Translations under genes and position numbers: made by a program
DNA from: Candidatus Latescibacterota bacterium
GTDB taxonomy: Bacteria > Latescibacterota > UBA2968 > SICM01
DNA: 64,000 nucleotides
Direction: 5' to 3'
Assembly (NCBI GenBank): GCA_965217865.1
Contig: CBDCJO010000002.1
Coordinates: 704,001-768,000, forward strand
Notes under the pieces: generated by a model
Told to the model about the DNA's origin: nothing
The model's database searches: none
Seen by the model: only the letters and a program-made list of their open reading frames with translations
Shown here: piece by piece, positions 1 to 64,000 of the stretch
How positions within the stretch are numbered: the stretch's first letter is position 1
Layout: each line of letters begins with the position of its first letter

Positions 1-1162
1 CGTTATAAACACCCGTAATCATACAAACCAATGCGGTCATCAGACAGATGACGATCGTGTCAATAAAGGGGCCGATCATCGCGACCATACCTTCGCGCGC
101 GGCCTCATTGGTCTTTGCCGCCGAATGCGCAAATGCAGCGGACCCGAGGCCGGCCTCGTTCGAGAAAGCCGCTCGCTTCACCCCCGTGACCAGAATTCCG
201 ATGAAACCGCCATAAACCGCGGGTCCCGTGAAGGCTTCACGGACGATCGTTGCGATTATCTCCGGGACATCGGAAAGATGGGAAAGGATGATCAGGATCG
301 CCGTGATCACGTAGGTGAGGCACATAAACGGAACGATACGGGACGTGACCCGGCCAATCCGGCGGATACCGCCGATGATCACGATGCCAACCATGACCGA
401 GAAGCAGAGACCAAGCACCCAGTTGTAGGTCCTGAAGTCCTCGGAGATGGTGCTGAAGATCTCCACCGTCTGGTTGGCCTGGAACATGTTCCCTCCCCCC
501 AGGGAACCCCCGATGGTGAGGAGAGCGAAGAGGACGGCCAGTGTGCGGCCGAGCGGCCGCAGCCCCTTTTCCCGGAGCCCCTGCTCCAGATAGTACATCG
601 GACCTCCGGATATATGGCCGTCCGGGTGAACCTTGCGGTACATGACAGCCAGCGTGCAGGAAGCGAGTTTTGAAGACATCCCGAACAGGGCGGTGAGGAT
701 CATCCAGAAGACCGCGCCGGGCCCCCCCAGACCCACGGCGATGGCCACACCTGCGATGTTGCCCAGGCCGATCGTTGCGGAAAGCGCGCTGGTGAGGGCC
801 TGAAAATGGGAGATCTCACCCGGGTCCTTGGGGTCGTCATAGCGCCCCCGGATCACCTGGATGGAGTGCCGAAATCCCCGGATCGACATCCATCCGAAGA
901 AGAAGGAGAAGTAGACCCCGCCCGCCACTAGGACTACAACGATCAGCGGGACACCCGTCCCGAAATCAGCAAAAAGGATGTCCGCCATAAAACTGACCGT
1001 GTGCCCGAGATGCTCGTTCAGGTTCAGGATCAGATGCTCCATCCAGCCCGGGGACCCGGTCTCCCGGGCGTCCTCCTGTGAAAGGAGGGAGATGGGAAAG
1101 ACGCACAACAGGAACAGTGCGAAAAGCAGATGGGCGACGAGAAACCGGGTGTATCGGCGCAT
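1..1162 (-). CDS. Alanine/glycine:cation symporter (AgcS/AlsT family), 3' end outside window
   Basis: Not in ORF track. Manual translation from ATG at 1162 (GGAGG upstream) gives GEISHFQALTSALSATIGLGNIAGVAIAVGLGGPGAVFWM, a family signature. Confidence 0.93.
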   Translation of the reverse strand, partial: MRRYTRFLVAHLLFALFLLCVFPISLLSQEDARETGSPGWMEHLILNLNEHLGHTVSFMADILFADFGTGVPLIVVVLVAGGVYFSFFFGWMSIRGFRHSIQVIRGRYDDPKDPGEISHFQALTSALSATIGLGNIAGVAIAVGLGGPGAVFWMILTALFGMSSKLASCTLAVMYRKVHPDGHISGGPMYYLEQGLREKGLRPLGRTLAVLFALLTIGGSLGGGNMFQANQTVEIFSTISEDFRTYNWVLGLCFSVMVGIVIIGGIRRIGRVTSRIVPFMCLTYVITAILIILSHLSDVPEIIATIVREAFTGPAVYGGFIGILVTGVKRAAFSNEAGLGSAAFAHSAAKTNEAAREGMVAMIGPFIDTIVICLMTALVCMITGVYN

Positions 1163-1300
1163 ATCTCCAATCCCTCCAAATTAGAATTGGGAATTATGGT
1201 TCTTCACGGTTTGTATGGCCCTTCTGTTGCGCGGGATGTCCGGTGTTTGCTCGTCGGACATCCGTTCGATACTGGCGGCGATGGTTGAGTGCGTCCTCGA

Positions 1301-1636
1301 CCTTATCGAACGTCCCATCAAATTCGGATGCGGGCGGATCGTTTGCTGGGTCCCGAAGTCGCCGATGTCGATGGCAACGTCGAGGATCGGCGGGGAACGG
1401 TCTCGGCATTCAATGGACAGCCTCCGGCAATACACCTCTTCGAGACCGAGAAGGAAGAAATTAAGGCTGTCGGAACATGGTTGCAGGAACGCCGAGAGGA
1501 AGGTATGGGTGCTCGTGAGATTGGGATATTCGTGCGCTCGGCCAAGGAACTGGACCGAGCGCGCGAGGCGGTACGCGACGCCGGGTACCCTTTCCAGGTT
1601 TTGGATGAACGTGGTGAGACGGGCGCTGGCCTCTGA
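1301..1636 (+). pseudogene. Internal fragment of a UvrD/Rep-like helicase
   Basis: YRTSHQIRMRADRLLGPEVADVDGN...EIGIFVRS resembles the UvrD C-terminal region. Walker A and the downstream TMHxAKGLEF motif are absent. Confidence 0.7.
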
Positions 1637-1653
1637 TAGTTCTTAGTGGGTTT

Positions 1654-2617
1654 TCAACGCTTACGAGATGGATTGATTTTTCTCTCCTCCTTCTCGCGCC
1701 GGGTAAGCCTTAGGGGAAGTTTCCCTGACTTCTTCGCGTTCACGAAGACAGGGTTCATCCAAAGGATTTCTGTTCGCGAATAATCCTTGCCTGTGGTGTC
1801 CCGTGTGGTAGTTTCGATCTTCGTCTTTTTCCATCCTTGCTTGGATGTAAGTAGCTCGTCGTATAGCTTGTTCTGGTACCCACTGATCAGCAGCATGCAT
1901 CGGGCCTTGAGGCACTTCTTCAGGAGCTTCTGATGGGAATTCTTCTTCGCGCGCATCAATGATGTAACCGTGCCATCTCTTTGTAAAGTAGGGCGGATCG
2001 AGATACATAAGTGTGGCTGGCCTATCCCCAAACATGTCCACCAACTCCCGAGCATCACGGTTTTCTACCCTAATCCCACGTAGTCTTTCGACCACCTTCT
2101 CAAGTCTGTCTGGTAGATTGCACCATCGGTTGACCCTTGCTTCGCGTCCCCCTCGAGCGTAGGACTGAGAATAAGACCAACCAGATCGTGTACCCATAGT
2201 TCCATTCACTGTCATCATTGTAGCCACTAAGAACCTTCGAGCTTGTTCGAGCGGGTCTATATCCGCCAGTTCTTCTTTCGTTACATGATCGCGGGCAAGC
2301 AGGAATTCCTCTCGAGCGTAAGGCGTGAGCTCTACAGCTCGGCAAAGAGCCTCAGCATTGTCCCTTAATTGAGAAAACAGGTTCACTATCTGCTTGTCTC
2401 TGTCGTTAATCACTTCGATAGGCACGGATTTCTTGCACAGAGTCAAGGCGGCAGATCCGCAGAATCCTTCAACCCAGGCGTTATGAGGGGGAAGAGTCTT
2501 GATTATTTTCTGGGCAATCGTCTGCTTGGCGCCGTAGTATCCAAACGGTGCGCGCGTAGGCTTGGCTTTAAGTGATTGCTCGTCGTGAGTCGGAGTCACA
2601 TATTCCCTACGCGACAT
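1654..2617 (-). CDS. Dam-like (D12 class) DNA adenine methyltransferase, one +1 frameshift at ~1936
   Basis: PFGYYGAK, VEGFCGSAA, EVIND and YLDPPY motifs. C-terminus (LLISGY...RTEILWMN) continues in ORF 1654..2058 if one base of the GGG run at 1935-1937 is removed. Confidence 0.88.
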
Positions 2618-3591
2618 CGCCGTGACCTCTGTCAAAACGCGGACATCTGCTGCACTGCTGCACCTCTGGTTCCACTTCCCATGTGTCGGGTTCACCAAGC
2701 ACTTTGTTGGCCGGATTCTGAATTATTGTTAGTTCGTTCATGATAAACTGGCCATCTCTTCTCATTTGGTAGAAGATACAGATAGTACCACTCCCCTAAT
2801 CTTCGTGATGTAAGAACCTCGTTGCGAGTCCAGTAGAAACGCAGGGAGATCCGGGGAACTGCCTTTACTTCTATGTACCTCGGCGTGAGTGTTCCTGACT
2901 GCTCAAGCGTCACACTCTTTATGTCATAGCCTGCCGCAGTATCCACAATTGCGATATGCTGTACCTCCCGTTGATGCTCTTCGCCAACACATTCCCGTTC
3001 ATATTCCAGAATCAGTTCTTCAGCAGCAGTTCCTAATGACTCTTTATCGGCCTGCATTGCAGCTCTCGAAGACGGTGAACACATCCCCCTTCCGCTGTCT
3101 TGTGCCTCGACATAGAGGCCGATGTGTCCTGGCGTTACGTAGTAGTAGTCACCTTCCACATTGTGGCTAACAACACCAAGTTCGATAAGGAAGTTCCGGA
3201 CGTTGCTCTCATAGTGCCGAGTAGAGAACTCTGGATGGTACCTTGGTTCACCGCCCTCAATATGGAAGTTCTGAAGGTAGAGATATATGCCATTGCGGTA
3301 GACGTTGCCTGAGTTGAACAGGCAGCTCAGAATCCAAGACTGAGTCTCAGCCTCGTCAAGAAAAGATGGTAGGCTGCTCTCTATCGTGTTTGATCCATCT
3401 TCGCTAATGCCAGCGACAGCAGAAAGAAACGTCAATGTTTCTTCGAAGTTCTGAGCTCTCTCAAGGTAAAGTCGCCCAATGTGATCCGCTTTTGTGTACT
3501 CGGCATTTCTCAGCACAGACACCAGCGCCAATACCTGGCTCCATTTGAGTCCTGAGAATGAGTCGTCAGCGTTTGGGGAATAGTCTCTCAT
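2607..3591 (-). CDS. DUF3883 (NOV_C, PD-(D/E)XK-like) putative endonuclease, +1 frameshift at ~2766
   Basis: LGTAAEELILEYE...AGYDIKS...RYIEVKA...FYWTRNE...YYLYL. Removing one base of the TTT run at 2765-2767 extends the frame to a TAG overlapping the methylase start. Confidence 0.8.
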
Positions 3592-4320
3592 AGGCTTGGA
3601 GTTCGTCGTCCTCGCCAAACATATCCAGTGAGTAAATCGCGTACTCTTGATCGATGATATCGTTCATACGTTGGGCTTTTCGTTGGACATTCTGGAGAAT
3701 GTCGGCATCAATCGTGTCCTCATACTGGAGGAAATGGTAATGCGCCGGCTTATCCTCAGATCCCCCGACCCGATGGATTCGATCAAGCGACTGGACGTAC
3801 TGTGCGCAGTTATAGGATAAGTCATAGTAGACCGCGTTCGAGCACGTTTTGTGGAGAGATATGGATTCTGCACAAGCTGCTGGATTCGCGAGCAGTACCT
3901 CGATCCCGCTATCAGAGTTCACAAACTCTCGGATGATTTCGTCCCTGGTGAGTTCCTCGTCAATTCCGGAACGCTCTACTGGAGTGGCACCATAGATGAG
4001 CCTCACGCCTGTCAGCGGCTGGAGCGTATCACGGAGCATCTCCAGTGTTCGCACGAAATTCGACCAAATCACGACTTTTTCTCCGCGCTGGTAAAGATCC
4101 TGTACGAGCTGGACAAGATGTTCTACTTTGCTTGGTGTCTCCAGCTGGTCGTAATGCTTGATGATGTCGCTGAGAGAGATCGAACCTTCCAGCAGATTCT
4201 CATTGTAGTCGGTTACTTCACCTCCCAACAAGGCGGGATAGGAGAGGCATTGGCGCACTCTCATCATGCGTCCCTTCCTCAGACGTATTAGAAGGTCAAT
4301 GTCGCGCATGTAGTCTGCCG
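3566..4320 (-). pseudogene. C-terminal half of a SNF2-family helicase (5' truncated)
   Basis: SKVEHLVQLV...KVVIWSNF...LANPAACAESISLH...YYDLSYNCAQYVQSLDRIHRVG. The ATPase domain is missing; upstream sequence is unrelated. Confidence 0.8.
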
Positions 4321-4745
4321 AGTTGGTCCGAGAAGATCCCGATGCGTTCGCGATGGTCGAGACAGAGCATCCCGATAACCTCCTCGCAGACTTTGAGAGG
4401 GAGACAGAGCAGGGATCGAATATGGTTCTTCCGGACACATTTGCTGGACCTGAACCGCTCATCCTCCAGAATGTCCTGACACAGAATGGCACCCTTCGCT
4501 GGACCACCTCATCCGTCAGATCGCGGCATAATATCATCGTATCCCGAATCGGTTCTCCCCCAGCGTCCCGACCCGTGGCGAGTTTGAACCTGCCCTCCCT
4601 CTCCTCCATGAGATAAACGACACCTCATGTTGCGACCGTTACCTCCAGGGAGATTTCTAGAATCTGATCCAACAGCTCCTTGCAGATCTCTCCTTGAGCT
4701 GATCGTCCCAGAAATCCTGTACAAGGTGCATTCGGACCAGTTCAC
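4321..4745 (-). pseudogene. Degraded GAF-domain signalling protein
   Basis: Across three frames: TLYRISGTISSRRDLQ / ELLDQILEISLEVTVAT*GVVYLMEE... / CQDILEDERFRSSKCVRKNHIRSLLCLPLKVCEEVIGMLCLDHRERIGIFSD. In-frame TGA plus two frameshifts. Confidence 0.65.
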
Positions 4746-4861
4746 GGTCGGACAGATCTTTGGGCTATTACCCAGTCTCCATTAGGGATAACCTTTCCTG
4801 AAACGGGTGAAAGGAAGTTAGATCAAGGTGTGCGGAAACCCATACCCACGCCTATAAGGAA

Positions 4862-4927
4862 GGGGCGCTTTCCCGGATAAGCTCTGACGCAAGCCGGGAA
4901 ATGCATCAGTCCGGACAAAAGCGCCCC
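4862..4927. other. Long imperfect hairpin
   Basis: GGGGCGCTTT pairs with AAAGCGCCCC; inner stems CCGGA/TCCGG and CTGACGCA/TGCATCAG. Confidence 0.6.
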
Positions 4928-5012
4928 CGTAGTCAGGTATCAAGTCCGATAGGCTCAAATGATAGGTCATCAGGGGTGGGAGGGCTTTGACCTGAAGTGA
5001 ATTTCTCGGCGC

Positions 5013-5177
5013 TTAACTCTTCTTTGAGGTCTGGGCGAAGAATGGGGTGATGGCTTGACGAACGCGGGTGCTTTTGCATTTGGGGCACTTCACTCGTTCC
5101 GTCTCGTGTTGAGCTATCGACAAGGTCAAAGTGAACCTTTTCTTGCACGACTGGCATTGATACTCGTAGGTAGACAT
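5013..5177 (-). CDS. FmdB-family zinc-ribbon protein (54 aa)
   Basis: Below the ORF-track cutoff. MSTYEYQCQSCKKRF...VKCPKCKSTRVRQAITPFFAQTSKKS*, with two CxxC pairs and an AAGGA RBS. Confidence 0.88.
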   Translation of the reverse strand: MSTYEYQCQSCKKRFTLTLSIAQHETERVKCPKCKSTRVRQAITPFFAQTSKKS

Positions 5178-5229
5178 GTCCTTTACTTCCTTCCGGTTGC
5201 AATTTGAGAGTCAGCCTGGTCGGAATCCC

Positions 5230-5420
5230 CAGGAATGGACCCTCTTTCTTAACGCGTTCTACCGTCTCACTCACGGCCGCCTTAACGGGTTCTGAGAGTC
5301 CCGTACCGTCCCCAAAGTCTTCCCTTCGATGCCGAATTCGATCAGCCGTCGAGGCAGTTGATCCAAGGCGCGCCGCAGGAATCGGACGAGTGTGGTAGAC
5401 CGTATGTATTGAGCGGAAAG
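5230..5420 (-). pseudogene. 3' remnant of a hydrogenase maturation protease
   Basis: RALDQLPRRLIEFGIEG / DFGDGTGLSEPVKAAVSETVERVKKE matches the HybD/HoxW-type C-terminus; frameshifted. Confidence 0.55.
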
Positions 5421-5424
5421 GATC

Positions 5425-7167
5425 CTATGCGAAGAGCAGGGCCGCGAGCGTCCAACAGATCGCGGCCAACCCGGCGGCCATACTCGCCTGCGGGATTTGC
5501 GTCTTGACGTGATCCATCAGGTCACACCCCGTGGAAATCGAACTCAGAACGGTCGTGTCGGATATCGGAGAACACTGATCGCCGAACACACTTCCGTCCA
5601 TGACCGCTGCAAAGCAAAGCGTCAGGAAGAATTCCGGATGGGCCAGACCGTTCGCTCCGGCAACGGCCCAAGCCAGCGGCATCGCCAGCGGAAACGCGAC
5701 GGCGTAGGTCCCCCAACTCGTCCCGGTCGAAAAAGCGATCACGATCGTCAACGCCTGGAGCATCACGGGCAGCGCCCAGAACGGAATGCGTGCGCTCAAC
5801 AGATCGACGAGATAAGCGCCTCCGCCGGCCTCTTTGCTCACGCCGCCGATTGTGATGGCCAGAAGGAGAATGACCGAGCCGCCGACCACCCCCTTCATCC
5901 CGTCGGTGATCCCGTCGATCAGATCCTTCAAGGCCATCCCGCGGCCCAGGGCCATGAACGCGCACAGAAGGAGCGCACACCCGAAAGCCCATAACACGTT
6001 GGGCGAGCCGAAGGCGACAAACGTTCCGATCGCGATGGCGATCAGCACCACAAGGGGTAAAACGAAGTCGAGCAGATGGGGCCTGTAGTTTTCCGGCACC
6101 TGCACGTCGTGGAGTTCACGGGCCGCCAGGGGAGTCGCCTCGGGCGCGTCCAATCGGCCTGTTTGCCGAGCGCGGTCGATGGCCGCCATCAACCGTTTCC
6201 CGACAAAGAGCGGTTTCTCGATGCTCAGCAGAAACGTCCCCAGCACGGCGAAAATCGCGTAGAAACAGAAAGGCACGCTCTTGAAAAAGAACAGCACACG
6301 ATCGGTCTCCGTCGCCAGGAAACCGACCCCCGCGACGTAGATAAAGGCCTGAACGTAGCCTGGCCACGCGTTGAACGCCAACTGCGAAGCGATCGGAGAG
6401 GCGGTGGAGTCCACGATGTAGGAAAGCTCTTCGTGGCTGACTCTTTGGTCGTCCGCCAGCGGCTTGACCGTTGTTCCGACCAGCACCGTACTGACCGTTC
6501 CTCCCTGGAAAAACACGATCCCCAGCAGCCAAGCGACCAGCTTGGCAGAACGAGGTCCGGTCACGAATCGGCGCGCCATACACTCGGCAAAGGCCTGCGC
6601 AGCGCCCGTCTTCGACCAGATGCCGAGAAGCCCGCCCAGCAGCCAGAGGTACAGAACCAGCACGCTCGCCGCCGCGGTCGTAGAAAGCGACGTTACCAGA
6701 ACGTCACCGGTGATGTCGTAACGTCCTAGCAAGAACGCGCCCGCCACGACGCCCGCCAGAAGGGAGGTCATGGGCTCTTTCGTGATCCAGCACAGGGCAA
6801 TGGCCACGATCGCGGGCAAAAGGGACCAGTAGCCGAAGTGGGATCGCAGGTCCAGCCGATAGTACGCTGCGTCACCTTCAGGCGTGCCCCGCCAGACGAG
6901 TTCCTCCTTGATGCCTGGCGGCGCCGTCAACCGGACCGGATTCAGCTTCGCCTCCGCGTAGGGCACGACGTCAGCCAGATAAGCCCTCTTCTCGCGCTGG
7001 ATGAAGTATACGGCCCCTGTGTCGTCTTGATGCACGTCGAGCAGCGTTTCGTCGACCGACAGGGTAGGCTTCACATTCGACCCGACCCACATCGAGATGG
7101 CCAGCCCCGCGATCAGGATCAGCGGGACTTTCTTCTGCGCGACGAACCGCACGATCGGTGAGCGCAT
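5425..7167 (-). CDS. NhaC-family Na+/H+ antiporter-like transporter
   Basis: SHEELSYIVDSTASP, AFSTGTSWGT and GSVFGDQCSPISDTTVLSS motifs; many TM helices; likely start MRSPIV at 7167. Confidence 0.9.
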   Translation of the reverse strand: MRSPIVRFVAQKKVPLILIAGLAISMWVGSNVKPTLSVDETLLDVHQDDTGAVYFIQREKRAYLADVVPYAEAKLNPVRLTAPPGIKEELVWRGTPEGDAAYYRLDLRSHFGYWSLLPAIVAIALCWITKEPMTSLLAGVVAGAFLLGRYDITGDVLVTSLSTTAAASVLVLYLWLLGGLLGIWSKTGAAQAFAECMARRFVTGPRSAKLVAWLLGIVFFQGGTVSTVLVGTTVKPLADDQRVSHEELSYIVDSTASPIASQLAFNAWPGYVQAFIYVAGVGFLATETDRVLFFFKSVPFCFYAIFAVLGTFLLSIEKPLFVGKRLMAAIDRARQTGRLDAPEATPLAARELHDVQVPENYRPHLLDFVLPLVVLIAIAIGTFVAFGSPNVLWAFGCALLLCAFMALGRGMALKDLIDGITDGMKGVVGGSVILLLAITIGGVSKEAGGGAYLVDLLSARIPFWALPVMLQALTIVIAFSTGTSWGTYAVAFPLAMPLAWAVAGANGLAHPEFFLTLCFAAVMDGSVFGDQCSPISDTTVLSSISTGCDLMDHVKTQIPQASMAAGLAAICWTLAALLFA

Positions 7168-7358
7168 CAAGACGTACCTTTCTTCTGAGGGAACGGTCGG
7201 AATGGAAGCTTTGACACGTACTACGTACTGGCTTAAGTGAGGCTCAAGTGCTCTATGACAAACCGGGATAGCCGGCAGAGAAATCACTCCACGGCACAGT
7301 ATAAAGCAGGTCGTTGGACGGCCGCCCGCTGGCGTGGACTCGCCGCCAGCAAAACCGG

Positions 7359-7990
7359 TCAGAACTGGTACCTCGTGCTGAAACTGATCGCCCAGAATTG
7401 AATGTCATCCGTCACCATGGTGTATAGAACTCGATGGCCTCGGCCAACCCTGGAGTCGTGACTGCGGAGATGATCCCACTCTCGCCCATCCTCGAATTTG
7501 CCGAAATCCGCCCATCGGACTTTAAGCCCCACAGTGAATGGGTCGCTGACCCGATAATCCACACCGGCGAGCACCTGATAGCCAAGCAACGTGTCCGACA
7601 ACTTGGCCTCACCGATGGTGGTCCTGCCAGCAATGGTCTCATTCAGATCACGATCAGTAAATGTTGTGATAAAGCCCGGCTTATCATTCCGTTTGAATCG
7701 ACCGAAGTAATCGAGCGACACATATGCAGATCCCCCTCCAATGCCCAGGTAGGGTGTAAATCGTGAGTCCGAGGCAACGTCATAGTACAGGTTGGCGAAG
7801 ACGTTGTGCGACAATACGTCATCGATCCTGCCTTCCACGATTTCGAGTTCTTGCTCCAACTTGGCAAGGGTGACCTCGTCGCTAACATCTTGCCCGGAAT
7901 CGCGGTCATCGTGGGTTGTGGTTCGATGGAGATATTCCCCCTCGCCCCTCAAGTTCCCCCAGCGATACCCGAGGGCAATCCCCGCCAGCG
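7359..7990 (-). pseudogene. Outer-membrane beta-barrel (Msp2/opacity-like), N-terminus replaced
   Basis: ALGYRWGNLRGEGEY...FANLYYD...FTPYLGIGGG...LGYQVLAGVDY...C-terminal RYQF. No signal peptide; fused in frame to an unrelated fragment. Confidence 0.65.
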
Positions 7991-8174
7991 CGGCAACGAG
8001 ATCCGGCGGCAACTCCGCATCGCCCTCTTCCTCGAGAATCTCGGTGTCGTTGGTCAGAGGAGCGAGCGCCCATTCGACCGTCATGGAAAAACGGCCATCG
8101 GCCTCGAACTGCATAAAGGTCGGAACGGGAACTTCCGCTGCCTGCAGTTTCCACGTGCCGATCAATTCATCGGT

Positions 8175-8471
8175 CTGTGCAATGGGCACCGGTCCAGAAT
8201 ACCGTATGGCTCACCAGCACCGAGCCACGCAAACGATGACGTAACTCTCACGCACTTCGGGCAGAGTGGGACTATTCTTGACGGCATCCTCATCAATGCC
8301 ATGAATGTCGACATTCCACGGATCGAACCAATCCTCTGGATCGATCAAGGTCTGCCACTGGTCTTGGATCTCGCCGTCCTGAACGTGGGCAATACCAATC
8401 TGACAGATACTGGCGCGATTTGCGTTAGCGGTCTCCACGTCAATAGAATTGAATGTCAACACACTTGGCAC
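8175..8471 (-). pseudogene. 5' fragment of a DnaQ-like 3'-5' exonuclease
   Basis: IDVETANANRASICQIG...NVDIHGI...SPTLPEV, then LRGSVLVSHT in a shifted frame; truncated. Confidence 0.75.
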
Positions 8472-8596
8472 TCCCTTGTGAAGTGGTGCAATGCCTGGGG
8501 CAAAGCTTCGCGGAACGCGCTTTCACAGGGCCACCCAGATCAGAGAAGACTTCAGCAATGGGAACCAACCGGTTGACGCTTCCATGGCTTTTCGTC

Positions 8597-8803
8597 CTAG
8601 CCGGCAGCCCGTCCGGTGATGGCCTCGCGCAATCCTTCCAGCAGCCCTTCCAGGTGCGCCATGCGTTCGCGAAGCTCACCCACCTCGCCGCGCAAGTCGT
8701 TGATTTGCGCTTCCAGCCGCGCCTCAGTCCCCCTTAAACTCGTGAGGATCACCCCCGCTAGCGCTACACCCACAGCCAAAATTGCAATCATTTCCCCGCT
8801 CAT
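8597..8803 (-). CDS. Small membrane-anchored coiled-coil protein (68 aa)
   Basis: AGGAGG RBS; MSGEMIAILAVGVALAGVIL TM segment followed by heptads LRERMAHLEGLLEGLREAI. Confidence 0.7.
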   Translation of the reverse strand: MSGEMIAILAVGVALAGVILTSLRGTEARLEAQINDLRGEVGELRERMAHLEGLLEGLREAITGRAAG

Positions 8804-9117
8804 GCTTTCCTCCTGATGCGTTTTTTGATTTCCTGGACAGCAAACAAGGGCAACCTGATACACCAATCTACGGTCGAACCCATCCAAAAATGACCTGCTG
8901 GGAGATAGAAAAGCCATCTCGATTTCCTGTAAGACTCTACATTTCGGTTCTTGCTCTTTCATCCAAGGAAACCTTTATCGACAAGCACCAATTATCCTTA
9001 CGTGTGAAAAGATAGGTTTGGAGGTCCTCAATGTCAAGGGGAAAGGGGCTCATCACCCCGTGGACTTGACCCGGTTTCGTGGATACCTTATTACTTGGCA
9101 GAAAGGAGGATGCTACG

Positions 9118-9432
9118 ATGCCGAGGTCACATTCGCCGTATCCACCGGAGTTCAAGCGGCAGATTGTAGAACTGGTGCGAGCGGGTCGCACGCCCCATGA
9201 GTTGTCCCGTGAGTTCGAGACGTCGGCCCAGGCGATCCGGATCTGGATGCGGCAGGCCGATCTGGATGAGGGCCTCCGCAGTGACGGTCTGATCACCGAG
9301 GAGCGGGAGGAGATCAGACGACTGCGCCGCGAGAATAGGCAGTTGCGACAGGAGCGGGAGATCCTTGCAAAAGCCGCGGCCTGGTTCGCTCGGGAGACCA
9401 ACTCGGTGCCAGGGGAGTCTACGAGTTCGTGA
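9118..9432 (+). CDS. IS3 transposase OrfA (HTH)
   Basis: YPPEFKRQIVELVRAG...EIRRLRRENRQLRQEREILAKAAAWFA. Confidence 0.93.
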   Translation: MPRSHSPYPPEFKRQIVELVRAGRTPHELSREFETSAQAIRIWMRQADLDEGLRSDGLITEEREEIRRLRRENRQLRQEREILAKAAAWFARETNSVPGESTSS

Positions 9433-10289
9433 AAGCCAATCAGGCCTTATATAAAGTAGCCACGATGTGCCGGGTCCTGGAAGTCTCCACCAGTGGGTAC
9501 TACGCGTGGCTCAAGCGGCCGCTGTCGGCACGAGCGCAGGCCGATGTGGCTCTGACGGAACGGATCGTGAAGATTCACAAGTGTTCTGACGGCACCTGTG
9601 GTGTCCCGCGCATATACGAGGAGCTTGTAGCCGAGGGGGAGCGGATCGGTCGCAAGCGCGTTGCGCGGTTGATGCGTGCTGCAGGCCTGGAGGGCGTAAG
9701 TCGTCGCAAACGGCATCGAACCACCTACCGTGATCGCGATGGGCGCGTCGCTGCTGACCTGGTCAATCGAGATTTCACGGCTAACGGGCCAGACCAGCTC
9801 TGGGTAGCCGACATCACTTACATCAGTACGTGGGCCGGCTTCCTGTATCTCGCGGTCGTTGTGGACGCCTGGAGCCGCCGCGTCGTTGGCTGGGCGATGG
9901 CGACCCATCTGCGCGGCGAGCTGGTGACCGAGGCGTTGAATATGGCGCTCTGGCAACGACAGCCGGAAGCCGTCATCCATCACTCCGACCAGGGATGTCA
10001 GTACACCTCCATTGCCTTCGGTCTACGGTGCCGCAAGGCCGGTGTCCGGCCCTCTATGGGCTCCACCGGTGACTGCTACGACAACGCGTTATGCGAGAGC
10101 TTCTTCGCCACGCTCGAATGCGAACGCCTGGATCGCCGAAACTACCGCACACAGGCCGAAGCCCGGATGTCCGTATTTCAATACATCGAGGGCTGGTACA
10201 ACTCCCATCGGCGACACTCAGCACTCGGATATCTCTCTCCAATGAACTTTGAGCAGACCTCCAGCGCTGTTGCCCATGAAGCCGAATGA
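9429..10289 (+). CDS. IS3 transposase OrfB (DDE integrase core)
   Basis: WVADITY, HHSDQGCQY, DNALCESFF; GTGA overlap with orfA. Confidence 0.95.
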   Translation: MKANQALYKVATMCRVLEVSTSGYYAWLKRPLSARAQADVALTERIVKIHKCSDGTCGVPRIYEELVAEGERIGRKRVARLMRAAGLEGVSRRKRHRTTYRDRDGRVAADLVNRDFTANGPDQLWVADITYISTWAGFLYLAVVVDAWSRRVVGWAMATHLRGELVTEALNMALWQRQPEAVIHHSDQGCQYTSIAFGLRCRKAGVRPSMGSTGDCYDNALCESFFATLECERLDRRNYRTQAEARMSVFQYIEGWYNSHRRHSALGYLSPMNFEQTSSAVAHEAE

Positions 10290-10330
10290 ATCGCAACTGA
10301 TAAACCGTCCGCTAAACCGGGGTAACTCCA

Positions 10331-11654
10331 CCCATTGCACAGGTGCTGCGGAAATGGGGCATTCATTCCTCGGATCTAAAGCGTATTCGTGAGTCGGTCA
10401 AGTCCGGGGCCCTCAAGGAGTTCAAGGGTCGCCGGAGCCGCAAGCCGATGGTATCGGCTGAGGAGGTGGAGCAGCTGCGCAAAGAGCGGGCACGCCTGGA
10501 GCAAACGATCATTGAGCAATCTGTGGAACTTTCCCTGCTAAAAAAAAGTGTGAATGGGATCTGACAGGCCCGATCAAGGGCCACCGGGTGCAAGCTGAGG
10601 TCAAACGCGAGATCCTCTTAATGGTCCATCGGGCCAAGGAGAAAGGGGTGAAACTCACCCGTTCTTGCGAGATCCTACAGCTTCCCCTCCAGCGGTATTG
10701 TGCCTGGAGCCGGCGAGATCGAGAAGAGAAGCTGGATGGGGTGTCGGACCCGCTTTTGGATGGGAAGCCCGGGCCCGCCCCTGATGAGGCCCCACACGGA
10801 TTGCTGAGGGAGGAGAAAGAGCAAATCCCGGCCCTCTTAAGGGATGAGACCTATGCCGATCTGCCTCCCCATCAGCTGGCGGTGGTAGCCTCAGAGAAGG
10901 GGGTAGTGCAGGCCTCGGCCTCCAGCTTCTACCGACAGGCCAGGAAAGAACGTCTGGCACGCAGGAAACAGGTGAGGACGCCGGTCAAGCAGAGCAAGCC
11001 CCAGGTCAAACCTGAAGGTCCTAATCAGGTCTGGAGCTGGGACCTGACCTACATCCCATTTTTCGGTTTGTTCCTGTATTTTACCGCCATTCTCGACGTG
11101 TATTCCAGGAAGATCGTAGGATGGAAGCTCTCCTTCAACGCGACCGTGGAGCAGGTCAAACAGGCCTGGGATCAAGCCCTTGCCAACGAAGGACTGCTGG
11201 ACACTGGGCCCATAAGCTTGACAGCCCTCTCAGATCACGGATCTCAGATGAAGGCCAAATCGATGGCCCAATTCTTCAAGGACCTGGGCATCTCGCAGCT
11301 GTTTGCCCGATATCAAACACCCACGGACAACGCCTGGATCGAAGCCTTTTTCCGGACATTCAAATACGACTGGCTGCGCTTCCAGGACATCTTCACATTC
11401 CATCAACTGGAAGGCCTGATTGATTCCTTCATTCACAGCTACAACGCCGAACGCTATCACGGGGCAATACAGTATGTCACGCCTCTTCAGAGGCATAAAG
11501 GCCAGCATCAAAAGATTCTTCACCACCGACAAGGTCGAAAGGAGGAGGCTCGGCAGCGCCGCATAGAAATCAATCGGCAAAGAACATCCCAGACCATCCA
11601 CAAGGCTGCCTGAATCTTGCTTGGACCTTTATCTGCTTTTCTCTTGTTATCTCA
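10331..11654 (+). mobile_element. Second IS3-like element, left end missing
   Basis: Partial orfA 10331-10564 with an A-run+G slippery site at ~10539-10548. orfB 10588-11613 has WSWDLTY, SDHGSQM and DNAWIEAFF. Probable right end ...GTTATCTCA at 11654, where kinase homology breaks. Confidence 0.82.
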
Positions 11655-14600
11655 GAATAGATACAATTCTCATCTGAAGATGTTTTGATGGTGATGGTAC
11701 CCTTCTTTTCAATCGCTTGCGCTGCATTCCGCAATAAAGTCATGAAAACTTGATTGAGCTCGGCTTGATAACATCGAATCTCTGGAATATCACCATAATT
11801 TTGTTCAACGCGCACTCGGTCTTTCATTTCGTGTTGGATTAACGTCAAGGCGCTATCCAACCCTTCATGAATGTTTGCCTTTTCGAATTCGGCTTCATCC
11901 AATCTGGTAAAATTTCGCAAGCTGGTTACAACTTTCATAATTCTTTCACCGGCAGATGATGCGACCTGACGATTTTCTTCGAGGATTTGAAGAGACTTCT
12001 GATAGGCACTATTATCCTTGAGTTCAGCAAGGGTGTTACTATTTTCCAAAATTTGATTTATTTTTGTGCCACATCGACTCATGGTGTCCACTGTACTTTT
12101 GAGCGCACCAATCGGCGTATTAATTTCATGAACAATGCCTGCGGTAAGCTTTCCCAACGCCGCCATCTTTTCTGATTGCACCAACTGCACCTGCGTATCT
12201 CGTATCTCTTTGGTTTTTTCTGCTACCTGAATTTCAAGGTTTTTCCTTTGGGTCTCAATATTCCTTATCCTTCTTCTGTACCAGCCAAACGCCAATGCCA
12301 AAACAGATGCACCTGCAACAATCCTGAACCACCAGGTTTGCCAGGGCGGTCGGTCTACGACGACCCCCAGCTCGGCGATGTGGTCACCCCATACGCCGTC
12401 CTTGTCGGCCGCAACGACCTCGAGCGTATAGCTTCCTCCCTGCAGGGCGGCGTAGCGACCACGACGTGTGGTGCCTGCGTCGTACCAGTCCTCGTCCACG
12501 CCTTCGAGCCGATAGCGGTACTGAATGTCACCGACGCTCCGGTAGTCCAGCCCGGCGAACTCGAACTCGAAAAGGTTGTTTCGCCAATCGAGATGGATCG
12601 ATCGGATTTTCTCAGGCGCAGCGCCCAGAGTGAGCGGCTTGCCGCGCTGCGTGAGCGAGGTAATGTACACCGGGATGGAGGTGGAGGTGGTCTCATCCGT
12701 GATCGCCTCGGGGTGAAAGCGGATGATGGTGTTGTCTTCATAGAACCAGAGCTCACCGTCCTCGGTGACCAGCGGCCGAAAAGCCCCGATGTGAAAGTCC
12801 ACTCTGTAGAGCTGAGCATCGCCGGTCTTGGGATCGAAGCGGACGATTCCCCCGTCACCGCCTATCCATAGCTGGCCTCTCGGATACTCCGTGATCTGCC
12901 CGGCCGAGCCCATCGGAAACGTGCCATCGCGCTCGGAGAAGCGGCGAAACGTCCCGGTGTTGGGATCGAAACGGTTCAGCCCGGCTTCACTGCCGATCCA
13001 ATAGGTACCCGAGGAATCCTTGAAGAATTGGTACAGGGTGTTGCTGGCGAGCGTGGTCGGATCGTCCGGGTTGTGCTTGTACTTGACTACAACCTTCCCG
13101 GTACGCGGGTTAAATCGGTCGAGTCCGCCTCCCAGCGACGCAACCCAGATGAAGCCCTCATCGTCCTGGTAGATGGAGAGGGCGACGCCAACGCTGAAGC
13201 TCGTCTCGGATGAAGGATCCGGTTCGAAGTAGGTCGTTTCCCCCGTGGGCTTGTGAAACTTCAGCAGCCCCAAGCCGGCGGTGCCAAACCAGAGGATATC
13301 CGGATCGCCGCGGTCCTCGATGGGGCTGTGTGGCCAGGCCTTGGCAGGATAGGTCTTTTTTGCTTTGCCCGTCTCCCGGTCGACGAGGACGATCCAATTC
13401 ATCGACGTCATCCATAGGTTTCCCTGCGTATCCTCGATGAGCGCGTGCCCGTACGATTCCGGCAGGCTCTCGGGGTCGTCCGGAACGTGGCGGTAGTGCG
13501 TAAACGCGCCGGTCTTGCGGTCGTAGCGGTCCAGCCCCGCCCCCCCTACGGCAATCCACACCACGCCGGTGCGGTCCTCGATGATCTGGCCGATATACGA
13601 TCCTTTGCTCACACTGTTATGTACGCCCGGCACGTGTCGCACCGTCTGGAACCTCTGCCCCTTCGGGTCGTATCGATTGATCTCGCCGCCCAGGGCGACA
13701 ATCCATACTGCGCCCGAGTTGTCCATGACGATGTCCAGGAGGAGGTTGCTGCTGATGTCATCGGGATCGTTGGCCTCGGAGTTGTACTGGTAGGGCGAAA
13801 ACGTCTCGTTGTCGGGGTCGAATATGTTGAGTCCGCCCCCAAACGTCGTGATCCACAGCTTGCCGTCCGGGAACTCGATCATCGAATAGACAGAATTGCT
13901 ACTCAGACCGGATGCACGCTCGGAGTCGGCGACATAGTGGGTCACGGTCCGAGTGACAGGGTCGAGCCTCTGCAAGCCCCTCATGGGTTCCCACCCAGAT
14001 CTTTCCGCCGCTGCCTTCCATGATGACGTTGACGTTGCTGCCATGCAGGCTTATCGGATCGTCACTCCGGCTCGGGTATCGCTCGACAACGATCCCCTTG
14101 GTGGGATCGAACTTATGCAGACCGTGGATCGTGCCGACCCACAGGAAGCCATGTCGGTCCTGGATTATCGCGCTTACGAAGTTATCGATGAGCTTTGCGG
14201 AGTCGGTCGGGTCGCTGCTGTAACGGGTGAAGCGCTTCTCACTCTTATCGTACCGGTTCAACCCGTCTCCGGTCCCGACCCATATCGCTCCATCGCTATC
14301 CTCGACGATCGTCTGGAACATCAGGATGTTGTCGTTGCTAATGCTTTCGGGCTGCCGGGGATCGTGCTTGTATTGAGTGAACCTGTCGGTCGCCTTGTCA
14401 TAAGAGCAGAGCCCGCTTGTCGTGCCGATCCAAAGGATACCCTCGCTGTCCTCGTAGAGGGCGTTCACGAAGTTTCCGGTGATGGAGTGCTCGCCAGCGG
14501 AGTAACGGTGGAAATCGTAGCCGTTGTACTTGACCAGTCCACTTTGCGTGGCCAACCACCAAAAGCCGTCCCGATCTTGAAGGATTGCGAATAAATCGAA

Positions 14601-14750
14601 CCCTGTCGCGATCTTCTCGAAGCGCGGGGACTGCGCCCGGGCGGTGGACAGCTCCGCATGCGCTTCAGGTGTTTTAACTTCTTGTGATTGTCCGAACCCT
14701 GTCGCCAGGCCGATTAGAATAAAGCCTATAAAGATGACCTGTTTTGTCAT
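11655..14750 (-). pseudogene. Sensor histidine kinase (Reg_prop beta-propellers, Y_Y_Y, HisKA), HATPase truncated by IS; +1 frameshift at ~13978
   Basis: Repeated WxGT-xGLxRYD blades, QYRYRLEG, TM, QLVQSEKMAALGKLTAGIVHEINTP, LNQVFMTLLRNAAQA. G-boxes lost at the IS end. ORFs 13899..14750 and 11570..14044 join by removing one C of 13977-13980. Confidence 0.85.
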
Positions 14751-14769
14751 AGCCTATTTTTCCTTCTTT

Positions 14770-14905
14770 TTATTTGTCAGCGGGAAAGTAAACACTGAAG
14801 GTCGTCTTACCGGGTTGACTTTCTACTTTAATTTTCCCGCCGTGCTTATCTATTATCTTCCTCACAATATCCAACCCAAGGCCGCAACCTTCTCCGGTTG
14901 GCTTA
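14770..14905 (-). pseudogene. 3' tail of another histidine kinase (G2 box)
   Basis: [44 protein letters not shown]. Confidence 0.75.
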
Positions 14906-15328
14906 GAGTGTGGAGCAATTGCCGTCCCCAGCAAAGTTTACCCTCAATATACCGTTCTCGTTGAGAGCACGATAGAGAATCGGCAAGAGCATCTCATGAT
15001 CCCTGACCCAATGTAGAGTCGCGTTGGAGAATATCACGTCGAATTCGCCGCGGAAGTCAGCATCGAGCACATCGAGCAACTGGAAACAAAGATTGGGACG
15101 TTTTTGAGACCTAGCAGTGTCGATCATTCCCGCTGAAGCGTCAATCCCAAGGACTGATCCGTGAGAGACTCCATCTGCGAGATTAGTAGTTAGTGCGCCG
15201 TCACCACAGCCTATATCGAGAATACGTTCGTTCCCACGGAGGTTCAGCTCTTCGATCAGCCGAGCTCCCCACTCTTTCTGGTGGGTAGATGTTTCTCGAT
15301 AGCGCTTTCCATCGAATTCAGTTGGCAT
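14903..15328 (-). pseudogene. Class I SAM methyltransferase (trans-aconitate MTase-like), 3' truncated
   Basis: ILDIGCGDG, VLGIDAS, FDVIFSNATLHW; ends abruptly at the junction with the kinase tail. Confidence 0.75.
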
Positions 15329-15420
15329 ATTACATGACCTCCCCGATAATGTTCCGCCGCTTGCCAAGTCGCCTGAGGAACGAAGCTGCTTCATCCTACA
15401 GTTCTTCATCAGCTGCATGC

Positions 15421-15945
15421 TCAGATTTGAGCCTCAACCAGAGCTCGGCTAACATCATCAAGCTTTCTATAGTCTGGAATCTCGTATCGGTTTCTATCTG
15501 CATCATAGATTATGATCCGACCACTTTTCATAATTCTTATGTCATTATGTGTGTTCTCGGCCTCAAAGACAGTTCGTCCCTTGTTTGTCTCTACGTCCCA
15601 AATATTGATTGCCAGATGTGATTTGATGGAATTTATTCGGATAATTCTTGGAGCAAAATATACCATGTTCAACTGGGCGTATAGAACATGTTGACTATCC
15701 GGATCAAGATCGGAGACCTTTCTTATGATTCCTAACTCATCACCCTCGACTTTCTTTACAGCAATATACTGATCCTCCATAGTTAATGGAAAAGCACGCC
15801 GGAGTATGAGAGGGCTATGTGTAACTCCTTTCTCAAGTTCTACTGTGAGATCATCAAACTCGTTGAGGGAAAACCGGACTCGCTCTGGGTTAAAAAAATG
15901 TAATTCTCCCTCTATGTCACATATATCTTCTTGCCGTGTTTGCAT
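15421..15945 (-). CDS. DUF1854 domain protein
   Basis: RRAFPLT...ELGII...YFAPRIIRI...WDVETNKG...YEIPDYRKLD; low GC. Confidence 0.8.
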   Translation of the reverse strand: MQTRQEDICDIEGELHFFNPERVRFSLNEFDDLTVELEKGVTHSPLILRRAFPLTMEDQYIAVKKVEGDELGIIRKVSDLDPDSQHVLYAQLNMVYFAPRIIRINSIKSHLAINIWDVETNKGRTVFEAENTHNDIRIMKSGRIIIYDADRNRYEIPDYRKLDDVSRALVEAQI

Positions 15946-16374
15946 TTTCCTCTCCTTGCATTTTACCAAGCGTGAATCCTTAACATCTCACTTTGCATTC
16001 GGCAGGAGATCCAATTAAGGACAGACTACGTGCACCGTTGAATGCATACTCCAGCGGCTTGCGGTCGCAGAACTTGCAACTGCACTTTACAAGCAACGAG
16101 GTTCCGGGGGGAGCCTAAAGCAGCTAAAAGAGACGAAAAAGTGCTCAACTTGGATCCCCACTCCCCGGTATACGGGTTAGGGAGAGATCGTGGATTCTGG
16201 AGGCAAAAGGCCGCTTCTACAGGCGGTGTGGGTGAAATCTTGGGGAGGTCATAGATGTGGGGTGGCTCAATATCTTGCTAAAGAGGTACCAGGGGCTCCA
16301 AGGGACCAATCTCAGGCCCAAAATTCTGCAGCTCATTACCCGGGATGTCATAGATTACCTCTTGCCCCAGGATA

Positions 16375-16390
16375 TGCAAGGGGTATGCCA
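16375..16390 (-). promoter_or_regulatory. Putative sigma54 (-24/-12) promoter
   Basis: TGGCAT-ACCCC-TTGCA on the minus strand; canonical spacing, intergenic. Confidence 0.55.
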
Positions 16391-16773
16391 CCACAAAAAC
16401 AGTTCGGAAACTGATGAAAGTTCAAGTCATGTGAAAATTTTTTTCATCCGTGACTTTCGGTTCCTGCACGCGATTTTCAAACCGTTGATGCTGGAAACGG
16501 GATTCGATTCGAATACAGAGGAGGATGCTGGGGAACACGAGAAGCTTCGGGGGAATCTAAATGATAGGAGGCTGTTTAACCCCAGCAATGAAAAAGCCCC
16601 GAGTGATCAAACTCCGGGGCCTACGACATTTTCCTAACATTTCCTTTTCATGGGGGTATTGTTCCCCCAAATTGGCATTGGATGTTCTACCTATTTGTGA
16701 TCAATATCACGACCTTCCAACCGACAAATATGGATGTGTTCCGGAAAAGTTCCGTTCCCTCGTCCTTTTACAC

Positions 16774-18151
16774 TTACCCCCCAAAACTCTCCGCGAATAT
16801 AAAAAAGTCATCCAAATCGACCTTCCCGCTACCGTCCATGTCGAACTTCGGATCAAAGTCCGGATCGTCCTGCTCCGAGTTGAATGCCGCGGCAAATTCG
16901 ATAAAATCGTCGAAGTCCACCTTTCCGTCGCCCGTGAAGTCCCCTGGGGATCGCGCCCTCGACAGTGAACGTGACCGAATCGAAGGCGCTTTCCGGATCC
17001 GTCACGATCAAAGTCAACGTCTCCTGGTCCCTCCAGTCCGCAGGCGCCGTAATGGACAGTATTTGGTTTTCATCCACGGAGGCGGCCACGACCGACCCTC
17101 CGCTGAAGGTCCACCGCAGGAATGAGACGGGGACGTCGGAATCCGAAACAAAGAGGGAGAGGTCGATGGGTTCGGAACTCCCCCCCACAAGCAGGAACTC
17201 AGTCGGAAATTCTTCGATGATGACAGGGGGACGATTCGCCGGGTTGACGCGGAGGGTTGCATCCCCCGATGCGGATCCACCGGCAGGGTTCGTTACCGTG
17301 AATGAAAGGATCGTCTCTCCGGTGTATCCGTCAGGGGGCTTCACCGAAACCTCCTTGGCCGGATCATCGATTGTCACGACAAATCCCGAATCCTGAGCAG
17401 AAACCGCCCACTCAAGTTGATCCGTCGAATAGTCGGGGTCCGATGCCAGAGGGATCAGATCCAGGACAAGCGTAGAATCCCTTCGCATAGCCAGAAAAAC
17501 AGGAAGGTCCAGGAGGGGAGGCGGAACTGCCAGGTGCAAGGCGTTCCAGGCGGCCAAGGGAAAGGTCAGGCCCTCGGCGGTCTGGATCTGGAAGGAGGAT
17601 CTGAAAGTCGCAGTATCAGGCTCGACCGAAACGATCACCTCCCCCCCGTGAGGAATCGGTTGGATCATCCGGAACGACATCGAAGCGACCAGACCCGAAT
17701 CCGACGACGTGATCCCTGAAAGCAGTCCCTCGGCGTAGATGATCCCGTTGTACTTATTCGGATTCTCCGTGTTGAATTCGTTCGCAATCTCGTTCGACCC
17801 GGTGATCAACCCCTCCGAACGGACCGGCTGGAGTCCCGATACCACAGTGTCCGCATCGATCGGGAAGAGAAACTCGGGATCGAACCGGATGTAGAATTCC
17901 ACACCCGTCAGGGCCTGGCCCATCACGCCATTGACGATGACGTTCACAACGATAGTGTCGCCCACCTGAGCATTTCGCAGCGTGTCTCCGCTTGCCCGAT
18001 CGATCAACCCGATTTGACTTCTCGGCAGATCAAACCCATCTCCGAAGGCCTCCCCGATTGATATGAAAAGCAGGAAACCTGTCAGGGATATCCGTAAAAT
18101 CCGAAGATGGTGCTCGATCGGCCGACCCTTCCGTCCTTCGAAGTTCGCCAG
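16774..18151 (-). CDS. Secreted cohesin-like / Ig-like / dockerin-like EF-hand protein; +1 frameshift at ~16947; start uncertain
   Basis: Signal-like RILRISLTGFLLFISIG in frame upstream of 18007; cohesin-like VGDTIVVNV...FDPEFL; two Ig repeats. Shifted tail GDFTGDGKVDFDDF...FDMDGSGKVDLDDFFIFAESFGG*. Confidence 0.72.
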
Positions 18152-18326
18152 GGCCTTCTCCTTTTCGGCGTCAACCGTCTGGTTTTGGGGAAATGTGATG
18201 AGCCCGGTTTAAGGGATCAGAACAGGTTTTGGGAGTAGAAAGACAGGTTGGAAGATCAGGGTGGGATTGAGCTAACCGGTCGGGAAAAAATTCCCGGAGT
18301 GAGAACCGCTCAGCCTAGTTAACTTT

Positions 18327-21300
18327 TTACCGCAAAAGCAGCATCCGCCTTACCCCTCGAAACGTCCCGGTCTCCAGCCTGTAGAAATAGTTGACCGTTG
18401 AATCGGCGTTGAAATCCGCTACCCACGCAGGATCCGTGGAATCCGTGATGTTGATCGTTGCGAAGTGTTTCGCGAGAAGACCGAAATCCGCGAGGTTTAC
18501 GTTGTTGTCGTTGTCGGCGTCGCCTCCCCGCAACTCATTGAAGACCGCCCCGGCGGAGGAGACCCACTGGAAGGAAATCGGGGCGAGCGTCGTATCCGGC
18601 CCAACCGTGAGAGAGTCCCCCGTAACCCGTCCCCTCAAGTAATGGAAAGCCTTCACGTATGCGGCGTATGTACCCGTTGGAACCTGGATGAGTGAGAACT
18701 CACCTTCCTCATCGAGCGTAAGCTGGATCCCTTCACGGTTTTTGTCCTGGTCGTTCGCGGGTGTGTAGGCCGTTGAAAGAGGGAGTCCATCCGTCTTTCG
18801 GAGATCCACCCGCACATCAAGATCAAGATCCGTTGTGCGGCCCTGAAAGTCCACCCCTCCATTGATGCGGTAGTTCTGTACCACAAAGGTGGCGGGCTGT
18901 TGCGGAAGGTTGGGGGAAATGGCGGATCCGTCAGCGGAGTTGATCAGCACGGTTCTCCGATTGTTAGCGGCATCGTTGGAGATGGCCAGGGTGGTCACGG
19001 TGTCCTTTGCGGTTGAGAAAGAGATCGTCCCGATTTCGAGGGTGAGACCGTCGCTCAGGGAGAGGGAACCGACCGAGAGATTGATCATTCCCGTAGTATC
19101 CGCAACCACTTTGTTTTCGAGCACCTGCATCCCGCCGGATAAGAGATCGGTATTCAAGGAGAACGGCTGAAGCCCCTCCTCCTCCGGTATGCCGTCCAGA
19201 ACCGTTACCGCCGTCGAATCGAAGTCCAGAAAAAGTGAGATTCCGCTTAACTCGAAACTCAGCGGGTCGAGGGTAACTCGCACGGAGACCGTGTCTCCAA
19301 CGCTGTAAATGCCCAGATTTGAAAATTCGAAGTCGAGGTTGCCGTCGCGATTGCCGACCGAGCGGAAGCCACGCCGAAGTTGTCCTCCGCCGTGACGTAA
19401 TAGTAGAAGGGTACTCCCAGGGTCGCCGTGCTGTCCACGCCGCTTCGCGTAACGATCGTGGAATCCCGGGATACGAACGGATCCGAGGTGCTCACGGTGA
19501 CGATCCGGGTATAGACCCCGTCATTGGCATCGGACCGGAAAACCTCGTAAGTTGAAGTTCTGCCCGTCTCTTCATCCACCCTGGGTTGTTCCCACACCAG
19601 GGTGATCCGCCCACCCAGATCCGCAGGGGTGTCCGAGGCCGTCAGGTTCCGGGGAGGGGCTGGGGGTTTGATAGAAGCGGAAAGGACGTTCTGGAACAGA
19701 ACAACCGCATTGGCCCCGGAAGAAACCGCGACCGCATCAGGCCGCCCATCCCCGTCGTAATCCGCGGTCTCGACCCTGTCGATACCGGTGAGGCTACCCT
19801 GATTCGGACCTGCACCGAGCTTCCCTGTCCCATCGTTGATCAGGGATTCGACCGTCGAAACTCCATTCCCGGTCTGGGTTGCAACCGCCAGATCGGGCCT
19901 TCCGTCTCCATTGAAGTCCTTCGCAACGATCGACCTCGGACCGGCCCCCACGGCGTGCTCCTGAAGGGGAAAGAAGGTCCCCCGGCCGCCGTTCAGGAAG
20001 ACCGAGATCGTGTTGACGTTGTCGTTCGCGGTCAGCAGATCAAGATCCGTATCCCCGTCAAGGTCCATCACGGCCACAGACTCGATTGGATGTCCCACAA
20101 ACAGATCGAGGAAAAAGCTGAACCCCCCGAATCCATCGTTCCTGAGAATCGTAACGCTCTGACCCACCCGATTGCCCACGACCAGGTCCGGGTTCCCGTC
20201 CTCATCCACATCCCCCGCCACAATCGACCGGGGATCACCCCCCACGGGTACATCTTTCCGGACGAAGAATCCCCCCACCTGGTTGATCAGCACCGAGACG
20301 GTGTTGTCGTCCCCGTTGGCAACGGCCAGGTCTACGAGAGCCTGGGTATCCAGGTTTGCCGACACGATCGCGATCGGATTTTTTCCAACCCCATAAGTGA
20401 CCTGCGAGGCGCTTGTCACATCGATTCGGTAAACCCCGTTGAACGTCCCGGAGTAAGCCCGATTCACCTGGATGGGATCGACGGCCATCGAACGTGAAGT
20501 CAGTCCCGTAGGCAGGGAAGCGATCGGATCCCAGATCTCCGCGCCGACGGTACTTCGGAAAACGTCCTCGATGAGAGTTCCCCCGTAAAGAAATTCCGGA
20601 TTGGACGGCGCTTGCGCAAGCGATAGAACATCGGAGGTGTCGGAGATCCCACCCTGTTTCTTCACCCAGTTGTTCCCCCCATCGGTCGACTTATAAAACC
20701 CATTCGCAGCGACCCCGGCATAGGGCCGGGTTGATCAGCATACCTCTTAACGCGTCGCTCGGACCCGTGGGAAGACCGTTCGAGATCGGGACCCAGTTCG
20801 CGGTTCCTCCCTGGTTCCTGAACACTCCGTCGGTGAGCGTCCCCGCAAAGACCACCGTGTCCAGGCTCGTCGGGTGGTTCGCGATGAAGTAGACGTTGGA
20901 AAGGCTATCCGGAGAACCCCCGGTGAACGTGGAATCCCGGCGATTGAAAACGGACCAGGACGCCCCTGAATCCGTGCTCCTGAAAAGACCTGATGTCAGG
21001 GTCCCTGCATACATGAGGGTCGTATCCTGCGGATCGATGGCGATGGCGTGGATCGTATTCATCTCCGAAGGCTGGCCCGGCAACTTGGTCCAGGTTGAAC
21101 CGTCTACTGTCTTATAGATTCCGTCGTTTGACGTCCCTGCATAGAGGACCCGGGGGTTTGACGGATTCGAGATGAGTTCAAAGATGCCCTGGGCAGGGAT
21201 GCGGGTCCCGAAACCGCCCGCCGAGGTGTCCCCCGTCGAGGCTCGCACCTTCAGGAGCCCCTGGTCCGTTCCGACATAGAGGGTATCGGGGGCCCTTGGG

Positions 21301-21440
21301 TCCGGGAGGATCGCATTAACCGGTCGGCTGCCCGGTGAGACCTCGGCTGTTGTGGAGATCAGAGTCCATACGTCGCCCTGTGCGGGGAGTGCGGAAGGCA
21401 CAAGGAGCAATGTCAAAAAGGTGTGAAATATATATTTCAT
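18327..21440 (-). pseudogene. Large secreted protein (VPS10/BNR propeller, FG-GAP repeats, FN3, cohesin, dockerin-like, CTD tail) in three frames
   Basis: ORFs 20691..21440, 19259..20665 and 18327..19283 form one domain series. Breaks at ~20725 and ~19330 look like small deletions; ends YFYRLETGTFRGVRRMLLLR. Confidence 0.72.
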
Positions 21441-21512
21441 ATCAGATTGGATGTTGGATTAAAAACCAGCTTTCTTCTGTATTCTATACTCTGTATTCTG
21501 CCTCTTCTTTCC

Positions 21513-23327
21513 TTATTCCCATTCAATCGTCCCCGGGGGTTTGTGTGTGATATCATACAACACCGCATCCACACCGCCCAGCGCAAGGATGGAACTTGCG
21601 ATTTTCTCCACAACCGGTTTAGGAAGTTCGGCAAAACGAGCCGTCATGAAATCAGGCGTGGAGACGGGTCGAAGGACCACGAGCTCCTTCTGTCCGTCCG
21701 AAGATAACGGTACCAGTACCGTAGGCATCTGGGATACCTGATCCATCAGCCCGTAATCGTCTAAGGCCTTCATGGCGATGTCATCGGCCTCCCGCAGCAG
21801 GTCGAGCCGGTTGCGGCTCAGGAACGCCCGTTTCGGACGAAGATCGGGCAGAGCGTCGGGTGCGACCAGATAGACAACCCGGTTGACCGAGCCGATGTTG
21901 TTCGTGATTTCTGTGGAGACCTTCTCCAACTCCTTCCATCCAGCCTGCCCCCAGAGCACGGCGGGGTGCGCATAAGTCCTGAAGTCCCCCTGCACGCCGA
22001 CACTCCTCAGCGGAAGAATCCGTGCGCCCAGGCCTTCCCTCCCTGCGATCTCCTCGACAAGCTTTTCCGCGCCTTCGTCCAGGTCCTGAAACGCTTCATC
22101 TCCCCTGGCACAAAGTGTTCGAACGGCCAATCCCGGTCCGGGGAAAGGATGGCGTCCTATCAGGCGCTCCGGAAGACCCAGGACTTTTCCCAACTGACGG
22201 ACCTCATCCTTGTAGAGATCCGCAAGCGGCTCTACAACCTTCCCTTCCCCAATCAGGGCTTCGATCAGGTCGATCCGGTTGTGATGCGTCTTGATCACTC
22301 CGGCGTGCTCCGTCCCCCCCGATTCGATGGTATCCGGATAGAGCGTTCCCTGTCCCAGCAGGTAGACATCGGGATCCAGGCCCATGTCCGCAAGGGCCCG
22401 GTCCTTCACCTTGAGAAAGGTCTCTCCGATGGCCTTCCGCTTTTCTTCGGGTTCGAAAAGCCCTTCGGTGTCCAGCAAAAAATCATCCGAGGCATCCACA
22501 ACGTGGAGATTGTGAAGCCCCTCTTCCGATAGCAATTCCTCCACAACCGCGGTCTCCTGTTTGCGCATGAAACCGTTGTCGATGTGAAGTCCAAGGACGC
22601 GGTTTTCGCCCATCGCGCGGTTCAGGAGGACAAAGGCCACTGCCGAATCGACCCCGCCGCTTACGAGCAGGAAGACATTGCGGTCTCCCATCCTAGCCCG
22701 GATATCCTCCGTCGCGGTCTGTAGATAATGCTCCATCGTCCACGTTCTGGGGCATTCACACGCGTTCAGGAAATTATCCAGGATCTGCAACCCCGATGGG
22801 GTGTGCGCGACCTCCGGGTGAAACTGAAGTCCGTAAATCCTCCGGGAATGATCCCCCACTGCGGCCGTCGGGCAGTCAGGTGTCTCGCCCAGGATCTCGA
22901 AACCGGAGGGGAGGCGCCGAACCGTATCCCCGTGGCTCATCCAGACTGTCTCTTCCCCGTCCAGGCCCTTCAGAATCCCTGAGCCGGAAATGACCCTCAT
23001 TCGCGCGGTGCCGAACTCCTTTGTCGCACCCGGTGTAACTTCTCCCCCCAGGTGCCGGCAGAGAAGCTGATGCCCGTAGCACAGACCTAGAACCGGTTTG
23101 CCCAGATTCAAAACCGCGGGATTGAACGGAGGCGCATCAGGGTCATACACGCTTGCCGGACCTCCGGAAAGGATGATCCCACAGACCCCTTTCAGATCTC
23201 TCTCATCCAGATCCGGCTGCTTAATCTCCGAGTAGACCTCGAGACGGCGAACGCGATTTGCTATCAAGTGAGCGTACTGTCCTCCGAAATCCAGAACCAC
23301 GATCCCGCCCTTCACGCTCGTCTCCAA
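21513..23327 (-). CDS. guaA: GMP synthase (glutamine-hydrolysing)
   Basis: LDFGGQY, GLCYGHQ, QFHPEV, SGGVDS, IKTHHN, HPFPGPGL, KPPGTIEWE. Confidence 0.97.
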   Translation of the reverse strand: METSVKGGIVVLDFGGQYAHLIANRVRRLEVYSEIKQPDLDERDLKGVCGIILSGGPASVYDPDAPPFNPAVLNLGKPVLGLCYGHQLLCRHLGGEVTPGATKEFGTARMRVISGSGILKGLDGEETVWMSHGDTVRRLPSGFEILGETPDCPTAAVGDHSRRIYGLQFHPEVAHTPSGLQILDNFLNACECPRTWTMEHYLQTATEDIRARMGDRNVFLLVSGGVDSAVAFVLLNRAMGENRVLGLHIDNGFMRKQETAVVEELLSEEGLHNLHVVDASDDFLLDTEGLFEPEEKRKAIGETFLKVKDRALADMGLDPDVYLLGQGTLYPDTIESGGTEHAGVIKTHHNRIDLIEALIGEGKVVEPLADLYKDEVRQLGKVLGLPERLIGRHPFPGPGLAVRTLCARGDEAFQDLDEGAEKLVEEIAGREGLGARILPLRSVGVQGDFRTYAHPAVLWGQAGWKELEKVSTEITNNIGSVNRVVYLVAPDALPDLRPKRAFLSRNRLDLLREADDIAMKALDDYGLMDQVSQMPTVLVPLSSDGQKELVVLRPVSTPDFMTARFAELPKPVVEKIASSILALGGVDAVLYDITHKPPGTIEWE

Positions 23328-23377
23328 AAATCCATACCCCTACGTCAAAAAATCTATCATTTCCGGAATATTGTAAC

Positions 23378-23806
23378 TTACAGGTTCTTTATTTTTTTTA
23401 TATCGATTTTCTTTTCGCTTCCCTTCTGCCAATCGAACTCGTTATCGAAGTCATAGACCCCTGAGAAATCCTCGATCCGATCCTCCTCAGTCTTGCTCAT
23501 CAAACCCGCTTTCACCAGGGCGAACACCATTCCGCCAAAATCATCCGTCTTCGTGATCCCCCAGTGCTCCAGTACGGATCGCGCCATCGGACCGTACTGT
23601 TCCCTCGCGAAGGCCGCGATGCCCCGTGCCAGTTCCTGCCCCGACACGTGGCGTTTCTCTTGGGTCTCCTCTTTGTCTCGGCCAAGATCCCGAACCGTGA
23701 ATTCGAGAGCCGCATATAAAAAGAAATATGCCTCCTTGCGATACCGGCCGTCCCTCTCCGCCAGCTCCTCTACCTGTTTAATAAAATCATGCTCCTTTTC
23801 TGCCAT
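23378..23806 (-). CDS. Minf_1886 family protein
   Basis: DGRYRKEAYFF...RHVSGQEL...EQYGPMARSVLEHWGI...DFG..VF..EDF; AAGGAG before ATG 23806. Confidence 0.85.
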   Translation of the reverse strand: MAEKEHDFIKQVEELAERDGRYRKEAYFFLYAALEFTVRDLGRDKEETQEKRHVSGQELARGIAAFAREQYGPMARSVLEHWGITKTDDFGGMVFALVKAGLMSKTEEDRIEDFSGVYDFDNEFDWQKGSEKKIDIKKIKNL

Positions 23807-24023
23807 AGCCACACGACTCCTTGGTTGCCTTCGAGACGCCCAATCCCCGGATAGAGTACAATAATAGGATAACCTTCTCTCCCGGTCAATCCATTTTTGG
23901 ACGTTCATTTTGAACGGACCCCATTGGCTGGGAAGCCAAAAGGCTTGTCATGCCTTTCCCGCTGTCCTATATTCTATCCACCTTTCACGATGCCAAGTGT
24001 TAAACCTGTCGCCATTCGGGAAC

Positions 24024-25823
24024 ATGGAACCAAAATTCATCCGAAATTTCTCTATAATCGCCCACATCGACCACGGCAAATCCACCCTGGCCGACCGGAT
24101 CCTGGAGCAGACCGCCACGCTGGGGCCTCAGGAGATGCAGGACCAGGTCCTGGACAACATGGACCTTGAGCGGGAGCGCGGCATCACCATTAAGTCTCAC
24201 GCAGTCCGAATGGAATATCGAACTGCGGAGGATCAGGTTTACGTCCTCAACCTGATAGACACGCCAGGCCACGTCGATTTCTCGTATGAAGTCTCACGAA
24301 GCCTTGCGGCCTGCGAAGGGGCGCTACTCCTTGTGGATGCCGCGCAGGGAGTGGAGGCACAGACCGTGAGCAACGCCCTTCTCGCCATGGAGCACGACCT
24401 GACGATCATCCCCATTATCAATAAGATCGACCTCCCGAGTGCCCAACTTGAGCGTGTATCCCGGCAGATCGTCGAACTCGTCGGAGCCTCGGAAAAGGAG
24501 ATCCTGAACATCAGCGCAAAGGAGGGAATCGGAACCCAGGAAGTCCTTCATGCGGTTGTTGAACGGGTGCCCCCGCCGGGGGGGAAGCCCAGCGACCCGC
24601 TTCGAGCCCTCATCTTCGACTCCACGTTCGACCGCTACCGGGGGGCCGTGGTCTACGTCCGCCTTTTCGACGGGGTTCTGGAGGAAGGAAAGACCATCAG
24701 GCTGTTTGCGGGAGGAGAGGATTACGAGGCGGAAGAGGTGGGTATCCTCTGCTTGGGACGTGTCCGGAAAGGCGGCCTTTCGGCCGGGGAGGTAGGCTAC
24801 CTTATCAGCGGGATAAAGGACTTGTCCATGGCCCAGGTCGGAGACACCGTGATGGAAGCCGACAAAATTACGGACCCGCTTCCCGGCTACAAGCGCGTCA
24901 AATCGATGGTGTTCAGCGGCATCTATCCGATCAATGCCGACGATTATTCGGGGCTGCGCGACGCCCTCGACCGCTTGAAGCTGAACGACGCCTCCATAAA
25001 CTTTGTGCCGGAGACGTCTACAGCCCTGGGCTTCGGGTTCAGATGTGGCTTTTTGGGGCTCCTTCACATGGAGATCGTGCAGGAGCGTCTGGAACGCGAG
25101 TACGACATGGAGATCATCAACACCGTCCCCAACGTGGAATACGAAGTCTTGATGACCGATGGTGAAGTGTTGGTGGTCGATAACCCCACCAAATTGCCGA
25201 ACCAGGCGAATATCGAAGAGATCGCCGAACCCTACCTGACCGCGAAAATCCTGGTACCTTCCGAATATGTCGGAAATATCATGCGGCTTTGCACCGATCG
25301 TCGCGGGGTCTACATCAACGCGGATTACCTCGATCCAACCCGCGCTGTCCTCCATTATGAACTTCCGCTCTCAGAGATCGTCATCGATTTCTACGACCGG
25401 TTAAAGTCGGTCACAAGAGGCTACGCTTCTCTCGATTATGATTATCTGGGGCACCGGCCATCGAAACTGGTAAAACTGGACATCATGATCAACGGGGATC
25501 CAATCGATGCCCTTTCCATAATCCTCCATCGGGACAAGGCCTACGACTGGGGCCGCACCCTCTGTCGTAAACTCAGAGACCTGATCCCAAGGCAACTTTT
25601 CGAGGTGATCATCCAGGCAGCGATCGGAAGCAAGATCATTTCGAGGGAGACCGTGCGCCCATTTCGCAAGAACGTTACGGCCAAGTGCTACGGGGGTGAC
25701 GTCACACGAAAACGCAAACTCCTGGAAAGACAGAAAGAGGGGAAAAAGCGGATGAAACAGGTGGGCAATGTCGAGATCCCTCAGGAGGCCTTCCTGGCCA
25801 TCCTGGCCATGGATGAAACATAA
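24024..25823 (+). CDS. lepA: Translation elongation factor 4
   Basis: [43 protein letters not shown]. Confidence 0.98.
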
Positions 25824-25850
25824 GAACCGTGATTCGTCGTTCGTGATTCG

Positions 25851-26140
25851 CGCGAGGGGCTGTGCCTCTCGCGGTGAAATCGTCCACATCCCTTCGACGG
25901 GCGACCACATCGGGTCGCCCCTACAAAAGCGCTCGAATGGTGATATCGTAACGAATCACACTGTTCCCCCTTCCCGTTTTGGAAAGGGGGCTAGGGCTTA
26001 GGTCAGACACACGATCGAATTCTGTATATTCGTCAAACAATCCTGGATTGGATTGCCTTTGTAGGGGCACGGCATGCCGTGCCCCTACAAATATTTTTGC
26101 CGCTCTCCCGACCCGCAGGAGCCGTGCCTCACCCCGACAA
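25851..26140. repeat. Composite REP-like palindrome cluster, copy A
   Basis: GGGCGACCACATCGGGTCGCCCCTAC and GTAGGGGCACGGCATGCCGTGCCCCTAC; homologous to 47861-48060 and 62060-62195. Confidence 0.85.
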
Positions 26141-26154
26141 TTTTTTAACGGACA

Positions 26155-27438
26155 CTATTTCTTTAAGAATACGCGCCCTGCATGACCCGGCACAGGCAAT
26201 CGAACGACTCCGTTTTCCACGGCGTACTTCTTTCCGTCCAGGAAGTCCCTCACGGCACAGTTTCGAAATGATTTCGGACAGGAGGCCTTGACCGTCGCCG
26301 GGCGGGCCCTCCCGTTTATGGCAATGATACCCCCCTCGAACGTGGCGTAATCGATCGACCCGGCGCTCTTCAAATCGGTCAACCGGCGGCCCAGGTCCAA
26401 CCGCCGGACGGCCGCACACTTGGATCCTTTGCCTGTGCCGTAGTCGGACCACAGATAGCCGCACAGGCGGGCGGCTGCGTAAGCGAAAAGGGCATCCTCA
26501 ACGACAGATCCTTCGGTACGCCCCAGGTAACTCAGGGCAAAGATCCTCCCCCCGTTCCGATGGAGAGCTTCCCATCTCTTCGATCCGCGTTTGACTTCAG
26601 GCCAGTCGTGTCTCCTGCCCGGCCAAGCCCAGGAAAAGATGAAGGATTCGAGCATCCCGGCGTCGGCATGCTCGGAAAAAGTGGCGCCGTTGACCACCAC
26701 CACCTTGTCCGGTCCGTAAGATCTGACCGTTCGCCGGACCTTCTCCAGCAATTTCAAAAAAGCGTAATCGTGGTCCTGGTCCGGATAGATATGCTTGTGC
26801 CGCGGGAGTTCCAGAATCGACGGGTCCAGGATGGCCGTCGACTTTTTACCCCCCCCGTGATGAGGATTGATTTCATCGGCCTCACTCTGGCGGACCCGAC
26901 CCTCTAATCCGGGCACGGAAGTGCAGACCATCCGGTACTTTTTCGAATAGCCCACGCGCACCCCGTCCCCGAAGCAAGGCATTCGATGATCGGCGTTGTC
27001 CACGAAGATGCCATCCGCGCCTTGTTGCATCTGTCGGTGAACCATCGCCAGGGCCATATCCACGTATTCCTTCGTGTTGTTGCACGCGAGGTACCGCCAC
27101 ATCCGCCAGGTATCGTCCATCGGCGTGTTGACAAATCGGTTGTCCTTGTCGAGCAGAAGGATCTGAGGGCGTTTGGGGTCCCAATCGACCCGCCCCGTCC
27201 AATATTCATATCCTGTTCTGTGCACAAAGGTGTCGTAGAATGAAAGGTAAGACAGTCCGCGCGATCCCACGGAATGGAGCTGTTTTAACGCTTTTCCCAA
27301 CTGGACGTTGATCAACAGCGGGATCCCTTCGTACTTCTTTCGGGCGGCGCCTTTTACGGCAGACCATGCGTATGCCCCGTGTTCGGACCACGATGAAAAC
27401 GTTGCCGTAGTTTTTAGCCAGGCGGGTGTGTTTTTCAT
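26155..27438 (-). CDS. Hypothetical protein, putative glycoside hydrolase-like TIM barrel
   Basis: 427 aa; GADGIFVDNA, KVVVVNG, GMLESF and a short beta-sandwich-like C-terminus; family uncertain. Confidence 0.55.
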   Translation of the reverse strand: MKNTPAWLKTTATFSSWSEHGAYAWSAVKGAARKKYEGIPLLINVQLGKALKQLHSVGSRGLSYLSFYDTFVHRTGYEYWTGRVDWDPKRPQILLLDKDNRFVNTPMDDTWRMWRYLACNNTKEYVDMALAMVHRQMQQGADGIFVDNADHRMPCFGDGVRVGYSKKYRMVCTSVPGLEGRVRQSEADEINPHHGGGKKSTAILDPSILELPRHKHIYPDQDHDYAFLKLLEKVRRTVRSYGPDKVVVVNGATFSEHADAGMLESFIFSWAWPGRRHDWPEVKRGSKRWEALHRNGGRIFALSYLGRTEGSVVEDALFAYAAARLCGYLWSDYGTGKGSKCAAVRRLDLGRRLTDLKSAGSIDYATFEGGIIAINGRARPATVKASCPKSFRNCAVRDFLDGKKYAVENGVVRLPVPGHAGRVFLKK

Positions 27439-27517
27439 CTTCTCTCCCCGACCCGTTGCGGGCCGTCTCGGGTTAACGATAACTCAGGGAATTACGACGA
27501 ATTTTCCGGGTGATCGA

Positions 27518-28567
27518 TCAAACCGGGAGTCGAAGCCGTTCCCACTTTTTCTGAAATCCAGCCCTTTCGAAAATTTCGGAGTTCACTGCCCCGTCCGGTC
27601 TTTTTCCAGAACAGAGATCGACCATCGCCTGGCTTGCCATCCGTCCTGCATCCCGGAACAGTTCGTGAGTCCAGCCTATGCAATGAGGGGCAAGCAGCAC
27701 GTTCTCAAGCTCTCCGAAGCGATGGGGACTGGTAATCGGCTCCCCGACCAGGCAATCCAGGGCGGCCCCCGCGATCCGTTTGTTCTTCAGGGCGGCGAAA
27801 AGCGCGTCTTCATCCACGATTCCGCCCCTTGCCGTATTGATCAGATAGGCATCCGGTTTCATGAGGGAGATCTCGGAGGGGCCGATGAGATTTGTCGTTT
27901 TTTCATTAAGCGGACAATGGATGGACACGAAATCGGCTGAGGACATCAACTCGTGAAGCTCGACGGACTTCACACCGAGCTGTCGGCCTTTGTCCTCGTC
28001 GAAAAACGGATCATAGGCGATTGGGGTGTCCATCCCGAATCCATGGAGAAGCTCGATCGTGGTCCCGCCGATGCCCCCAAAACCAACCACCCCCAACGTT
28101 CGGTCCCGTAATTCGCAACCCATGTAATCGGATCGAATGTCCCATTGGCCTGCTCGAACCAGCGCGTCCTTTGTGCGCACGTGATGCGTGAGCGCCAGCA
28201 TCCATCCGATGGTCGCTTCCGCCATCGGTCGGTCCACGGCGCCGGAGGTGATCGTCAACAGCACATCGGCCTCGGTACAGGCCTTCACCTCGACCTGGTC
28301 ATAGCCCACACCCATCCGCCCAATGGCCAGCAGATCGTCGCTCTTTGACAGGGAGGCGGTGGTGACCTTCATGCCCCCGATGATCAGGGCGTTGAACGAT
28401 CCAACCTGGTCCGGCCCGAGTTCAGGCCGATTTTCGGCCAGCCGGCCGGTAGAGATTTGGGGGTGTTCCTCCAGCACCTCCAATCCCATCTCTGGAAAAA
28501 TGGATTTCCCATCGGGCTTCAGGATATCGGCCGAATAGGCCACCTTGAAAGGTGGTCGTCCGTTCAT
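27518..28567 (-). CDS. D-isomer-specific 2-hydroxyacid dehydrogenase (SerA-like)
   Basis: GVGYD, GVVGFGGIG, HCPL, INTARG, LAPH. Confidence 0.92.
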   Translation of the reverse strand: MNGRPPFKVAYSADILKPDGKSIFPEMGLEVLEEHPQISTGRLAENRPELGPDQVGSFNALIIGGMKVTTASLSKSDDLLAIGRMGVGYDQVEVKACTEADVLLTITSGAVDRPMAEATIGWMLALTHHVRTKDALVRAGQWDIRSDYMGCELRDRTLGVVGFGGIGGTTIELLHGFGMDTPIAYDPFFDEDKGRQLGVKSVELHELMSSADFVSIHCPLNEKTTNLIGPSEISLMKPDAYLINTARGGIVDEDALFAALKNKRIAGAALDCLVGEPITSPHRFGELENVLLAPHCIGWTHELFRDAGRMASQAMVDLCSGKRPDGAVNSEIFERAGFQKKWERLRLPV

Positions 28568-28700
28568 TCATTCCCTTGAAGAGAGAAACTATCGAATATG
28601 GTGTTGGGAATACCGGGTACGGGGAATGCGATAGGAATTCAATCGGGGAACTTGCCTTGCTTCATCCCACCCCTCAAGTCAGAGAATATGCCGATGGGGA

Positions 28701-29627
28701 TCACGCCTCTCCCACGATCTGTTCAACGATGTTCAGACCGACCCGCTCGCTCCATCTATCGATCAGTCTCCGGAACAACGGTCCCATCGGCACCCCGTCT
28801 CCGATCTCGATGCCGTTGATCTTCGTGACAGGGGCCATGCAGTAGGGCGTTGTGGGAAGAAAGGCCTCATCCGCGTTGATCACATCGTGTACCTGAATAT
28901 CCCGCTCAAGGAACGGAATGTCCATCTCACCGCACAGCTCACGGATGGTCTGCAGGCTTATTCCGGGAAGGATATTCCGCGGCGGCGGGGAGATCACGGT
29001 TCCATCCTTCGCGATCAGGAAGTTCGATCCTGATGTCTCGGCCACGTTCCCGTCAAGATCCAGGACAAGCGGTATCGCACGGGGATCGACCAGTTCCGAC
29101 TCCTTCGAGGCCAGCCACCAGTGCATGCGGCTCCGGCATTTCATCTTCGGATCCGTGCATTGGGGTGGAATGTGCCGGATCGACGGGGTCACCACGTGTA
29201 CCCCCTCGGTGAAGTAGGCGCGCCAGAGCTCGAACGGCAACCGAAAGGTATGCATGCAAAACGTGGGAGTATCCTTCTTCAACCCCCCGGCCCCGCCCGC
29301 ATAAGTGGTGAACAATCCCGGGGTGATGAAATAGACGAGCGCCAGCTCCTCCGCCTCTCCGATCAGTCCTCCGTTATGCTCGATCAGACGTCGGGAGATC
29401 TTCATCGTCTCTTCCACCGATATGACCGGAAGGATCCGGGCATACTTGCACGACCGGTAGAACCTGGCGGCGTGATCCTCCAGTCGATAGGGCTGCTTCC
29501 TAAAGGTCCGTATCAGGTCCGTCACCGTAGCCCCCATGACGATCCCCGCATCGAAAATCTCTAGATGCGCCTCCGAGGCCGGAAGGAGTTCGCCGCTCAG
29601 GTAGACCAGGGGTTCATTGGAGCCCAT
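28701..29627 (-). CDS. Class IV PLP aminotransferase (IlvE/D-amino acid transaminase-like)
   Basis: IRTF, LEDHAARFYRS, KCRSR, ETSGSN, ILPGIS, ADEAF. Confidence 0.9.
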   Translation of the reverse strand: MGSNEPLVYLSGELLPASEAHLEIFDAGIVMGATVTDLIRTFRKQPYRLEDHAARFYRSCKYARILPVISVEETMKISRRLIEHNGGLIGEAEELALVYFITPGLFTTYAGGAGGLKKDTPTFCMHTFRLPFELWRAYFTEGVHVVTPSIRHIPPQCTDPKMKCRSRMHWWLASKESELVDPRAIPLVLDLDGNVAETSGSNFLIAKDGTVISPPPRNILPGISLQTIRELCGEMDIPFLERDIQVHDVINADEAFLPTTPYCMAPVTKINGIEIGDGVPMGPLFRRLIDRWSERVGLNIVEQIVGEA

Positions 29628-29844
29628 TGTTAACTCCTGACGCTAAACGTGAAAGGTGACGCTTATCCCGTATCTCGTAAGAGCCCATTATTATCTCTTT
29701 TGGCTTCTCCGCTTTACGTTTCTCGAGATACGCTTCATGATCTTTAGGTTTCAGGCTCTCCGCGGGATATAGTGGGACCTGTCTTCGCGATTGACACCCG
29801 GACCTTCGATCTAATCGAGAAGCCGAGACTAAAGTCAGGGCCTT

Positions 29845-30003
29845 CTTTCAGCGCCAACGGCGCGTTGTCCCTCAACCCAGGGCATCGCCCTGGGTCATGC
29901 GAAGCAATAGCGTCGTGCGGCCTGAAAGGTCGCGATAACTTCACATCGCCCAATCCCTTTCCCGCATCTTGATTCATCTCGTGTTCAGCACAAAAGATCG
30001 TAA
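29845..30003 (+). mobile_element. Remnant of an IS200/REP-associated TnpA element
   Basis: Palindromes (CCCAGGGCATCGCCCTGGG, GCCTGAAAGG) followed by AQSLSRILIHLVFSTKDR, the TnpA N-terminal motif, then truncated. Confidence 0.7.
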
Positions 30004-30079
30004 CCGCGCCCCACGTCCGGATCGCGGACCGTTGGCCCGCTGATCCTCCGCTTCTCCGCTTCACGTTTCACGATCTTTT

Positions 30080-32494
30080 TTAAAATATCAACGGTGAAAC
30101 GGATTTGTGAATCAGCGCGATGCCGATAGAGATCATGGCCATCAGCGCCATGCCTGATGAGAACCCGACGGAAAGCACCACGGCGTACAACCGCCATTGC
30201 TTCTTGCCATACTTGTTCCAGAAATAGAACCGCGCCAAAAGCGCTCCGATGATCGACGGGAGGACGAAGTGGGGCATCGTCGTCAGGCTCTGAGCGTAAC
30301 CGAACACAAGAAGCGTCGGAAGGCCGAAGATTCCGGAAATGATGAAAATCCCCAGCCCCACCGCCAGTCCCACCAGGCCAACGTCCCACTTGAGCGCCTC
30401 CAACAACAGGGGCTTATCATCCGAGGTCTGCCGCATCCGGCTCTGGAACGTCGGCTCCGTGTCCACCTCCACGAAAATCAGATCCTCGTCGATCCCCTCC
30501 GGAACGCTGATCGCCAGATTGGGAGTCGGCGTTCCAACGATCTCCCCCCGCGACGGCAAAATCAGGCCGGGGGCGACAAGGCCGGCAAGAGCCGTTCCCT
30601 CCGTCTCGGGAGGAGGAGACGCCCGATGCAGCTCGACCTCCTTCAGGAACCTCTCGGCTTCGGATGCGGGCGTCTCACCCTGAGGGCTTTCCCCGAACCG
30701 GGTTTCAAACATCCCCACCTCAGACCATTCGCCGCGATTCCCCGCCTCATCCTTCAGGCATGCCCGCCAGTACCACCGCTCTCCGTCGGGCAGGTTGGCA
30801 GGCCGCCACGAGGCTTTCTCTCCCTCTACCTCCGTCTCCCCCCGCAGGGTGGAGCTAAACCAGAGGCATTGCTGGTAGGCCTGCAGCCGCCACATCGTCT
30901 GCGCATAGGGATAGGTGGCGGATGGGATCGGCGCCATCTGCCAGAGATACTGCCAGTAGAGAAAGCTGGTCAGGAGGACGACCGGCACCATGAAGACCTC
31001 GGCCTTCAGGATACTCGTGAACTTCGTCCCCGTCAGTTCGATCTCCCGGAACTTCTGAGCCTGCCCCCCGTAGTTGTGGAGAGCGAACGGCACGAACCAG
31101 ACCTCCACGCCCCGGTACCCGCTCAGCAAAATGGCCCCCTCCTGGACGAAAGGGATCGACAGAGACTGTCCCACCATCCCGATCAACCGGGCGTTGACGA
31201 ACGACATGAAAGGCGTGAAGATGAACCCGAAGAAGACGAAGTAGAGGAAGGGAAACCCGGGGAGCATCCAACGGGCGATGCCGATCGTCGCGATCGTCAT
31301 CAGGGAGAACAGCCCGAGCAGGAGCGGAATCGAAAAATCCCCCCGCCCTTCCGGAAGGCTTGCCTTCATAACCCCCGTGCCCGAACCCTTCATCTCGCTC
31401 CGCCGTTTTTTCGTCCCCACATAGACCTGGTAAAAACCGACGAAAGCGATGGCGAAGGTGACGCCGATCGAGAAACTCATCCAGAAGTCCACGTTGTTGA
31501 TGAAGTAGGTCTCGATCGACCCCATCCCGAGCTGCCACCTGGGCAGGAGGCCGTTTGCGTGCAGGATCGGGCAGGCCGCGACGTAGGTGAGCGATCCTGC
31601 GACCGCCCCCACGATCCCCCAGAACGGCGCGAGCAGACCCGCGATGATGATCCCGAGGTGGAACGAGAGGCCCAGGGGCGTCGCCGGAAGCACGTAACCC
31701 GAATCGTGGGTGAAGTCCGCGAACGGAATCGGGAAGATCATCACCGGCTCGGCAAGCATCGCCCCGGTGATCGCCGGCACCCCCACATAGAGCGCCCCGA
31801 ACCCCGCCCCGATCATCACCCCCGTGCTGAACATCCGCCACCGCCAGGTCTCCTGGCCCGAGCTGCTGTCGGCGAGGGCGAGCGCCCCCTGCGCGTTGAT
31901 CGGGGCGAACGGAAACGGCAGCCGCTCGTGGTCGGAGGTAAGCCGGAACAGGGAATAGCCGATCGTAAACCAGGACACCCGGCCGATCACCATACCGGCG
32001 ATCAGAAGGCCGATCGGAAGCAGCCAGTCGCTGTGTATAAACGTCCGCTTCACCAGCGCCTCAGAGCCCAGCGGCGGGGCGACCCAATGGGGGATTAAGT
32101 GTGAGATCCCGAACTGCCGCGCGGCCTCCGACTGGACGAGATACTGGTTCCAGAGCAGTCCCTGGAAGGTCCCCGTCTCAGCCGCAATAAGAGACGCCGC
32201 CACATAGAAGAGTACGTAGATCTCCTGCCTGGAGAGCGTCGTGAACGAACGTCTCGCGATCTCGATAAACAGGATGATCGTCACCCATTCCGCCGCCGCC
32301 CCGAGAGACCCCCCGGTCATCAGCGACAGGTACATGTTCCCCGGCACCATCACCACCGAGATAAAAATCACGCCGAGGATCGTCCTGAGCGTGAACCCCT
32401 CCCCGAATGACTTCGGCACCTCCATCAGGGAGCGGTATTCTTCGATCTCCGCATTCGGGTTGCGGACTTTCTTCGGATCTTTTTCAGGCGGCAT
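30080..32494 (-). CDS. OPT-like (oligopeptide transporter superfamily) membrane protein with an inserted FN3-like domain
   Basis: GFTLRTILG, AAEWVTIILF, SRQE and ERLPFPFAP motifs; many TM helices. Confidence 0.7.
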   Translation of the reverse strand: MPPEKDPKKVRNPNAEIEEYRSLMEVPKSFGEGFTLRTILGVIFISVVMVPGNMYLSLMTGGSLGAAAEWVTIILFIEIARRSFTTLSRQEIYVLFYVAASLIAAETGTFQGLLWNQYLVQSEAARQFGISHLIPHWVAPPLGSEALVKRTFIHSDWLLPIGLLIAGMVIGRVSWFTIGYSLFRLTSDHERLPFPFAPINAQGALALADSSSGQETWRWRMFSTGVMIGAGFGALYVGVPAITGAMLAEPVMIFPIPFADFTHDSGYVLPATPLGLSFHLGIIIAGLLAPFWGIVGAVAGSLTYVAACPILHANGLLPRWQLGMGSIETYFINNVDFWMSFSIGVTFAIAFVGFYQVYVGTKKRRSEMKGSGTGVMKASLPEGRGDFSIPLLLGLFSLMTIATIGIARWMLPGFPFLYFVFFGFIFTPFMSFVNARLIGMVGQSLSIPFVQEGAILLSGYRGVEVWFVPFALHNYGGQAQKFREIELTGTKFTSILKAEVFMVPVVLLTSFLYWQYLWQMAPIPSATYPYAQTMWRLQAYQQCLWFSSTLRGETEVEGEKASWRPANLPDGERWYWRACLKDEAGNRGEWSEVGMFETRFGESPQGETPASEAERFLKEVELHRASPPPETEGTALAGLVAPGLILPSRGEIVGTPTPNLAISVPEGIDEDLIFVEVDTEPTFQSRMRQTSDDKPLLLEALKWDVGLVGLAVGLGIFIISGIFGLPTLLVFGYAQSLTTMPHFVLPSIIGALLARFYFWNKYGKKQWRLYAVVLSVGFSSGMALMAMISIGIALIHKSVSPLIF

Positions 32495-32553
32495 CTCGAC
32501 TCTCGCTTGAACGGTTGACGGTTAATGAATCCCGGTCGGAATATTCTGTGATA

Positions 32554-35500
32554 TTAATCTGCTGTTTCCAACGAATCTGCTTTGGCGTATTCGTCCCTGA
32601 CCTGGTCCGACAGGGTCCGCCAGATCAAAAACTGCTTGCGAAGAAGCGTCAAAAACTGCCGGTTCGTCCGGATCCAGGCCTGCAACTCTCCGCTCATCCG
32701 ATCCAACACCGTCTCGATCTCGTATATCCCATAACGACCCGTCGGCATCGCACGCAACACCGTCTCCTGGCTCACACCCATGTCGAACGGCGCAAGCCAC
32801 GTCTGCATTTGGATCGTATAAGACGGACCCTCCGGCGTCTCCTCCTCCCGGAAGCTCACACCCTCCGCGTAAAACTCCCCCAGCGAATAGCGGCTGTAAG
32901 CACGGAAATAGGTCGCCAAAAACGAAAACATACCCCGCACATCTCGACTCGAAACCGTAAACGGAAACTCGAACCGCCAGTGGTCTCCCTCCGGATCCGA
33001 CAACTCCCAACGGCGCATCACATCCGGAACCGCCATCTGTGAGGCCTTCTTCGAGGGATAAAGCGTCGAAAGCATCACCACACTCATCACCAGGCCCATC
33101 GCCATCACCGCAGACAACGACGAGTAGTTCAACGACAGCCCCTGCAACAATCCCGACTCGAAAAGAACCCGACCCACACCCTGTGCCACCAGATACCCCC
33201 CAACCGCTCCGATCACCGCATACACGCACGACTCCGCCATAAACAACATCCCGATGTGGGACGGCGCCAAGCCCACCGCCGAGTAGACCCCGATGTCCCG
33301 AAAACGCTCATACACGGCACCCATCATCGTGTTCAACACGATCAAGGCCGCAATCGCGATCGGAATCAGCAAAATCCCCAAACCCGATACAGACGTCATG
33401 CCGTGAGAGCTGAAGACAAACACCTCCGAAGGGCCGGACTCCTGCGGAATACTGCCGAACACCGTCAACTCCAGGCGCGATACGAAACTCTCAACCACCT
33501 TCCCAACGTCAACGCCTTCATCGAAACCTACGGCGATGGAACGAAGGTCACCCGTCCCTCCCCACCAGTTTCCGGTGCCCCCCATCTCCCGCATCATATG
33601 ATACGGCAGGAACAACACACGGCCCGGGTTCAGGTGCTTGTAGACGTGGATCCCCACCGTCGATCCCGCAGTCCGGCCGGACTGCTGCTGTGCGGCCCGC
33701 TGAGAAGTCGCTCCCTGCTGAAGCTGCTCCGCAAGCACATCCTCTGGAACCACCCCGAAGTCGACCGGCGTCAACGGCGCGCCGTCAAGATCCTCCAATC
33801 CCTTCAACCGCTCCGAATCCATGATCCCCACCACCGCAAGCTCTCGACCGAACACCCGAACCGTCGACCGGCCAACATCCTCCCCCGTGAGACCAAGATC
33901 TCCTGCCATGCTGTCCGGTATCACGCACTCCGCGTTCCCCGCGATCCAGCGACCCGAAGAAAGACAACTGTCGATCCCCGTGATCAATCGCTCCTCCGGA
34001 ACCATACCCACAACAGACGCCGCCTCTACGGACCGACCCCCCCCCTGGATCTTCGTCGCCTTCGTATACCACGCACGGGGAACGACCCGCCCGACGTCCC
34101 GAAACTCATCCGACGTATACTCCAATACCGAGTCGTCAAGCTCCTTCCAGGCCCCGTCCCGGATCATTGCACCCGCCCGGAACGGACCCTCTGTCCAGGG
34201 GATACGCATGTGACGAAGCATGAACTTCAACGACGTGAACGACATCACCGTGAACGTCAACAACAAGACCGTCACCAACGTCAAACTCGTCCGGAGCTTC
34301 CGACGACGCATGTTCGAAATCCCCAGCATAAACGCCACATAAAACGCACTCCCCCGCCCGATGTCCGTCCCGTGAGCCACCGCAGCATCCGTCCGCAACG
34401 CGCGCATCTGTGCGCTGAATCGGGAGGAAATCACCTTCAACACGAGCGTCGCAAGTGCGAGTATCAAAAACGCGACCAGCACAAGAGCCGGATTTGCGAG
34501 AGAAAAAGCAGGATGAACAACGCTCAGGCAAAACCACACAAAAAAGAAAAACCCGAAGAAACCCGCGATCTGCTTCCGGATGTCCGCAAACGCGAACACC
34601 AGACGCTCCGCGAAAAATGAACACGGGATCAGCATCGCCATGAAGAATACCACCCCGTGAATCACGTCGTTCTGTGTCCCCTTCACATCCGGATACGCCC
34701 GCGCCTCAGCCCCCTGAGCCGCTCTGGCGTTCTGGATAAATCCGCTCCACCGGCGTTCCTTCAACGCTTCCTCCGCCTCCCTCAGATGGCCCCCCGCCTT
34801 GTCGTGAAGCGCCGTCAAACGGGTGTTCTCGATCCCGTAGGACAGAAGCTCACGGATCCGGCCGTCGTCGACTCGCCACATGTCACGCGCAGCCTTGTAC
34901 GCCGTCTGCACGAACGCTGACGGAACCTCCGTCAGGAAACCCGCGCCATCACCCCCCTCGGGGTCCGCATTGACCAGGAGAAACCGCACGCCGAACAGAC
35001 CCGTCGAAAGCGTCAGCTTCACACGTTTGCCCGGCTCCGTAAATACCACACCCATCGTCGGCTCCTCCTCACGGTATTCCGGCCTGGCCGTTTCGAAAAA
35101 ATAACCGTAGTGAGCCGGGATCGAATTCCCCGCGTCCATGATCACGATGTCCGAAAGCCGCCCGAGCTGTCGGGGGTCCACCGTCTCGTAGAACGACGTC
35201 GGCACGCACCGGAACAGCACCACAAGCGGCTTCGTAATCGCCCGGCTTATGCGCGCGGAGATCGGATAGATATCCCCACCCCGGTCCGGAGCGGACATGA
35301 TGTCCCCCGACTCCGGGTCGAGCATAAAGGGATGCACCTCCATTTCGTACTCCCGGAACAGCCGGGTCACGCTGAACTCCCCGTTTTCGTCCGCGACCTC
35401 GATATAATCCCCGCGAACCCCTTTGTGGACCTTCGACTCACGGCCTGAACGGAGAACAACCACAGCCCCACCCATCTTGATGTCCGGGATGATGGCATAA

Positions 35501-37083
35501 CGGGAAAACGCCTTCACCCGCCCCTCGATCGCCCATGCCGTATCGGTGAGATCAAGGTTGATGACATCGTCAAGGGCATCCTTGTTGTTCAGGACCTGCG
35601 TCAGCATTCCCCCAAGGAACACGAGCTGCGTCCGGAGGTTGTCGAAACTGACCCCTTCGATCCGGTCCAGCGGGGAGTCCACACCCATCCGGGCGTCGTA
35701 GGAAGTGATCAAAGACAGCGCGGGAGTCCCGCACGCGAGCGCATACTCGCTCTCGATCGGAAGCGGACGGCCGGAAATCACCTTTGCAAAGGCCCTATCG
35801 CTCTGCATGGAGGCGATCACGTTGGCGAACATGTCCTCGGGATCGCGTTCCATCTTCGTGGAAACGGTCTCTGCGATCTTCGAAAGGCGTCTGCCCAGAG
35901 ACACTCCGAAGAAATGCTTTTCCCGGGTGAATCCGGAGGCGCCCATGCCCTCCCTGGAGTCCCATACCGTAAGCCCGTCGTTGCCGCTCGACAGGTCCAG
36001 GCCCAGGAACAGCTTCGGGAACACACGCTCCTTGACGCCTTCTACGAACTCGTCTTTCTTCCGGCTGTGACGCTGCATGTACGCGTCGATCCCACGGAGG
36101 TTCTGGCAGTGACCCGACGTCGCCAGGAACAAGACCGTCCGCCCAGGAGGATGTGTGCGAAGCATCTCCCCCAGCTCAAGCAAACCCGCGATACTGCAAG
36201 CCATCTCCGCCGCAGGCGCAAGGCTGGGCACAACCGACATCCCATCGTAATAGGCCGAGAGCATCACCTCCTGATCCCTCAGATCCGGATCCGATCCCGG
36301 AAACGTCCCCACAACGTTGTAGCCCTCCCGGACCTCCCAGTCCATACGACCCTTCACCTCAACCTCTAAGCCCTCATCCGCAAGGCCCCTCAAACGCTCT
36401 CCCGCCTCGCGGTCCACGTAAAACCGCGGCATCGCAACCGGAACCTCGGCGAACTTGCCCTCCGCCTCGCCCGATGTCGTCCGTTCCGGCGCGATGAACA
36501 CGACCGCACCTGCATCCAGAATCCCAGCGTTAATCCACCGACCCCCGCTGTTGAAATCCATCAAAACCACGTTCCCCGACACATCCTGTCCGTCGAAATC
36601 CGAAAACTCTCCGTCCCCCGCGTAGATCAAGCGGCCCCGGACCCCCGGCGTCGTCGGCGTCCGAACCACGTTCGGCCAGACGCATCGGAGCGGGATCTCC
36701 TCCCCGGACTCCAAAAGCAGAAGGGACGCACCCTTGTCCATCGGCACCGTCACTTGAAACGGCTCCTGGTGAACGTCCTGCATCCCAAGCCGGAGAAACT
36801 CCGCCTCCAGGAAGTCCGCCGACGCCTTGGCACCCGGATATCCCGTCACGCGAGAACCCACCGACGACAGACGGCCGACCGTGGAACGCATCCGATCCAC
36901 CGATACCTCAGGGAGAAAGACACCTTCCGTCGAGATCTCCTTGTCCTGCTTCCCCGACCCGATCGAGGACAATCCCCGAAAAAACTGGACCAGACCGACC
37001 ATCGCGGCCACCAGGACGGCGACAAGGACGAAGGTGAAAAAGACACGAAGCGTTGTGGAAAGAGAGGTCGTCATAGCAAACAT
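32554..37083 (-). CDS. PA + M28-like ectodomain / FtsX-like permease fusion, paralog 2 (1509 aa)
   Basis: SRVTGYPG, PA domain, SAYYD; TM block; NMRRRKLRTSLT; VYERFRDIGVYSAVGLAP FtsX motif. Confidence 0.85.
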   Translation of the reverse strand: MFAMTTSLSTTLRVFFTFVLVAVLVAAMVGLVQFFRGLSSIGSGKQDKEISTEGVFLPEVSVDRMRSTVGRLSSVGSRVTGYPGAKASADFLEAEFLRLGMQDVHQEPFQVTVPMDKGASLLLLESGEEIPLRCVWPNVVRTPTTPGVRGRLIYAGDGEFSDFDGQDVSGNVVLMDFNSGGRWINAGILDAGAVVFIAPERTTSGEAEGKFAEVPVAMPRFYVDREAGERLRGLADEGLEVEVKGRMDWEVREGYNVVGTFPGSDPDLRDQEVMLSAYYDGMSVVPSLAPAAEMACSIAGLLELGEMLRTHPPGRTVLFLATSGHCQNLRGIDAYMQRHSRKKDEFVEGVKERVFPKLFLGLDLSSGNDGLTVWDSREGMGASGFTREKHFFGVSLGRRLSKIAETVSTKMERDPEDMFANVIASMQSDRAFAKVISGRPLPIESEYALACGTPALSLITSYDARMGVDSPLDRIEGVSFDNLRTQLVFLGGMLTQVLNNKDALDDVINLDLTDTAWAIEGRVKAFSRYAIIPDIKMGGAVVVLRSGRESKVHKGVRGDYIEVADENGEFSVTRLFREYEMEVHPFMLDPESGDIMSAPDRGGDIYPISARISRAITKPLVVLFRCVPTSFYETVDPRQLGRLSDIVIMDAGNSIPAHYGYFFETARPEYREEEPTMGVVFTEPGKRVKLTLSTGLFGVRFLLVNADPEGGDGAGFLTEVPSAFVQTAYKAARDMWRVDDGRIRELLSYGIENTRLTALHDKAGGHLREAEEALKERRWSGFIQNARAAQGAEARAYPDVKGTQNDVIHGVVFFMAMLIPCSFFAERLVFAFADIRKQIAGFFGFFFFVWFCLSVVHPAFSLANPALVLVAFLILALATLVLKVISSRFSAQMRALRTDAAVAHGTDIGRGSAFYVAFMLGISNMRRRKLRTSLTLVTVLLLTFTVMSFTSLKFMLRHMRIPWTEGPFRAGAMIRDGAWKELDDSVLEYTSDEFRDVGRVVPRAWYTKATKIQGGGRSVEAASVVGMVPEERLITGIDSCLSSGRWIAGNAECVIPDSMAGDLGLTGEDVGRSTVRVFGRELAVVGIMDSERLKGLEDLDGAPLTPVDFGVVPEDVLAEQLQQGATSQRAAQQQSGRTAGSTVGIHVYKHLNPGRVLFLPYHMMREMGGTGNWWGGTGDLRSIAVGFDEGVDVGKVVESFVSRLELTVFGSIPQESGPSEVFVFSSHGMTSVSGLGILLIPIAIAALIVLNTMMGAVYERFRDIGVYSAVGLAPSHIGMLFMAESCVYAVIGAVGGYLVAQGVGRVLFESGLLQGLSLNYSSLSAVMAMGLVMSVVMLSTLYPSKKASQMAVPDVMRRWELSDPEGDHWRFEFPFTVSSRDVRGMFSFLATYFRAYSRYSLGEFYAEGVSFREEETPEGPSYTIQMQTWLAPFDMGVSQETVLRAMPTGRYGIYEIETVLDRMSGELQAWIRTNRQFLTLLRKQFLIWRTLSDQVRDEYAKADSLETAD

Positions 37084-39618
37084 CGCTTCACAATTTTAAA
37101 GGCCTGGGGAAGGCCTTTAACGAACCTAATCGAATCTTGTATTGAGCTCTGTCGGAATGTTCTGCGCATCTGGACGAATTTACGAATTATTCGGGCACAT
37201 TACCAAATTTTTTTCCTTCAAGCTTCAACAATGCGGTCTCGATCCGAATCCGCCTTTTTTGGCATATTCGTCCCTGACCTGGTCCGACAGGGTCCGCCAG
37301 ATCAAAAACTGCTTGCGAAGAAGCGTCAAAAACTGCCGGTTCGTCCGGATCCAGGCCTGCAACTCTCCGCTCATCCGATCCAACACCGTCTCGATCTCGT
37401 ATATCCCATAACGACCCGTCGGCATCGCACGCAACACCGTCTCCTGGCTCACACCCATGTCGAACGGCGCAAGCCACGTCTGCATTTGGATCGTATAAGA
37501 CGGACCCTCCGGCGTCTCCTCCTCCCGGAAGCTCACACCCTCCGCGTAAAACTCCCCCAGCGAATAGCGGCTGTAAGCACGGAAATAGGTCGCCAAAAAC
37601 GAAAACATACCCCGCACATCTCGACTCGAAACCGTAAACGGAAACTCGAACCGCCAGTGGTCTCCCTCCGGATCCGACAACTCCCAACGGCGCATCACAT
37701 CCGGAACCGCCATCTGTGAGGCCTTCTTCGAGGGATAAAGCGTCGAAAGCATCACCACACTCATCACCAGGCCCATCGCCATCACCGCAGACAACGACGA
37801 GTAGTTCAACGACAGCCCCTGCAACAATCCCGACTCGAAAAGAACCCGACCCACACCCTGTGCCACCAGATACCCCCCAACCGCTCCGATCACCGCATAC
37901 ACGCACGACTCCGCCATAAACAACATCCCGATGTGGGACGGCGCCAAGCCCACCGCCGAGTAGACCCCGATGTCCCGAAAACGCTCATACACGGCACCCA
38001 TCATCGTGTTCAACACGATCAAGGCCGCAATCGCGATCGGAATCAGCAAAATCCCCAAACCCGATACAGACGTCATGCCGTGAGAGCTGAAGACAAACAC
38101 CTCCGAAGGGCCGGACTCCTGCGGAATACTGCCGAACACCGTCAACTCCAGGCGCGATACGAAACTCTCAACCACCTTCCCAACGTCAACGCCTTCATCG
38201 AAACCTACGGCGATGGAACGAAGGTCACCCGTCGTGCCGCCCAACCAGTGGCCCACTCTCCCCATCTCCCGCATCAAATGATACGGCAGGAACAACACAC
38301 GGCCCGGGTTCAGGTGCTTGTAGACGTGGATCCCCACCGTCGATCCCGCAGTCCGGCCGGACTGCTGCTGTGCGGCCCGCTGAGAAGTCGCTCCCTGCTG
38401 AAGCTGCTCCGCAAGCACATCCTCTGGAACCACCCCGAAGTCGACCGGCGTCAACGGCGCGCCGTCAAGATCCTCCAATCCCTTCAACCGCTCCGAATCC
38501 ATGATCCCCACCACCGCAAGCTCTCGACCGAACACCCGAACCGTCGACCGGCCAACATCCTCCCCCGTGAGACCAAGATCTCCTGCCATGCTGTCCGGTA
38601 TCACGCACTCCGCGTTCCCCGCGATCCAGCGACCCGAAGAAAGACAACTGTCGATCCCCGTGATCAATCGCTCCTCCGGAACCATACCCACAACAGACGC
38701 CGCCTCTACGGACCGACCCCCCCCCTGGATCTTCGTCGCCTTCGTATACCACGCACGGGGAACGACCCGCCCGACGTCCCGAAACTCATCCGACGTATAC
38801 TCCAATACCGAGTCGTCAAGCTCCTTCCAGGCCCCGTCCCGGATCATTGCACCCGCCCGGAACGGACCCTCTGTCCAGGGGATACGCATGTGACGAAGCA
38901 TGAACTTCAACGACGTGAACGACATCACCGTGAACGTCAACAACAAGACCGTCACCAACGTCAAACTCGTCCGGAGCTTCCGACGACGCATGTTCGAAAT
39001 CCCCAGCATAAACGCCACATAAAACGCACTCCCCCGCCCAATGTCCGTCCCGTGAGCCACCGCAGCATCCGTCCGCAACGCGCGCATCTGTGCGCTGAAT
39101 CGGGAGGAAATCACCTTCAACACGAGCGTCGCAAGTGCGAGTATCAAAAACGCGACCAGCACAAGAGCCGGATTTGCGAGAGAAAAAGCAGGATGAACAA
39201 CGCTCAGGCAAAACCACACAAAAAAGAAAAACCCGAAGAAACCCGCGATCTGCTTCCGGATGTCCGCAAACGCGAACACCAGACGCTCCGCGAAAAATGA
39301 ACACGGGATCAGCATCGCCATGAAGAATACCACCCCGTGAATCACGTCGTTCTGTGTCCCCTTCACATCCGGATACGCCCGCGCCTCAGCCCCCTGAGCC
39401 GCTCTGGCGTTCTGGATAAATCCGCTCCACCGGCGTTCCTTCAACGCTTCCTCCGCCTCCCTCAGATGGCCCCCCGCCTTGTCGTGAAGCGCCGTCAAAC
39501 GGGTGTTCTCGATCCCGTAGGACAGAAGCTCACGGATCCGGCCGTCGTCGACTCGCCACATGTCACGCGCAGCCTTGTACGCCGTCTGCACGAACGCTGA
39601 CGGAACCTCCGTCAGGAA
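32588..39618. repeat. ~2.35-kb near-identical direct repeat (32588-34938 and 37265-39618)
   Basis: By-eye comparison: identical except one ~45-nt patch and one silent change (34360/39040). Confidence 0.9.
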
Positions 39619-41751
39619 TCCCGCCCCATCACCCCCCTCAGGATCCGCGTTGACCAGGAAAAAGCGCACGCCGAACAGACCCGTCGAAAGCGTCAGCTTC
39701 ACACGCTTGCCCGGCTCCGTAAATACCACACCCATCGTCGGCTCCTCCTCCCGATAATGGGCTCTTGCCGTTTCGAAAAAATATCCATAATGCTGGGGGA
39801 CCGAATTCCCCGCGTCCATAACCACGATGTCCGAAAGCCGCCCAAGCTGTCGGGGGTCCACCGTCTCGTAGAACGACGTCGGAACGCACCGGAACAGCAC
39901 CACAAGCGGCTTCTCAAGCCCCCATTTGGTTTTAACCTCGATCGGGTAGTCCGCTCCCCGGTCCGGGGCGTGGGTGATCTCCCCGGTGACCGGGTTTCGC
40001 AAGAAGGGGTGTATCTCCAGCGGCCAGTACTCCCGGAAAATCCGGGTAACCTTGAAGATCCCGTGTTCGTTCGCCAGCTCGAAGAACTCCCCCCGCACCC
40101 CCTTGGCGGACTTCGACTCCCGGCCCGATCGTACGGCCACGATCGCCCCACCCATTTCGATGTCGGGTGTGATCGCGTACCGGGAGAACCCCTTCACACG
40201 CCCCTCAACCCCCCAGGAATCGTCTTTCATCTCCAGGTTGAGAACGTCGCCGAGCGCATCCGCCTTATTCAGGACCTGTGATACCAACCCCCCGATGAAG
40301 ACCAGCTGCGTCCGGAGGTTGTCGAAATTGACCCCTTCGATCCGGTCCAGCGGAGAATCCACATCCAGACGGGCGTCGTAGGAGGTGATCAAAGACAGCG
40401 CAGGGGTACCGCACGCGAGCGCATACTCGCTCTCGATCGGAAGCGGACGGCCCGGAATCAGCTCCCCCCAGGACTGGTCGCTCTGCTGTGAAGCGATCAC
40501 ATTGGCGAACACGTCCTCCAACTCGCGTCCCATCCCGGCAGCAACCTCCTCCGCCATCGATGCCAAACGGCGTCCCAACGACACACCGAAGAAATTCTTC
40601 GCGCGCGAGAACTGAGTGGCGCCCATCTTCTCCCTGGTATCCCAGGCCGCCAGCCCATCGTTGCCGCTCGACAGGTCCAGACCCAGGAACAGCTTCGGAA
40701 ACACAGGCTCGATTACGCTTTCTAGGAACGGTTCTTTCTTCCGGCTGTGACGCTGCATGTACGCGTCGACCCCACGGAGGTTCTGGCAGTGACCCGACGT
40801 CGCCAGAAACAGAACCGTCCGCGCAGGGGGATGCGCGCGAAGCATCTCCCCCAGCTCAAGCAAACCCGCGATACCGCAAGCCATCTCCGCCGCAGGCGCA
40901 AGGGAGGGCACAACCGACATCCCATCGTAATAGGCCGAGAGCATCACCTCCTGATCCCTCAGATCCGGATCCGATCCCGGTAACCTCCCCACAACGTTGT
41001 AGCCCCTCCGGACCTCCCAGTCCATACGACCCTTCACCTCAACCTCTAAGCCTCCATCCGCAAGGCCCCTCAAACGCTCTCCCGCATCCCGGTCCACGTA
41101 AAACCGCGGCATCGCAACCGGAACCTCGGCGAACTTGCCCTCCGCCTGACCTGTCGTCGTGCTTTCGGGCGCGATGAAAACGACCGCACCGGCCCCCAGA
41201 ATCCCCGCATTAATCCACCGGCCCCCGCTGTTGAAGTCCATCAAAACCACGTTCCCCGAGACATCATGTCCGTCGAAACCCGAAAACTCTCCGTCCCCCA
41301 CGTAGATCAGGCGGCCCCGGACCCCCGGCGTCGTCGGTGTCCGAACCAAATTGGGCCAGACGCACCGGAGCTGGATCTCCTCCCCGGACTCCAAAAGACG
41401 AAGGGACGCACCCTTGTCCACCGGAACCGTCACATCAAACGCCTCCTGGTGAACGTCCTGCATTCCCAGCCGGAGAAACTCCGATTCCAGGAAGTCCGCC
41501 GACGCCTTGGCACCCGGATATCCCGTCACCCGCGAACCGACCGACGACAGACGGGCGACCGTGGAACGCAACCGATCCACCGACACCTCAGGGAGAAAGA
41601 CATCCACCCCGATATGGGCGGCCTTCTTCTCCTCGGACCGATAGGTCCAACTCCTGAAGAAATGGACCAGTCCCACGAGGACGCCGAACAGAACGACCCC
41701 TATGGCGATCGTGGAAAGGATTTTCGGGAAATGTGATTGGGATGTCGACAT
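37225..41751 (-). CDS. PA + M28-like ectodomain / FtsX-like permease fusion, paralog 1 (1508 aa)
   Basis: Same architecture; C-terminal half nearly identical to 32554..37083. Confidence 0.85.
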   Translation of the reverse strand: MSTSQSHFPKILSTIAIGVVLFGVLVGLVHFFRSWTYRSEEKKAAHIGVDVFLPEVSVDRLRSTVARLSSVGSRVTGYPGAKASADFLESEFLRLGMQDVHQEAFDVTVPVDKGASLRLLESGEEIQLRCVWPNLVRTPTTPGVRGRLIYVGDGEFSGFDGHDVSGNVVLMDFNSGGRWINAGILGAGAVVFIAPESTTTGQAEGKFAEVPVAMPRFYVDRDAGERLRGLADGGLEVEVKGRMDWEVRRGYNVVGRLPGSDPDLRDQEVMLSAYYDGMSVVPSLAPAAEMACGIAGLLELGEMLRAHPPARTVLFLATSGHCQNLRGVDAYMQRHSRKKEPFLESVIEPVFPKLFLGLDLSSGNDGLAAWDTREKMGATQFSRAKNFFGVSLGRRLASMAEEVAAGMGRELEDVFANVIASQQSDQSWGELIPGRPLPIESEYALACGTPALSLITSYDARLDVDSPLDRIEGVNFDNLRTQLVFIGGLVSQVLNKADALGDVLNLEMKDDSWGVEGRVKGFSRYAITPDIEMGGAIVAVRSGRESKSAKGVRGEFFELANEHGIFKVTRIFREYWPLEIHPFLRNPVTGEITHAPDRGADYPIEVKTKWGLEKPLVVLFRCVPTSFYETVDPRQLGRLSDIVVMDAGNSVPQHYGYFFETARAHYREEEPTMGVVFTEPGKRVKLTLSTGLFGVRFFLVNADPEGGDGAGFLTEVPSAFVQTAYKAARDMWRVDDGRIRELLSYGIENTRLTALHDKAGGHLREAEEALKERRWSGFIQNARAAQGAEARAYPDVKGTQNDVIHGVVFFMAMLIPCSFFAERLVFAFADIRKQIAGFFGFFFFVWFCLSVVHPAFSLANPALVLVAFLILALATLVLKVISSRFSAQMRALRTDAAVAHGTDIGRGSAFYVAFMLGISNMRRRKLRTSLTLVTVLLLTFTVMSFTSLKFMLRHMRIPWTEGPFRAGAMIRDGAWKELDDSVLEYTSDEFRDVGRVVPRAWYTKATKIQGGGRSVEAASVVGMVPEERLITGIDSCLSSGRWIAGNAECVIPDSMAGDLGLTGEDVGRSTVRVFGRELAVVGIMDSERLKGLEDLDGAPLTPVDFGVVPEDVLAEQLQQGATSQRAAQQQSGRTAGSTVGIHVYKHLNPGRVLFLPYHLMREMGRVGHWLGGTTGDLRSIAVGFDEGVDVGKVVESFVSRLELTVFGSIPQESGPSEVFVFSSHGMTSVSGLGILLIPIAIAALIVLNTMMGAVYERFRDIGVYSAVGLAPSHIGMLFMAESCVYAVIGAVGGYLVAQGVGRVLFESGLLQGLSLNYSSLSAVMAMGLVMSVVMLSTLYPSKKASQMAVPDVMRRWELSDPEGDHWRFEFPFTVSSRDVRGMFSFLATYFRAYSRYSLGEFYAEGVSFREEETPEGPSYTIQMQTWLAPFDMGVSQETVLRAMPTGRYGIYEIETVLDRMSGELQAWIRTNRQFLTLLRKQFLIWRTLSDQVRDEYAKKGGFGSRPHC

Positions 41752-41773
41752 TCGGATAATTGGGAAGGGAGGA

Positions 41774-41874
41774 CCCCTCCCCCCGACCTCTCCCCTAAAG
41801 GAGAGGGGAGATCATGTGTTTGAATTTCGGTGAAATAAAGGCCATATCCCCCTTCCCTAAAGGGAAGGGGGTTT
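41774..41874. repeat. Empty DUF559-associated palindromic element
   Basis: Matches the left (60304-60368) and right (~60756-60798) flanks of the DUF559 gene, joined together. Confidence 0.7.
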
Positions 41875-41901
41875 GATTTTTGCCTTTGCACTTTTTATTT
41901 T

Positions 41902-43755
41902 TTATTTTGCACTTTCCTCCCCTGCCTCCCCTTCCCGCATGGTCAGGAAACGATCCGCCTGAACTGACTCGAACCGTTCCACCAGGCCGCTCGGCCAGCG
42001 AATGAGAAGAGAGTCCACCTCCACGACAGATCCGATACCGAAGTGAAGTCGAAAATCCGTATGCGACATATAGCTGGATCCGCTCCGGACCTCCTTCACC
42101 TGTTTTTGCCCATCCGCCCATAAGGTCACCCGCCCCCCGATGCCGCTCCGATTGGAAAGGCGAGATTCGGATGACGGAGGTCGGATTTCGGACCCACCTC
42201 CACCCCCGACCTCTAACCCTTGACCTCCGACTTCTGACCTCTGACCTCCGACACCTGACCCCTGACCCCTGGCTCCCCCCACAAGCTTCACGGTCAACCA
42301 GTGATTCTGATTCCCCCCTTCGTTCCTCAGGAGTGTCGCCGGGCTGTTGTTGTTGTTGATAAAGATATCCACGTCTCCATCGTTGTCATAGTCCCCGAAC
42401 GTCGCTCCCCGGCTCACGCGAGGCACGGACAGGGCTTTCCCCGACGTCTCGGATACTTCCGTATATTTTCCCTTCCCCGAGTTGCGGAACAGAAGGGAAG
42501 GCTGGGCGTAGGAGCTGCCGAATAAATTTGCGTTGTGCAGAGCGTGGCCGTTGACGATATATACGTCGGGCCAACTGTCGTTGTCGTAATCCAGGAAATT
42601 GACGCCCCAGTGAACGTAAGGATACGTCGGGCGATCCAGCCCGGATGCGCTGGATGCATCCGAGAACATCCCGTTCCCTTCGTTGCGGTAAAGACCCACG
42701 CCTTCCCACTGGAAATGCGTCACGACCAGGTCCTGCCAACCGTCCCCGTCGTAGTCCCCGAAATCCGCCCCCATGCTCGCCATCGGGTAGCCCTCCACAT
42801 TGTAGGCCAGCCCCGCGAGAAGAGCGATGTCCTCGAAAGTCCCGTCTCCCCTGTTTCGATAAAAATAATCAGCCACCGTGTCGTTTGCCACATAGATGTC
42901 CACGTCCCCGTCGTTATCGTAGTCTGTGCAGACCAGTCCCATCCCCCTTCCCAAAGGGCTCAACACCCCCGCCGACTTCGTCACGTCCGTAAATGTCCCA
43001 TCACCGTTGTTGTGATACAGGCGGTCGAAGTCGCCCGGAAATATTCCTGGATGGGGATAGAACTTGGTATCGGTTGGGACGGAAGAGCTGGGGACCCCAT
43101 AGGGCAGGAGGTTATCGTAAGCAGCGAAGACCGAGTAGTCCACGTAGTTTGCGACGTAGAGGTCTAAATTACCGTCATTGTCATAATCCAAAAAGGCGCA
43201 GCCGACGCCCCACGCGAAATCTCCGGCCACACCCGCAAGCCTAGCTACATCCCTGAACGTCCCATCTCCGTTGTTGCGGAACAGGCTGTTGATGCCGTAA
43301 CACGTCACGTAGATGTCATCGTACCCGTCGTTATCGTAGTCCCCAACACAGCACCCCATCCCGTAATCCGTCACCGCCACACCCGCCGATGACGTGACAT
43401 CCGAAAAGGTCCCGTCCCCCTCGTTTCGGTAGAGCCGATTCCGCGGAAGTTTCCCTTCATAGCCGGGCAGCACACCTCCATCCACGGCAAAGATATCCAG
43501 CCAGCCGTCGTTGTCGTAGTCCAGAAACGCACAACCCGAACCCACGGTTTCGACAAAGTAACGCTCCCCGGTACCGCCGTGGATATGGCGAAAGTCAATC
43601 CCGGATGATTGTGTCACGTCCACGAAACGGGGTGGATCAGCGTCGGCCGTGAGGCTCCAGCCGAACAGCAGGAAAACCGACCACGAAAGAGAACGTGAAG
43701 CGTATCTCGTGAAGCGTGAAGCGGGAGAGTCACACCAAAAGATCACCGTTTGCAT
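41902..43755 (-). CDS. CRTAC1-family (FG-GAP + ASPIC/UnbV) secreted protein
   Basis: Repeated DYDNDG, LYRNEGDGTF; SGSSYMS..DFRLHFGIG..IRWPSG. Confidence 0.92.
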   Translation of the reverse strand: MQTVIFWCDSPASRFTRYASRSLSWSVFLLFGWSLTADADPPRFVDVTQSSGIDFRHIHGGTGERYFVETVGSGCAFLDYDNDGWLDIFAVDGGVLPGYEGKLPRNRLYRNEGDGTFSDVTSSAGVAVTDYGMGCCVGDYDNDGYDDIYVTCYGINSLFRNNGDGTFRDVARLAGVAGDFAWGVGCAFLDYDNDGNLDLYVANYVDYSVFAAYDNLLPYGVPSSSVPTDTKFYPHPGIFPGDFDRLYHNNGDGTFTDVTKSAGVLSPLGRGMGLVCTDYDNDGDVDIYVANDTVADYFYRNRGDGTFEDIALLAGLAYNVEGYPMASMGADFGDYDGDGWQDLVVTHFQWEGVGLYRNEGNGMFSDASSASGLDRPTYPYVHWGVNFLDYDNDSWPDVYIVNGHALHNANLFGSSYAQPSLLFRNSGKGKYTEVSETSGKALSVPRVSRGATFGDYDNDGDVDIFINNNNSPATLLRNEGGNQNHWLTVKLVGGARGQGSGVGGQRSEVGGQGLEVGGGGGSEIRPPSSESRLSNRSGIGGRVTLWADGQKQVKEVRSGSSYMSHTDFRLHFGIGSVVEVDSLLIRWPSGLVERFESVQADRFLTMREGEAGEESAK

Positions 43756-43778
43756 TTTTCATTTTCCATTTTCCATTT

Positions 43779-45626
43779 TCACTTTGCAATTTCCTCCCCT
43801 GCCTCCCCTTCCCGTACCACGATAAATCGGTTAGCAGGAACCTTTCCAATGCGGCTAACCAGACCGCTCGGCCATCGAATCCGAACCGAATCTGCCATCG
43901 CTGCCGATCCGAGCCCAAAGTGAAGCCGAAAGTCGTTCTGCGATAGGTAGCTCGATCCGCTCCGGACCTCTTTCACCTGTTGCCGCCCATCCGTCCACAC
44001 CGTCACCCGCGCGCCGATGCCATTCCGATTCGAAAGGTGGGGGCTGGATGCCGGATGTCGGATGTCGGGGCCACCCCCATCCCTGACCCTTGCCCCCTGA
44101 CTTCTGACCTCCGACCTCTGACCCCCGACCAACTTCACCATCAACCAGTGATTCCGATTCCCTCCGTCGTTCCTCAGGAGCGTCGCCGGGCTGTTATTGT
44201 TGTTGATGAAGACATCCACGTCGCCGTCATTGTCAAAATCCCCGAATGCGGCCCCTCTTCCCACCGCGGCCGATTCGAATCCGGAACCGGCCTCATCTGA
44301 GATATCCACAAACCGTCCCTTCCCCGTATTTCGCAGGAGGAGGCGGCGCTGTCTATAGGCAGCGCCGGGGTCGAACAGATCGATGTTATCCAGAACGTGT
44401 CCGTTCACAGAGAAGAGGTCCGACCAACCATCGTTGTCACAGTCCACAAAGGACACCCCCCATCCCAGCCTCTTTAGACTCGGCCCCCGGACGCCTGAAG
44501 GCATCGAGATATCCGAAAAATATGTGCTCCCTTCGTTCCGGTAGAGCGAAACCCCTTCATCCTGGAAATTCGTCACGACCAGATCCGGAAGACCGTCTCC
44601 GTCGTAATCCCCGGCATCCACTCCCATGCTGGCCTGTGCGCCGCCAACCTCGTTGTAACCCACACCGGAGTAGAGCCCCACCTCCTCGAAGATCCAATCT
44701 CCTCCTCCGCTTCCCCCCGGATTTGGAGTTGCGGATTTCGGATTGCGGGCTCTCCCGTCATTCCGGAACAGGAAATTCGGGGTCATGTCGTTGCCCACAA
44801 AAAGGTCGGAATCCCCGTCTTCATCGAAGTCCAGGGCCACCGCTCCCAGGCCTTTCCCGGTATGCCTGCCCAGACCCGGATCCTGGTCCGAAAACGTCCC
44901 GTCCCCGTTGTTTCTATAGAGGATGCCCGGGAGCCCCGGAAAATTAATCGGATGCGGGTATGAGCGCTCTTCCGGCCTCTCGGAGGCGGCCCGTTCCGCT
45001 ACACTGGTCGCGTAGGGGGTCAGATCCCGTTCCGCGTCGGACAGTTCGTAGATCAGGTACCCGGCGATGAAAAGGTCCAGATATCCGTCCCCGTCATAGT
45101 CGAAAAAGACGCACCCGGTATTCCAGGGGGTATGCCCTTTTGGGAGCCGGGAATGGATGCCCGCGCTCTCCGAGACCTCGGAAAAAGTTCCGTCCCCCTC
45201 GTTGTGAAAGAGCGAGTTCCTTCCATAGGCTGTGACCAGCAGGTCGTCGAATCCATCGTTATCGTAATCCCCGACACAACACCCCATTCCATAATCCGTC
45301 ACGCCCACCCCGGCATGCTTTGTGACATCCCGGAACCTCCCATCCCCTTCGTTGCGATAAAGGGCGTTGATGGGGCGCTCACCGGTGTATCCGGGAAGAC
45401 GCCCGCCGTTGACAGCGAAGATATCCAACCATCCGTCGTTATCGTAGTCCAGCGCAGCGCATCCCGCCCCCATCGTCTCAACGAAATACTTCTTTCCCGT
45501 CCCCCCGTGAATGTGCCGGAAGTCTATGCCGGAACTGGCGGTTACGTCTAAAAAACGGATCGGTATGCCTTCATCCGCAAAGGATGTAATATATGACGCA
45601 AATAACAAAATGCAAATGAATTTCAC
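43779..45626 (-). CDS. CRTAC1-family (FG-GAP + ASPIC/UnbV) secreted protein
   Basis: Same motifs; SGSSYLSQNDFRLHFGLG; likely GTG start at 45626. Confidence 0.92.
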   Translation of the reverse strand: MKFICILLFASYITSFADEGIPIRFLDVTASSGIDFRHIHGGTGKKYFVETMGAGCAALDYDNDGWLDIFAVNGGRLPGYTGERPINALYRNEGDGRFRDVTKHAGVGVTDYGMGCCVGDYDNDGFDDLLVTAYGRNSLFHNEGDGTFSEVSESAGIHSRLPKGHTPWNTGCVFFDYDGDGYLDLFIAGYLIYELSDAERDLTPYATSVAERAASERPEERSYPHPINFPGLPGILYRNNGDGTFSDQDPGLGRHTGKGLGAVALDFDEDGDSDLFVGNDMTPNFLFRNDGRARNPKSATPNPGGSGGGDWIFEEVGLYSGVGYNEVGGAQASMGVDAGDYDGDGLPDLVVTNFQDEGVSLYRNEGSTYFSDISMPSGVRGPSLKRLGWGVSFVDCDNDGWSDLFSVNGHVLDNIDLFDPGAAYRQRRLLLRNTGKGRFVDISDEAGSGFESAAVGRGAAFGDFDNDGDVDVFINNNNSPATLLRNDGGNRNHWLMVKLVGGQRSEVRSQGARVRDGGGPDIRHPASSPHLSNRNGIGARVTVWTDGRQQVKEVRSGSSYLSQNDFRLHFGLGSAAMADSVRIRWPSGLVSRIGKVPANRFIVVREGEAGEEIAK

Positions 45627-45680
45627 GATAAAACCTGAGGACTCAAGTAGCTTGGCAAGGACAGCCAAAAACGGGTGGGG

Positions 45681-46110
45681 GTAGGAGCGCGCTCCTGATG
45701 GCGAACAGGAATGGGTTTTCGCCGCCGGGAGTTTGTGATTCGTTTATGATCTATGCGGATTTATTGAGGAGTGGTCAATCCAATCGCGTAACCGTTTCAT
45801 ATCACCAATTCAACTGACCGACCTGTTTCCGGGAGGGCCCGCGGCCGCGCGGGCAGTAATTGGTTAACCGATGGGGATAACGCCTTCCCCCTAATCAAAT
45901 CCCATCACCATTACAATTCATGCATTTCCCAGAAAACCGCCAAACCTTTGACCCCATTGGGAATCTCGAAACCCCTGACCTTAACGGCCGGGATGTTAGC
46001 GGACGCCGAGGCCGGCGTCCCTCCCATCTATTCGCGTCACCGTTTCATATGTCCAATTCAACTGAACCGACCAGGTTCTGGAGGTTTTCGCCGCCGGGAG
46101 GCGGCTCCTA
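45681..46110. repeat. REP-like inverted pair enclosing short direct duplications
   Basis: GTAGGAGCG... and ...GGCGGCTCCTAC; GGTTTTCGCCGCCGGGAG and CCGTTTCATAT..CCAATTCAACTGA each occur twice. Confidence 0.55.
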
Positions 46111-46242
46111 CCATACTGGCTTTGACTTTATTTTTCACCATACCCCCATTCTCCCAACCCCTGCTTTTTACATTTCTTGGTACTGCCACCTGCTACTGCC
46201 TTTCCTGACTTCCGACCCCTGCCTCTGACCCCCCCCCCCGCC

Positions 46243-47748
46243 TCATTCGGTCCGCTTGAACAGAAAGACCCCCTTTTTCGTCTCGACCAGTCCGCTGAGC
46301 TCCCCGATCTTCAGATCCTTAATTGCTTCATAAATTTGATGCTCCATGTCCGAGGGCAGGACGAATCCAAGATCCTGTCCCTGGAACTTCGTGCCCTTCT
46401 CGATCCGTGCGCGCATGGCGGCACCCTTCTCGCGGGACGACGCCAGGATCATCGACAGCCGGATTTTACCCGCCTTAATGGCCTGTTCCCTCCTGACCTC
46501 GGACCCGACGCGTCCCCGCTCCGATTCCCGTTTCTGGGCCTTCACGATCTGGATCGCATCCCGAATTCGGAGATCGCCGGGGGAGATCCTCAGGGCGTCC
46601 TTGAAGACCTCCTCCGCCATTTCCCATCGTCCTGATGAGGCATAGGCCACACCCAGGTTGTAATAGGATCCTGTAAACTCCGGCCGAACGCGGATCGCCT
46701 CCCGGTACACGGATGTGGCCTCATCGAACTGCCCCCGTTCCGTGTAGAGGTTCCCCAGGTTGTTGTAGGCTTCCACCAGGCCTGGCTGGACGCCGATCGC
46801 CTTCCGGTACGCGGAGACCGCATCCTCGAAGCGCTCGATCTCCCGATAGACGTTTCCCAGGTTCACGTACGCCGCCCCATAATCCGGGCTCACCAACACG
46901 GCGCGTCGGTAGGACGCCACGGCTTGATCTAAGCGTCCCGCAGCCCGGTGACCGTTTCCGATGCCATACTGCGCCTCCGCGTAGTCCGGGGCGATCCGCG
47001 CGGCATCCGAGTAAGCCTCGAAGGCCTTCTCCGGACGCCCCTTCTGGGACAGAAGGCTGCCGTAAAGATAGAGGGCCTCCGCGTGTCCCGGATTCAGGCG
47101 AACGGCCTCTTCACAAACCGCAATCGACCTGTCGGTCCGGCCCAGGCCGCTCAGCGCAAGCGCGAAGAGATACTGCGCGTCTGCGTCCCCCTGCCGCGCC
47201 CTTGCGGCCTTCTGTGAGGCCTTCAAGAACCCTCGCCTTGCCCGTTCCGGCCCCGGGTCGATCCGGATGGCTACCCGGTATGCGGCCGCGGACCCATCGT
47301 AGTCCCCTTCACACCACAAGGCGTCCCCAATGCCCGCGTAAGCTTCAATATCGTAGGGGTTCAGAATCAGGTTTCGGCGGCAGACCTCCAGGGCCTCCTT
47401 GCACCGGCCCAACCCGATCAACCCGGCGGCATGACCGTGAAGCGCTACCAGATCCTCCGGGTCGAACCAGAGGATAGCCCGGCTCGCCTTGACCAAGGCC
47501 GAGCAGATATCGGGGTCCCTTGGGGAAAGGCGATGGGCCTCCCGGCACGACGCCAGGGCCTTGTAGGTCATCCCCTCACGGAGGTGCTGCTCCCCTTTTA
47601 GGAGGTGATCCCTGGCCGTGGGCGTTGCCCCGAACGATGGAACGGAGATGGCCGTGAGCAGGAGGGGAAAACAGAAATTGAAAATTGAAAATTGAAAATT
47701 GCGAATATTGAATGAATTCAAGTTCAATACCGGTGATGGAGATATCAA
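46243..47748 (-). CDS. Secreted TPR protein with a C-terminal degenerate parvulin-like domain
   Basis: 34-aa TPRs (AYNNLGNLY...); tail GQDLGFV...LKIGELSGLVETKKGVFLFKR. Confidence 0.82.
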   Translation of the reverse strand: MISPSPVLNLNSFNIRNFQFSIFNFCFPLLLTAISVPSFGATPTARDHLLKGEQHLREGMTYKALASCREAHRLSPRDPDICSALVKASRAILWFDPEDLVALHGHAAGLIGLGRCKEALEVCRRNLILNPYDIEAYAGIGDALWCEGDYDGSAAAYRVAIRIDPGPERARRGFLKASQKAARARQGDADAQYLFALALSGLGRTDRSIAVCEEAVRLNPGHAEALYLYGSLLSQKGRPEKAFEAYSDAARIAPDYAEAQYGIGNGHRAAGRLDQAVASYRRAVLVSPDYGAAYVNLGNVYREIERFEDAVSAYRKAIGVQPGLVEAYNNLGNLYTERGQFDEATSVYREAIRVRPEFTGSYYNLGVAYASSGRWEMAEEVFKDALRISPGDLRIRDAIQIVKAQKRESERGRVGSEVRREQAIKAGKIRLSMILASSREKGAAMRARIEKGTKFQGQDLGFVLPSDMEHQIYEAIKDLKIGELSGLVETKKGVFLFKRTE

Positions 47749-47860
47749 ATCAAAAGATCGTTTTCGCCGCCAGGATTCTCTTTTTTACAAATTCCTTCTT
47801 GAAACCCCTCCCCCGGCCCCTCCCCTACACCAATTTTGTTTGCCCGCCCGATTCTCGTAT

Positions 47861-48060
47861 TGGGCGAGGCGATACCTCGCCCGGTGATTCGTCCACATCC
47901 CTTCGACGGGCGACCACATCGGGTCGCCCCTACGCCAAATCATTGGGCCTTGGGGGCTAGGTGATGCCTGATCGAATTATGTCTGTTCGTCAAAACTATC
48001 CTGAATTTGATTGGCCTCGATAGGGGCACGGCATGCCGTGCCCCTACACCAATTTTATTT
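47861..48060. repeat. Composite REP-like palindrome cluster, copy B
   Basis: Shares TCGTCCACATCCCTTCGACGGGCGACCACATCGGGTCGCCCCTAC and TAGGGGCACGGCATGCCGTGCCCCTAC with copy A. Confidence 0.85.
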
Positions 48061-48085
48061 GTCCACCCGCCCCCCCCATCCACCG

Positions 48086-48133
48086 ATAAAAAGACGGGCA
48101 CCCTTCGCCTCCGCGAGGCAAAGGATGCCCGTC
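48086..48133 (-). terminator. Rho-independent terminator after the PorV-like gene
   Basis: Minus strand GACGGGCATCCTT...AAGGGTGCCCGTC followed by TTTTTAT, ~27 nt after the stop. Confidence 0.8.
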
Positions 48134-48159
48134 AGATCCATCACACCCCTACGGTTGTC

Positions 48160-49251
48160 CTAGAAATTCACCGATCCGGACACAATCTGGACCGCATCGA
48201 AGAATTTGTCGTTGAACCGCTTATAGGCGTAGTCGACGCTGACACCGCGCCCGTTCGGGGCGACGTAATCAAGTCCACCGCCCACGGAATAGGTTTCGGT
48301 GTCGTGGTTGAACCGGTAGCCCACACGCGCCGAAAACTTGATCGGCTGGTCCGGGGCCTGATAGGTATACTCACCGGCCACCAGCGGCCGCTCGTTCGCG
48401 TCGAACGGCTTCTCCACGTCGAAGTAGATCATCGCCTTCTGGTTTTCACGTGGATTTTCCGTCAACGCCAGAATGTCCGCGCTGAAGGCCATCGCCGCAC
48501 GACGCGGGGGCTCGAGCGCGTCCCCCTGGTAGTCCGTCGAACGGGCGAAGTTGTTCACGTTCAAGCCGATGGCGACGCTCCGGAAACCTGTGTTGAAGTA
48601 GGTCCCCAAGTCTATCGAATAGTTGGTCTTCTCGTTCTCGATGGTCGTCGGGTTGTTCAGCAGGTCCAGGATCCTGCCCGATCCCAGGTTCTGCCGGAAC
48701 ACCTTCACCGAGCCTCCGATCGAGAACCGGTCTGTGATCTTTCGGGCATATCCGCCAACGGCCATATATTCCTTGACCTTGAACGAAGTCGTCAGGTCGA
48801 AGCCCGAGTTGGAGGCCGAGTTGACGGCCGTCCCTTGGGCACTCCCGTTTTCCACGGACATAAACCCGAACCCGAAAGCGTTCACCCCGTCCACGTTGTA
48901 GACGAGCCCCCCGTGTTCGTACGTGATGTCCGCGATCCACTCCGTGTGTCCGCCGAACGCCTGACCGGTCTGGGCCTTCATGAAGGCCAGACCCGCCGGG
49001 TTCCAGAACAGCCCGTGGGCGTCTCCCGTCAACGTGGAGACCGCACCCGAGAGGGCGCCCGCACGGGCCCCCAAAGGATACGAGAGAAATTTGAAGCCTA
49101 CCCGCCCAACTCGCTCAAGGATCGCGACTGGATAGGTCGGGAAGTCATCCCCGGGAAGCGGTGCTTCGCGGCCTCTCGGGACTTGTCCCTCGGCGGTTCC
49201 GGTGCCGTTTAACAGCATGGCGGCCGCCATCAGACATAGCATCTTGCGCAT
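48160..49251 (-). CDS. PorV/PorQ-family outer-membrane beta-barrel
   Basis: Signal peptide; GFKFLSYPLGARAGALSGA...LFWNPAGLA; C-terminal F. Confidence 0.85.
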   Translation of the reverse strand: MRKMLCLMAAAMLLNGTGTAEGQVPRGREAPLPGDDFPTYPVAILERVGRVGFKFLSYPLGARAGALSGAVSTLTGDAHGLFWNPAGLAFMKAQTGQAFGGHTEWIADITYEHGGLVYNVDGVNAFGFGFMSVENGSAQGTAVNSASNSGFDLTTSFKVKEYMAVGGYARKITDRFSIGGSVKVFRQNLGSGRILDLLNNPTTIENEKTNYSIDLGTYFNTGFRSVAIGLNVNNFARSTDYQGDALEPPRRAAMAFSADILALTENPRENQKAMIYFDVEKPFDANERPLVAGEYTYQAPDQPIKFSARVGYRFNHDTETYSVGGGLDYVAPNGRGVSVDYAYKRFNDKFFDAVQIVSGSVNF

Positions 49252-49284
49252 GTTAATGCTCTCCTTATTAAACGCGTTCAGGCC

Positions 49285-51825
49285 TTACCGAACTATGACC
49301 AGCCTCAGCATTACGGTCTCTGTCGGATTGTCATCGTTCTGGATATGGCACAGGTAGAGGCCTGACGCCGGCCGCTGATTGTTGTCCGTTACCAGGTACC
49401 AGGATTCCTCACCGGTCCCGTCGGTGTGTTTGAGCGTGTTGATCAGATCTCCTCCGGTCGAGAAGATGTTGATCGTAGCCCGCGCCGGCAAGTTGATAAA
49501 CTTAACCGAGTTCTGGGCGTTGGTGTTGCCCGAGAAGAGGAACCCACCGTCCGACTCCTGTCCGCCCTGGCGGTTGTAGGGGTTCGGGACCACCACCACA
49601 GCGTTCACCCACGCAGTGGAAGGCCCACGAAGCGGAGCCACCGGATTCGTGGCAAGGGTCATCATCTGGGTACCTTCCCGTCCCTGCCCATCCACCGCTG
49701 CCACGGCGTAGTAGTAGTCCGTGCCGCGCTCCACTTTCGTGTCGTCATACGTCAGGCCCGTCACGTTCGCGACGAACCGGCGCTGCTTGCCGTAATCCAC
49801 GAAGGTCCGGTAGATGTTGTAGGAGGTCGCGCCCGGCGCCGCCTCCCAGGAGAGGATATTCTTTCCCGGGGCGCCCTGGTAATTGACCACGGCCGGATAC
49901 CCGATGAAGGTCGGATACTTCGGGCCGAAGAAGCCCGAAGCGATCCCAGCCGCCCAGACCTCCTTCACATCGGCCGCCTCTGCGTAGAGCGAGTCAAAGG
50001 CGCTGTTCAAATAGAAGTGCTTGTCGTGCTCGGTGAAGGCCTGGCCGGCCTTGGCCGAGAACGTGTCCTTCCATTGTGAAAAGGTCTGCAGGTGGTCCCA
50101 GCTGTCGAACAGGTCCGCGAACGTGTCCAGCTGGCTCCGCGTCAGCCAGGTCTTCTTCGCATACATCTGACCGAAGATCTGGTTGAGGGATCGATCGTTC
50201 CCCGCCGCCATAAACGCCATCGCGACGTGGACATATTGATTGAACGGAACGTCCCACGGACCGAAGTACTGGTAAAAATTCATCGTCACATCATCCCAGC
50301 CCTGGCTCGCCTTCGTGTAATCCAGGGATGAGTGGTCCAACCCGTCCTGCCACTTCCCGGCCGGTGCCTCTGTGATCGACTTGTTCGTCACCTGCCAATT
50401 CCCGGCCCATGAAGGTCGGTCTACCCAGGCGTTGTTCAGGTGCGTCCCGGTCCGGTCCGCTCGCGTGGGACCCGCTCTGTCGCCCCGCCGGAATTCGTAG
50501 GCCTCCTGGGGGCTCGAGTCCAGCGCCGACGCCCCTGCCGCTGTGCCCACCCGTATCGTATAGGGCTGCTCGCCTTCCGTGCCCTCGCCCGTCACGAGCC
50601 AGTTCGCGGCCAGGTTGGCCGCGTTCAGATCATTCGGGCTGTCCCGCGTCGGTGACGCGCGGTTCGCCACCGGGGTCTCGTCGATGTGAAGCGGCATGGT
50701 CCCGCCCGTATCCGCATCCGTAAACTCGCCAGGGGTCATCTTGCGGGGAATGAAATTCCACGCCGTCCACTGCGGACCCAACGACCAGATCTGGTCTCCC
50801 CGGTTCGGACGCGTCACCAGGTTCTCGTCATCCCCGTCGGTTCCCCAGAGGATCTTGTTGGTGTCATCGTAATTAAAGTGATCCTCACCCCGCGACCCGG
50901 TCTGGAACCCACCTTCGTAAAAACTCGCAGCCCCCTGATTCTTGGCCGCGATGTCGTAGACCGACAATCCCCCGGGAGCCCTATTCTCCCCGATCATCAT
51001 ACCGCCAAGTGTGGGCTCCTCGGCCGTGATCTCCGCCGGAACTACGGTCGATGCGTGCACCGCGGTCCCGCCCGAGCCCGGTGAGAAAAAGCCGTCCTGA
51101 CCCGGGAAAAGGGGCACACGGCCGGTGTACTGAACGGTCCAGGTCTGGATGACGTGGTCCGTGTAATCAGCCACGCCAGAACCGTAGAGCCAGGCGTCCA
51201 ACTCTGTGCCCGGACCATTGAGGACCCTGACGTAAGCCGCATCGTCCACCAGGAGGGCCGCATTCACGCGGTCTCCGTCCTCAGCGAAGAGGACCTGGTC
51301 CGCGGTCGACGGACGATGGGAAAACTGGCGAACCGTCCGGTCCCTGAATCCGGACCCGTCACCCGCATCCACGTTGACCGTCGGGGGCGTTTGCTTAAAT
51401 ATGTGGGTCACAATACCGCGACCCGCCAGCGGGTTGGGGGACTCGTTGATGTTCGTCCCACCCGTGGGTATCATCCCGGCCGGAGTTTCGACAACCCCGT
51501 AGTCCGTCGTTCCCTGAACTGACGTATCCCCCGGCCATTCGTCCGGGTAGCGATAGCTCTCCGCGATGATATCGTTGAAAAGGCTGCTCCCGTTCCAGAC
51601 GGCCATCTCGTAGTTCCCGAACGAAGACTGCATGTCGTCGTTCTCGGAGCTGTATCTTAGCCAGTTGATCGACGCGTCGCGGGTTAAGCCACCATTGCTC
51701 AACGCCAACCCGGCTCCTATGTAGGCGGACCCTACCCCCTTGGCCCATCGGTTCTGGGAGAGTGCCTCCTCCGGGAGCGCCGCCAGAGCAACAGCCATAA
51801 GCAACGCAATTATCACTCTATACAT
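49285..51825 (-). CDS. Secreted protein with FN3 and T9SS type-A-like C-terminal domain
   Basis: Signal peptide; SYNIYR...YYYAVAAVD; VVPNPY...FINLP...ASGLY...LVIVR. Confidence 0.8.
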   Translation of the reverse strand: MYRVIIALLMAVALAALPEEALSQNRWAKGVGSAYIGAGLALSNGGLTRDASINWLRYSSENDDMQSSFGNYEMAVWNGSSLFNDIIAESYRYPDEWPGDTSVQGTTDYGVVETPAGMIPTGGTNINESPNPLAGRGIVTHIFKQTPPTVNVDAGDGSGFRDRTVRQFSHRPSTADQVLFAEDGDRVNAALLVDDAAYVRVLNGPGTELDAWLYGSGVADYTDHVIQTWTVQYTGRVPLFPGQDGFFSPGSGGTAVHASTVVPAEITAEEPTLGGMMIGENRAPGGLSVYDIAAKNQGAASFYEGGFQTGSRGEDHFNYDDTNKILWGTDGDDENLVTRPNRGDQIWSLGPQWTAWNFIPRKMTPGEFTDADTGGTMPLHIDETPVANRASPTRDSPNDLNAANLAANWLVTGEGTEGEQPYTIRVGTAAGASALDSSPQEAYEFRRGDRAGPTRADRTGTHLNNAWVDRPSWAGNWQVTNKSITEAPAGKWQDGLDHSSLDYTKASQGWDDVTMNFYQYFGPWDVPFNQYVHVAMAFMAAGNDRSLNQIFGQMYAKKTWLTRSQLDTFADLFDSWDHLQTFSQWKDTFSAKAGQAFTEHDKHFYLNSAFDSLYAEAADVKEVWAAGIASGFFGPKYPTFIGYPAVVNYQGAPGKNILSWEAAPGATSYNIYRTFVDYGKQRRFVANVTGLTYDDTKVERGTDYYYAVAAVDGQGREGTQMMTLATNPVAPLRGPSTAWVNAVVVVPNPYNRQGGQESDGGFLFSGNTNAQNSVKFINLPARATINIFSTGGDLINTLKHTDGTGEESWYLVTDNNQRPASGLYLCHIQNDDNPTETVMLRLVIVR

Positions 51826-52004
51826 AGTTCCTCCTGTCAAAGACCTTATCCCCGGAGGCGCGGTGCGCCTCCGTGCCCCTCACCAAATCCGTGTGGCTTG
51901 GCGGGGGGGGACAGGGGCGCGGCTTCCCGCGGCCCCTGCCTCAAAGGCCTGTATCGATACACCGCCAGGGGCGCGGGCTTCCCCGCGCCCCTGGCAGGCA
52001 GTCT

Positions 52005-55000
52005 CTACAGATCGATCCTCACACCAAAGTGGACGTCCCGCTTGTTCGAGTAAGCCGTCCACCATCTCAGCGGCATGAAGTTGTTGAATTCGGTGTCACC
52101 CTCGGAGCCTAGGAAACTGCCGAAAGCTTGCCCTCTCCGGAGATGCTCTTCATACATCTTCTCCTTCCGGGCGTTTGCATTTGTGCGGACGATCCCCGAA
52201 CGCGGGTTCGTGAAGGAGGGACCCTGGCCCCCGAGCCGACCGTCCGTGTCGGACTGGAACATTTGCCCTGGACCGTTGGTTGCGAGCGGGAAAGGCCAGT
52301 CGAACAAGTTGCTGACGCTGAAGTAGAACGCCGGCCGGAAGTCGCCCACGATAAACTGCTTCGAAACATCCATGTTTATCCAGCGCTCCGAAATCCACCG
52401 CGCGTTCCGCTCGCCTCTCAGGTCCGGATCGGACGTCGGGTTGTAGTTGAAGCCCCCACCCCGCTTCCAGTAGTACTGGAACGACAGGTCCCAGCCGCCC
52501 AGGGCCGGGTTGTTCACATACCTGGAAGGCGAGTAGAGCGAAACGAAGGCCTTCGCCACCGGCCGGACGTCAACCCCGCCGGAACCCTCCACGTTCGCGC
52601 CGTCAAACCGGCCGGAGGCGTACAACCGGCCTTCCTTGAACGGGTTGACCGTCTGGTCGAAGCCCATTCCGCTGTAGTGGACCTGCTGGTTCTTCGCGAT
52701 CTCCAGGTTCATCGAGGTCGAACCGTTCCACCACTGGCCGCCCTGCCGCGCCAGCGACAGCTCGAAGCCCCGGAAGTCCGCCAGGTTGTTCTGGACATCC
52801 GGACGCCAGCCCGCAAAACGGCCCGGAGGCGCTCTGAAGCCGACGAACCGGGAGTAGTGGTCCCGGACGCTGTCCTTGAAGTAGACCACCCCCGTGAACT
52901 TAAACGAACCGGGCGTGCCCGTGAAGAACCCCTGCTCGTAGCCCAACTCATATTGCAGCACACGGAGCGCACGGTTATACGGGTTGCCGATGTAGACCGG
53001 TATGGTTCCCCCGCCTTCACCCTGGTAGAGCGCATACATCTCGAGCATGTTGGGTGCGCGGAAGAAATATCCGTAGTTGAAGTAAACCTTGCTCGTCACC
53101 GTGATCGGATACGACAGACCCAGACGCGGCGCAAGGTAGGCCTTCACCGGAGGCACCCGGCTCGGCTTGGTCTTCTCGACATCGAAGTTGGTGACGTCGT
53201 ATCCACCGCGACGCGTGTCACCCCAGAACCAGTTCGCCCTGGGATCTTGCGGGTCCCAGAAGTGGAAGTCTTCGTGCTTCGCATATTTGTCCCAATCCAA
53301 TCGGCCGCCCAAGAACACGACAAGCTGGTTGTACTCCATCTTGTCCTGCAGGAAGGCCGAACCGCTCCAGTGCTGGCGGTTCGCCATAAACTGGAACTCG
53401 TGACCCCAGACCGTCCCGTCGGCCTGGAAACCGTCCGAGAACTGGACCGACGCACCCCCCTTCACCTCGTGACGGCGCGCCAACTGCGTTGTAACCGCGA
53501 TGTTGAAGTCGGCCTGGCGAGACCATGTGCTGCCCGTGCGACGGTTGGCGTCGAAGTTGCCGATACCGTGGACGCCCAGGATGTCGCGGTTCGGACTGTT
53601 CGGATTGAGCCAACCGTTGGGGCCGTTGGTCATCGTCACTGCCCCGCGCTCCTGCTGCTCGTCGGCCCACGCCTGACGCTCCGGCGTATCCGGGTAGAAG
53701 GGGGATCCCCCGCTATCAGACTGCGAAAGAGGCGTATCGCTCGCAAGGCCGGAATACAGCTCAATGTGGCCGTCCGTGTGGACCGCAACGACACCCCGGC
53801 CGTCCATGATCGGCGCCTGTTGGTTCCTCTGCGCGACCCTCTGGCCTGTGAGGGATGCCTCGTAGAAGGTCCGGGCGCTCAACGCGTGCCGCCAGCTCGC
53901 ACCGAACTGCGTGTCCCTTCGCCGGTTGATGTTGGTCCCGTGCTTCCCCGCCCACAATTTGTTGTTCCCTCGGGTAAGGGGGGTCTGCGAACCGGACCAG
54001 TTCGTGCCCCTGAGCACGGTGTTGTCCGACGACCCGTTATTCCTTTCGTACCCGTTGTAGTTCCCGGTCGCCCGAATGAGCATCAGGGTCAGCTTCGTGT
54101 TCAGGGTGGGGGTGAACATCAACCGTGCCTGATGAAGCTTGCTTTCTGAGAACGGCTGGGCCGCGTAAGTGATGTACGGAATCCGCTCCTCACGGTAGGT
54201 GTAGAGGAAGTTCACGTAATTCCGGATGAGCGGACCGCCAACTGAAGCATCGATGGAGCGCGGCCAGGGAAGTTGGTCAGGGTCCAGGTTAAGCTGGCCC
54301 TGAGGGTCGTTCACCCCCGGGTTCGTCCCGTCGATGTACGTCGTCGAGTTTCCGTCCCACGACACCTGCCGGTGCTGGTATAGCCAGATAGCCCGTGCCT
54401 GTTCTTTCGTAAGCACGGATTGGCCCTCGAAGGTGTTCGTGCCCTCAGCGGTGGTCCGGGTGATCCAGTTGCTCCACCCCTCGAAGTCTTCGACTCCGTC
54501 CCCGTCCCGGTCCCCCGTACCGGTGTCGCTCAGATAACGCGTCGCCTGCCAGTAGTCCTCAGTGAAGGTGTCCGGCCCGTAGCGGCCGCCGCCGCCCGGC
54601 CTGCTCAGCCGCAGGTCCGCGCTCACCATCCACTCCTTCGGGTCCTTGCTCACGATGTTGACCACACCCGCACGGGCCTGGCCGTACTCCGGCATGAATC
54701 CGCCGGTCAGGACCTGGATCTCCTGCGTGGACGACTTGGCATATTGAGAGTATGGGTTCTGGTACATCCTCGGGTTGAACTTGACCCCGTCCTGGATGAA
54801 CGCGATATCCTGCTGCGTCTGGCCGCGGATCGTGATCCCCCAGGAGTTGAAGTCGACTCCCGGCAGCGTCCGCAGGAGGTCCGCGAGGCGTTGCGATGGA
54901 ATCGGCGTCTTCGTGATAAGATCCGAACCCAGGATCTGTTGCGTAAACGAGATGTCCGTCTCAACGACCGGACGCGTTCCCAACACCTCGATCTCTTCCA

Positions 55001-55358
55001 GCTCGATCGCCTCGACCGACATCTCAACGTTCACGGAAGCCGTACGGTCCGTAACGACCGGGACCGCGACCGTCTGCGTCGCATAGCCGACGATGCTGAT
55101 CTTCAAGGTGTGGGTCCCCGGGTGGAGCCCCAGGATGACATATTCGCCATCCGCATCCGTAATCGCTCCCAACCGGGTGCCTTCAACGGCAACGGTGGCC
55201 CCTGGAAGCGATTCCTTCGTCTTCGCGTCCAGGACCCGACCGGAAATCTTACCGGTGGTTGTGCCTTGCGCCGACAGGTCTGTCGCGCACCACGCAAACA
55301 GAACCATTACCGCAACGGCGAACGTCCACCACTTAAAACCGTATTGTCCAGAATTCAT
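52005..55358 (-). CDS. TonB-dependent receptor with N-terminal carboxypeptidase-regulatory-like domain
   Basis: GKISGRVLD...LPGATV; plug LPGV..IRG; TGGFMPEYGQARAGVVN; PRLGLSYP; VHFGVRIDL. Confidence 0.92.
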   Translation of the reverse strand: MNSGQYGFKWWTFAVAVMVLFAWCATDLSAQGTTTGKISGRVLDAKTKESLPGATVAVEGTRLGAITDADGEYVILGLHPGTHTLKISIVGYATQTVAVPVVTDRTASVNVEMSVEAIELEEIEVLGTRPVVETDISFTQQILGSDLITKTPIPSQRLADLLRTLPGVDFNSWGITIRGQTQQDIAFIQDGVKFNPRMYQNPYSQYAKSSTQEIQVLTGGFMPEYGQARAGVVNIVSKDPKEWMVSADLRLSRPGGGGRYGPDTFTEDYWQATRYLSDTGTGDRDGDGVEDFEGWSNWITRTTAEGTNTFEGQSVLTKEQARAIWLYQHRQVSWDGNSTTYIDGTNPGVNDPQGQLNLDPDQLPWPRSIDASVGGPLIRNYVNFLYTYREERIPYITYAAQPFSESKLHQARLMFTPTLNTKLTLMLIRATGNYNGYERNNGSSDNTVLRGTNWSGSQTPLTRGNNKLWAGKHGTNINRRRDTQFGASWRHALSARTFYEASLTGQRVAQRNQQAPIMDGRGVVAVHTDGHIELYSGLASDTPLSQSDSGGSPFYPDTPERQAWADEQQERGAVTMTNGPNGWLNPNSPNRDILGVHGIGNFDANRRTGSTWSRQADFNIAVTTQLARRHEVKGGASVQFSDGFQADGTVWGHEFQFMANRQHWSGSAFLQDKMEYNQLVVFLGGRLDWDKYAKHEDFHFWDPQDPRANWFWGDTRRGGYDVTNFDVEKTKPSRVPPVKAYLAPRLGLSYPITVTSKVYFNYGYFFRAPNMLEMYALYQGEGGGTIPVYIGNPYNRALRVLQYELGYEQGFFTGTPGSFKFTGVVYFKDSVRDHYSRFVGFRAPPGRFAGWRPDVQNNLADFRGFELSLARQGGQWWNGSTSMNLEIAKNQQVHYSGMGFDQTVNPFKEGRLYASGRFDGANVEGSGGVDVRPVAKAFVSLYSPSRYVNNPALGGWDLSFQYYWKRGGGFNYNPTSDPDLRGERNARWISERWINMDVSKQFIVGDFRPAFYFSVSNLFDWPFPLATNGPGQMFQSDTDGRLGGQGPSFTNPRSGIVRTNANARKEKMYEEHLRRGQAFGSFLGSEGDTEFNNFMPLRWWTAYSNKRDVHFGVRIDL

Positions 55359-55684
55359 ATGTTCGGATTCTCCGCTATTTTCGTGTGTGAATACTGCGGA
55401 TACTCCCGGCTGCTTCATCTTCCGCCACCCAAATCCTGAATCAGGAGATAAGCCGTATCTCCTGAACCCAGTTCCTTCGAAACGGCTGGCATCCCTCCTT
55501 TCGACATTGAATCTCTTAATTTTGCTGTGCTTTATATCCGGCTTTAACGTTACAGAATTCCCGGCTTGAATACCCTTCCTTTCTAAAAACCGACCACAGT
55601 TCGATCTCGCGCATCCCCCCTTTCGCTGTTGAAAAGTTGATGGTTAGATCGAATTATACTACGGGCGTATTTATCCCGCCTAAT

Positions 55685-55721
55685 CCTGTATAATATATAC
55701 AGGGCACTCAGGCCTTGTCAA
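55685..55721 (-). promoter_or_regulatory. Sigma70-type promoter with overlapping palindromic operator
   Basis: TTGACA-N18-TATATT; palindrome CCTGTATA-ATA-TATACAGG at 55685-55703. Confidence 0.65.
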
Positions 55722-55750
55722 GCTTTTTTCTCTGGAAAAGCCTGCTTTTT

Positions 55751-57094
55751 TTATAAACCAACTATTCTCGCCCCAGTATAATTCGAACGGGTGGTTCGCC
55801 CCAGGGATTCCTTCGGGTCGAGTTTCAGGGCGTGTCGGAGTTCCGACATCCCCTCTTCCTTTCGACCTCCGGCCAGCAGCGCCAGCCCCAGCTCCCGGTG
55901 TGCAGCGGCCCGATCCGCATCCAGGAGAACCGCCCGCCTCCCGGCGTCCTGGGCGGAATCAATCCGGCCCAGCCGGCGATAGACACCGGCGAGGAGCACC
56001 CACGTCTCGAGCGTCCCCGGGTCGAGCTCCGCCGCCCTCTGAAGCGATCGCATCGCCTCCACGGTCATTCCCACCGTAAAGAAGGCCGCCCCCAGATTGT
56101 GGTGCGCCGGTGCCATAACCGGATCCAGATGGATCGCCTCCTTGAACGCTGCGACGGCTTCGATATGCCTGCCGTATTGCGTGTTCAACACCCCGAGATT
56201 GTAAAGGAATGTCGCCCGATCTGAGATGTGCTCCGGATCTTCGGGGCTCTGCCGGATACCCTGACGGAAGGTCCTGGCCTGGCTCTGGTATGCGCTCAGG
56301 GACTCGAAGCGTTTCAGCGTTTGCCTGCCCGCTTCGGTCCGCCCCAGCCGCGTATAGGCGTTGCCAAGGCCGAAGAGCGCCTGCGTGTCTTCCGGATCGA
56401 GGTCCAGGGTCCGCTCGTAGGCCGTCGCGGCCTCCTCGAGACGGGCCAGCTGCAGAAAAAGGTCCCCCATGCCGCGATGGACTTCAGGTGAATCCGGGGC
56501 CAGCGTGACAGCCCGCTCATAGGCGGCGACGGCCGCGTCCCACTTCTGGATCTGGGTTAAGGCCCCGGCCAGCTCCCTCTGGGCGCGGCCATCCTCCGGT
56601 TCCAGCTCGGCCGCCCTTTGAAGGCTTTGCACCGCCTCCTCGTTCGCACCCAGAGCCATAAGCGCCATACCCAGGCTGTAGTGAAGCGGGGCCGCCTTCG
56701 GCAGGACGGAGATCCCCTTCCGAAAGACATCGGCCGCATCCTCATAACGGTTCGCCTGAACGCATACCGATCCCAGACTGACGTAAGCGGGGATCGATTC
56801 GGGCTGAAGCTCGACGACCCGGTTGAACGCATCGATGGCTTGATCGAGCCGATTGAGGCTCCGGTAGTAGGTCCCAAGATGATAGTGCGCCCCGACGAGA
56901 GAGGGGTCGAGGTCGATTGCCTTGCGGAAGGCCGTTGCGGCCGAGTCCATATTTCCGGAAGCGACCAGGGCAATTCCTTCCCGGAACCGGTTGACGGCTT
57001 CCTGTGATGGGGACGGTTCAAGGGCCTTTCCGGTTACAGGCAGGGATACCGTCAAGATAGTCAAGATTATTATAATGTTGGAGTTAGTTATCAT
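55751..57094 (-). CDS. Secreted TPR protein
   Basis: Signal MITNSNIIIILTILTVSL; about 11 34-aa TPRs. Confidence 0.85.
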   Translation of the reverse strand: MITNSNIIIILTILTVSLPVTGKALEPSPSQEAVNRFREGIALVASGNMDSAATAFRKAIDLDPSLVGAHYHLGTYYRSLNRLDQAIDAFNRVVELQPESIPAYVSLGSVCVQANRYEDAADVFRKGISVLPKAAPLHYSLGMALMALGANEEAVQSLQRAAELEPEDGRAQRELAGALTQIQKWDAAVAAYERAVTLAPDSPEVHRGMGDLFLQLARLEEAATAYERTLDLDPEDTQALFGLGNAYTRLGRTEAGRQTLKRFESLSAYQSQARTFRQGIRQSPEDPEHISDRATFLYNLGVLNTQYGRHIEAVAAFKEAIHLDPVMAPAHHNLGAAFFTVGMTVEAMRSLQRAAELDPGTLETWVLLAGVYRRLGRIDSAQDAGRRAVLLDADRAAAHRELGLALLAGGRKEEGMSELRHALKLDPKESLGRTTRSNYTGARIVGL

Positions 57095-57203
57095 TATAGA
57101 ATCCGTGATTCGTGATCGGAGAAGCCGGGGATCGTGATTTGTGACTCGTGATTCGGGGATCGGAGAACCCCGGATTTCAAGGTCTGGATATCCCCTTGGA
57201 TTC

Positions 57204-57312
57204 TGTGGGACCCGACTCCAGTCGGGGAATAAGGTCATTAGCAAACAGATGGTCCCTGGTAAAGGGATCCTGGCCCTCCAGAGCCAGTTCCCGGTCTGGA
57301 GACCGGTCCCAC
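57204..57312. repeat. REP-like inverted doublet
   Basis: GTGGGACCCGACTCCAGTCGGG ... CCGGTCTGGAGACCGGTCCCAC. Confidence 0.65.
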
Positions 57313-57480
57313 AACAACCTCTTTTGGCCACATAAAGCCAGGGATTTTAGGTTCTGGACTCATCCATTAGATTTATGGGACCCTGCTCCTTCAGTCGCCT
57401 TACGCCCCTTCAATAATTAGGTGATTGAGTAGATATTGGCACCAGCGTATTTTAATAATATTATATCCTGTATACCGGAA

Positions 57481-60276
57481 TCAAACAAAAAAATACCATA
57501 CAAGGGAGACGATCATCCCTGAGCCAAAGGTTAAAAACACCGTGATGCGCGTCCTTTCTCTCCCCCACCTGACAACCCATCCGGGACGGATCAATCCTGC
57601 AATTAACCCGACTGAGGAAACAAAAAACAGGAGGGTGGAAAAACCTGCGATCTCCAGGACCCGCTCATCCGTTTCCTCTTTTTCGGTTTTCCCCGTACGG
57701 AGTCTCATTCTTTTCAGCTCCGGCCCCGGTTTTACCTGCTGCTTCAATGCTTCATATCTTTCCCGTATGGCCACTACTTTGGGATGGTCCTCTCCCAGGG
57801 CCTTTTCTACGATTCCAAGTGCCCGTTTCTGAATGGGTTCCGCTCTGGCAACCTGACCCTGAACTCTGTGGATTTCCCCTAGGTCGTTCAGGGCGGTCCC
57901 GACATCGGGATGGTCCGGTCCAAGGGCCCTTTCTACTAGGATCAGCGATTGATTTAAAAGCGACTCCGCTTCTCCATATTTAGCCTGGGAGTAGTAAACC
58001 CCCGCCAGGTTGGTAAGGGATCTCGACACCGATTGGGGATCCGATTCCCGATTCTTCATCCTTATGTCCAGGGCCCTTTTAAAAAGCTGCTCGGCATCTT
58101 GCAACTTTCCAATCGCTTTATATAACGCCCCCAGATTGCTCAGAGAGGTGGCCACGGTCGGATGATCCTCGCCAAGGGCCTTCTCTTCTATAGATATGGC
58201 CCTCCGGAAAAGAGAGCCGGCTTCCGAATATTCCCCCCGGGTATAATGAAGGGTGGCAAGATTGTTCAGGGAGGTTGCGACTGCGGGATGGTCCGGCCCC
58301 AGAGCCTTCTCCGCGACTTTTAGGGACCGTCTTATCAGAGACTCCGCCTCGGAATACGCGCCTTTTGCGTAATATAGCGAGAGAAGATTGCTCATGGCGG
58401 TCGTCACGTGGGCGTGGCCGGGGCCAAGGGACTTCTCCGCGATGTCCAGGGACCTCCGGAAAAGCGGCTCTGCCTCAGCATAATTTCCCTGTTTAAAATA
58501 GAGCTGCCCCAGGTTGTTCAGCACCCCCCCTACATCCGGATGTTCAGCACCCAGGGCCTTTTTCCTGATGGTCCCCGCCCTCTGGTACAGGGTTACCGCC
58601 TTCGAATAGTCCCCCTGCGAGTCATAAACTTCGGCCAGGTTGTTCAAGGAGTTCGCCACGTGGAGATGATCGGGCCCGAGGGCCTTCTCCCGAATGGCCA
58701 GTGCACGCTCCAAATGGCTTTCGGCTTTCGAATAGTGTCCCTGTTCTTTATAAAGCCCCCCCAGGTTGTTCAGGGCGGTCGCCACATCGAGATGGTGCGG
58801 GCCAAGGGCTTTCTCAGCGATCGCCAATGACCGCACGTAAAGCGGCTCGACCTTCGAGTACTGTCCCCGGGTTCCATAAAGCTCTCCAAGGTTGTTCAGG
58901 CGGGCAACGATATCGGGATGTTCCGGACCAAAAGCCTTCTCAGCGATGGCCAGGGACCTGATGTAAAACCCCTCCGCTTCAGAATACTGATTCCGGGTGA
59001 AGTAAAGTCCCCCAAGATTATCCAGGGCAGTCGCAAGATCGGGATGCTCGGGCCCAAATGCCTTTTCCCAAATCGTCAGCGCTCGCTTTAAATGAGACTC
59101 TCCCCGGGTATATTCGCCGCGGGCGATGAAAAGTTCCCCAAGATCGTTTAGCGAAGCCGCAACCGAAGGATGCCCTGATCCCAGGGATTTCTCGTTTATG
59201 GCCAGCGACCGCTCGTAAAGTAACTCCGCCTCATCATTACGACCCTGAGAAACGTAAAGCCACGCGATATTGCCCAGGGAGGCCCCCACATCGGGATGAT
59301 CCTTTCCCATGGCCTCTTCACGTATGGCCAGCGACCGTCTGTAAAGCGACTCCGCCTCATCATAGTTGCCCCTGGAGCCGTGAAGGTTTCCCAGGCTGTT
59401 CAGCGCGGAAGCGACCGACGGATGGTTCGATCCCATCGCTTTCTCGGCAGTGGCCAGCGATCTCCGGTAAAGCGGCTCAGCCTCGTCATACAGGCCCCGG
59501 GAATAATAAACGCTCGCCAGATTGTTCATGGCCCTCGCGACTGAGACATCTTCCGATCCAAAGGCCTTTTCCATGATGATCAATGCGCGCTTGTAAAGCG
59601 GCTCCACCTTCGAATATTGCCCCAGGGATTTATAAATTTCGGCCAGGCTGTTCAGGGCTCTACCCACATAGGGATGGTCAAGTCCGTGCACCTTCTCGGA
59701 GATGCTCAACGACCGCTTGACAAGGGGCTCGGCTTCTTGATACCGGCCCTGGTTAATATAAAGCTCTACCAGGTTGTTCAGCGAAGTGACAAGAGAAGGA
59801 TGCACGTCCCCCAATAGCTTTTCCCGGCTTGCGAGCACCCGTTTGAAAATCGGCTCGGCCTCGCCGTAACGGCCCTGGGACGTATAAATTTCCCCCAGGT
59901 TGTTCAGGGCGGCGGCGACAAACGAATGGTCGGGCCCGAGGACCTTTTCCAGGATATTCAGCGCACGCTTGATCACGGGCTCGGCCTCGGAATACCGGCC
60001 CTGGATTATGTAAAGCTCCCCCAGGTCGTTCAGGGCGCCCCCTACGTTGGGATGCTCGGGACCGAAAGTCTCCTCGGATCGCTTCACGGCGTCCTCGGCA
60101 ACCCAGGTCCTTCTTTTATATTGACCCTCCTCTTCCTGACCCTCAGGTTCAGGGGATTCCGCTTCTATGGACCGAATGAACCCTTCCCCTCCGGACCCAT
60201 CCCATACGACAGACCACAAAAACAGGAGAGCTATCCCGCAGAAGGCGATTTTAATCTTTTTCCGAAAACGGTTCAC
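57481..60276 (-). CDS. Kinesin-light-chain-type TPR protein with C-terminal TM segments
   Basis: About 18 42-aa repeats LGPDHPxVAxxLNNL; N-terminal hydrophobic segment; two C-terminal hydrophobic helices. Confidence 0.9.
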   Translation of the reverse strand: MNRFRKKIKIAFCGIALLFLWSVVWDGSGGEGFIRSIEAESPEPEGQEEEGQYKRRTWVAEDAVKRSEETFGPEHPNVGGALNDLGELYIIQGRYSEAEPVIKRALNILEKVLGPDHSFVAAALNNLGEIYTSQGRYGEAEPIFKRVLASREKLLGDVHPSLVTSLNNLVELYINQGRYQEAEPLVKRSLSISEKVHGLDHPYVGRALNSLAEIYKSLGQYSKVEPLYKRALIIMEKAFGSEDVSVARAMNNLASVYYSRGLYDEAEPLYRRSLATAEKAMGSNHPSVASALNSLGNLHGSRGNYDEAESLYRRSLAIREEAMGKDHPDVGASLGNIAWLYVSQGRNDEAELLYERSLAINEKSLGSGHPSVAASLNDLGELFIARGEYTRGESHLKRALTIWEKAFGPEHPDLATALDNLGGLYFTRNQYSEAEGFYIRSLAIAEKAFGPEHPDIVARLNNLGELYGTRGQYSKVEPLYVRSLAIAEKALGPHHLDVATALNNLGGLYKEQGHYSKAESHLERALAIREKALGPDHLHVANSLNNLAEVYDSQGDYSKAVTLYQRAGTIRKKALGAEHPDVGGVLNNLGQLYFKQGNYAEAEPLFRRSLDIAEKSLGPGHAHVTTAMSNLLSLYYAKGAYSEAESLIRRSLKVAEKALGPDHPAVATSLNNLATLHYTRGEYSEAGSLFRRAISIEEKALGEDHPTVATSLSNLGALYKAIGKLQDAEQLFKRALDIRMKNRESDPQSVSRSLTNLAGVYYSQAKYGEAESLLNQSLILVERALGPDHPDVGTALNDLGEIHRVQGQVARAEPIQKRALGIVEKALGEDHPKVVAIRERYEALKQQVKPGPELKRMRLRTGKTEKEETDERVLEIAGFSTLLFFVSSVGLIAGLIRPGWVVRWGRERTRITVFLTFGSGMIVSLVWYFFV

Positions 60277-60303
60277 TTTCGAACTCCAGAATGGGAAAGA
60301 ACA

Positions 60304-60808
60304 CCCCTCCCCCGGCCCCTCCCCGAAACGGGGAGGGAGATTATGTGCTTTAAGTTTCGTTAAAATAGAGTGTTATATTCATTCTATTTGGGGAAGCAAC
60401 GTCACCGGCGGGTAAGAACGCTTGATATATCCTTCCTTATCTCTTCATTTTTTATTCTTAAAATTCGCAAACCTCTTCCAGTCAAAATCCGGGATCGTTC
60501 GAGATCATATTCGGCTTGCTCTTCGTGAATCGGGCCATCAACTTCCACAACCAGACCAGCCTTATGACAATAAAAATCTACGATGAATCCGTCAATTACC
60601 TGCTGACGACGGAAATGGAAGTCCCCAAACCGGTTGGCGCGAAGTTGGTCCCGTAGAATACTTTCTTCCTTTGTCATTTCTCTGCGAAGTTCTCTTGAAC
60701 GCTGAACTTTCGTCCTCTCCACCTTCTGCCCGATGACAATATTTTTGCCGACATTGAATAAAAGCCTTAGCCCCCTTCCTGTTTCGGGAAGGGGGTTTGG
60801 GGGTTAGG
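60304..60808. mobile_element. Palindrome-flanked DUF559 element
   Basis: CCCCTCCCCCGGCCCCTCCCCGAAACGGGGAGGG and CCCCCTTCC...GGAAGGGGGTTTGGGGGTTAGG flank the gene. Confidence 0.6.
60402..60754 (-). CDS. DUF559 (Vsr-like) endonuclease, probable -1 frameshift near start
   Basis: RELRREMT...FRRQQVIDGFIVDFYCHKAGLVVEVDGPIH...YDLER. KNIVIGQKV is in frame upstream; ATG 60754 is out of frame by one A. Confidence 0.85.
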
Positions 60809-60847
60809 TTTGACCCTCGGTGGAATTTTATATGTCCGTCACAACTA

Positions 60848-62006
60848 TCACTCAGGACGCTTGAAAATAAAATATCCCTTCTCCGTCTCCACGACCCGGC
60901 TGACCTGCCCGGGCTCCAGACCCTTCACGATTTCCGAAACCGGAGGATCTAAATCCGTGGGGAGGACAAAACCGATGTCATGCCCCGGGAAGGCTTCCCC
61001 ACTCTCCACGCGTGCGATCAGGGCTTCGCCTTCTGCCTGCGATAAGACGACGGCCATCGTCAGCCGGATTTTGCCCGCTTTGTGCGCCTCCACCTCAGCA
61101 TGCTGCTTTCCTTCCACGTCCGCAAGCGCATATTGAAGGGCCTTTACGTGCGGATGGGCCGGCTCGAGCGCCTTCCTCACGATTTCCAAGGCCCGCCTGT
61201 AGAGAGGCACAGCCTCCGCATAACGGCCCTGCATCCGATAGAGGTCCGCCAGGTTGTTCAGGGACCTCGCCACGTAGGGATGGGCCGGTCCCATACCCTT
61301 CTCCACGATGCCCAGGGCACGCTTGAGGAGAGGCTCGACCTCACCATATCGGCCCTGAGCCCGGTAAATGCCCCGCAAGGTTCCCGATAGAGACCGCCAC
61401 GGTGGGATGGTCCGGTCCAAGACCCTTCTCGAGGATCTCAAGGGCTCGTTTGTAGAGTCGTTCCACCTCCCCGTGCTGGCCCCGGTCTCTGTAAAGTCCC
61501 GCCAGGTTGTTCAGGGACCTCGCCAGGGTGGGATGGTCGTCTCCCCGAGACTTCTCCAGGATGCCAATGGCTCGTTTGTAGAGTCGCTCGACCTCCTCGT
61601 GCTTCTGGCCCCGGTGCCTGTAAATCTCCCCCAGGTTGTTCAGGGCGGCGGCGACAAATGCATGGTCGGGCCCGAGGACCTTCTCCAGGATATTCAACGC
61701 CCGCTTGACCAGGGGTTCGGCTTCGGAATACCGGCCCTGGACCATGTAAAGGTCCGCCAGGACATTCAGGGCGCCCCCTACGTTGGCATGGTCTGGGCCT
61801 AAAGTCTCCTCGGATCGCTTAACGGCCTCCTCCGCAACCTGGATCCTTCTTTTAAAGTGCTCCTCCCGACCCCCAAGTTCAGGGGATTCCGCTTCTATGG
61901 ACTGAATGAACCTTTCCCCCCCGGACCGATCCCATTCGATAGACCATAATAAGAGGAGAGCCATACCATAGATAGCGATTTCAATCTTTTGGAGAAAACG
62001 GTTCAC
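60848..62006 (-). CDS. KLC-type TPR protein with C-terminal degenerate parvulin-like domain; +1 frameshift at ~61367
   Basis: CATTTACC versus CATTACC in the paralog joins ORFs 61341..62093 and 60848..61441; GTG start 62006. Confidence 0.82.
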
Positions 62007-62059
62007 TTTCGAACTCCAACAAAAGAACGTGAAGCGTGTCTCGTGAAGCGTGAAGCGGT

Positions 62060-62195
62060 CGATAGGGGCACGATGCATCGTGCCTCTACGCAAATTTTGT
62101 CAGCCCACTCGATTCCCGATTGGGGCGAGGCGATGCCTCGCTCGTGATTCGTCCAGATCCCATCGAAGGGCGAGCACATCGGGTCACCCGACGCA
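62060..62195. repeat. Composite REP-like palindrome cluster, copy C
   Basis: TAGGGGCACGATGCATCGTGCCTCTAC...GTGATTCGTCCAGATCCCATCGAAGGGCG. Confidence 0.78.
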
Positions 62196-62223
62196 TAATC
62201 TTGATGTCTCCATTTTTCATTTT

Positions 62224-63777
62224 TCATTTTCTTCCCCCTTGCCGCTTTCCCTCCACGTCCCCAAGGGCATGTTGAATGGCCTTTACCTGCGGATGGTCCG
62301 GACCCAGGGTCTTTTCATGTATCGCAAGGGCCCGCCTGAAGAGAGGCTCAGCTTCTCCGTATCGACCCTGCGCCAGGTAATGCCCCGCCAGATTGCCCAG
62401 AGAGATCGCCACGGTGGGATGGTCCGGGCCCAGGGACTTCTCGAGGATTTCAAGGGCTCGGTTGAAGAGTCGTTCCACCTCCGCGTGCTGGCCCCGGTCC
62501 TTGTAAAGTCCCGCAAGGTTGTTCAGCGCGGCCGCCACACCCGAATGTTCAGGCCCGAGGGCTTTCTCCCTGATCGCCAGGGCCCGTTTGTATCGTGCCT
62601 CAGCTTTATCGTACTTTCCCTGGGTCCTGTAGAGTTCCGCCAGGTTGTTCAGGGCCGTCGCCACGTGTGGATGTTCCGGGCCAAGACCCTTCCTCACGAT
62701 CTCCAGAGCCCGCTTGTAGAGCGGCTCAGCCTCCGCATAACGACCCTGCATCCGATAGAGGTCCGCCAGGTTGTTCAGGGACCTCGCCACGTGAGGATGG
62801 TCCGGTCCCATACCCTTCTCCACGATGCCCAGGGACCGCCTGAGGAGAGGCTCGACCTCCCCATATCGTCCCTGGGCCCGGTAATGCCCCGCAAGGTTTC
62901 CGAGGGTGATGGCCACTGTGGGATGGTTCGGTCCCATACCCTTCTCGAGGATTTCAAGGGCTCGGTTGTAGAGTCGTTCCACCTCCGCGTGCTGGCCCCG
63001 GTCTCTATAAAGTCCCGCCAGGTTGTTCAGGGCCGTCGCCACGTGGGGATGGCCCTGTCCAAGACCCGCCTTCACGATCTCCAGGGCCCGTTTGTAGAGA
63101 GGCTCGGCTTCATCATAACGGCCCTGGGTCCTGTAAAGTTCGGCCAGGTTGTTCAGGGGCCTCGCCAGGGTGGGATGATCGTCCCCCCGGGCCTTCTCCA
63201 GGATGGCAATAGCCCTTTTGTAGAGTCGTTCGACCTCCCCGTGCCGATCCTGGTCCCTGTAAACTTCCGCCAGGTAGTCCATTGCCTTCGCCACAACGGG
63301 ATGATCAGGCCCCAGGGCTTTCTCTCTGATGGCCAGGACTCGTTTGTATAGGGACTCCGCCTCATCATACTTACCCTGGGTCCTGTAGAGGTCCGCCAGG
63401 TTCTTCAAGGCCGTCCCCACTTGGGGATGGTCGGGCCCGAGGACCTTTTCCAGAATATTCAGCGCGCGCTTGATCAGGGACTCGGCCTCAGAATACCGCC
63501 CCTGGATCGTGTAAAGCTCCGCCAGATTGTTCAGGGCGGACCCTACGTTGGGATGGTTGGGGCCAAAAGTCTCCTCAGATGTCCTCAAAGCCTCTTCGGC
63601 TTCCTGGATCTTCTTTTTAAATTGCTCCCACTTTTCCCCACCCCCCAGTTCAGGGGTTTCCGCTTCTATGGATCGAATGAACCATTCTCCCCCGGACCCA
63701 TCCCATACGATGGACCACAAAAACAGGAGCGCGATACCGCAGAAAGCGATTTTAATCTTTTGGAGAAAACGGTTCAC
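62224..63777 (-). CDS. KLC-type TPR protein
   Basis: About 10 42-aa repeats; N-terminus shared with the two downstream paralogs. Confidence 0.9.
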   Translation of the reverse strand: MNRFLQKIKIAFCGIALLFLWSIVWDGSGGEWFIRSIEAETPELGGGEKWEQFKKKIQEAEEALRTSEETFGPNHPNVGSALNNLAELYTIQGRYSEAESLIKRALNILEKVLGPDHPQVGTALKNLADLYRTQGKYDEAESLYKRVLAIREKALGPDHPVVAKAMDYLAEVYRDQDRHGEVERLYKRAIAILEKARGDDHPTLARPLNNLAELYRTQGRYDEAEPLYKRALEIVKAGLGQGHPHVATALNNLAGLYRDRGQHAEVERLYNRALEILEKGMGPNHPTVAITLGNLAGHYRAQGRYGEVEPLLRRSLGIVEKGMGPDHPHVARSLNNLADLYRMQGRYAEAEPLYKRALEIVRKGLGPEHPHVATALNNLAELYRTQGKYDKAEARYKRALAIREKALGPEHSGVAAALNNLAGLYKDRGQHAEVERLFNRALEILEKSLGPDHPTVAISLGNLAGHYLAQGRYGEAEPLFRRALAIHEKTLGPDHPQVKAIQHALGDVEGKRQGGRK

Positions 63778-63815
63778 TTTCGAACTCCAATATGGGGAAA
63801 GTGCACCCTCCCCGT

Positions 63816-63860
63816 CCTTCGACTTCGTTCCGCAAAAACCGCGGAACTCCGCTCAGGATG
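63816..63860. repeat. Palindromic repeat of the CCTTCGACT...GCTCAGGAT type
   Basis: CCTTCGACTTCGTTCCGCAAAAACCGCGGAACTCCGCTCAGGAT; resembles repeats I associate with GIY-YIG nuclease genes. Confidence 0.45.
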
Positions 63861-64000
63861 TGGTCATTATGGTTTATGATTCCCTTAACGATCGCTGGCT
63901 TTTGCTTCGCTTCCAACCACCTCGATCCCTTGCACTTCCTGCCACTGCCACCTGCTACCGCTTTCCCCTGGCCCCTGACCTTCGACCTTCGACCCCTGCC

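Follow-up and report, generated by a model that had tools for sequence, protein, structure and literature searches.

A co-oriented gene patchwork in a Candidatus Latescibacterota genome contains a conserved triad of TonB-dependent receptor, CTD-protein and PorV-type barrel genes

The region described here is a 38-kb stretch (26155-63777) of a Candidatus Latescibacterota genome, numbered from the start of the window, the whole 64-kb stretch of DNA that was analysed. All of its main genes lie on the minus strand, as an earlier note on this DNA had claimed, within a co-oriented run of 20 called genes and about 42 kb that extends past the window and is bounded on its left by lepA on the plus strand (23910-25823). 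The run is long, not unique, because by rough gene calls it ranks 5th of 1164 on the contig, where six runs reach 37.6 kb. Family matches uphold the labels previously given to the TPR proteins, the TonB-dependent receptor (TBDR), the TPR-rotamase, the two FG-GAP/ASPIC (CRTAC1-like) proteins, the two M28+MacB_PCD+FtsX proteins, the class IV aminotransferase, the 2-hydroxyacid dehydrogenase and the PorV/PorQ barrel. The region strings together gene blocks that were inherited separately, and it contains gaps of 400-570 bp with repeat elements. Its five blocks have different histories: a lineage-specific TPR array; the TBDR/CTD-protein/PorV-barrel triad, which has a promoter-like site and a terminator of its own; TPR and CRTAC1 genes with counterparts in glycan-degradation islands of two relatives; two M28-FtsX genes with an OPT-like gene and an aminotransferase; and the dehydrogenase with a weakly GH-like gene.

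The triad spans 7.3 kb (48160-55418), all on the minus strand. Its first gene (52005-55418) encodes the TBDR (PF13715/PF07715/PF00593), with an N-terminal carboxypeptidase-regulatory-like domain, plug and barrel, and with orthologues of 45-47% identity in the relatives G001 and G002. Assignment of this receptor to the SusC family was rejected, as it scored 66 bits with TIGR04056 against a cut-off of 368 in a match confined to the N-terminal region. The second gene (49285-51840) encodes the triad partner, 846 aa from the ATG at 51825, laid out as a signal peptide, a beta-supersandwich-like domain of about 600 aa, an FN3 domain and a variant T9SS-type CTD ending LVIVR. The third (48160-49251), separated from it by 33 bp, encodes a PorV/PorQ-family beta-barrel (NF033709, 130 bits against a cut-off of 90), the family profile of which matches PorV (6h3i_F) at E 4e-23.

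Upstream of the receptor gene, a sigma-70-like promoter (55692-55721, minus strand; TTGACA-18-TATATT) is proposed by consensus match only; it agrees with 11 of 12 consensus positions and is the top-scoring site within 44-64 kb. Over its -10 box lies a perfect 8-3-8 inverted repeat (55685-55703), a candidate operator for the triad only. This palindrome is single in the window even when up to 3 mismatches are allowed (0.06 copies expected), has no second perfect copy in the genome and, when sought before the other sub-operons, was not repeated there. The triad ends in an intrinsic-terminator-like hairpin (48086-48133, minus strand) with a T tail. Its 19-bp stem (48133-48093), with 12 GC pairs, and the following T run substantiate the terminator claimed earlier, and the associated claim of several transcription units is right as well.

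The gene order of the triad is a fixed inherited unit. In relatives, the PorV-type gene directly follows the partner gene in 27 of 29 loci, the remaining two stopping at contig ends, and a TBDR precedes the partner in 29 of 31 matches, the remaining two lying near contig starts. The same holds in a metagenome locus set that includes some near-duplicates: the family tail is present in 63 of 80 fetched loci, with PorV next in 60 of these 63, and among loci L117-L177 (n=61) a TBDR lies upstream in 44, while the other 17 extend no further than 1.13 kb upstream. Of 29 metagenome triads, 15 have a GH, lyase-like or deacetylase gene among the first downstream genes scanned (GH9 in 8, YdjC in 4), and these neighbours belong for the most part to a distant triad clade. 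The nearest orthologues are surrounded by BNR, PcRGLX, GH9, sulfatase, PhyH and GntR genes. The 64-kb window itself holds no firm CAZyme, its GH114/GHL15-like gene being sub-threshold and 20 kb from the triad. RNA contigs from four sponge metatranscriptome runs leave no bin uncovered between 48003 and about 55655; many of the pieces are at least 99% alike, and one spans the PorV/partner junction. They are assembled contigs of a single study that was chosen with this stretch, in which strand, level and transcript ends are not resolvable and DNA carry-over is possible.

The genes flanking the triad are also all on the minus strand. A TPR protein with 34-aa repeats (55751-57331) has its orthologue after the TPR-parvulin gene in G001 and G002. 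The TPR-parvulin itself (46243-47748), a family match to a TPR protein with a C-terminal rotamase-like domain, has orthologues of 58-59% identity in glycan-degradation islands of the same two genomes. Then follow two FG-GAP/ASPIC-UnbV proteins (43779-45668 and 41902-43755), tandem paralogues of 56% identity, the first with an orthologue after two TPR genes in G001. These TPR and CRTAC1 genes probably remain from a glycan-degradation island, the enzymes of which are absent from the window. At the right end stands a tandem array of TPR genes with 42-aa repeats at 126-nt spacing (57481-63777), comprising 57481-60276, 60848-62093 (frameshifted), 62224-63777 and another copy just past the window; the frameshifted member and an interposed DUF559 gene (60402-60722) were missing from the earlier note. 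A paralogue on contig C1 is 79-81% identical, and two same-family genomes gave no match to the array at E<=1e-60. At the left end stands a D-2-hydroxyacid dehydrogenase (27518-28567; family match), whose best relatives, in the genomes checked, lie apart from the OPT and triad loci. The neighbouring protein without a hydrophobic N-terminus (26155-27438) does show the GH resemblance that had been claimed, here to GH114/GHL15, but more weakly (E about 1e-3, below cut-off), and its gene has no close homologue among 40 relatives.

The remaining block, likewise on the minus strand, contains two fusions of PA/M28-like, MacB_PCD and FtsX parts (PF02687, PF12704), copy 2 at 37225-41751 and copy 1 at 32554-37083, which are 95-100% identical over aa 701-1500 and 59-91% over aa 1-700; a near-identical, frameshifted third copy lies at C2:2.30 Mb. 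The FtsX and MacB-like periplasmic domains match profiles of MacB, YtrF, LolF and LolC, and the PA + M28 architecture matches PA-domain M28 aminopeptidases (E 1e-15). The canonical M28 Zn/catalytic set (His, Asp, Glu-Glu, Asp, His) was found in none of the 11 aligned copies, in which HxD is replaced by YxD, EE by GH, AH or GAH, and the last His by D or another non-His residue. The pseudo-peptidase domain probably serves as a substrate-binding ectodomain. No cognate ATPase lies in the window; in G038 a LolD/MacB-type ATPase flanks the system, and its closest homologue here (75%), at C2:823.1 kb, together with a PqqD-like pair on C1, may provide the partners. The next gene (30080-32494) encodes a polytopic membrane protein of 804 aa that belongs to an unnamed family and has an Ig-like insert. 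Its OPT-like label, an automatic name only, is weaker than had been stated: no OPT Pfam (PF03169) matched at E<=0.1, nor did a PDB sequence search return a match, and hhalign against DUF6785 gave a probability of 8% (E 0.004), one DUF6785 protein in turn matching PF03169 at 4e-8. This gene directly follows M28-FtsX in 18 of 19 relative loci, and DUF6785/6784 are the usual partners of M28-FtsX. A class IV aminotransferase (28701-29627; family match) comes after the OPT-like gene in both same-family genomes at 74-75% identity. The best explanation of the M28-FtsX and OPT-like genes is that they belong, as its membrane core, to a separate, split and unstudied inner-membrane system.

In line with the earlier note, no SusD-family match was found among the window proteins, and PF07980 gave none across the whole genome, with a positive B. 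thetaiotaomicron control. By this profile SusD is absent genome-wide, as expected outside Bacteroidota, and the phylum Latescibacterota is mostly without it. In 21 of 21 genomes SprA (PF14349) scores above cut-off, in frames of about 2,100 aa; TIGR03517 (GldM) matched in 0 of 21, in a search run without a positive control. The claimed CTD is present in the partner as a predicted T9SS CTD fold, and its PorV/PorQ barrel neighbour is as in T9SS cargo/barrel pairs, but the CTD is a variant under the TIGR04183 cut-off: this type A profile reached at best 16 bits against 23, in two of nine family members scanned, and did not match the window partner, which carries neither curated CTD sequence signature, type A or type B.

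Structurally, an AF2 model of the partner built on a 70-sequence alignment reached pLDDT 73 and pTM 0.79, with 166 of 846 residues under pLDDT 50. Residues of about 25-640 resemble, in model comparison, the N-terminal beta-supersandwich domains of GH94, GH65, GH15 and GH116 enzymes (top match 5nz7: Z 11.6, rmsd 4.6, 265 aligned), and the main domain is predicted to be a glycoside-phosphorylase-like beta-supersandwich. Residues 639-737 match an FN3 fold, a domain also detected through 3mpc (E 8.6e-14), and residues 735-846 align to the PorZ CTD (5m11, 680-776; Z 10.4, rmsd 2.7 A, 88 aligned), PorZ 686-758 also being matched by profile at E 0.006. Identity to the fold matches is 4-13%, and predicted matches at Z 10-12 indicate a common fold, not a function. 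The window partner has no lipobox, and a lipobox-like motif occurs in one of 70 family members. D330 is invariant in 70 of 70 sequences, and D194, D314 and D611 are kept in at least 90%.

We favour, at a probability of about two in three, the reading in which at least five gene blocks form a co-oriented patchwork, the conserved functional core of which, the triad, likely imports oligosaccharides, with an SprA-exported, PorV-held surface partner replacing the lipid-anchored SusD. The three genes, inherited as one unit, would be transcribed between the promoter-like site and the terminator. The partner, which starts with a Sec-type leader, has no lipobox and ends in a predicted PorZ-like CTD, would leave via the translocon of the SprA that the genome encodes, and its CTD may remain on the cognate barrel, by analogy with PorZ/PorQ and type B CTD/PorP-SprF pairs. 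Its beta-supersandwich domain would bind a glycan and pass it to the TBDR, as fold and gene neighbourhood suggest, so that the triad would likely act like a SusC/D pair with a T9SS-exported, barrel-held lid.

Like the SusC/SusD (RagA/RagB) loci of Bacteroidota, the triad joins a TBDR with an N-terminal extension to a large secreted partner, and triads of relatives often stand among glycan enzymes. It differs in its Latescibacterota host, in a TBDR far under the SusC cut-off and in the extra PorV-type barrel gene. SusD is a TPR-containing helical lipoprotein (PMC13543919), unlike the triad partner, which is predicted to be beta-rich, with FN3 and CTD and no lipobox. As in the PorZ/PorQ, PorU/PorV and type B CTD with PorP/SprF pairs of the T9SS, a CTD protein gene lies beside a PorV-like barrel gene, and the partner tail shares the PorZ CTD fold in the predicted model. 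A CTD protein beside a PorV-like barrel has been proposed to stay anchored uncleaved, in a review that also restricts CTD proteins to Bacteroidota (PMC10202324). Unlike those pairs, the triad is always TBDR-coupled and lies outside Bacteroidota; its tail, under the type A cut-off, has its own consensus ending, and the uncontrolled search detected no GldM. Gammaproteobacteria (Xanthomonas, marine Gammaproteobacteria) are already known to take up glycosides by TonB-dependent transport without SusD (PMC13543919, section 13), and that section mentions neither a CTD partner nor a PorV-type barrel at such loci. PUL prediction takes the SusC/D pair as its hallmark (PMC13543919), so SusD-less glycan-uptake loci of FCB-group phyla go uncounted. 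The TBDR/CTD-protein/PorV order is a searchable signature, and the partners, an unannotated family of 700-850 aa, become testable substrate-capture proteins. T9SS-type tails, cognate barrels and SprA are thereby placed outside Bacteroidota, which raises the question of what powers export.

The M28-FtsX proteins resemble type VII ABC systems (MacB, LolCDE, FtsEX, YtrEF) in their C-terminal MacB_PCD and FtsX permease, and differ in the fused 500-aa PA/M28-like ectodomain, in extra membrane helices, in the pairing with an OPT-like protein and, usually, DUF6785/6784 and in the lack of an ATPase at the locus. They share PA + M28 with aminopeptidases (2ek8, YwaD) and with inactive relatives (transferrin receptor, nicalin), and differ in the replaced first His, Glu-Glu pair and last His of all 11 aligned copies. 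Our literature search found no description of the triad or the M28-FtsX system. Put more boldly and more tentatively, the triad might be a second outer-membrane importer of the 'pedal-bin' type, built independently, a TBDR with a T9SS-exported, non-lipidated, glycan-binding lid on a private PorV barrel served by a reduced SprA/PorV-type T9SS outside Bacteroidota, and with a matching DUF6785/pseudo-M28-FtsX/OPT-like inner-membrane importer with interchangeable binding ectodomains it might make up a complete, undescribed Latescibacterota polymer-uptake route active in sponge holobionts.

The earlier note had taken the whole 38 kb as one utilisation locus, with TPR/CRTAC1 proteins as periplasmic relays. 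On such a reading the triad would import a substrate, the TPR/CRTAC1 proteins would pass it on, M28-FtsX/OPT would transport it over the inner membrane, and aminotransferase and dehydrogenase would break it down. The long co-oriented run would fit, as would the chemically sensible pairing of an aminotransferase with an adjoining 2-hydroxyacid dehydrogenase. Some linkage between blocks is also seen: the triad, TPR-parvulin and 55751 TPR orthologues share one G002 contig, 15 kb apart; two TPR genes and a CRTAC1 gene adjoin in G001; DUF6785 genes lie beside several triads and follow or adjoin them in G001 and G002; the OPT-like gene and aminotransferase stay together in both same-family genomes; and two f4 genomes carry a distant TBDR and, 21-23 kb from it, a divergently oriented FtsX/OPT paralogue. 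Against this, linkage in relatives, the loss of which the note itself had named as refuting, is largely missing: 62-1388 kb separate the triad from the M28-FtsX/OPT module in nine of nine closed family-f3 genomes (the two same-family genomes, in 290 and 590 contigs, limited long-range synteny tests). Distributions differ as well, the OPT-like gene occurring in 41 of 41 genomes and close triad homologues in 18 of 41; in G001 the M28-FtsX orthologue has no CRTAC1 gene upstream, and the dehydrogenase and GH-like gene are not syntenic. With the unique operator, the internal terminator and the repeat-bearing gaps, these results make a single locus improbable, and the 38-kb claim should not be carried forward. 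What survives is a SusD-independent, PUL-like uptake design confined to the 7.3-kb triad. The suggested peptide or glycopeptide substrate is weakened too, because the M28 domains are without the canonical Zn ligands and catalytic Glu, and the genes around triads point to glycans.

A somewhat less remote alternative, still unlikely, accepts the triad but has the partner act at the surface as an enzyme or adhesin, or has the TBDR import a non-glycan ligand such as a peptide, cofactor or metal complex. The beta-supersandwich fold does occur in catalytic proteins, one of them the matched GH174 fucanase 9k1g (Z 9.3), the conserved D330, D194, D314 and D611 could be catalytic or metal-binding, and a firm CAZyme is missing from the window. 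On the other side, the best fold matches are non-catalytic N-terminal domains of their enzymes, the model lacks the catalytic helical barrel of those enzymes, and the strict order with a TBDR and the glycan enzymes beside 15 of 29 triads argue against this alternative. Least probable of all is an origin by misassembly for the tandem M28-FtsX copies and the frameshifted TPR gene. The 9.3% contamination estimate, the frameshifted third copy and the 99-100% identity of the M28-FtsX copies over long stretches would suit it, yet the copies diverge across their whole N-terminal half and have different ends, which a collapsed or duplicated assembly would not produce. Such an artefact would leave the triad unaffected.

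In this study, the minus-strand genes between 26 and 64 kb came out as probably separable blocks rather than one unit. The earlier note had proposed a single 38-kb PUL-like locus without SusD, and its gene list and strand assignment were right. The minus-strand run begins past lepA (EF-4; 23910-25823, plus strand), its left boundary, and extends about 4 kb past the window; minus-strand ORFs at 24324-25355 and 25401-25910 were rejected as genes, being antisense shadows of lepA. The window, C2:704001-768000, has no tRNA or Rfam match. At 42 kb and 20 genes, the run ranks fifth among 1164 runs on contig C2 (genome of 6.43 Mb in contigs C1 and C2, 96% complete, 9.3% contamination), where six reach at least 37.6 kb by the same rough dicodon gene caller. 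Since such a length is not exceptional on C2, co-orientation alone is no proof of one locus.

The absence of SusD was also borne out, PF07980 being unmatched across the whole genome; across the class it occurs in 13 of 41 genomes, as a single short match in each. The closest named homologues of the 804-aa OPT-like membrane protein are from Ca. Latescibacterota/Latescibacteria or Handelsmanbacteria, with a few from Gemmatimonadetes, and its Atlas cluster is for the most part Latescibacterota. As the host lies outside Bacteroidota, SusD is no longer expected. By both the SusC and the SusD test, the locus is no Bacteroidota PUL. TBDT glycan loci without SusD are already known in Gammaproteobacteria (PMC13543919).

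The proposal of one 38-kb locus is not supported by the relatives. Close homologues of the CTD-bearing partner, the middle gene of a triad of TonB receptor (TBDR, 52005-55418), partner (49285-51840) and PorV-family barrel (48160-49251), occur in 18 of 41 genomes (family f1 2/2, f3 15/16, f2 0/19, f4 0/3, plus this genome), and the OPT-like family in 41 of 41. Nine f3 genomes consist of one or two contigs; in these, a triad lies 62, 164, 250, 308, 333, 509, 539, 1275 and 1388 kb from the nearest OPT-like gene among the matches listed, by coordinate subtraction, as against 17 kb in the window. Some findings point the other way. In two f4 genomes of one genus, a distant TBDR and an FtsX/OPT paralogue lie 21-23 kb apart on opposite strands. 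In two same-family genomes, G001 and G002, both too fragmented for a 38-kb synteny test, DUF6785 immediately follows the triad on one contig (G001:C210) and lies near triads on two others (G001:C37, G002:C153). A functional tie between triads and the DUF6785/M28-FtsX/OPT family is plausible.

The triad itself is a well-conserved arrangement. Of 29 relative loci, 27 have PorV directly after the partner, and 29 of 31 matches have a TBDR before it, the exceptions to both being at contig ends. Of 184 stretches confirmed in the metagenome scan, the best 80 were kept; the family tail is found in 63 of these, with PorV next in 60, while 17 loci with FN3-only matches were left out of the counts and some counted loci are near-duplicates. 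A TBDR is upstream in 44 of 61 metagenome loci (L117-L177), the others extending no more than 1.13 kb upstream, and several loci show an extra gap of 1.4-2 kb between TBDR and partner. The barrel scores above the NF033709 cut-off and its family profile matches PorV (6h3i); the barrel alone, as a single sequence, had no PDB match. The genome holds 27 TBDR-barrel matches and six PorV-family loci, of which this one alone has the order TBDR-partner-PorV in our scan. PorV-family genes at C2:1255833-1260006 and C1:345367-348910 adjoin proteins with CTD-like tails, without a TBDR.

The triad (48160-55418) is flanked by a sigma-70-like site matching at 11 of 12 positions, overlapped by a palindrome (55685-55703), and by a strong terminator. 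Recurrence of this putative operator before the other sub-operons, a check proposed in the note, was not found: it is present once in the window, ahead of no other gene there, and genome-wide there is no second perfect copy and two sites have two mismatches. RNA runs that share 36-48% of the words sampled from 46-56 kb derive from sponge metagenomes, and four sponge RNA libraries from one study gave contigs over all bins between 48003 and about 55655, one of them spanning the barrel/partner junction. This shows that the triad is present in RNA libraries and implies neither transcript structure nor level. At 24-48 and 56-64 kb these four runs gave short or low-depth pieces only, with any depth in 13-18 and 8-10 of 30 bins, respectively; this low cover was set aside as evidence because 46001-56000 had guided the choice of runs, genes cannot be ranked from contigs, and the strains may not share the same gene content. 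A more divergent strain's RNA contigs depart from the reference at 55655 into other upstream sequence, which also has a TTGACA hexamer, and the upstream context of the triad may differ between strains.

Among 18 distant members of the partner family scanned, none matched Pfam at E<=1e-5. The family's C-terminus has a hydrophobic strand followed by R/K in 70 of 70 sequences, and a lipobox-like motif is seen in one of 70. An AlphaFold model from 70 sequences reached pLDDT 73 and pTM 0.79 (single-sequence pLDDT 33). At the N-terminus, this model matches beta-supersandwich domains that occupy the same end of cellodextrin, cellobionate, chitobiose and kojibiose phosphorylases and of GH116 and GH15 enzymes (Z of 9-11.6, rmsd of 3.7-5.6, 4-13% identity); FN3 and a tail superposing on the PorZ CTD follow. 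Foldseek returned matches to the FN3/CTD region only; the wide fold search listed 50 rows without a SusD entry, an absence that excludes nothing. Against representative proteins, FN3 repeats dominate, with at least eight of 150 listed rows matching beyond FN3, and word-seeded homologue searches returned six proteins each. SprA was found in 21 of 21 genomes searched and GldM in none of the 21, in a search without positive control, possibly indicating a reduced T9SS outside Bacteroidota. The SprA-like gene (C2:1355978-1362184) is single in each of the 21 class members.

For substrate, 72 downstream ORFs were listed for 30 metagenome triads and 54 from 29 loci were scanned, those dropped being from one duplicate locus and otherwise mostly antisense. 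A GH, lyase-like or deacetylase gene lies downstream of 15 of the 29 triads: GH9 in eight loci, YdjC in four, PIG-L and GH42 in two each, and GH18, GHL10, GH38 and a pectate-lyase-like gene once each. A distant triad clade (L141-L169) repeatedly has GH9, YdjC, PIG-L, GH42, GH18 and GNAT genes downstream. This set suggests chito-oligosaccharides, and what we take to be chito-oligosaccharide utilisation loci. Around the closest orthologues, by contrast, the neighbours are BNR, PcRGLX and sulfatase genes, which may indicate acidic or sulfated glycans.

The triad orthologue of G002 is surrounded by PcRGLX, enolase-like, GntR, sulfatase and DUF6785 genes and lies 15 kb upstream, on one contig, of orthologues of the neighbouring TPR/CRTAC1 block. 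These have the order TPR-parvulin, TPR in G002 and TPR-parvulin, TPR (orthologue of the gene at 55751), CRTAC1 in G001, in both amid PhyH, GH9 and BNR genes; in G002, CRTAC1 has its best orthologue at a separate site, adjoining a threonyl-tRNA synthetase gene. The stretch at 41.9-57.3 kb is probably what rearrangement has left of such a glycan-gene island, without its enzymes. The TPR array (57481-63777 plus one copy outside the window, with 42-aa repeats) has no match at E<=1e-60 in G001 and G002, a match in one of five genomes tested, and a paralogue (79-81%) on C1 amid unrelated genes. In sponge Latescibacterota, TPRs predominate among the eukaryote-like repeats (PMC12993501).

At the other end, the OPT-like gene directly follows M28-FtsX in 18 of 19 relative loci fetched, and is followed by a hypothetical gene and PqqD pair in 15 and by an aminotransferase in two, both from same-family genomes. 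The M28-FtsX/OPT-like/aminotransferase block stands before lepA and guaA in G002 too, and is therefore a resident of this chromosomal site. In G001 and G002, DUF6785/6784 comes after the aminotransferase, a place held in the window by the dehydrogenase and GH-like genes, which have no synteny in the relatives checked. REP-like short palindromes (25966-25999, 26060-26087, 41842-41871, 48021-48048 and 60762-60800) recur in intergenic gaps, frequently at block borders.

The N-terminus of the M28-FtsX profile matches transferrin receptor, nicalin and PA-containing M28 aminopeptidases (2ek8, E 1e-15), and its C-terminus MacB/YtrF/Lol permeases; a single-sequence PDB search with the M28 region gave no match. 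In all 11 copies aligned, the first Zn-binding His is Tyr, the Glu-Glu pair is Gly/Ala-His and the last His is absent, making peptidase activity unlikely; judged from these residues, the domain would have a binding role. Between the two tandem copies, identity is 95-100% over residues 701-1500 and 59-91% over 1-700, a pattern that would fit a diversifying ectodomain and a homogenised membrane part. Three near-identical copies, two at 32554-41751 and one at C2:2299037-2303538, share the membrane half and differ in the ectodomain; the last is frameshifted, and gene conversion or long-read indels are possible. In total, the genome has five M28-FtsX genes (one frameshifted), two OPT-like genes (OPT-like being a tentative label for the 804-aa protein) and 18 DUF6785 matches. 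The latter, several of which lie within long co-oriented islands (e.g. C2:1.51-1.56 Mb), mark an unstudied membrane family that has expanded greatly. The likely ATPase and the hypothetical and PqqD pair are unlinked to the M28-FtsX/OPT-like genes here.

Cargo is proposed to be anchored on a cognate barrel in PorZ/PorQ and in type B CTD/PorP-SprF (PMC10202324). The open-access papers searched contained no description of TBDT uptake fixedly coupled to a cargo/cognate-barrel pair or of a DUF6785/DUF6784 (PF20581/PF20580)/M28-FtsX system. Searches for T9SS, SprA or PorV with Calditrich, Marinimicrobia or Ignavibacteri gave nothing relevant by title or abstract, and those for Latescibacter with SusD, PUL and TonB no description. 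The triad is a novel combination of known parts, with a proposed mechanism that is specific and testable.

Elsewhere in the window, a stretch of lower GC (1661-4609) encodes a Dam-like methyltransferase, a NOV_C protein and a helicase C-terminal fragment and is a possible defence-island remnant, two IS3-family transposases adjoin a split, truncated beta-propeller histidine kinase gene (9079-14750), and a DUF1854 gene (15421-15969) has a 96%-identical copy at C2:95.6 kb.

What the first reader, a model, noticed from the sequence alone, without database searches (positions are those of the whole stretch)
30080..41751. Candidate undescribed inner-membrane machine: two pseudo-M28/FtsX giants plus an OPT-like transporter, with no ATPase
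Seen: two ~1,500-aa proteins (N-terminal TM, PA domain, M28-fold ectodomain, TM block, MacB/FtsX-type permease) directly upstream of an OPT-like transporter; no ABC ATPase gene anywhere in the locus. Known: M28 peptidases use HxD, GAxDNxSG and EE zinc/catalytic motifs; nicastrin is an inactive M28-fold substrate receptor; FtsX/MacB permeases normally need an ATPase. Here the equivalent positions read AYYD, AAEMACS/G and SGH in both copies. Inference: a non-catalytic or rewired receptor domain captures periplasmic (glyco)peptides and hands them to the OPT-like carrier, possibly as a heterodimer.
Basis: partly seen in the sequence, partly recalled or inferred. Interest (0 to 1): 0.8.

Follow-up and report, generated by a model that had tools for sequence, protein, structure and literature searches.

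The report
Shared ATP motor, many swappable carriers
Two recently duplicated giant membrane proteins with a peptidase-like head that lacks the usual zinc residues sit beside a transporter predicted to share the fold of plant iron carriers; all three belong to a widely conserved, apparently undescribed machine whose ATP-motor genes lie elsewhere in this genome and which likely powers nutrient uptake through many interchangeable carriers.

Summary
The three genes are real: two ~1,500-aa PA/M28-fold + MacB/FtsX giants and an 804-aa permease whose predicted fold matches only the OPT-family carrier YS1. The M28 dinuclear zinc site is broken in all homologues examined. 'No ATPase' holds only locally. 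In relatives the operon reads DUF6785, giant, OPT, unknown protein, PqqD, small FtsX subunit, LolD-type ATPase. This genome (Latescibacterota-like) encodes all these parts elsewhere, and the five parts surveyed together with the giant occur in the same 44 of 52 good genomes of the phylum. The two giants are 88% identical recent mosaic duplicates, not a likely heterodimer; the probable partner is the single-copy small FtsX. DUF6785 is a full-length paralogue of the OPT protein and is strongly expanded: 16 loci here, 18-19 in genomes with one giant, one OPT and one small FtsX. Best model (about 0.5): a type VII ABC motor shared, ECF-style, by many swappable OPT-fold carriers for nutrient import. 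Physical coupling, direction and substrate are untested. My paper searches found no description, but this scan noted the system in at least 8 earlier findings on other genomes.

The parts
37225..41751 (-). Giant A, 1508 aa: N-terminal TM, PA + pseudo-M28 ectodomain, beta-sandwiches and helices, 3-TM block, MacB/FtsX TMD with periplasmic core domain, conserved ~150-aa C-terminal domain (predicted cytoplasmic)
32554..37083 (-). Giant B, 1509 aa, same architecture, 88% identical to A, ~96% identical in DNA to a frameshifted third copy at G000:C2:2299030-2303538
30080..32494 (-). O, 804 aa permease predicted to have the OPT/YS1 (elevator-carrier) fold; full-length homologue of DUF6785+DUF6784
40345..40932 (-). 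Pseudo-active site of A (residues 274-469): Y274 for the first His ligand, D276, E289 for the bridging Asp, H321 at the catalytic Glu, C322 for the second Glu ligand, D359, D465 for the last His; D276, H321, D359, D459, R461, D465, P467, D469 invariant in 45 of 45 bacterial giants
40447..40656 (-). Variable ectodomain patch 1 of A (residues 366-435): 28 of 70 aligned residues differ from B
39892..40281 (-). Variable ectodomain patch 2 of A (residues 491-620, beta-sandwich): 50 of 129 residues differ from B; part of it is closer to a more distant copy (mosaic)
37261..39651 (-). C-terminal half of A, near-identical in DNA to B (residues 701-1497: no amino-acid difference outside one loop)
32584..34971 (-). 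C-terminal half of B, the partner of the near-identical block
38212..38286 (-). Variable loop in the MacB periplasmic core domain of A (residues 1156-1180): 5 residue differences and one indel inside an otherwise identical block
30410..30847 (-). Ig/Fn3-like beta-sandwich inserted in O (residues ~550-695); absent from the ~650-aa Armatimonadota and archaeal forms
   Evidence: Z about 5, weak

Best explanation
These genes encode the giant and OPT-fold subunits of a conserved multi-gene membrane machine that likely imports nutrients, with one shared type VII ABC motor predicted to serve many interchangeable OPT-fold carriers. Shown: the gene set, its co-occurrence, the copy numbers, the predicted folds and the broken zinc site. 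Inferred: (1) the giant's FtsX domain pairs with the single-copy 232-aa small FtsX subunit and two LolD-type ATPases, in the way LolC/LolE/LolD2 do; (2) O is the fixed carrier subunit and pairs with one of many DUF6785 paralogues, a heterodimeric version of the YS1 homodimer, with DUF6785 setting substrate range; (3) ATP binding is transmitted through the FtsX stalk to the giant's outer domains and to the carrier, gating or resetting its elevator movement; (4) the pseudo-M28 pocket binds a ligand or partner without cleaving it; (5) PqqD and the unknown ~330-aa protein are cytoplasmic adaptors. The tandem A/B pair is a recent duplication with shuffled outer patches, that is, two variants of the same subunit.
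For: Operon: DUF6785, TPR protein, giant, O, unknown, PqqD, small FtsX, ATPase in L115-L117; the six-gene core in L118 and L119 (these five loci were picked because earlier coordinates showed the parts together). In 20 Armatimonadota loci picked on the giant alone, O lies within 3 kb in 15 and small FtsX + ATPase in 9. Survey of 121 genomes of the phylum: O 107, DUF6785 107, small FtsX 101 and always one copy, ATPase clade 102, unknown protein 102; each in 44 of 52 good-quality genomes and in 0 of 13 of family f10, where the giant gives only weak hits (best E 1e-10). Armatimonadota: small FtsX in 36 of 38 giant-positive and 0 of 13 giant-negative genomes. Small FtsX is next to the ATPase in 28 of 30 loci. 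G000's two ATPases fall in the clade of operon-linked ATPases (SH-aLRT 99, quick tree) and show Walker A, signature, Walker B and H-loop motifs (read from the sequences). The only BLAST relatives of the small FtsX among G000 ORFs at E 1e-4 are three intact giants. O and DUF6785 profiles align over 577 columns, probability 98.1%. Stoichiometry: G137 and G151 have one giant, one O, one small FtsX and 18 and 19 DUF6785 loci; G000 has 16 DUF6785 loci, median 55% identity among the 14 longest ORFs, 5 giants and 2 O. Of 14 stand-alone DUF6785 genes in G000, 6 have a glycoside-hydrolase, BNR or sulfatase neighbour, against 2 of 17 random anchors (Fisher p 0.06). YS1 is a dimeric elevator importer (PMC9691689, passages).
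Against: No experiment ties any of these proteins together; co-occurrence within one phylum rests largely on one loss (family f10). The catabolic-neighbour enrichment is weak (p 0.06). Known type VII ABC motors do not move substrate across their own membrane but act on the periplasmic side (PMC8277102, passages), and YS1 is proton-driven, so ATP-driven import through an OPT fold has no precedent that I found. The identity of O to YS1 is only 10-13%, so fold does not give direction or substrate. The single archaeal locus read (L069) has giant and O transcribed divergently and no ATPase nearby. In Latescibacterota giants and O are themselves multi-copy, so the motor/carrier division is less clean than in G137. 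An earlier unchecked scan note links the system to an envelope-sugar pathway in sulfate reducers, which could mean another role.
Confidence: 0.5

Rival explanations
1. The ABC motor plus giant is a dedicated assembly, quality-control or activation device for the OPT-fold carriers, which then work as ordinary proton-coupled importers. The pseudo-M28 domain would act like nicalin in multipass membrane-protein biogenesis.
For: One giant serves 18-19 different DUF6785 proteins in G137 and G151, which suits a generic role. Nicalin is the third and fourth best PDB sequence hit to the ectodomain profile (E 2.6e-10 and 1.1e-9) and shares the four-residue insertion after the HxD motif. O keeps conserved charged residues that could couple ions (E78, E91, R150, E190, D260, R436). 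Type VII motors act by mechanotransmission rather than translocation.
Against: O itself is a fixed, usually adjacent, low-copy part of the module, which a general biogenesis factor would not need. Active bacterial aminopeptidases score higher than nicalin. The giants diversify in outer patches, which suits ligand contact. Nicalin's biogenesis role is recalled, not checked here.
Confidence: 0.2
2. The machine is an envelope or export system: the type VII motor extracts or expels a lipid-linked or polymeric product, with the OPT-fold proteins acting as exporters or flippases.
For: The type VII members named in the review passages read export, extract or activate. The ATPase is very conserved (70-89% identity across the phylum) and PAP2-like and TPR genes join some operons. 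In Fervidibacter sacchari a protein annotated as OPT-superfamily is about equally abundant on five polysaccharides (supplement row; its identity with O is not shown).
Against: DUF6785 expansion to dozens of first-look candidates per genome and its place beside hydrolases, sulfatases, oxidoreductases and TonB-dependent receptors look like uptake loci. The only solved structure with this fold that the search found is an importer.
Confidence: 0.15
3. The ectodomain is a rewired but active hydrolase (single metal or metal-free) that trims a periplasmic substrate before uptake, switched by the ABC motor as FtsEX switches EnvC/amidases.
For: D276, H321, D359, D459, R461, D465, D469 are invariant in 45 of 45 bacterial giants and E/D289 in 45 of 45; 120 archaeal-type homologues keep the first His (108), D276 (120), an acidic residue at 290 (120), H321 (111) and D359 (104), enough for one metal. 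An E151H aminopeptidase has been called 'functional' (title of a reference in PMC4320195).
Against: In bacteria three of five metal ligands and the general base are replaced; the second Glu ligand position is never acidic in either group; bacterial and archaeal pockets conserve different residues.
Confidence: 0.1
4. One reading: an ATP-independent complex in which giants A and B form a heterodimeric receptor that passes (glyco)peptides to the OPT carrier.
For: No ATPase gene flanks the locus; A, B and O are adjacent and co-oriented; the tandem is real.
Against: A dedicated ATPase and small FtsX exist in this genome and in nearly all giant-positive genomes. A and B have identical membrane domains. 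No other fetched locus has two adjacent giants and many genomes gave only one strong giant match.
Confidence: 0.05

Closest known systems
Type VII ABC systems (LolCDE, MacB, FtsEX, YtrEF; Pfam PF02687/PF12704)
   Same: Four-TM FtsX domain with periplasmic core domain; LolD/MacB-type ATPase; two different FtsX-domain genes, as in LolC/LolE; best PDB sequence hits of the giant's C-terminal part are MacB, YtrF, LolC, LolF.
   Different: Giant carries an 800-aa PA/pseudo-M28 ectodomain, three extra TMs and a conserved C-terminal domain; the second TMD has almost no periplasmic domain; OPT-fold partners, PqqD and an unknown protein are fixed companions; all NCBIfam scores are far below family cut-offs.
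OPT/YSL carriers (barley YS1, PDB 7WSR/7WST)
   Same: Predicted fold of O superposes over 549 residues (Z 18.9, rmsd 4.7); DUF6785 is homologous to O.
   Different: 10-13% identity, no Pfam OPT hit; Ig-like insert; two paralogous families rather than one homodimer; genetically tied to an ABC motor, whereas YS1 is a stand-alone proton symporter.
ECF transporters with shared energizing module
   Same: Logic: one ATP-driven module, many scattered membrane-embedded substrate subunits (abstract starts of PMC4820897 and PMC12075633; the sharing by group II systems is recalled).
   Different: No homology: motor is MacB/FtsX-type, not EcfAA'T; the variable subunit is a ~650-aa OPT-fold protein, not a ~200-aa S-component.
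M28 aminopeptidases with PA domain (Aneurinibacillus AM-1 2EK8, B. subtilis YwaD) and pseudo-peptidases (nicalin, transferrin receptor, nicastrin)
   Same: PA inserted in an M28 fold (Foldseek E 5e-28; VIA Z 28.8); loss of metal ligands as in the pseudo-peptidases; insertion after HxD shared with nicalin.

Membership tests
Type VII ABC (MacB/FtsX/LolCDE) | Four-TM FtsX domain with a large periplasmic core domain between TM1 and TM2 | tested here: met
   Pfam FtsX E 1e-11 above cut-off, MacB_PCD E 6e-5 below cut-off; hydropathy 930-948, 1229-1247, 1274-1292, 1320-1338; PDB hits MacB/LolC/YtrF. This part was not modelled in 3D.
Type VII ABC (MacB/FtsX/LolCDE) | Cognate LolD/MacB-type ATPase with intact motifs | tested here: met
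   Operon-linked in 9 of 20 Armatimonadota loci and L115-L119; G000 orthologues at C2:1268377 and C2:823107 in the same clade; best NCBIfam hits LolD, MacB.
Type VII ABC (MacB/FtsX/LolCDE) | Dimeric TMD (homo- or heterodimer) bound to two NBDs | tested here: inconclusive
   A second, single-copy FtsX gene co-occurs and sits beside the ATPase; binding itself was not tested.
Type VII ABC (MacB/FtsX/LolCDE) | Mechanotransmission without transport across its own membrane | not testable with these tools
   Defined in PMC8277102 passages; needs biochemistry.
OPT/YSL family | YS core + scaffold fold | tested here: met
   Model pLDDT 91; only 2 PDB matches at E<=0.001, both YS1; Z 18.9.
OPT/YSL family | Sequence membership of Pfam OPT (PF03169) | tested here: not met
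   No OPT hit for O, the second G000 copy or five further homologues; profile search of PDB sequences also misses YS1.
OPT/YSL family | Proton-coupling aspartates (YS1 D446, D490, D494) and proton symport | tested here: inconclusive
   O has conserved acidic residues but no residue-level alignment to YS1 was available.
M28 metallo-aminopeptidases | M28 alpha/beta fold with PA insert | tested here: met
M28 metallo-aminopeptidases | Five metal ligands (His, Asp, Glu, Asp/Glu, His) of the two-zinc site | tested here: not met
   Y274, E289, C322, D359, D465; position 274 is His in 1 of 45 bacterial giants, position 322 is never acidic. Ligand numbering is recalled from the Aeromonas enzyme.
M28 metallo-aminopeptidases | Catalytic Glu general base | tested here: not met
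   His in 45 of 45 bacterial and 111 of 120 archaeal-type giants, aligned with the first E of EE in 2EK8 and 6HC6.
ECF transporters | EcfA/A'/T module and S-component fold | tested here: not met
   ATPase scores far higher with LolD/MacB than ECF models; membrane parts are FtsX and OPT folds.
ECF transporters | One motor shared by many scattered substrate subunits (works-like test) | tested here: inconclusive
   Copy numbers fit; sharing itself not shown.
Nicastrin/nicalin pseudo-peptidases | Closer kinship to nicalin/nicastrin than to active M28 enzymes | tested here: inconclusive
   Nicalin E 2.6e-10 behind two active enzymes, shared insertion; no tree built; nicastrin not among listed hits.

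The most novel reading that the evidence does not exclude
A new class of transporter: a MacB/Lol-type ABC motor with a pseudo-peptidase head physically drives elevator carriers of the OPT fold, built as heterodimers of one fixed subunit (O) and one of up to dozens of swappable DUF6785 subunits. It would be the main inner-membrane uptake route behind the carbohydrate- and sulfate-ester-degrading gene clusters of Latescibacterota and Armatimonadota, with relatives in Thermoproteota archaea, and the first case of a secondary-carrier fold converted to ATP-driven, ECF-like modular use.
Probability: 0.3. Interest if true: 0.9.

Novelty: new variant of a known kind. Interest (0 to 1): 0.7.

Why it matters
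It gives a testable function to one of the most expanded unknown membrane families of these phyla (DUF6785: 16 loci here, 18-19 in two 2.2-2.6 Mb genomes, up to 68 first-look candidates in others). If the coupling is real, it joins two transporter superfamilies that are treated as mechanistically separate (type VII ABC mechanotransducers and proton-driven OPT elevators) and extends the shared-motor logic of ECF systems to large carriers. The giant also occurs in Bathyarchaeia, Thermoprotei and Ignisphaera, so the system spans two domains, and its pseudo-M28 head bears on where eukaryotic pseudo-peptidases such as nicalin came from. Automatic annotation calls these proteins 'M28 family peptidase' or 'FtsX-like permease', which misleads metabolic reconstructions.

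Tried and rejected
Complex prediction of O with two membrane pieces of the giant (Armatimonadota locus L049; giant residues 822-905 and 1229-1500, O residues 16-656): score 0.00, verdict 'no answer'; no evidence either way, and the giant was cut and lacked its TM1 and outer domains. Search for long fusions containing O (1149-3280 aa): none among 7993 candidates scored; weak evidence. Long overlapping ORFs in L042, L043, L127 that looked like fusions are overlapping or extended frames, not shown fusions. O in plasmids: no match. ESM Atlas: no usable hit for the giant's C-terminal domain; only unnamed clusters for the unknown ~330-aa protein; O got no answer. PDB sequence-profile searches with O and DUF6785: nothing significant. 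Assembly-artefact explanation of the tandem: rejected. A+B heterodimer: rejected as best reading. Promoter/terminator scan: nothing beyond chance that bears on the operon. Linking the Fervidibacter expression rows to these exact proteins: not achieved. Literature: no paper holds DUF6785/DUF6784/DUF6754/PF20581/PF20580; none with 4 of nicalin, nicastrin, bacterial homolog, archaea, M28; none with 3 of PqqD, oligopeptide transporter, FtsX, RiPP recognition element; listings showed no description of the system by title or abstract start; two archaeal membrane-protein surveys lack the terms. Subscription papers, bioRxiv supplements and TCDB were not searchable. Sequencing-run shares under 0.2 were not used as habitat evidence. 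The careful ATPase tree did not finish; only the quick tree is cited. Three of 20 random control anchors were dropped before scanning because they were DUF6785 or lay in DUF6785 clusters; 38 of 56 DUF6785 neighbours were scanned, those left out looking like housekeeping genes or being skipped for brevity.
Full report
What is in the window. Three co-oriented minus-strand ORFs fill 30080-41751: giant A (1508 aa), giant B (1509 aa) and O (804 aa). Both giants hit Pfam Peptidase_M28 (residues ~252-343) and FtsX (~1234-1350) above cut-off and MacB_PCD below it; O hits only a weak Ig domain. A hydropathy scan of A gives segments at 11-29, 803-881 (three), 930-948 and 1229-1338 (three). From these I infer an 800-residue outer domain, a MacB-type core domain outside, and a ~150-residue C-terminal domain inside. 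Upstream lie a TonB-dependent receptor, a PorV-like protein, TPR and two ASPIC/UnbV genes; downstream a class IV aminotransferase, a 2-hydroxyacid dehydrogenase and a weak glycoside-hydrolase-like gene. None of the flanking genes scanned is an ABC ATPase. The closest named homologues of O come from Latescibacterota.

The two giants are recent mosaic duplicates. They are 88% identical. Residues 701-1497 differ only in one loop of the periplasmic core domain (5 substitutions and an indel), while two ectodomain patches differ at 28 of 70 and 50 of 129 residues. The genome holds five giants and two O genes. B is ~96% identical in DNA to a frameshifted copy 1.56 Mb away, and part of A's second patch is closer to a fourth copy. 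The tandem is real: in runs of two separate studies, overlapping contigs tile A's end, the spacer and B's start (X2 records 5-8, X8 records 17, 19, 22), though none spans it alone. No other locus I fetched has two giants side by side (L030 has two, each behind its own DUF6785), and many Armatimonadota genomes gave a single strong giant match. A specialised A+B heterodimer is therefore unlikely.

The ectodomain is a pseudo-M28 domain. The model of A residues 52-800 (pLDDT 88, pTM 0.90) matches PA-containing M28 aminopeptidases first (2EK8: Foldseek E 5e-28, VIA Z 28.8). In the profile alignment with 2EK8 and 6HC6, the first His ligand is Y274, the bridging Asp is E289 in a motif one residue shorter, the catalytic Glu is H321, the second Glu is C322 and the last His is D465; D359 is kept. 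PDB chain 2ANP, which has His at the same column, is recalled to be the E151H mutant (a paper with that title is cited in PMC4320195; passages). In 45 bacterial giants D276, H321, D359, D459, R461, D465, P467 and D469 are invariant, and position 274 is His in only one. In 120 homologues of an archaeal-type giant the first His (108), D276 (120), H321 (111) and D359 (104) remain, but position 322 is Trp/Tyr/Asn. So the two-zinc site is absent in all sequences examined, yet the pocket is under strong constraint. Nicalin is the third-best sequence hit and shares an insertion after HxD; nicastrin was not among the listed hits.

O has the OPT fold and a paralogue. Its model (pLDDT 91, pTM 0.89) has two PDB matches at E<=0.001, both barley YS1 (Z 18.9, 549 residues, 13% identity), with an Ig-like insert at 550-695. 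It does not hit Pfam OPT. The O profile aligns with the DUF6785+DUF6784 profile over 577 columns at 98.1% probability. YS1 is a homodimeric, proton-coupled elevator importer (PMC9691689, passages).

The ATPase exists. Other giants in this genome and its relatives sit behind DUF6785. In 20 Armatimonadota loci chosen on the giant alone, O lies within 3 kb in 15, and in 9 the locus also holds a ~210-250-aa FtsX-domain protein and a LolD-type ATPase, mostly with PqqD and an unknown ~330-aa protein. Five Latescibacterota loci, picked because the parts looked adjacent, show the same order, three of them with DUF6785 in front. The 20 Latescibacterota loci were partly chosen for giant-O adjacency, so their 15 of 20 is not an unbiased count. 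G000 has the small FtsX + ATPase pair at C2:1267639-1269105, a second ATPase of the same clade at C2:823107-823856 (77 kb from the locus) and the unknown protein + PqqD on C1 near 227.5-228.9 kb. Across 121 genomes of the phylum, O is found in 107, DUF6785 in 107, the small FtsX in 101 (one copy each), the ATPase clade in 102 (1-3 copies) and the unknown protein in 102; each in 44 of 52 good-quality genomes and none in the 13 genomes of family f10, where the giant gives only weak hits. In 51 Armatimonadota genomes the small FtsX is in 36 of 38 giant-positive and 0 of 13 giant-negative genomes. Kin are not independent, so these tallies show a few joint losses, not a hundred tests. The small FtsX neighbours the ATPase in 28 of 30 loci; the two misses are near contig ends. 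Its only BLAST relatives among G000 ORFs are three intact giants.

Copy numbers suggest a shared motor. The small FtsX and the unknown protein are single-copy, whereas DUF6785 has 16 loci in G000, 8 in G143 and G156, 2 in G166, and 18 and 19 in G137 and G151 (counted from the matches), which have one giant and one O each. Stand-alone DUF6785 genes of G000 lie beside GH106, GH127-like, GHL6, BNR, sulfatase, PhyH and epimerase genes; in relatives beside GHL10, GH42-like, Gfo/Idh/MocA and TonB-receptor genes. With a fixed definition (glycoside hydrolase, BNR or sulfatase within 4 kb on the same strand) this is 6 of 14 against 2 of 17 random anchors, p 0.06: suggestive only.

Mechanism. Most likely (0.5) the giant and the small FtsX form a LolC/LolE-like heterodimer with two ATPases, and this motor serves carriers made of fixed O plus a swappable DUF6785, importing breakdown products released by neighbouring enzymes. 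The pairing, the direction and the substrate are inferred. Type VII motors are described as acting on the periplasmic side rather than translocating (PMC8277102, passages), which makes the addition of a separate carrier logical but also keeps open that the motor only assembles or activates proton-driven carriers (0.2), that the system exports or remodels the envelope (0.15), or that the head is a rewired hydrolase (0.1).

Range and expression. Homologues of an archaeal-type giant carry names from Bathyarchaeia, Thermoprotei, Ignisphaera and Baldrarchaeia; the unknown protein has Atlas clusters in Armatimonadota and Thermodesulfobacteriota. In Fervidibacter sacchari (PMC11535203; passages and supplement rows) a protein annotated as OPT-superfamily, and an FtsX permease and a PqqD with close accession numbers, are expressed on all eight substrates tested; I could not show that they are these proteins, and the paper reads the OPT protein only as a sign of peptide use.

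Prior description. Ten paper searches gave no description of the system; DUF6785 appears in no searchable paper. Subscription journals, bioRxiv supplements and transporter databases were out of reach. This scan has noted the same system in eight earlier findings on other genomes, which are unchecked AI notes and not independent support. I had reached the ATPase and small-FtsX result before reading them; a look-up for the shared-motor idea returned none.

Verdict. Observation largely right, headline ('no ATPase', heterodimer) wrong. The motor meets the sequence criteria of type VII ABC systems, so I file it as a new variant of a known kind; the OPT-fold partners and the one-motor-many-carriers pattern have no precedent that I found. 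Interest 0.7; if physical ATP-driven coupling is shown (probability 0.3), 0.9.

Noticed in passing
window 41902-55418 (-): TonB-dependent receptor, an 851-aa protein with a weak T9SS-like C-terminal match, a PorV/PorQ-family protein, a TPR/rotamase protein and two ASPIC/UnbV proteins lie upstream on the same strand; similar receptor clusters sit near giants or DUF6785 in L037, L129, L131.
   Followed up: partly
window 26155-29627 (-): Class IV aminotransferase, 2-hydroxyacid dehydrogenase and a weak GH114/GHL15-like gene follow O after a 452-nt gap; not seen as conserved neighbours in other loci.
   Followed up: partly
L003 8031-12539 (G000:C2:2299030-2303538): Third close giant copy broken into three frames, with no DUF6785 or O beside it; pseudogene or assembly indels. 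Three DUF6785 copies in G000 are split likewise.
   Followed up: partly
window 38188-38277: Contigs from other runs carry different letters and a 3-base deletion in the variable core-domain loop; part matches the B-type allele, so it may be paralogue cross-mapping or strain variation.
   Followed up: no
L064 5499-7557: In the genome whose O protein is recorded for Chthonomonas calidirosea, the last ~100 residues of O match in a different frame: frameshift or sequencing error.
   Followed up: no
L069 124-6908: Archaeal-type locus with giant and O transcribed divergently, beside sugar-isomerase-like and GH66/DUF6259-like genes; its pseudo-site keeps H-x-D and G-A-D-E.
   Followed up: partly
L039, L041, L044, L045: NusG-domain-II and PF07456 (heptaprenyl synthase component I-like) genes sit upstream and a PAP2-like gene downstream of the module in family f3.
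   Followed up: no
L057, L059, L066: Prepilin-type N-methylation proteins lie next to the module in several Armatimonadota loci; in L060, L064, L065 a small protein of the same BLAST cluster sits between O and the unknown protein.
   Followed up: no
L049, L051, L053: A bacterial microcompartment-like gene cluster (recognised from sequence, not scanned) is transcribed divergently from giant + O.
   Followed up: no
L038 11879-15106: An O homologue of 1075 aa carries PDZ domains in place of the Ig-like insert.
   Followed up: no
L076 (G000:C2:1508000-1530000): Three DUF6785 genes alternate with ~740-aa proteins that have no Pfam hit (one also scanned against NCBIfam, no hit); candidate unknown catabolic enzymes.
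   Followed up: partly
L147 (G000:C2:608465-624135): CRISPR genes of type III-A (Csm1/Csm2) and I-G-like (GSU0053, Cas3) seen in a random control region.
   Followed up: no
window 41789-41871: Two strong hairpins in the 150-nt gap between the ASPIC gene and giant A, with T-tails on the + strand.
   Followed up: no
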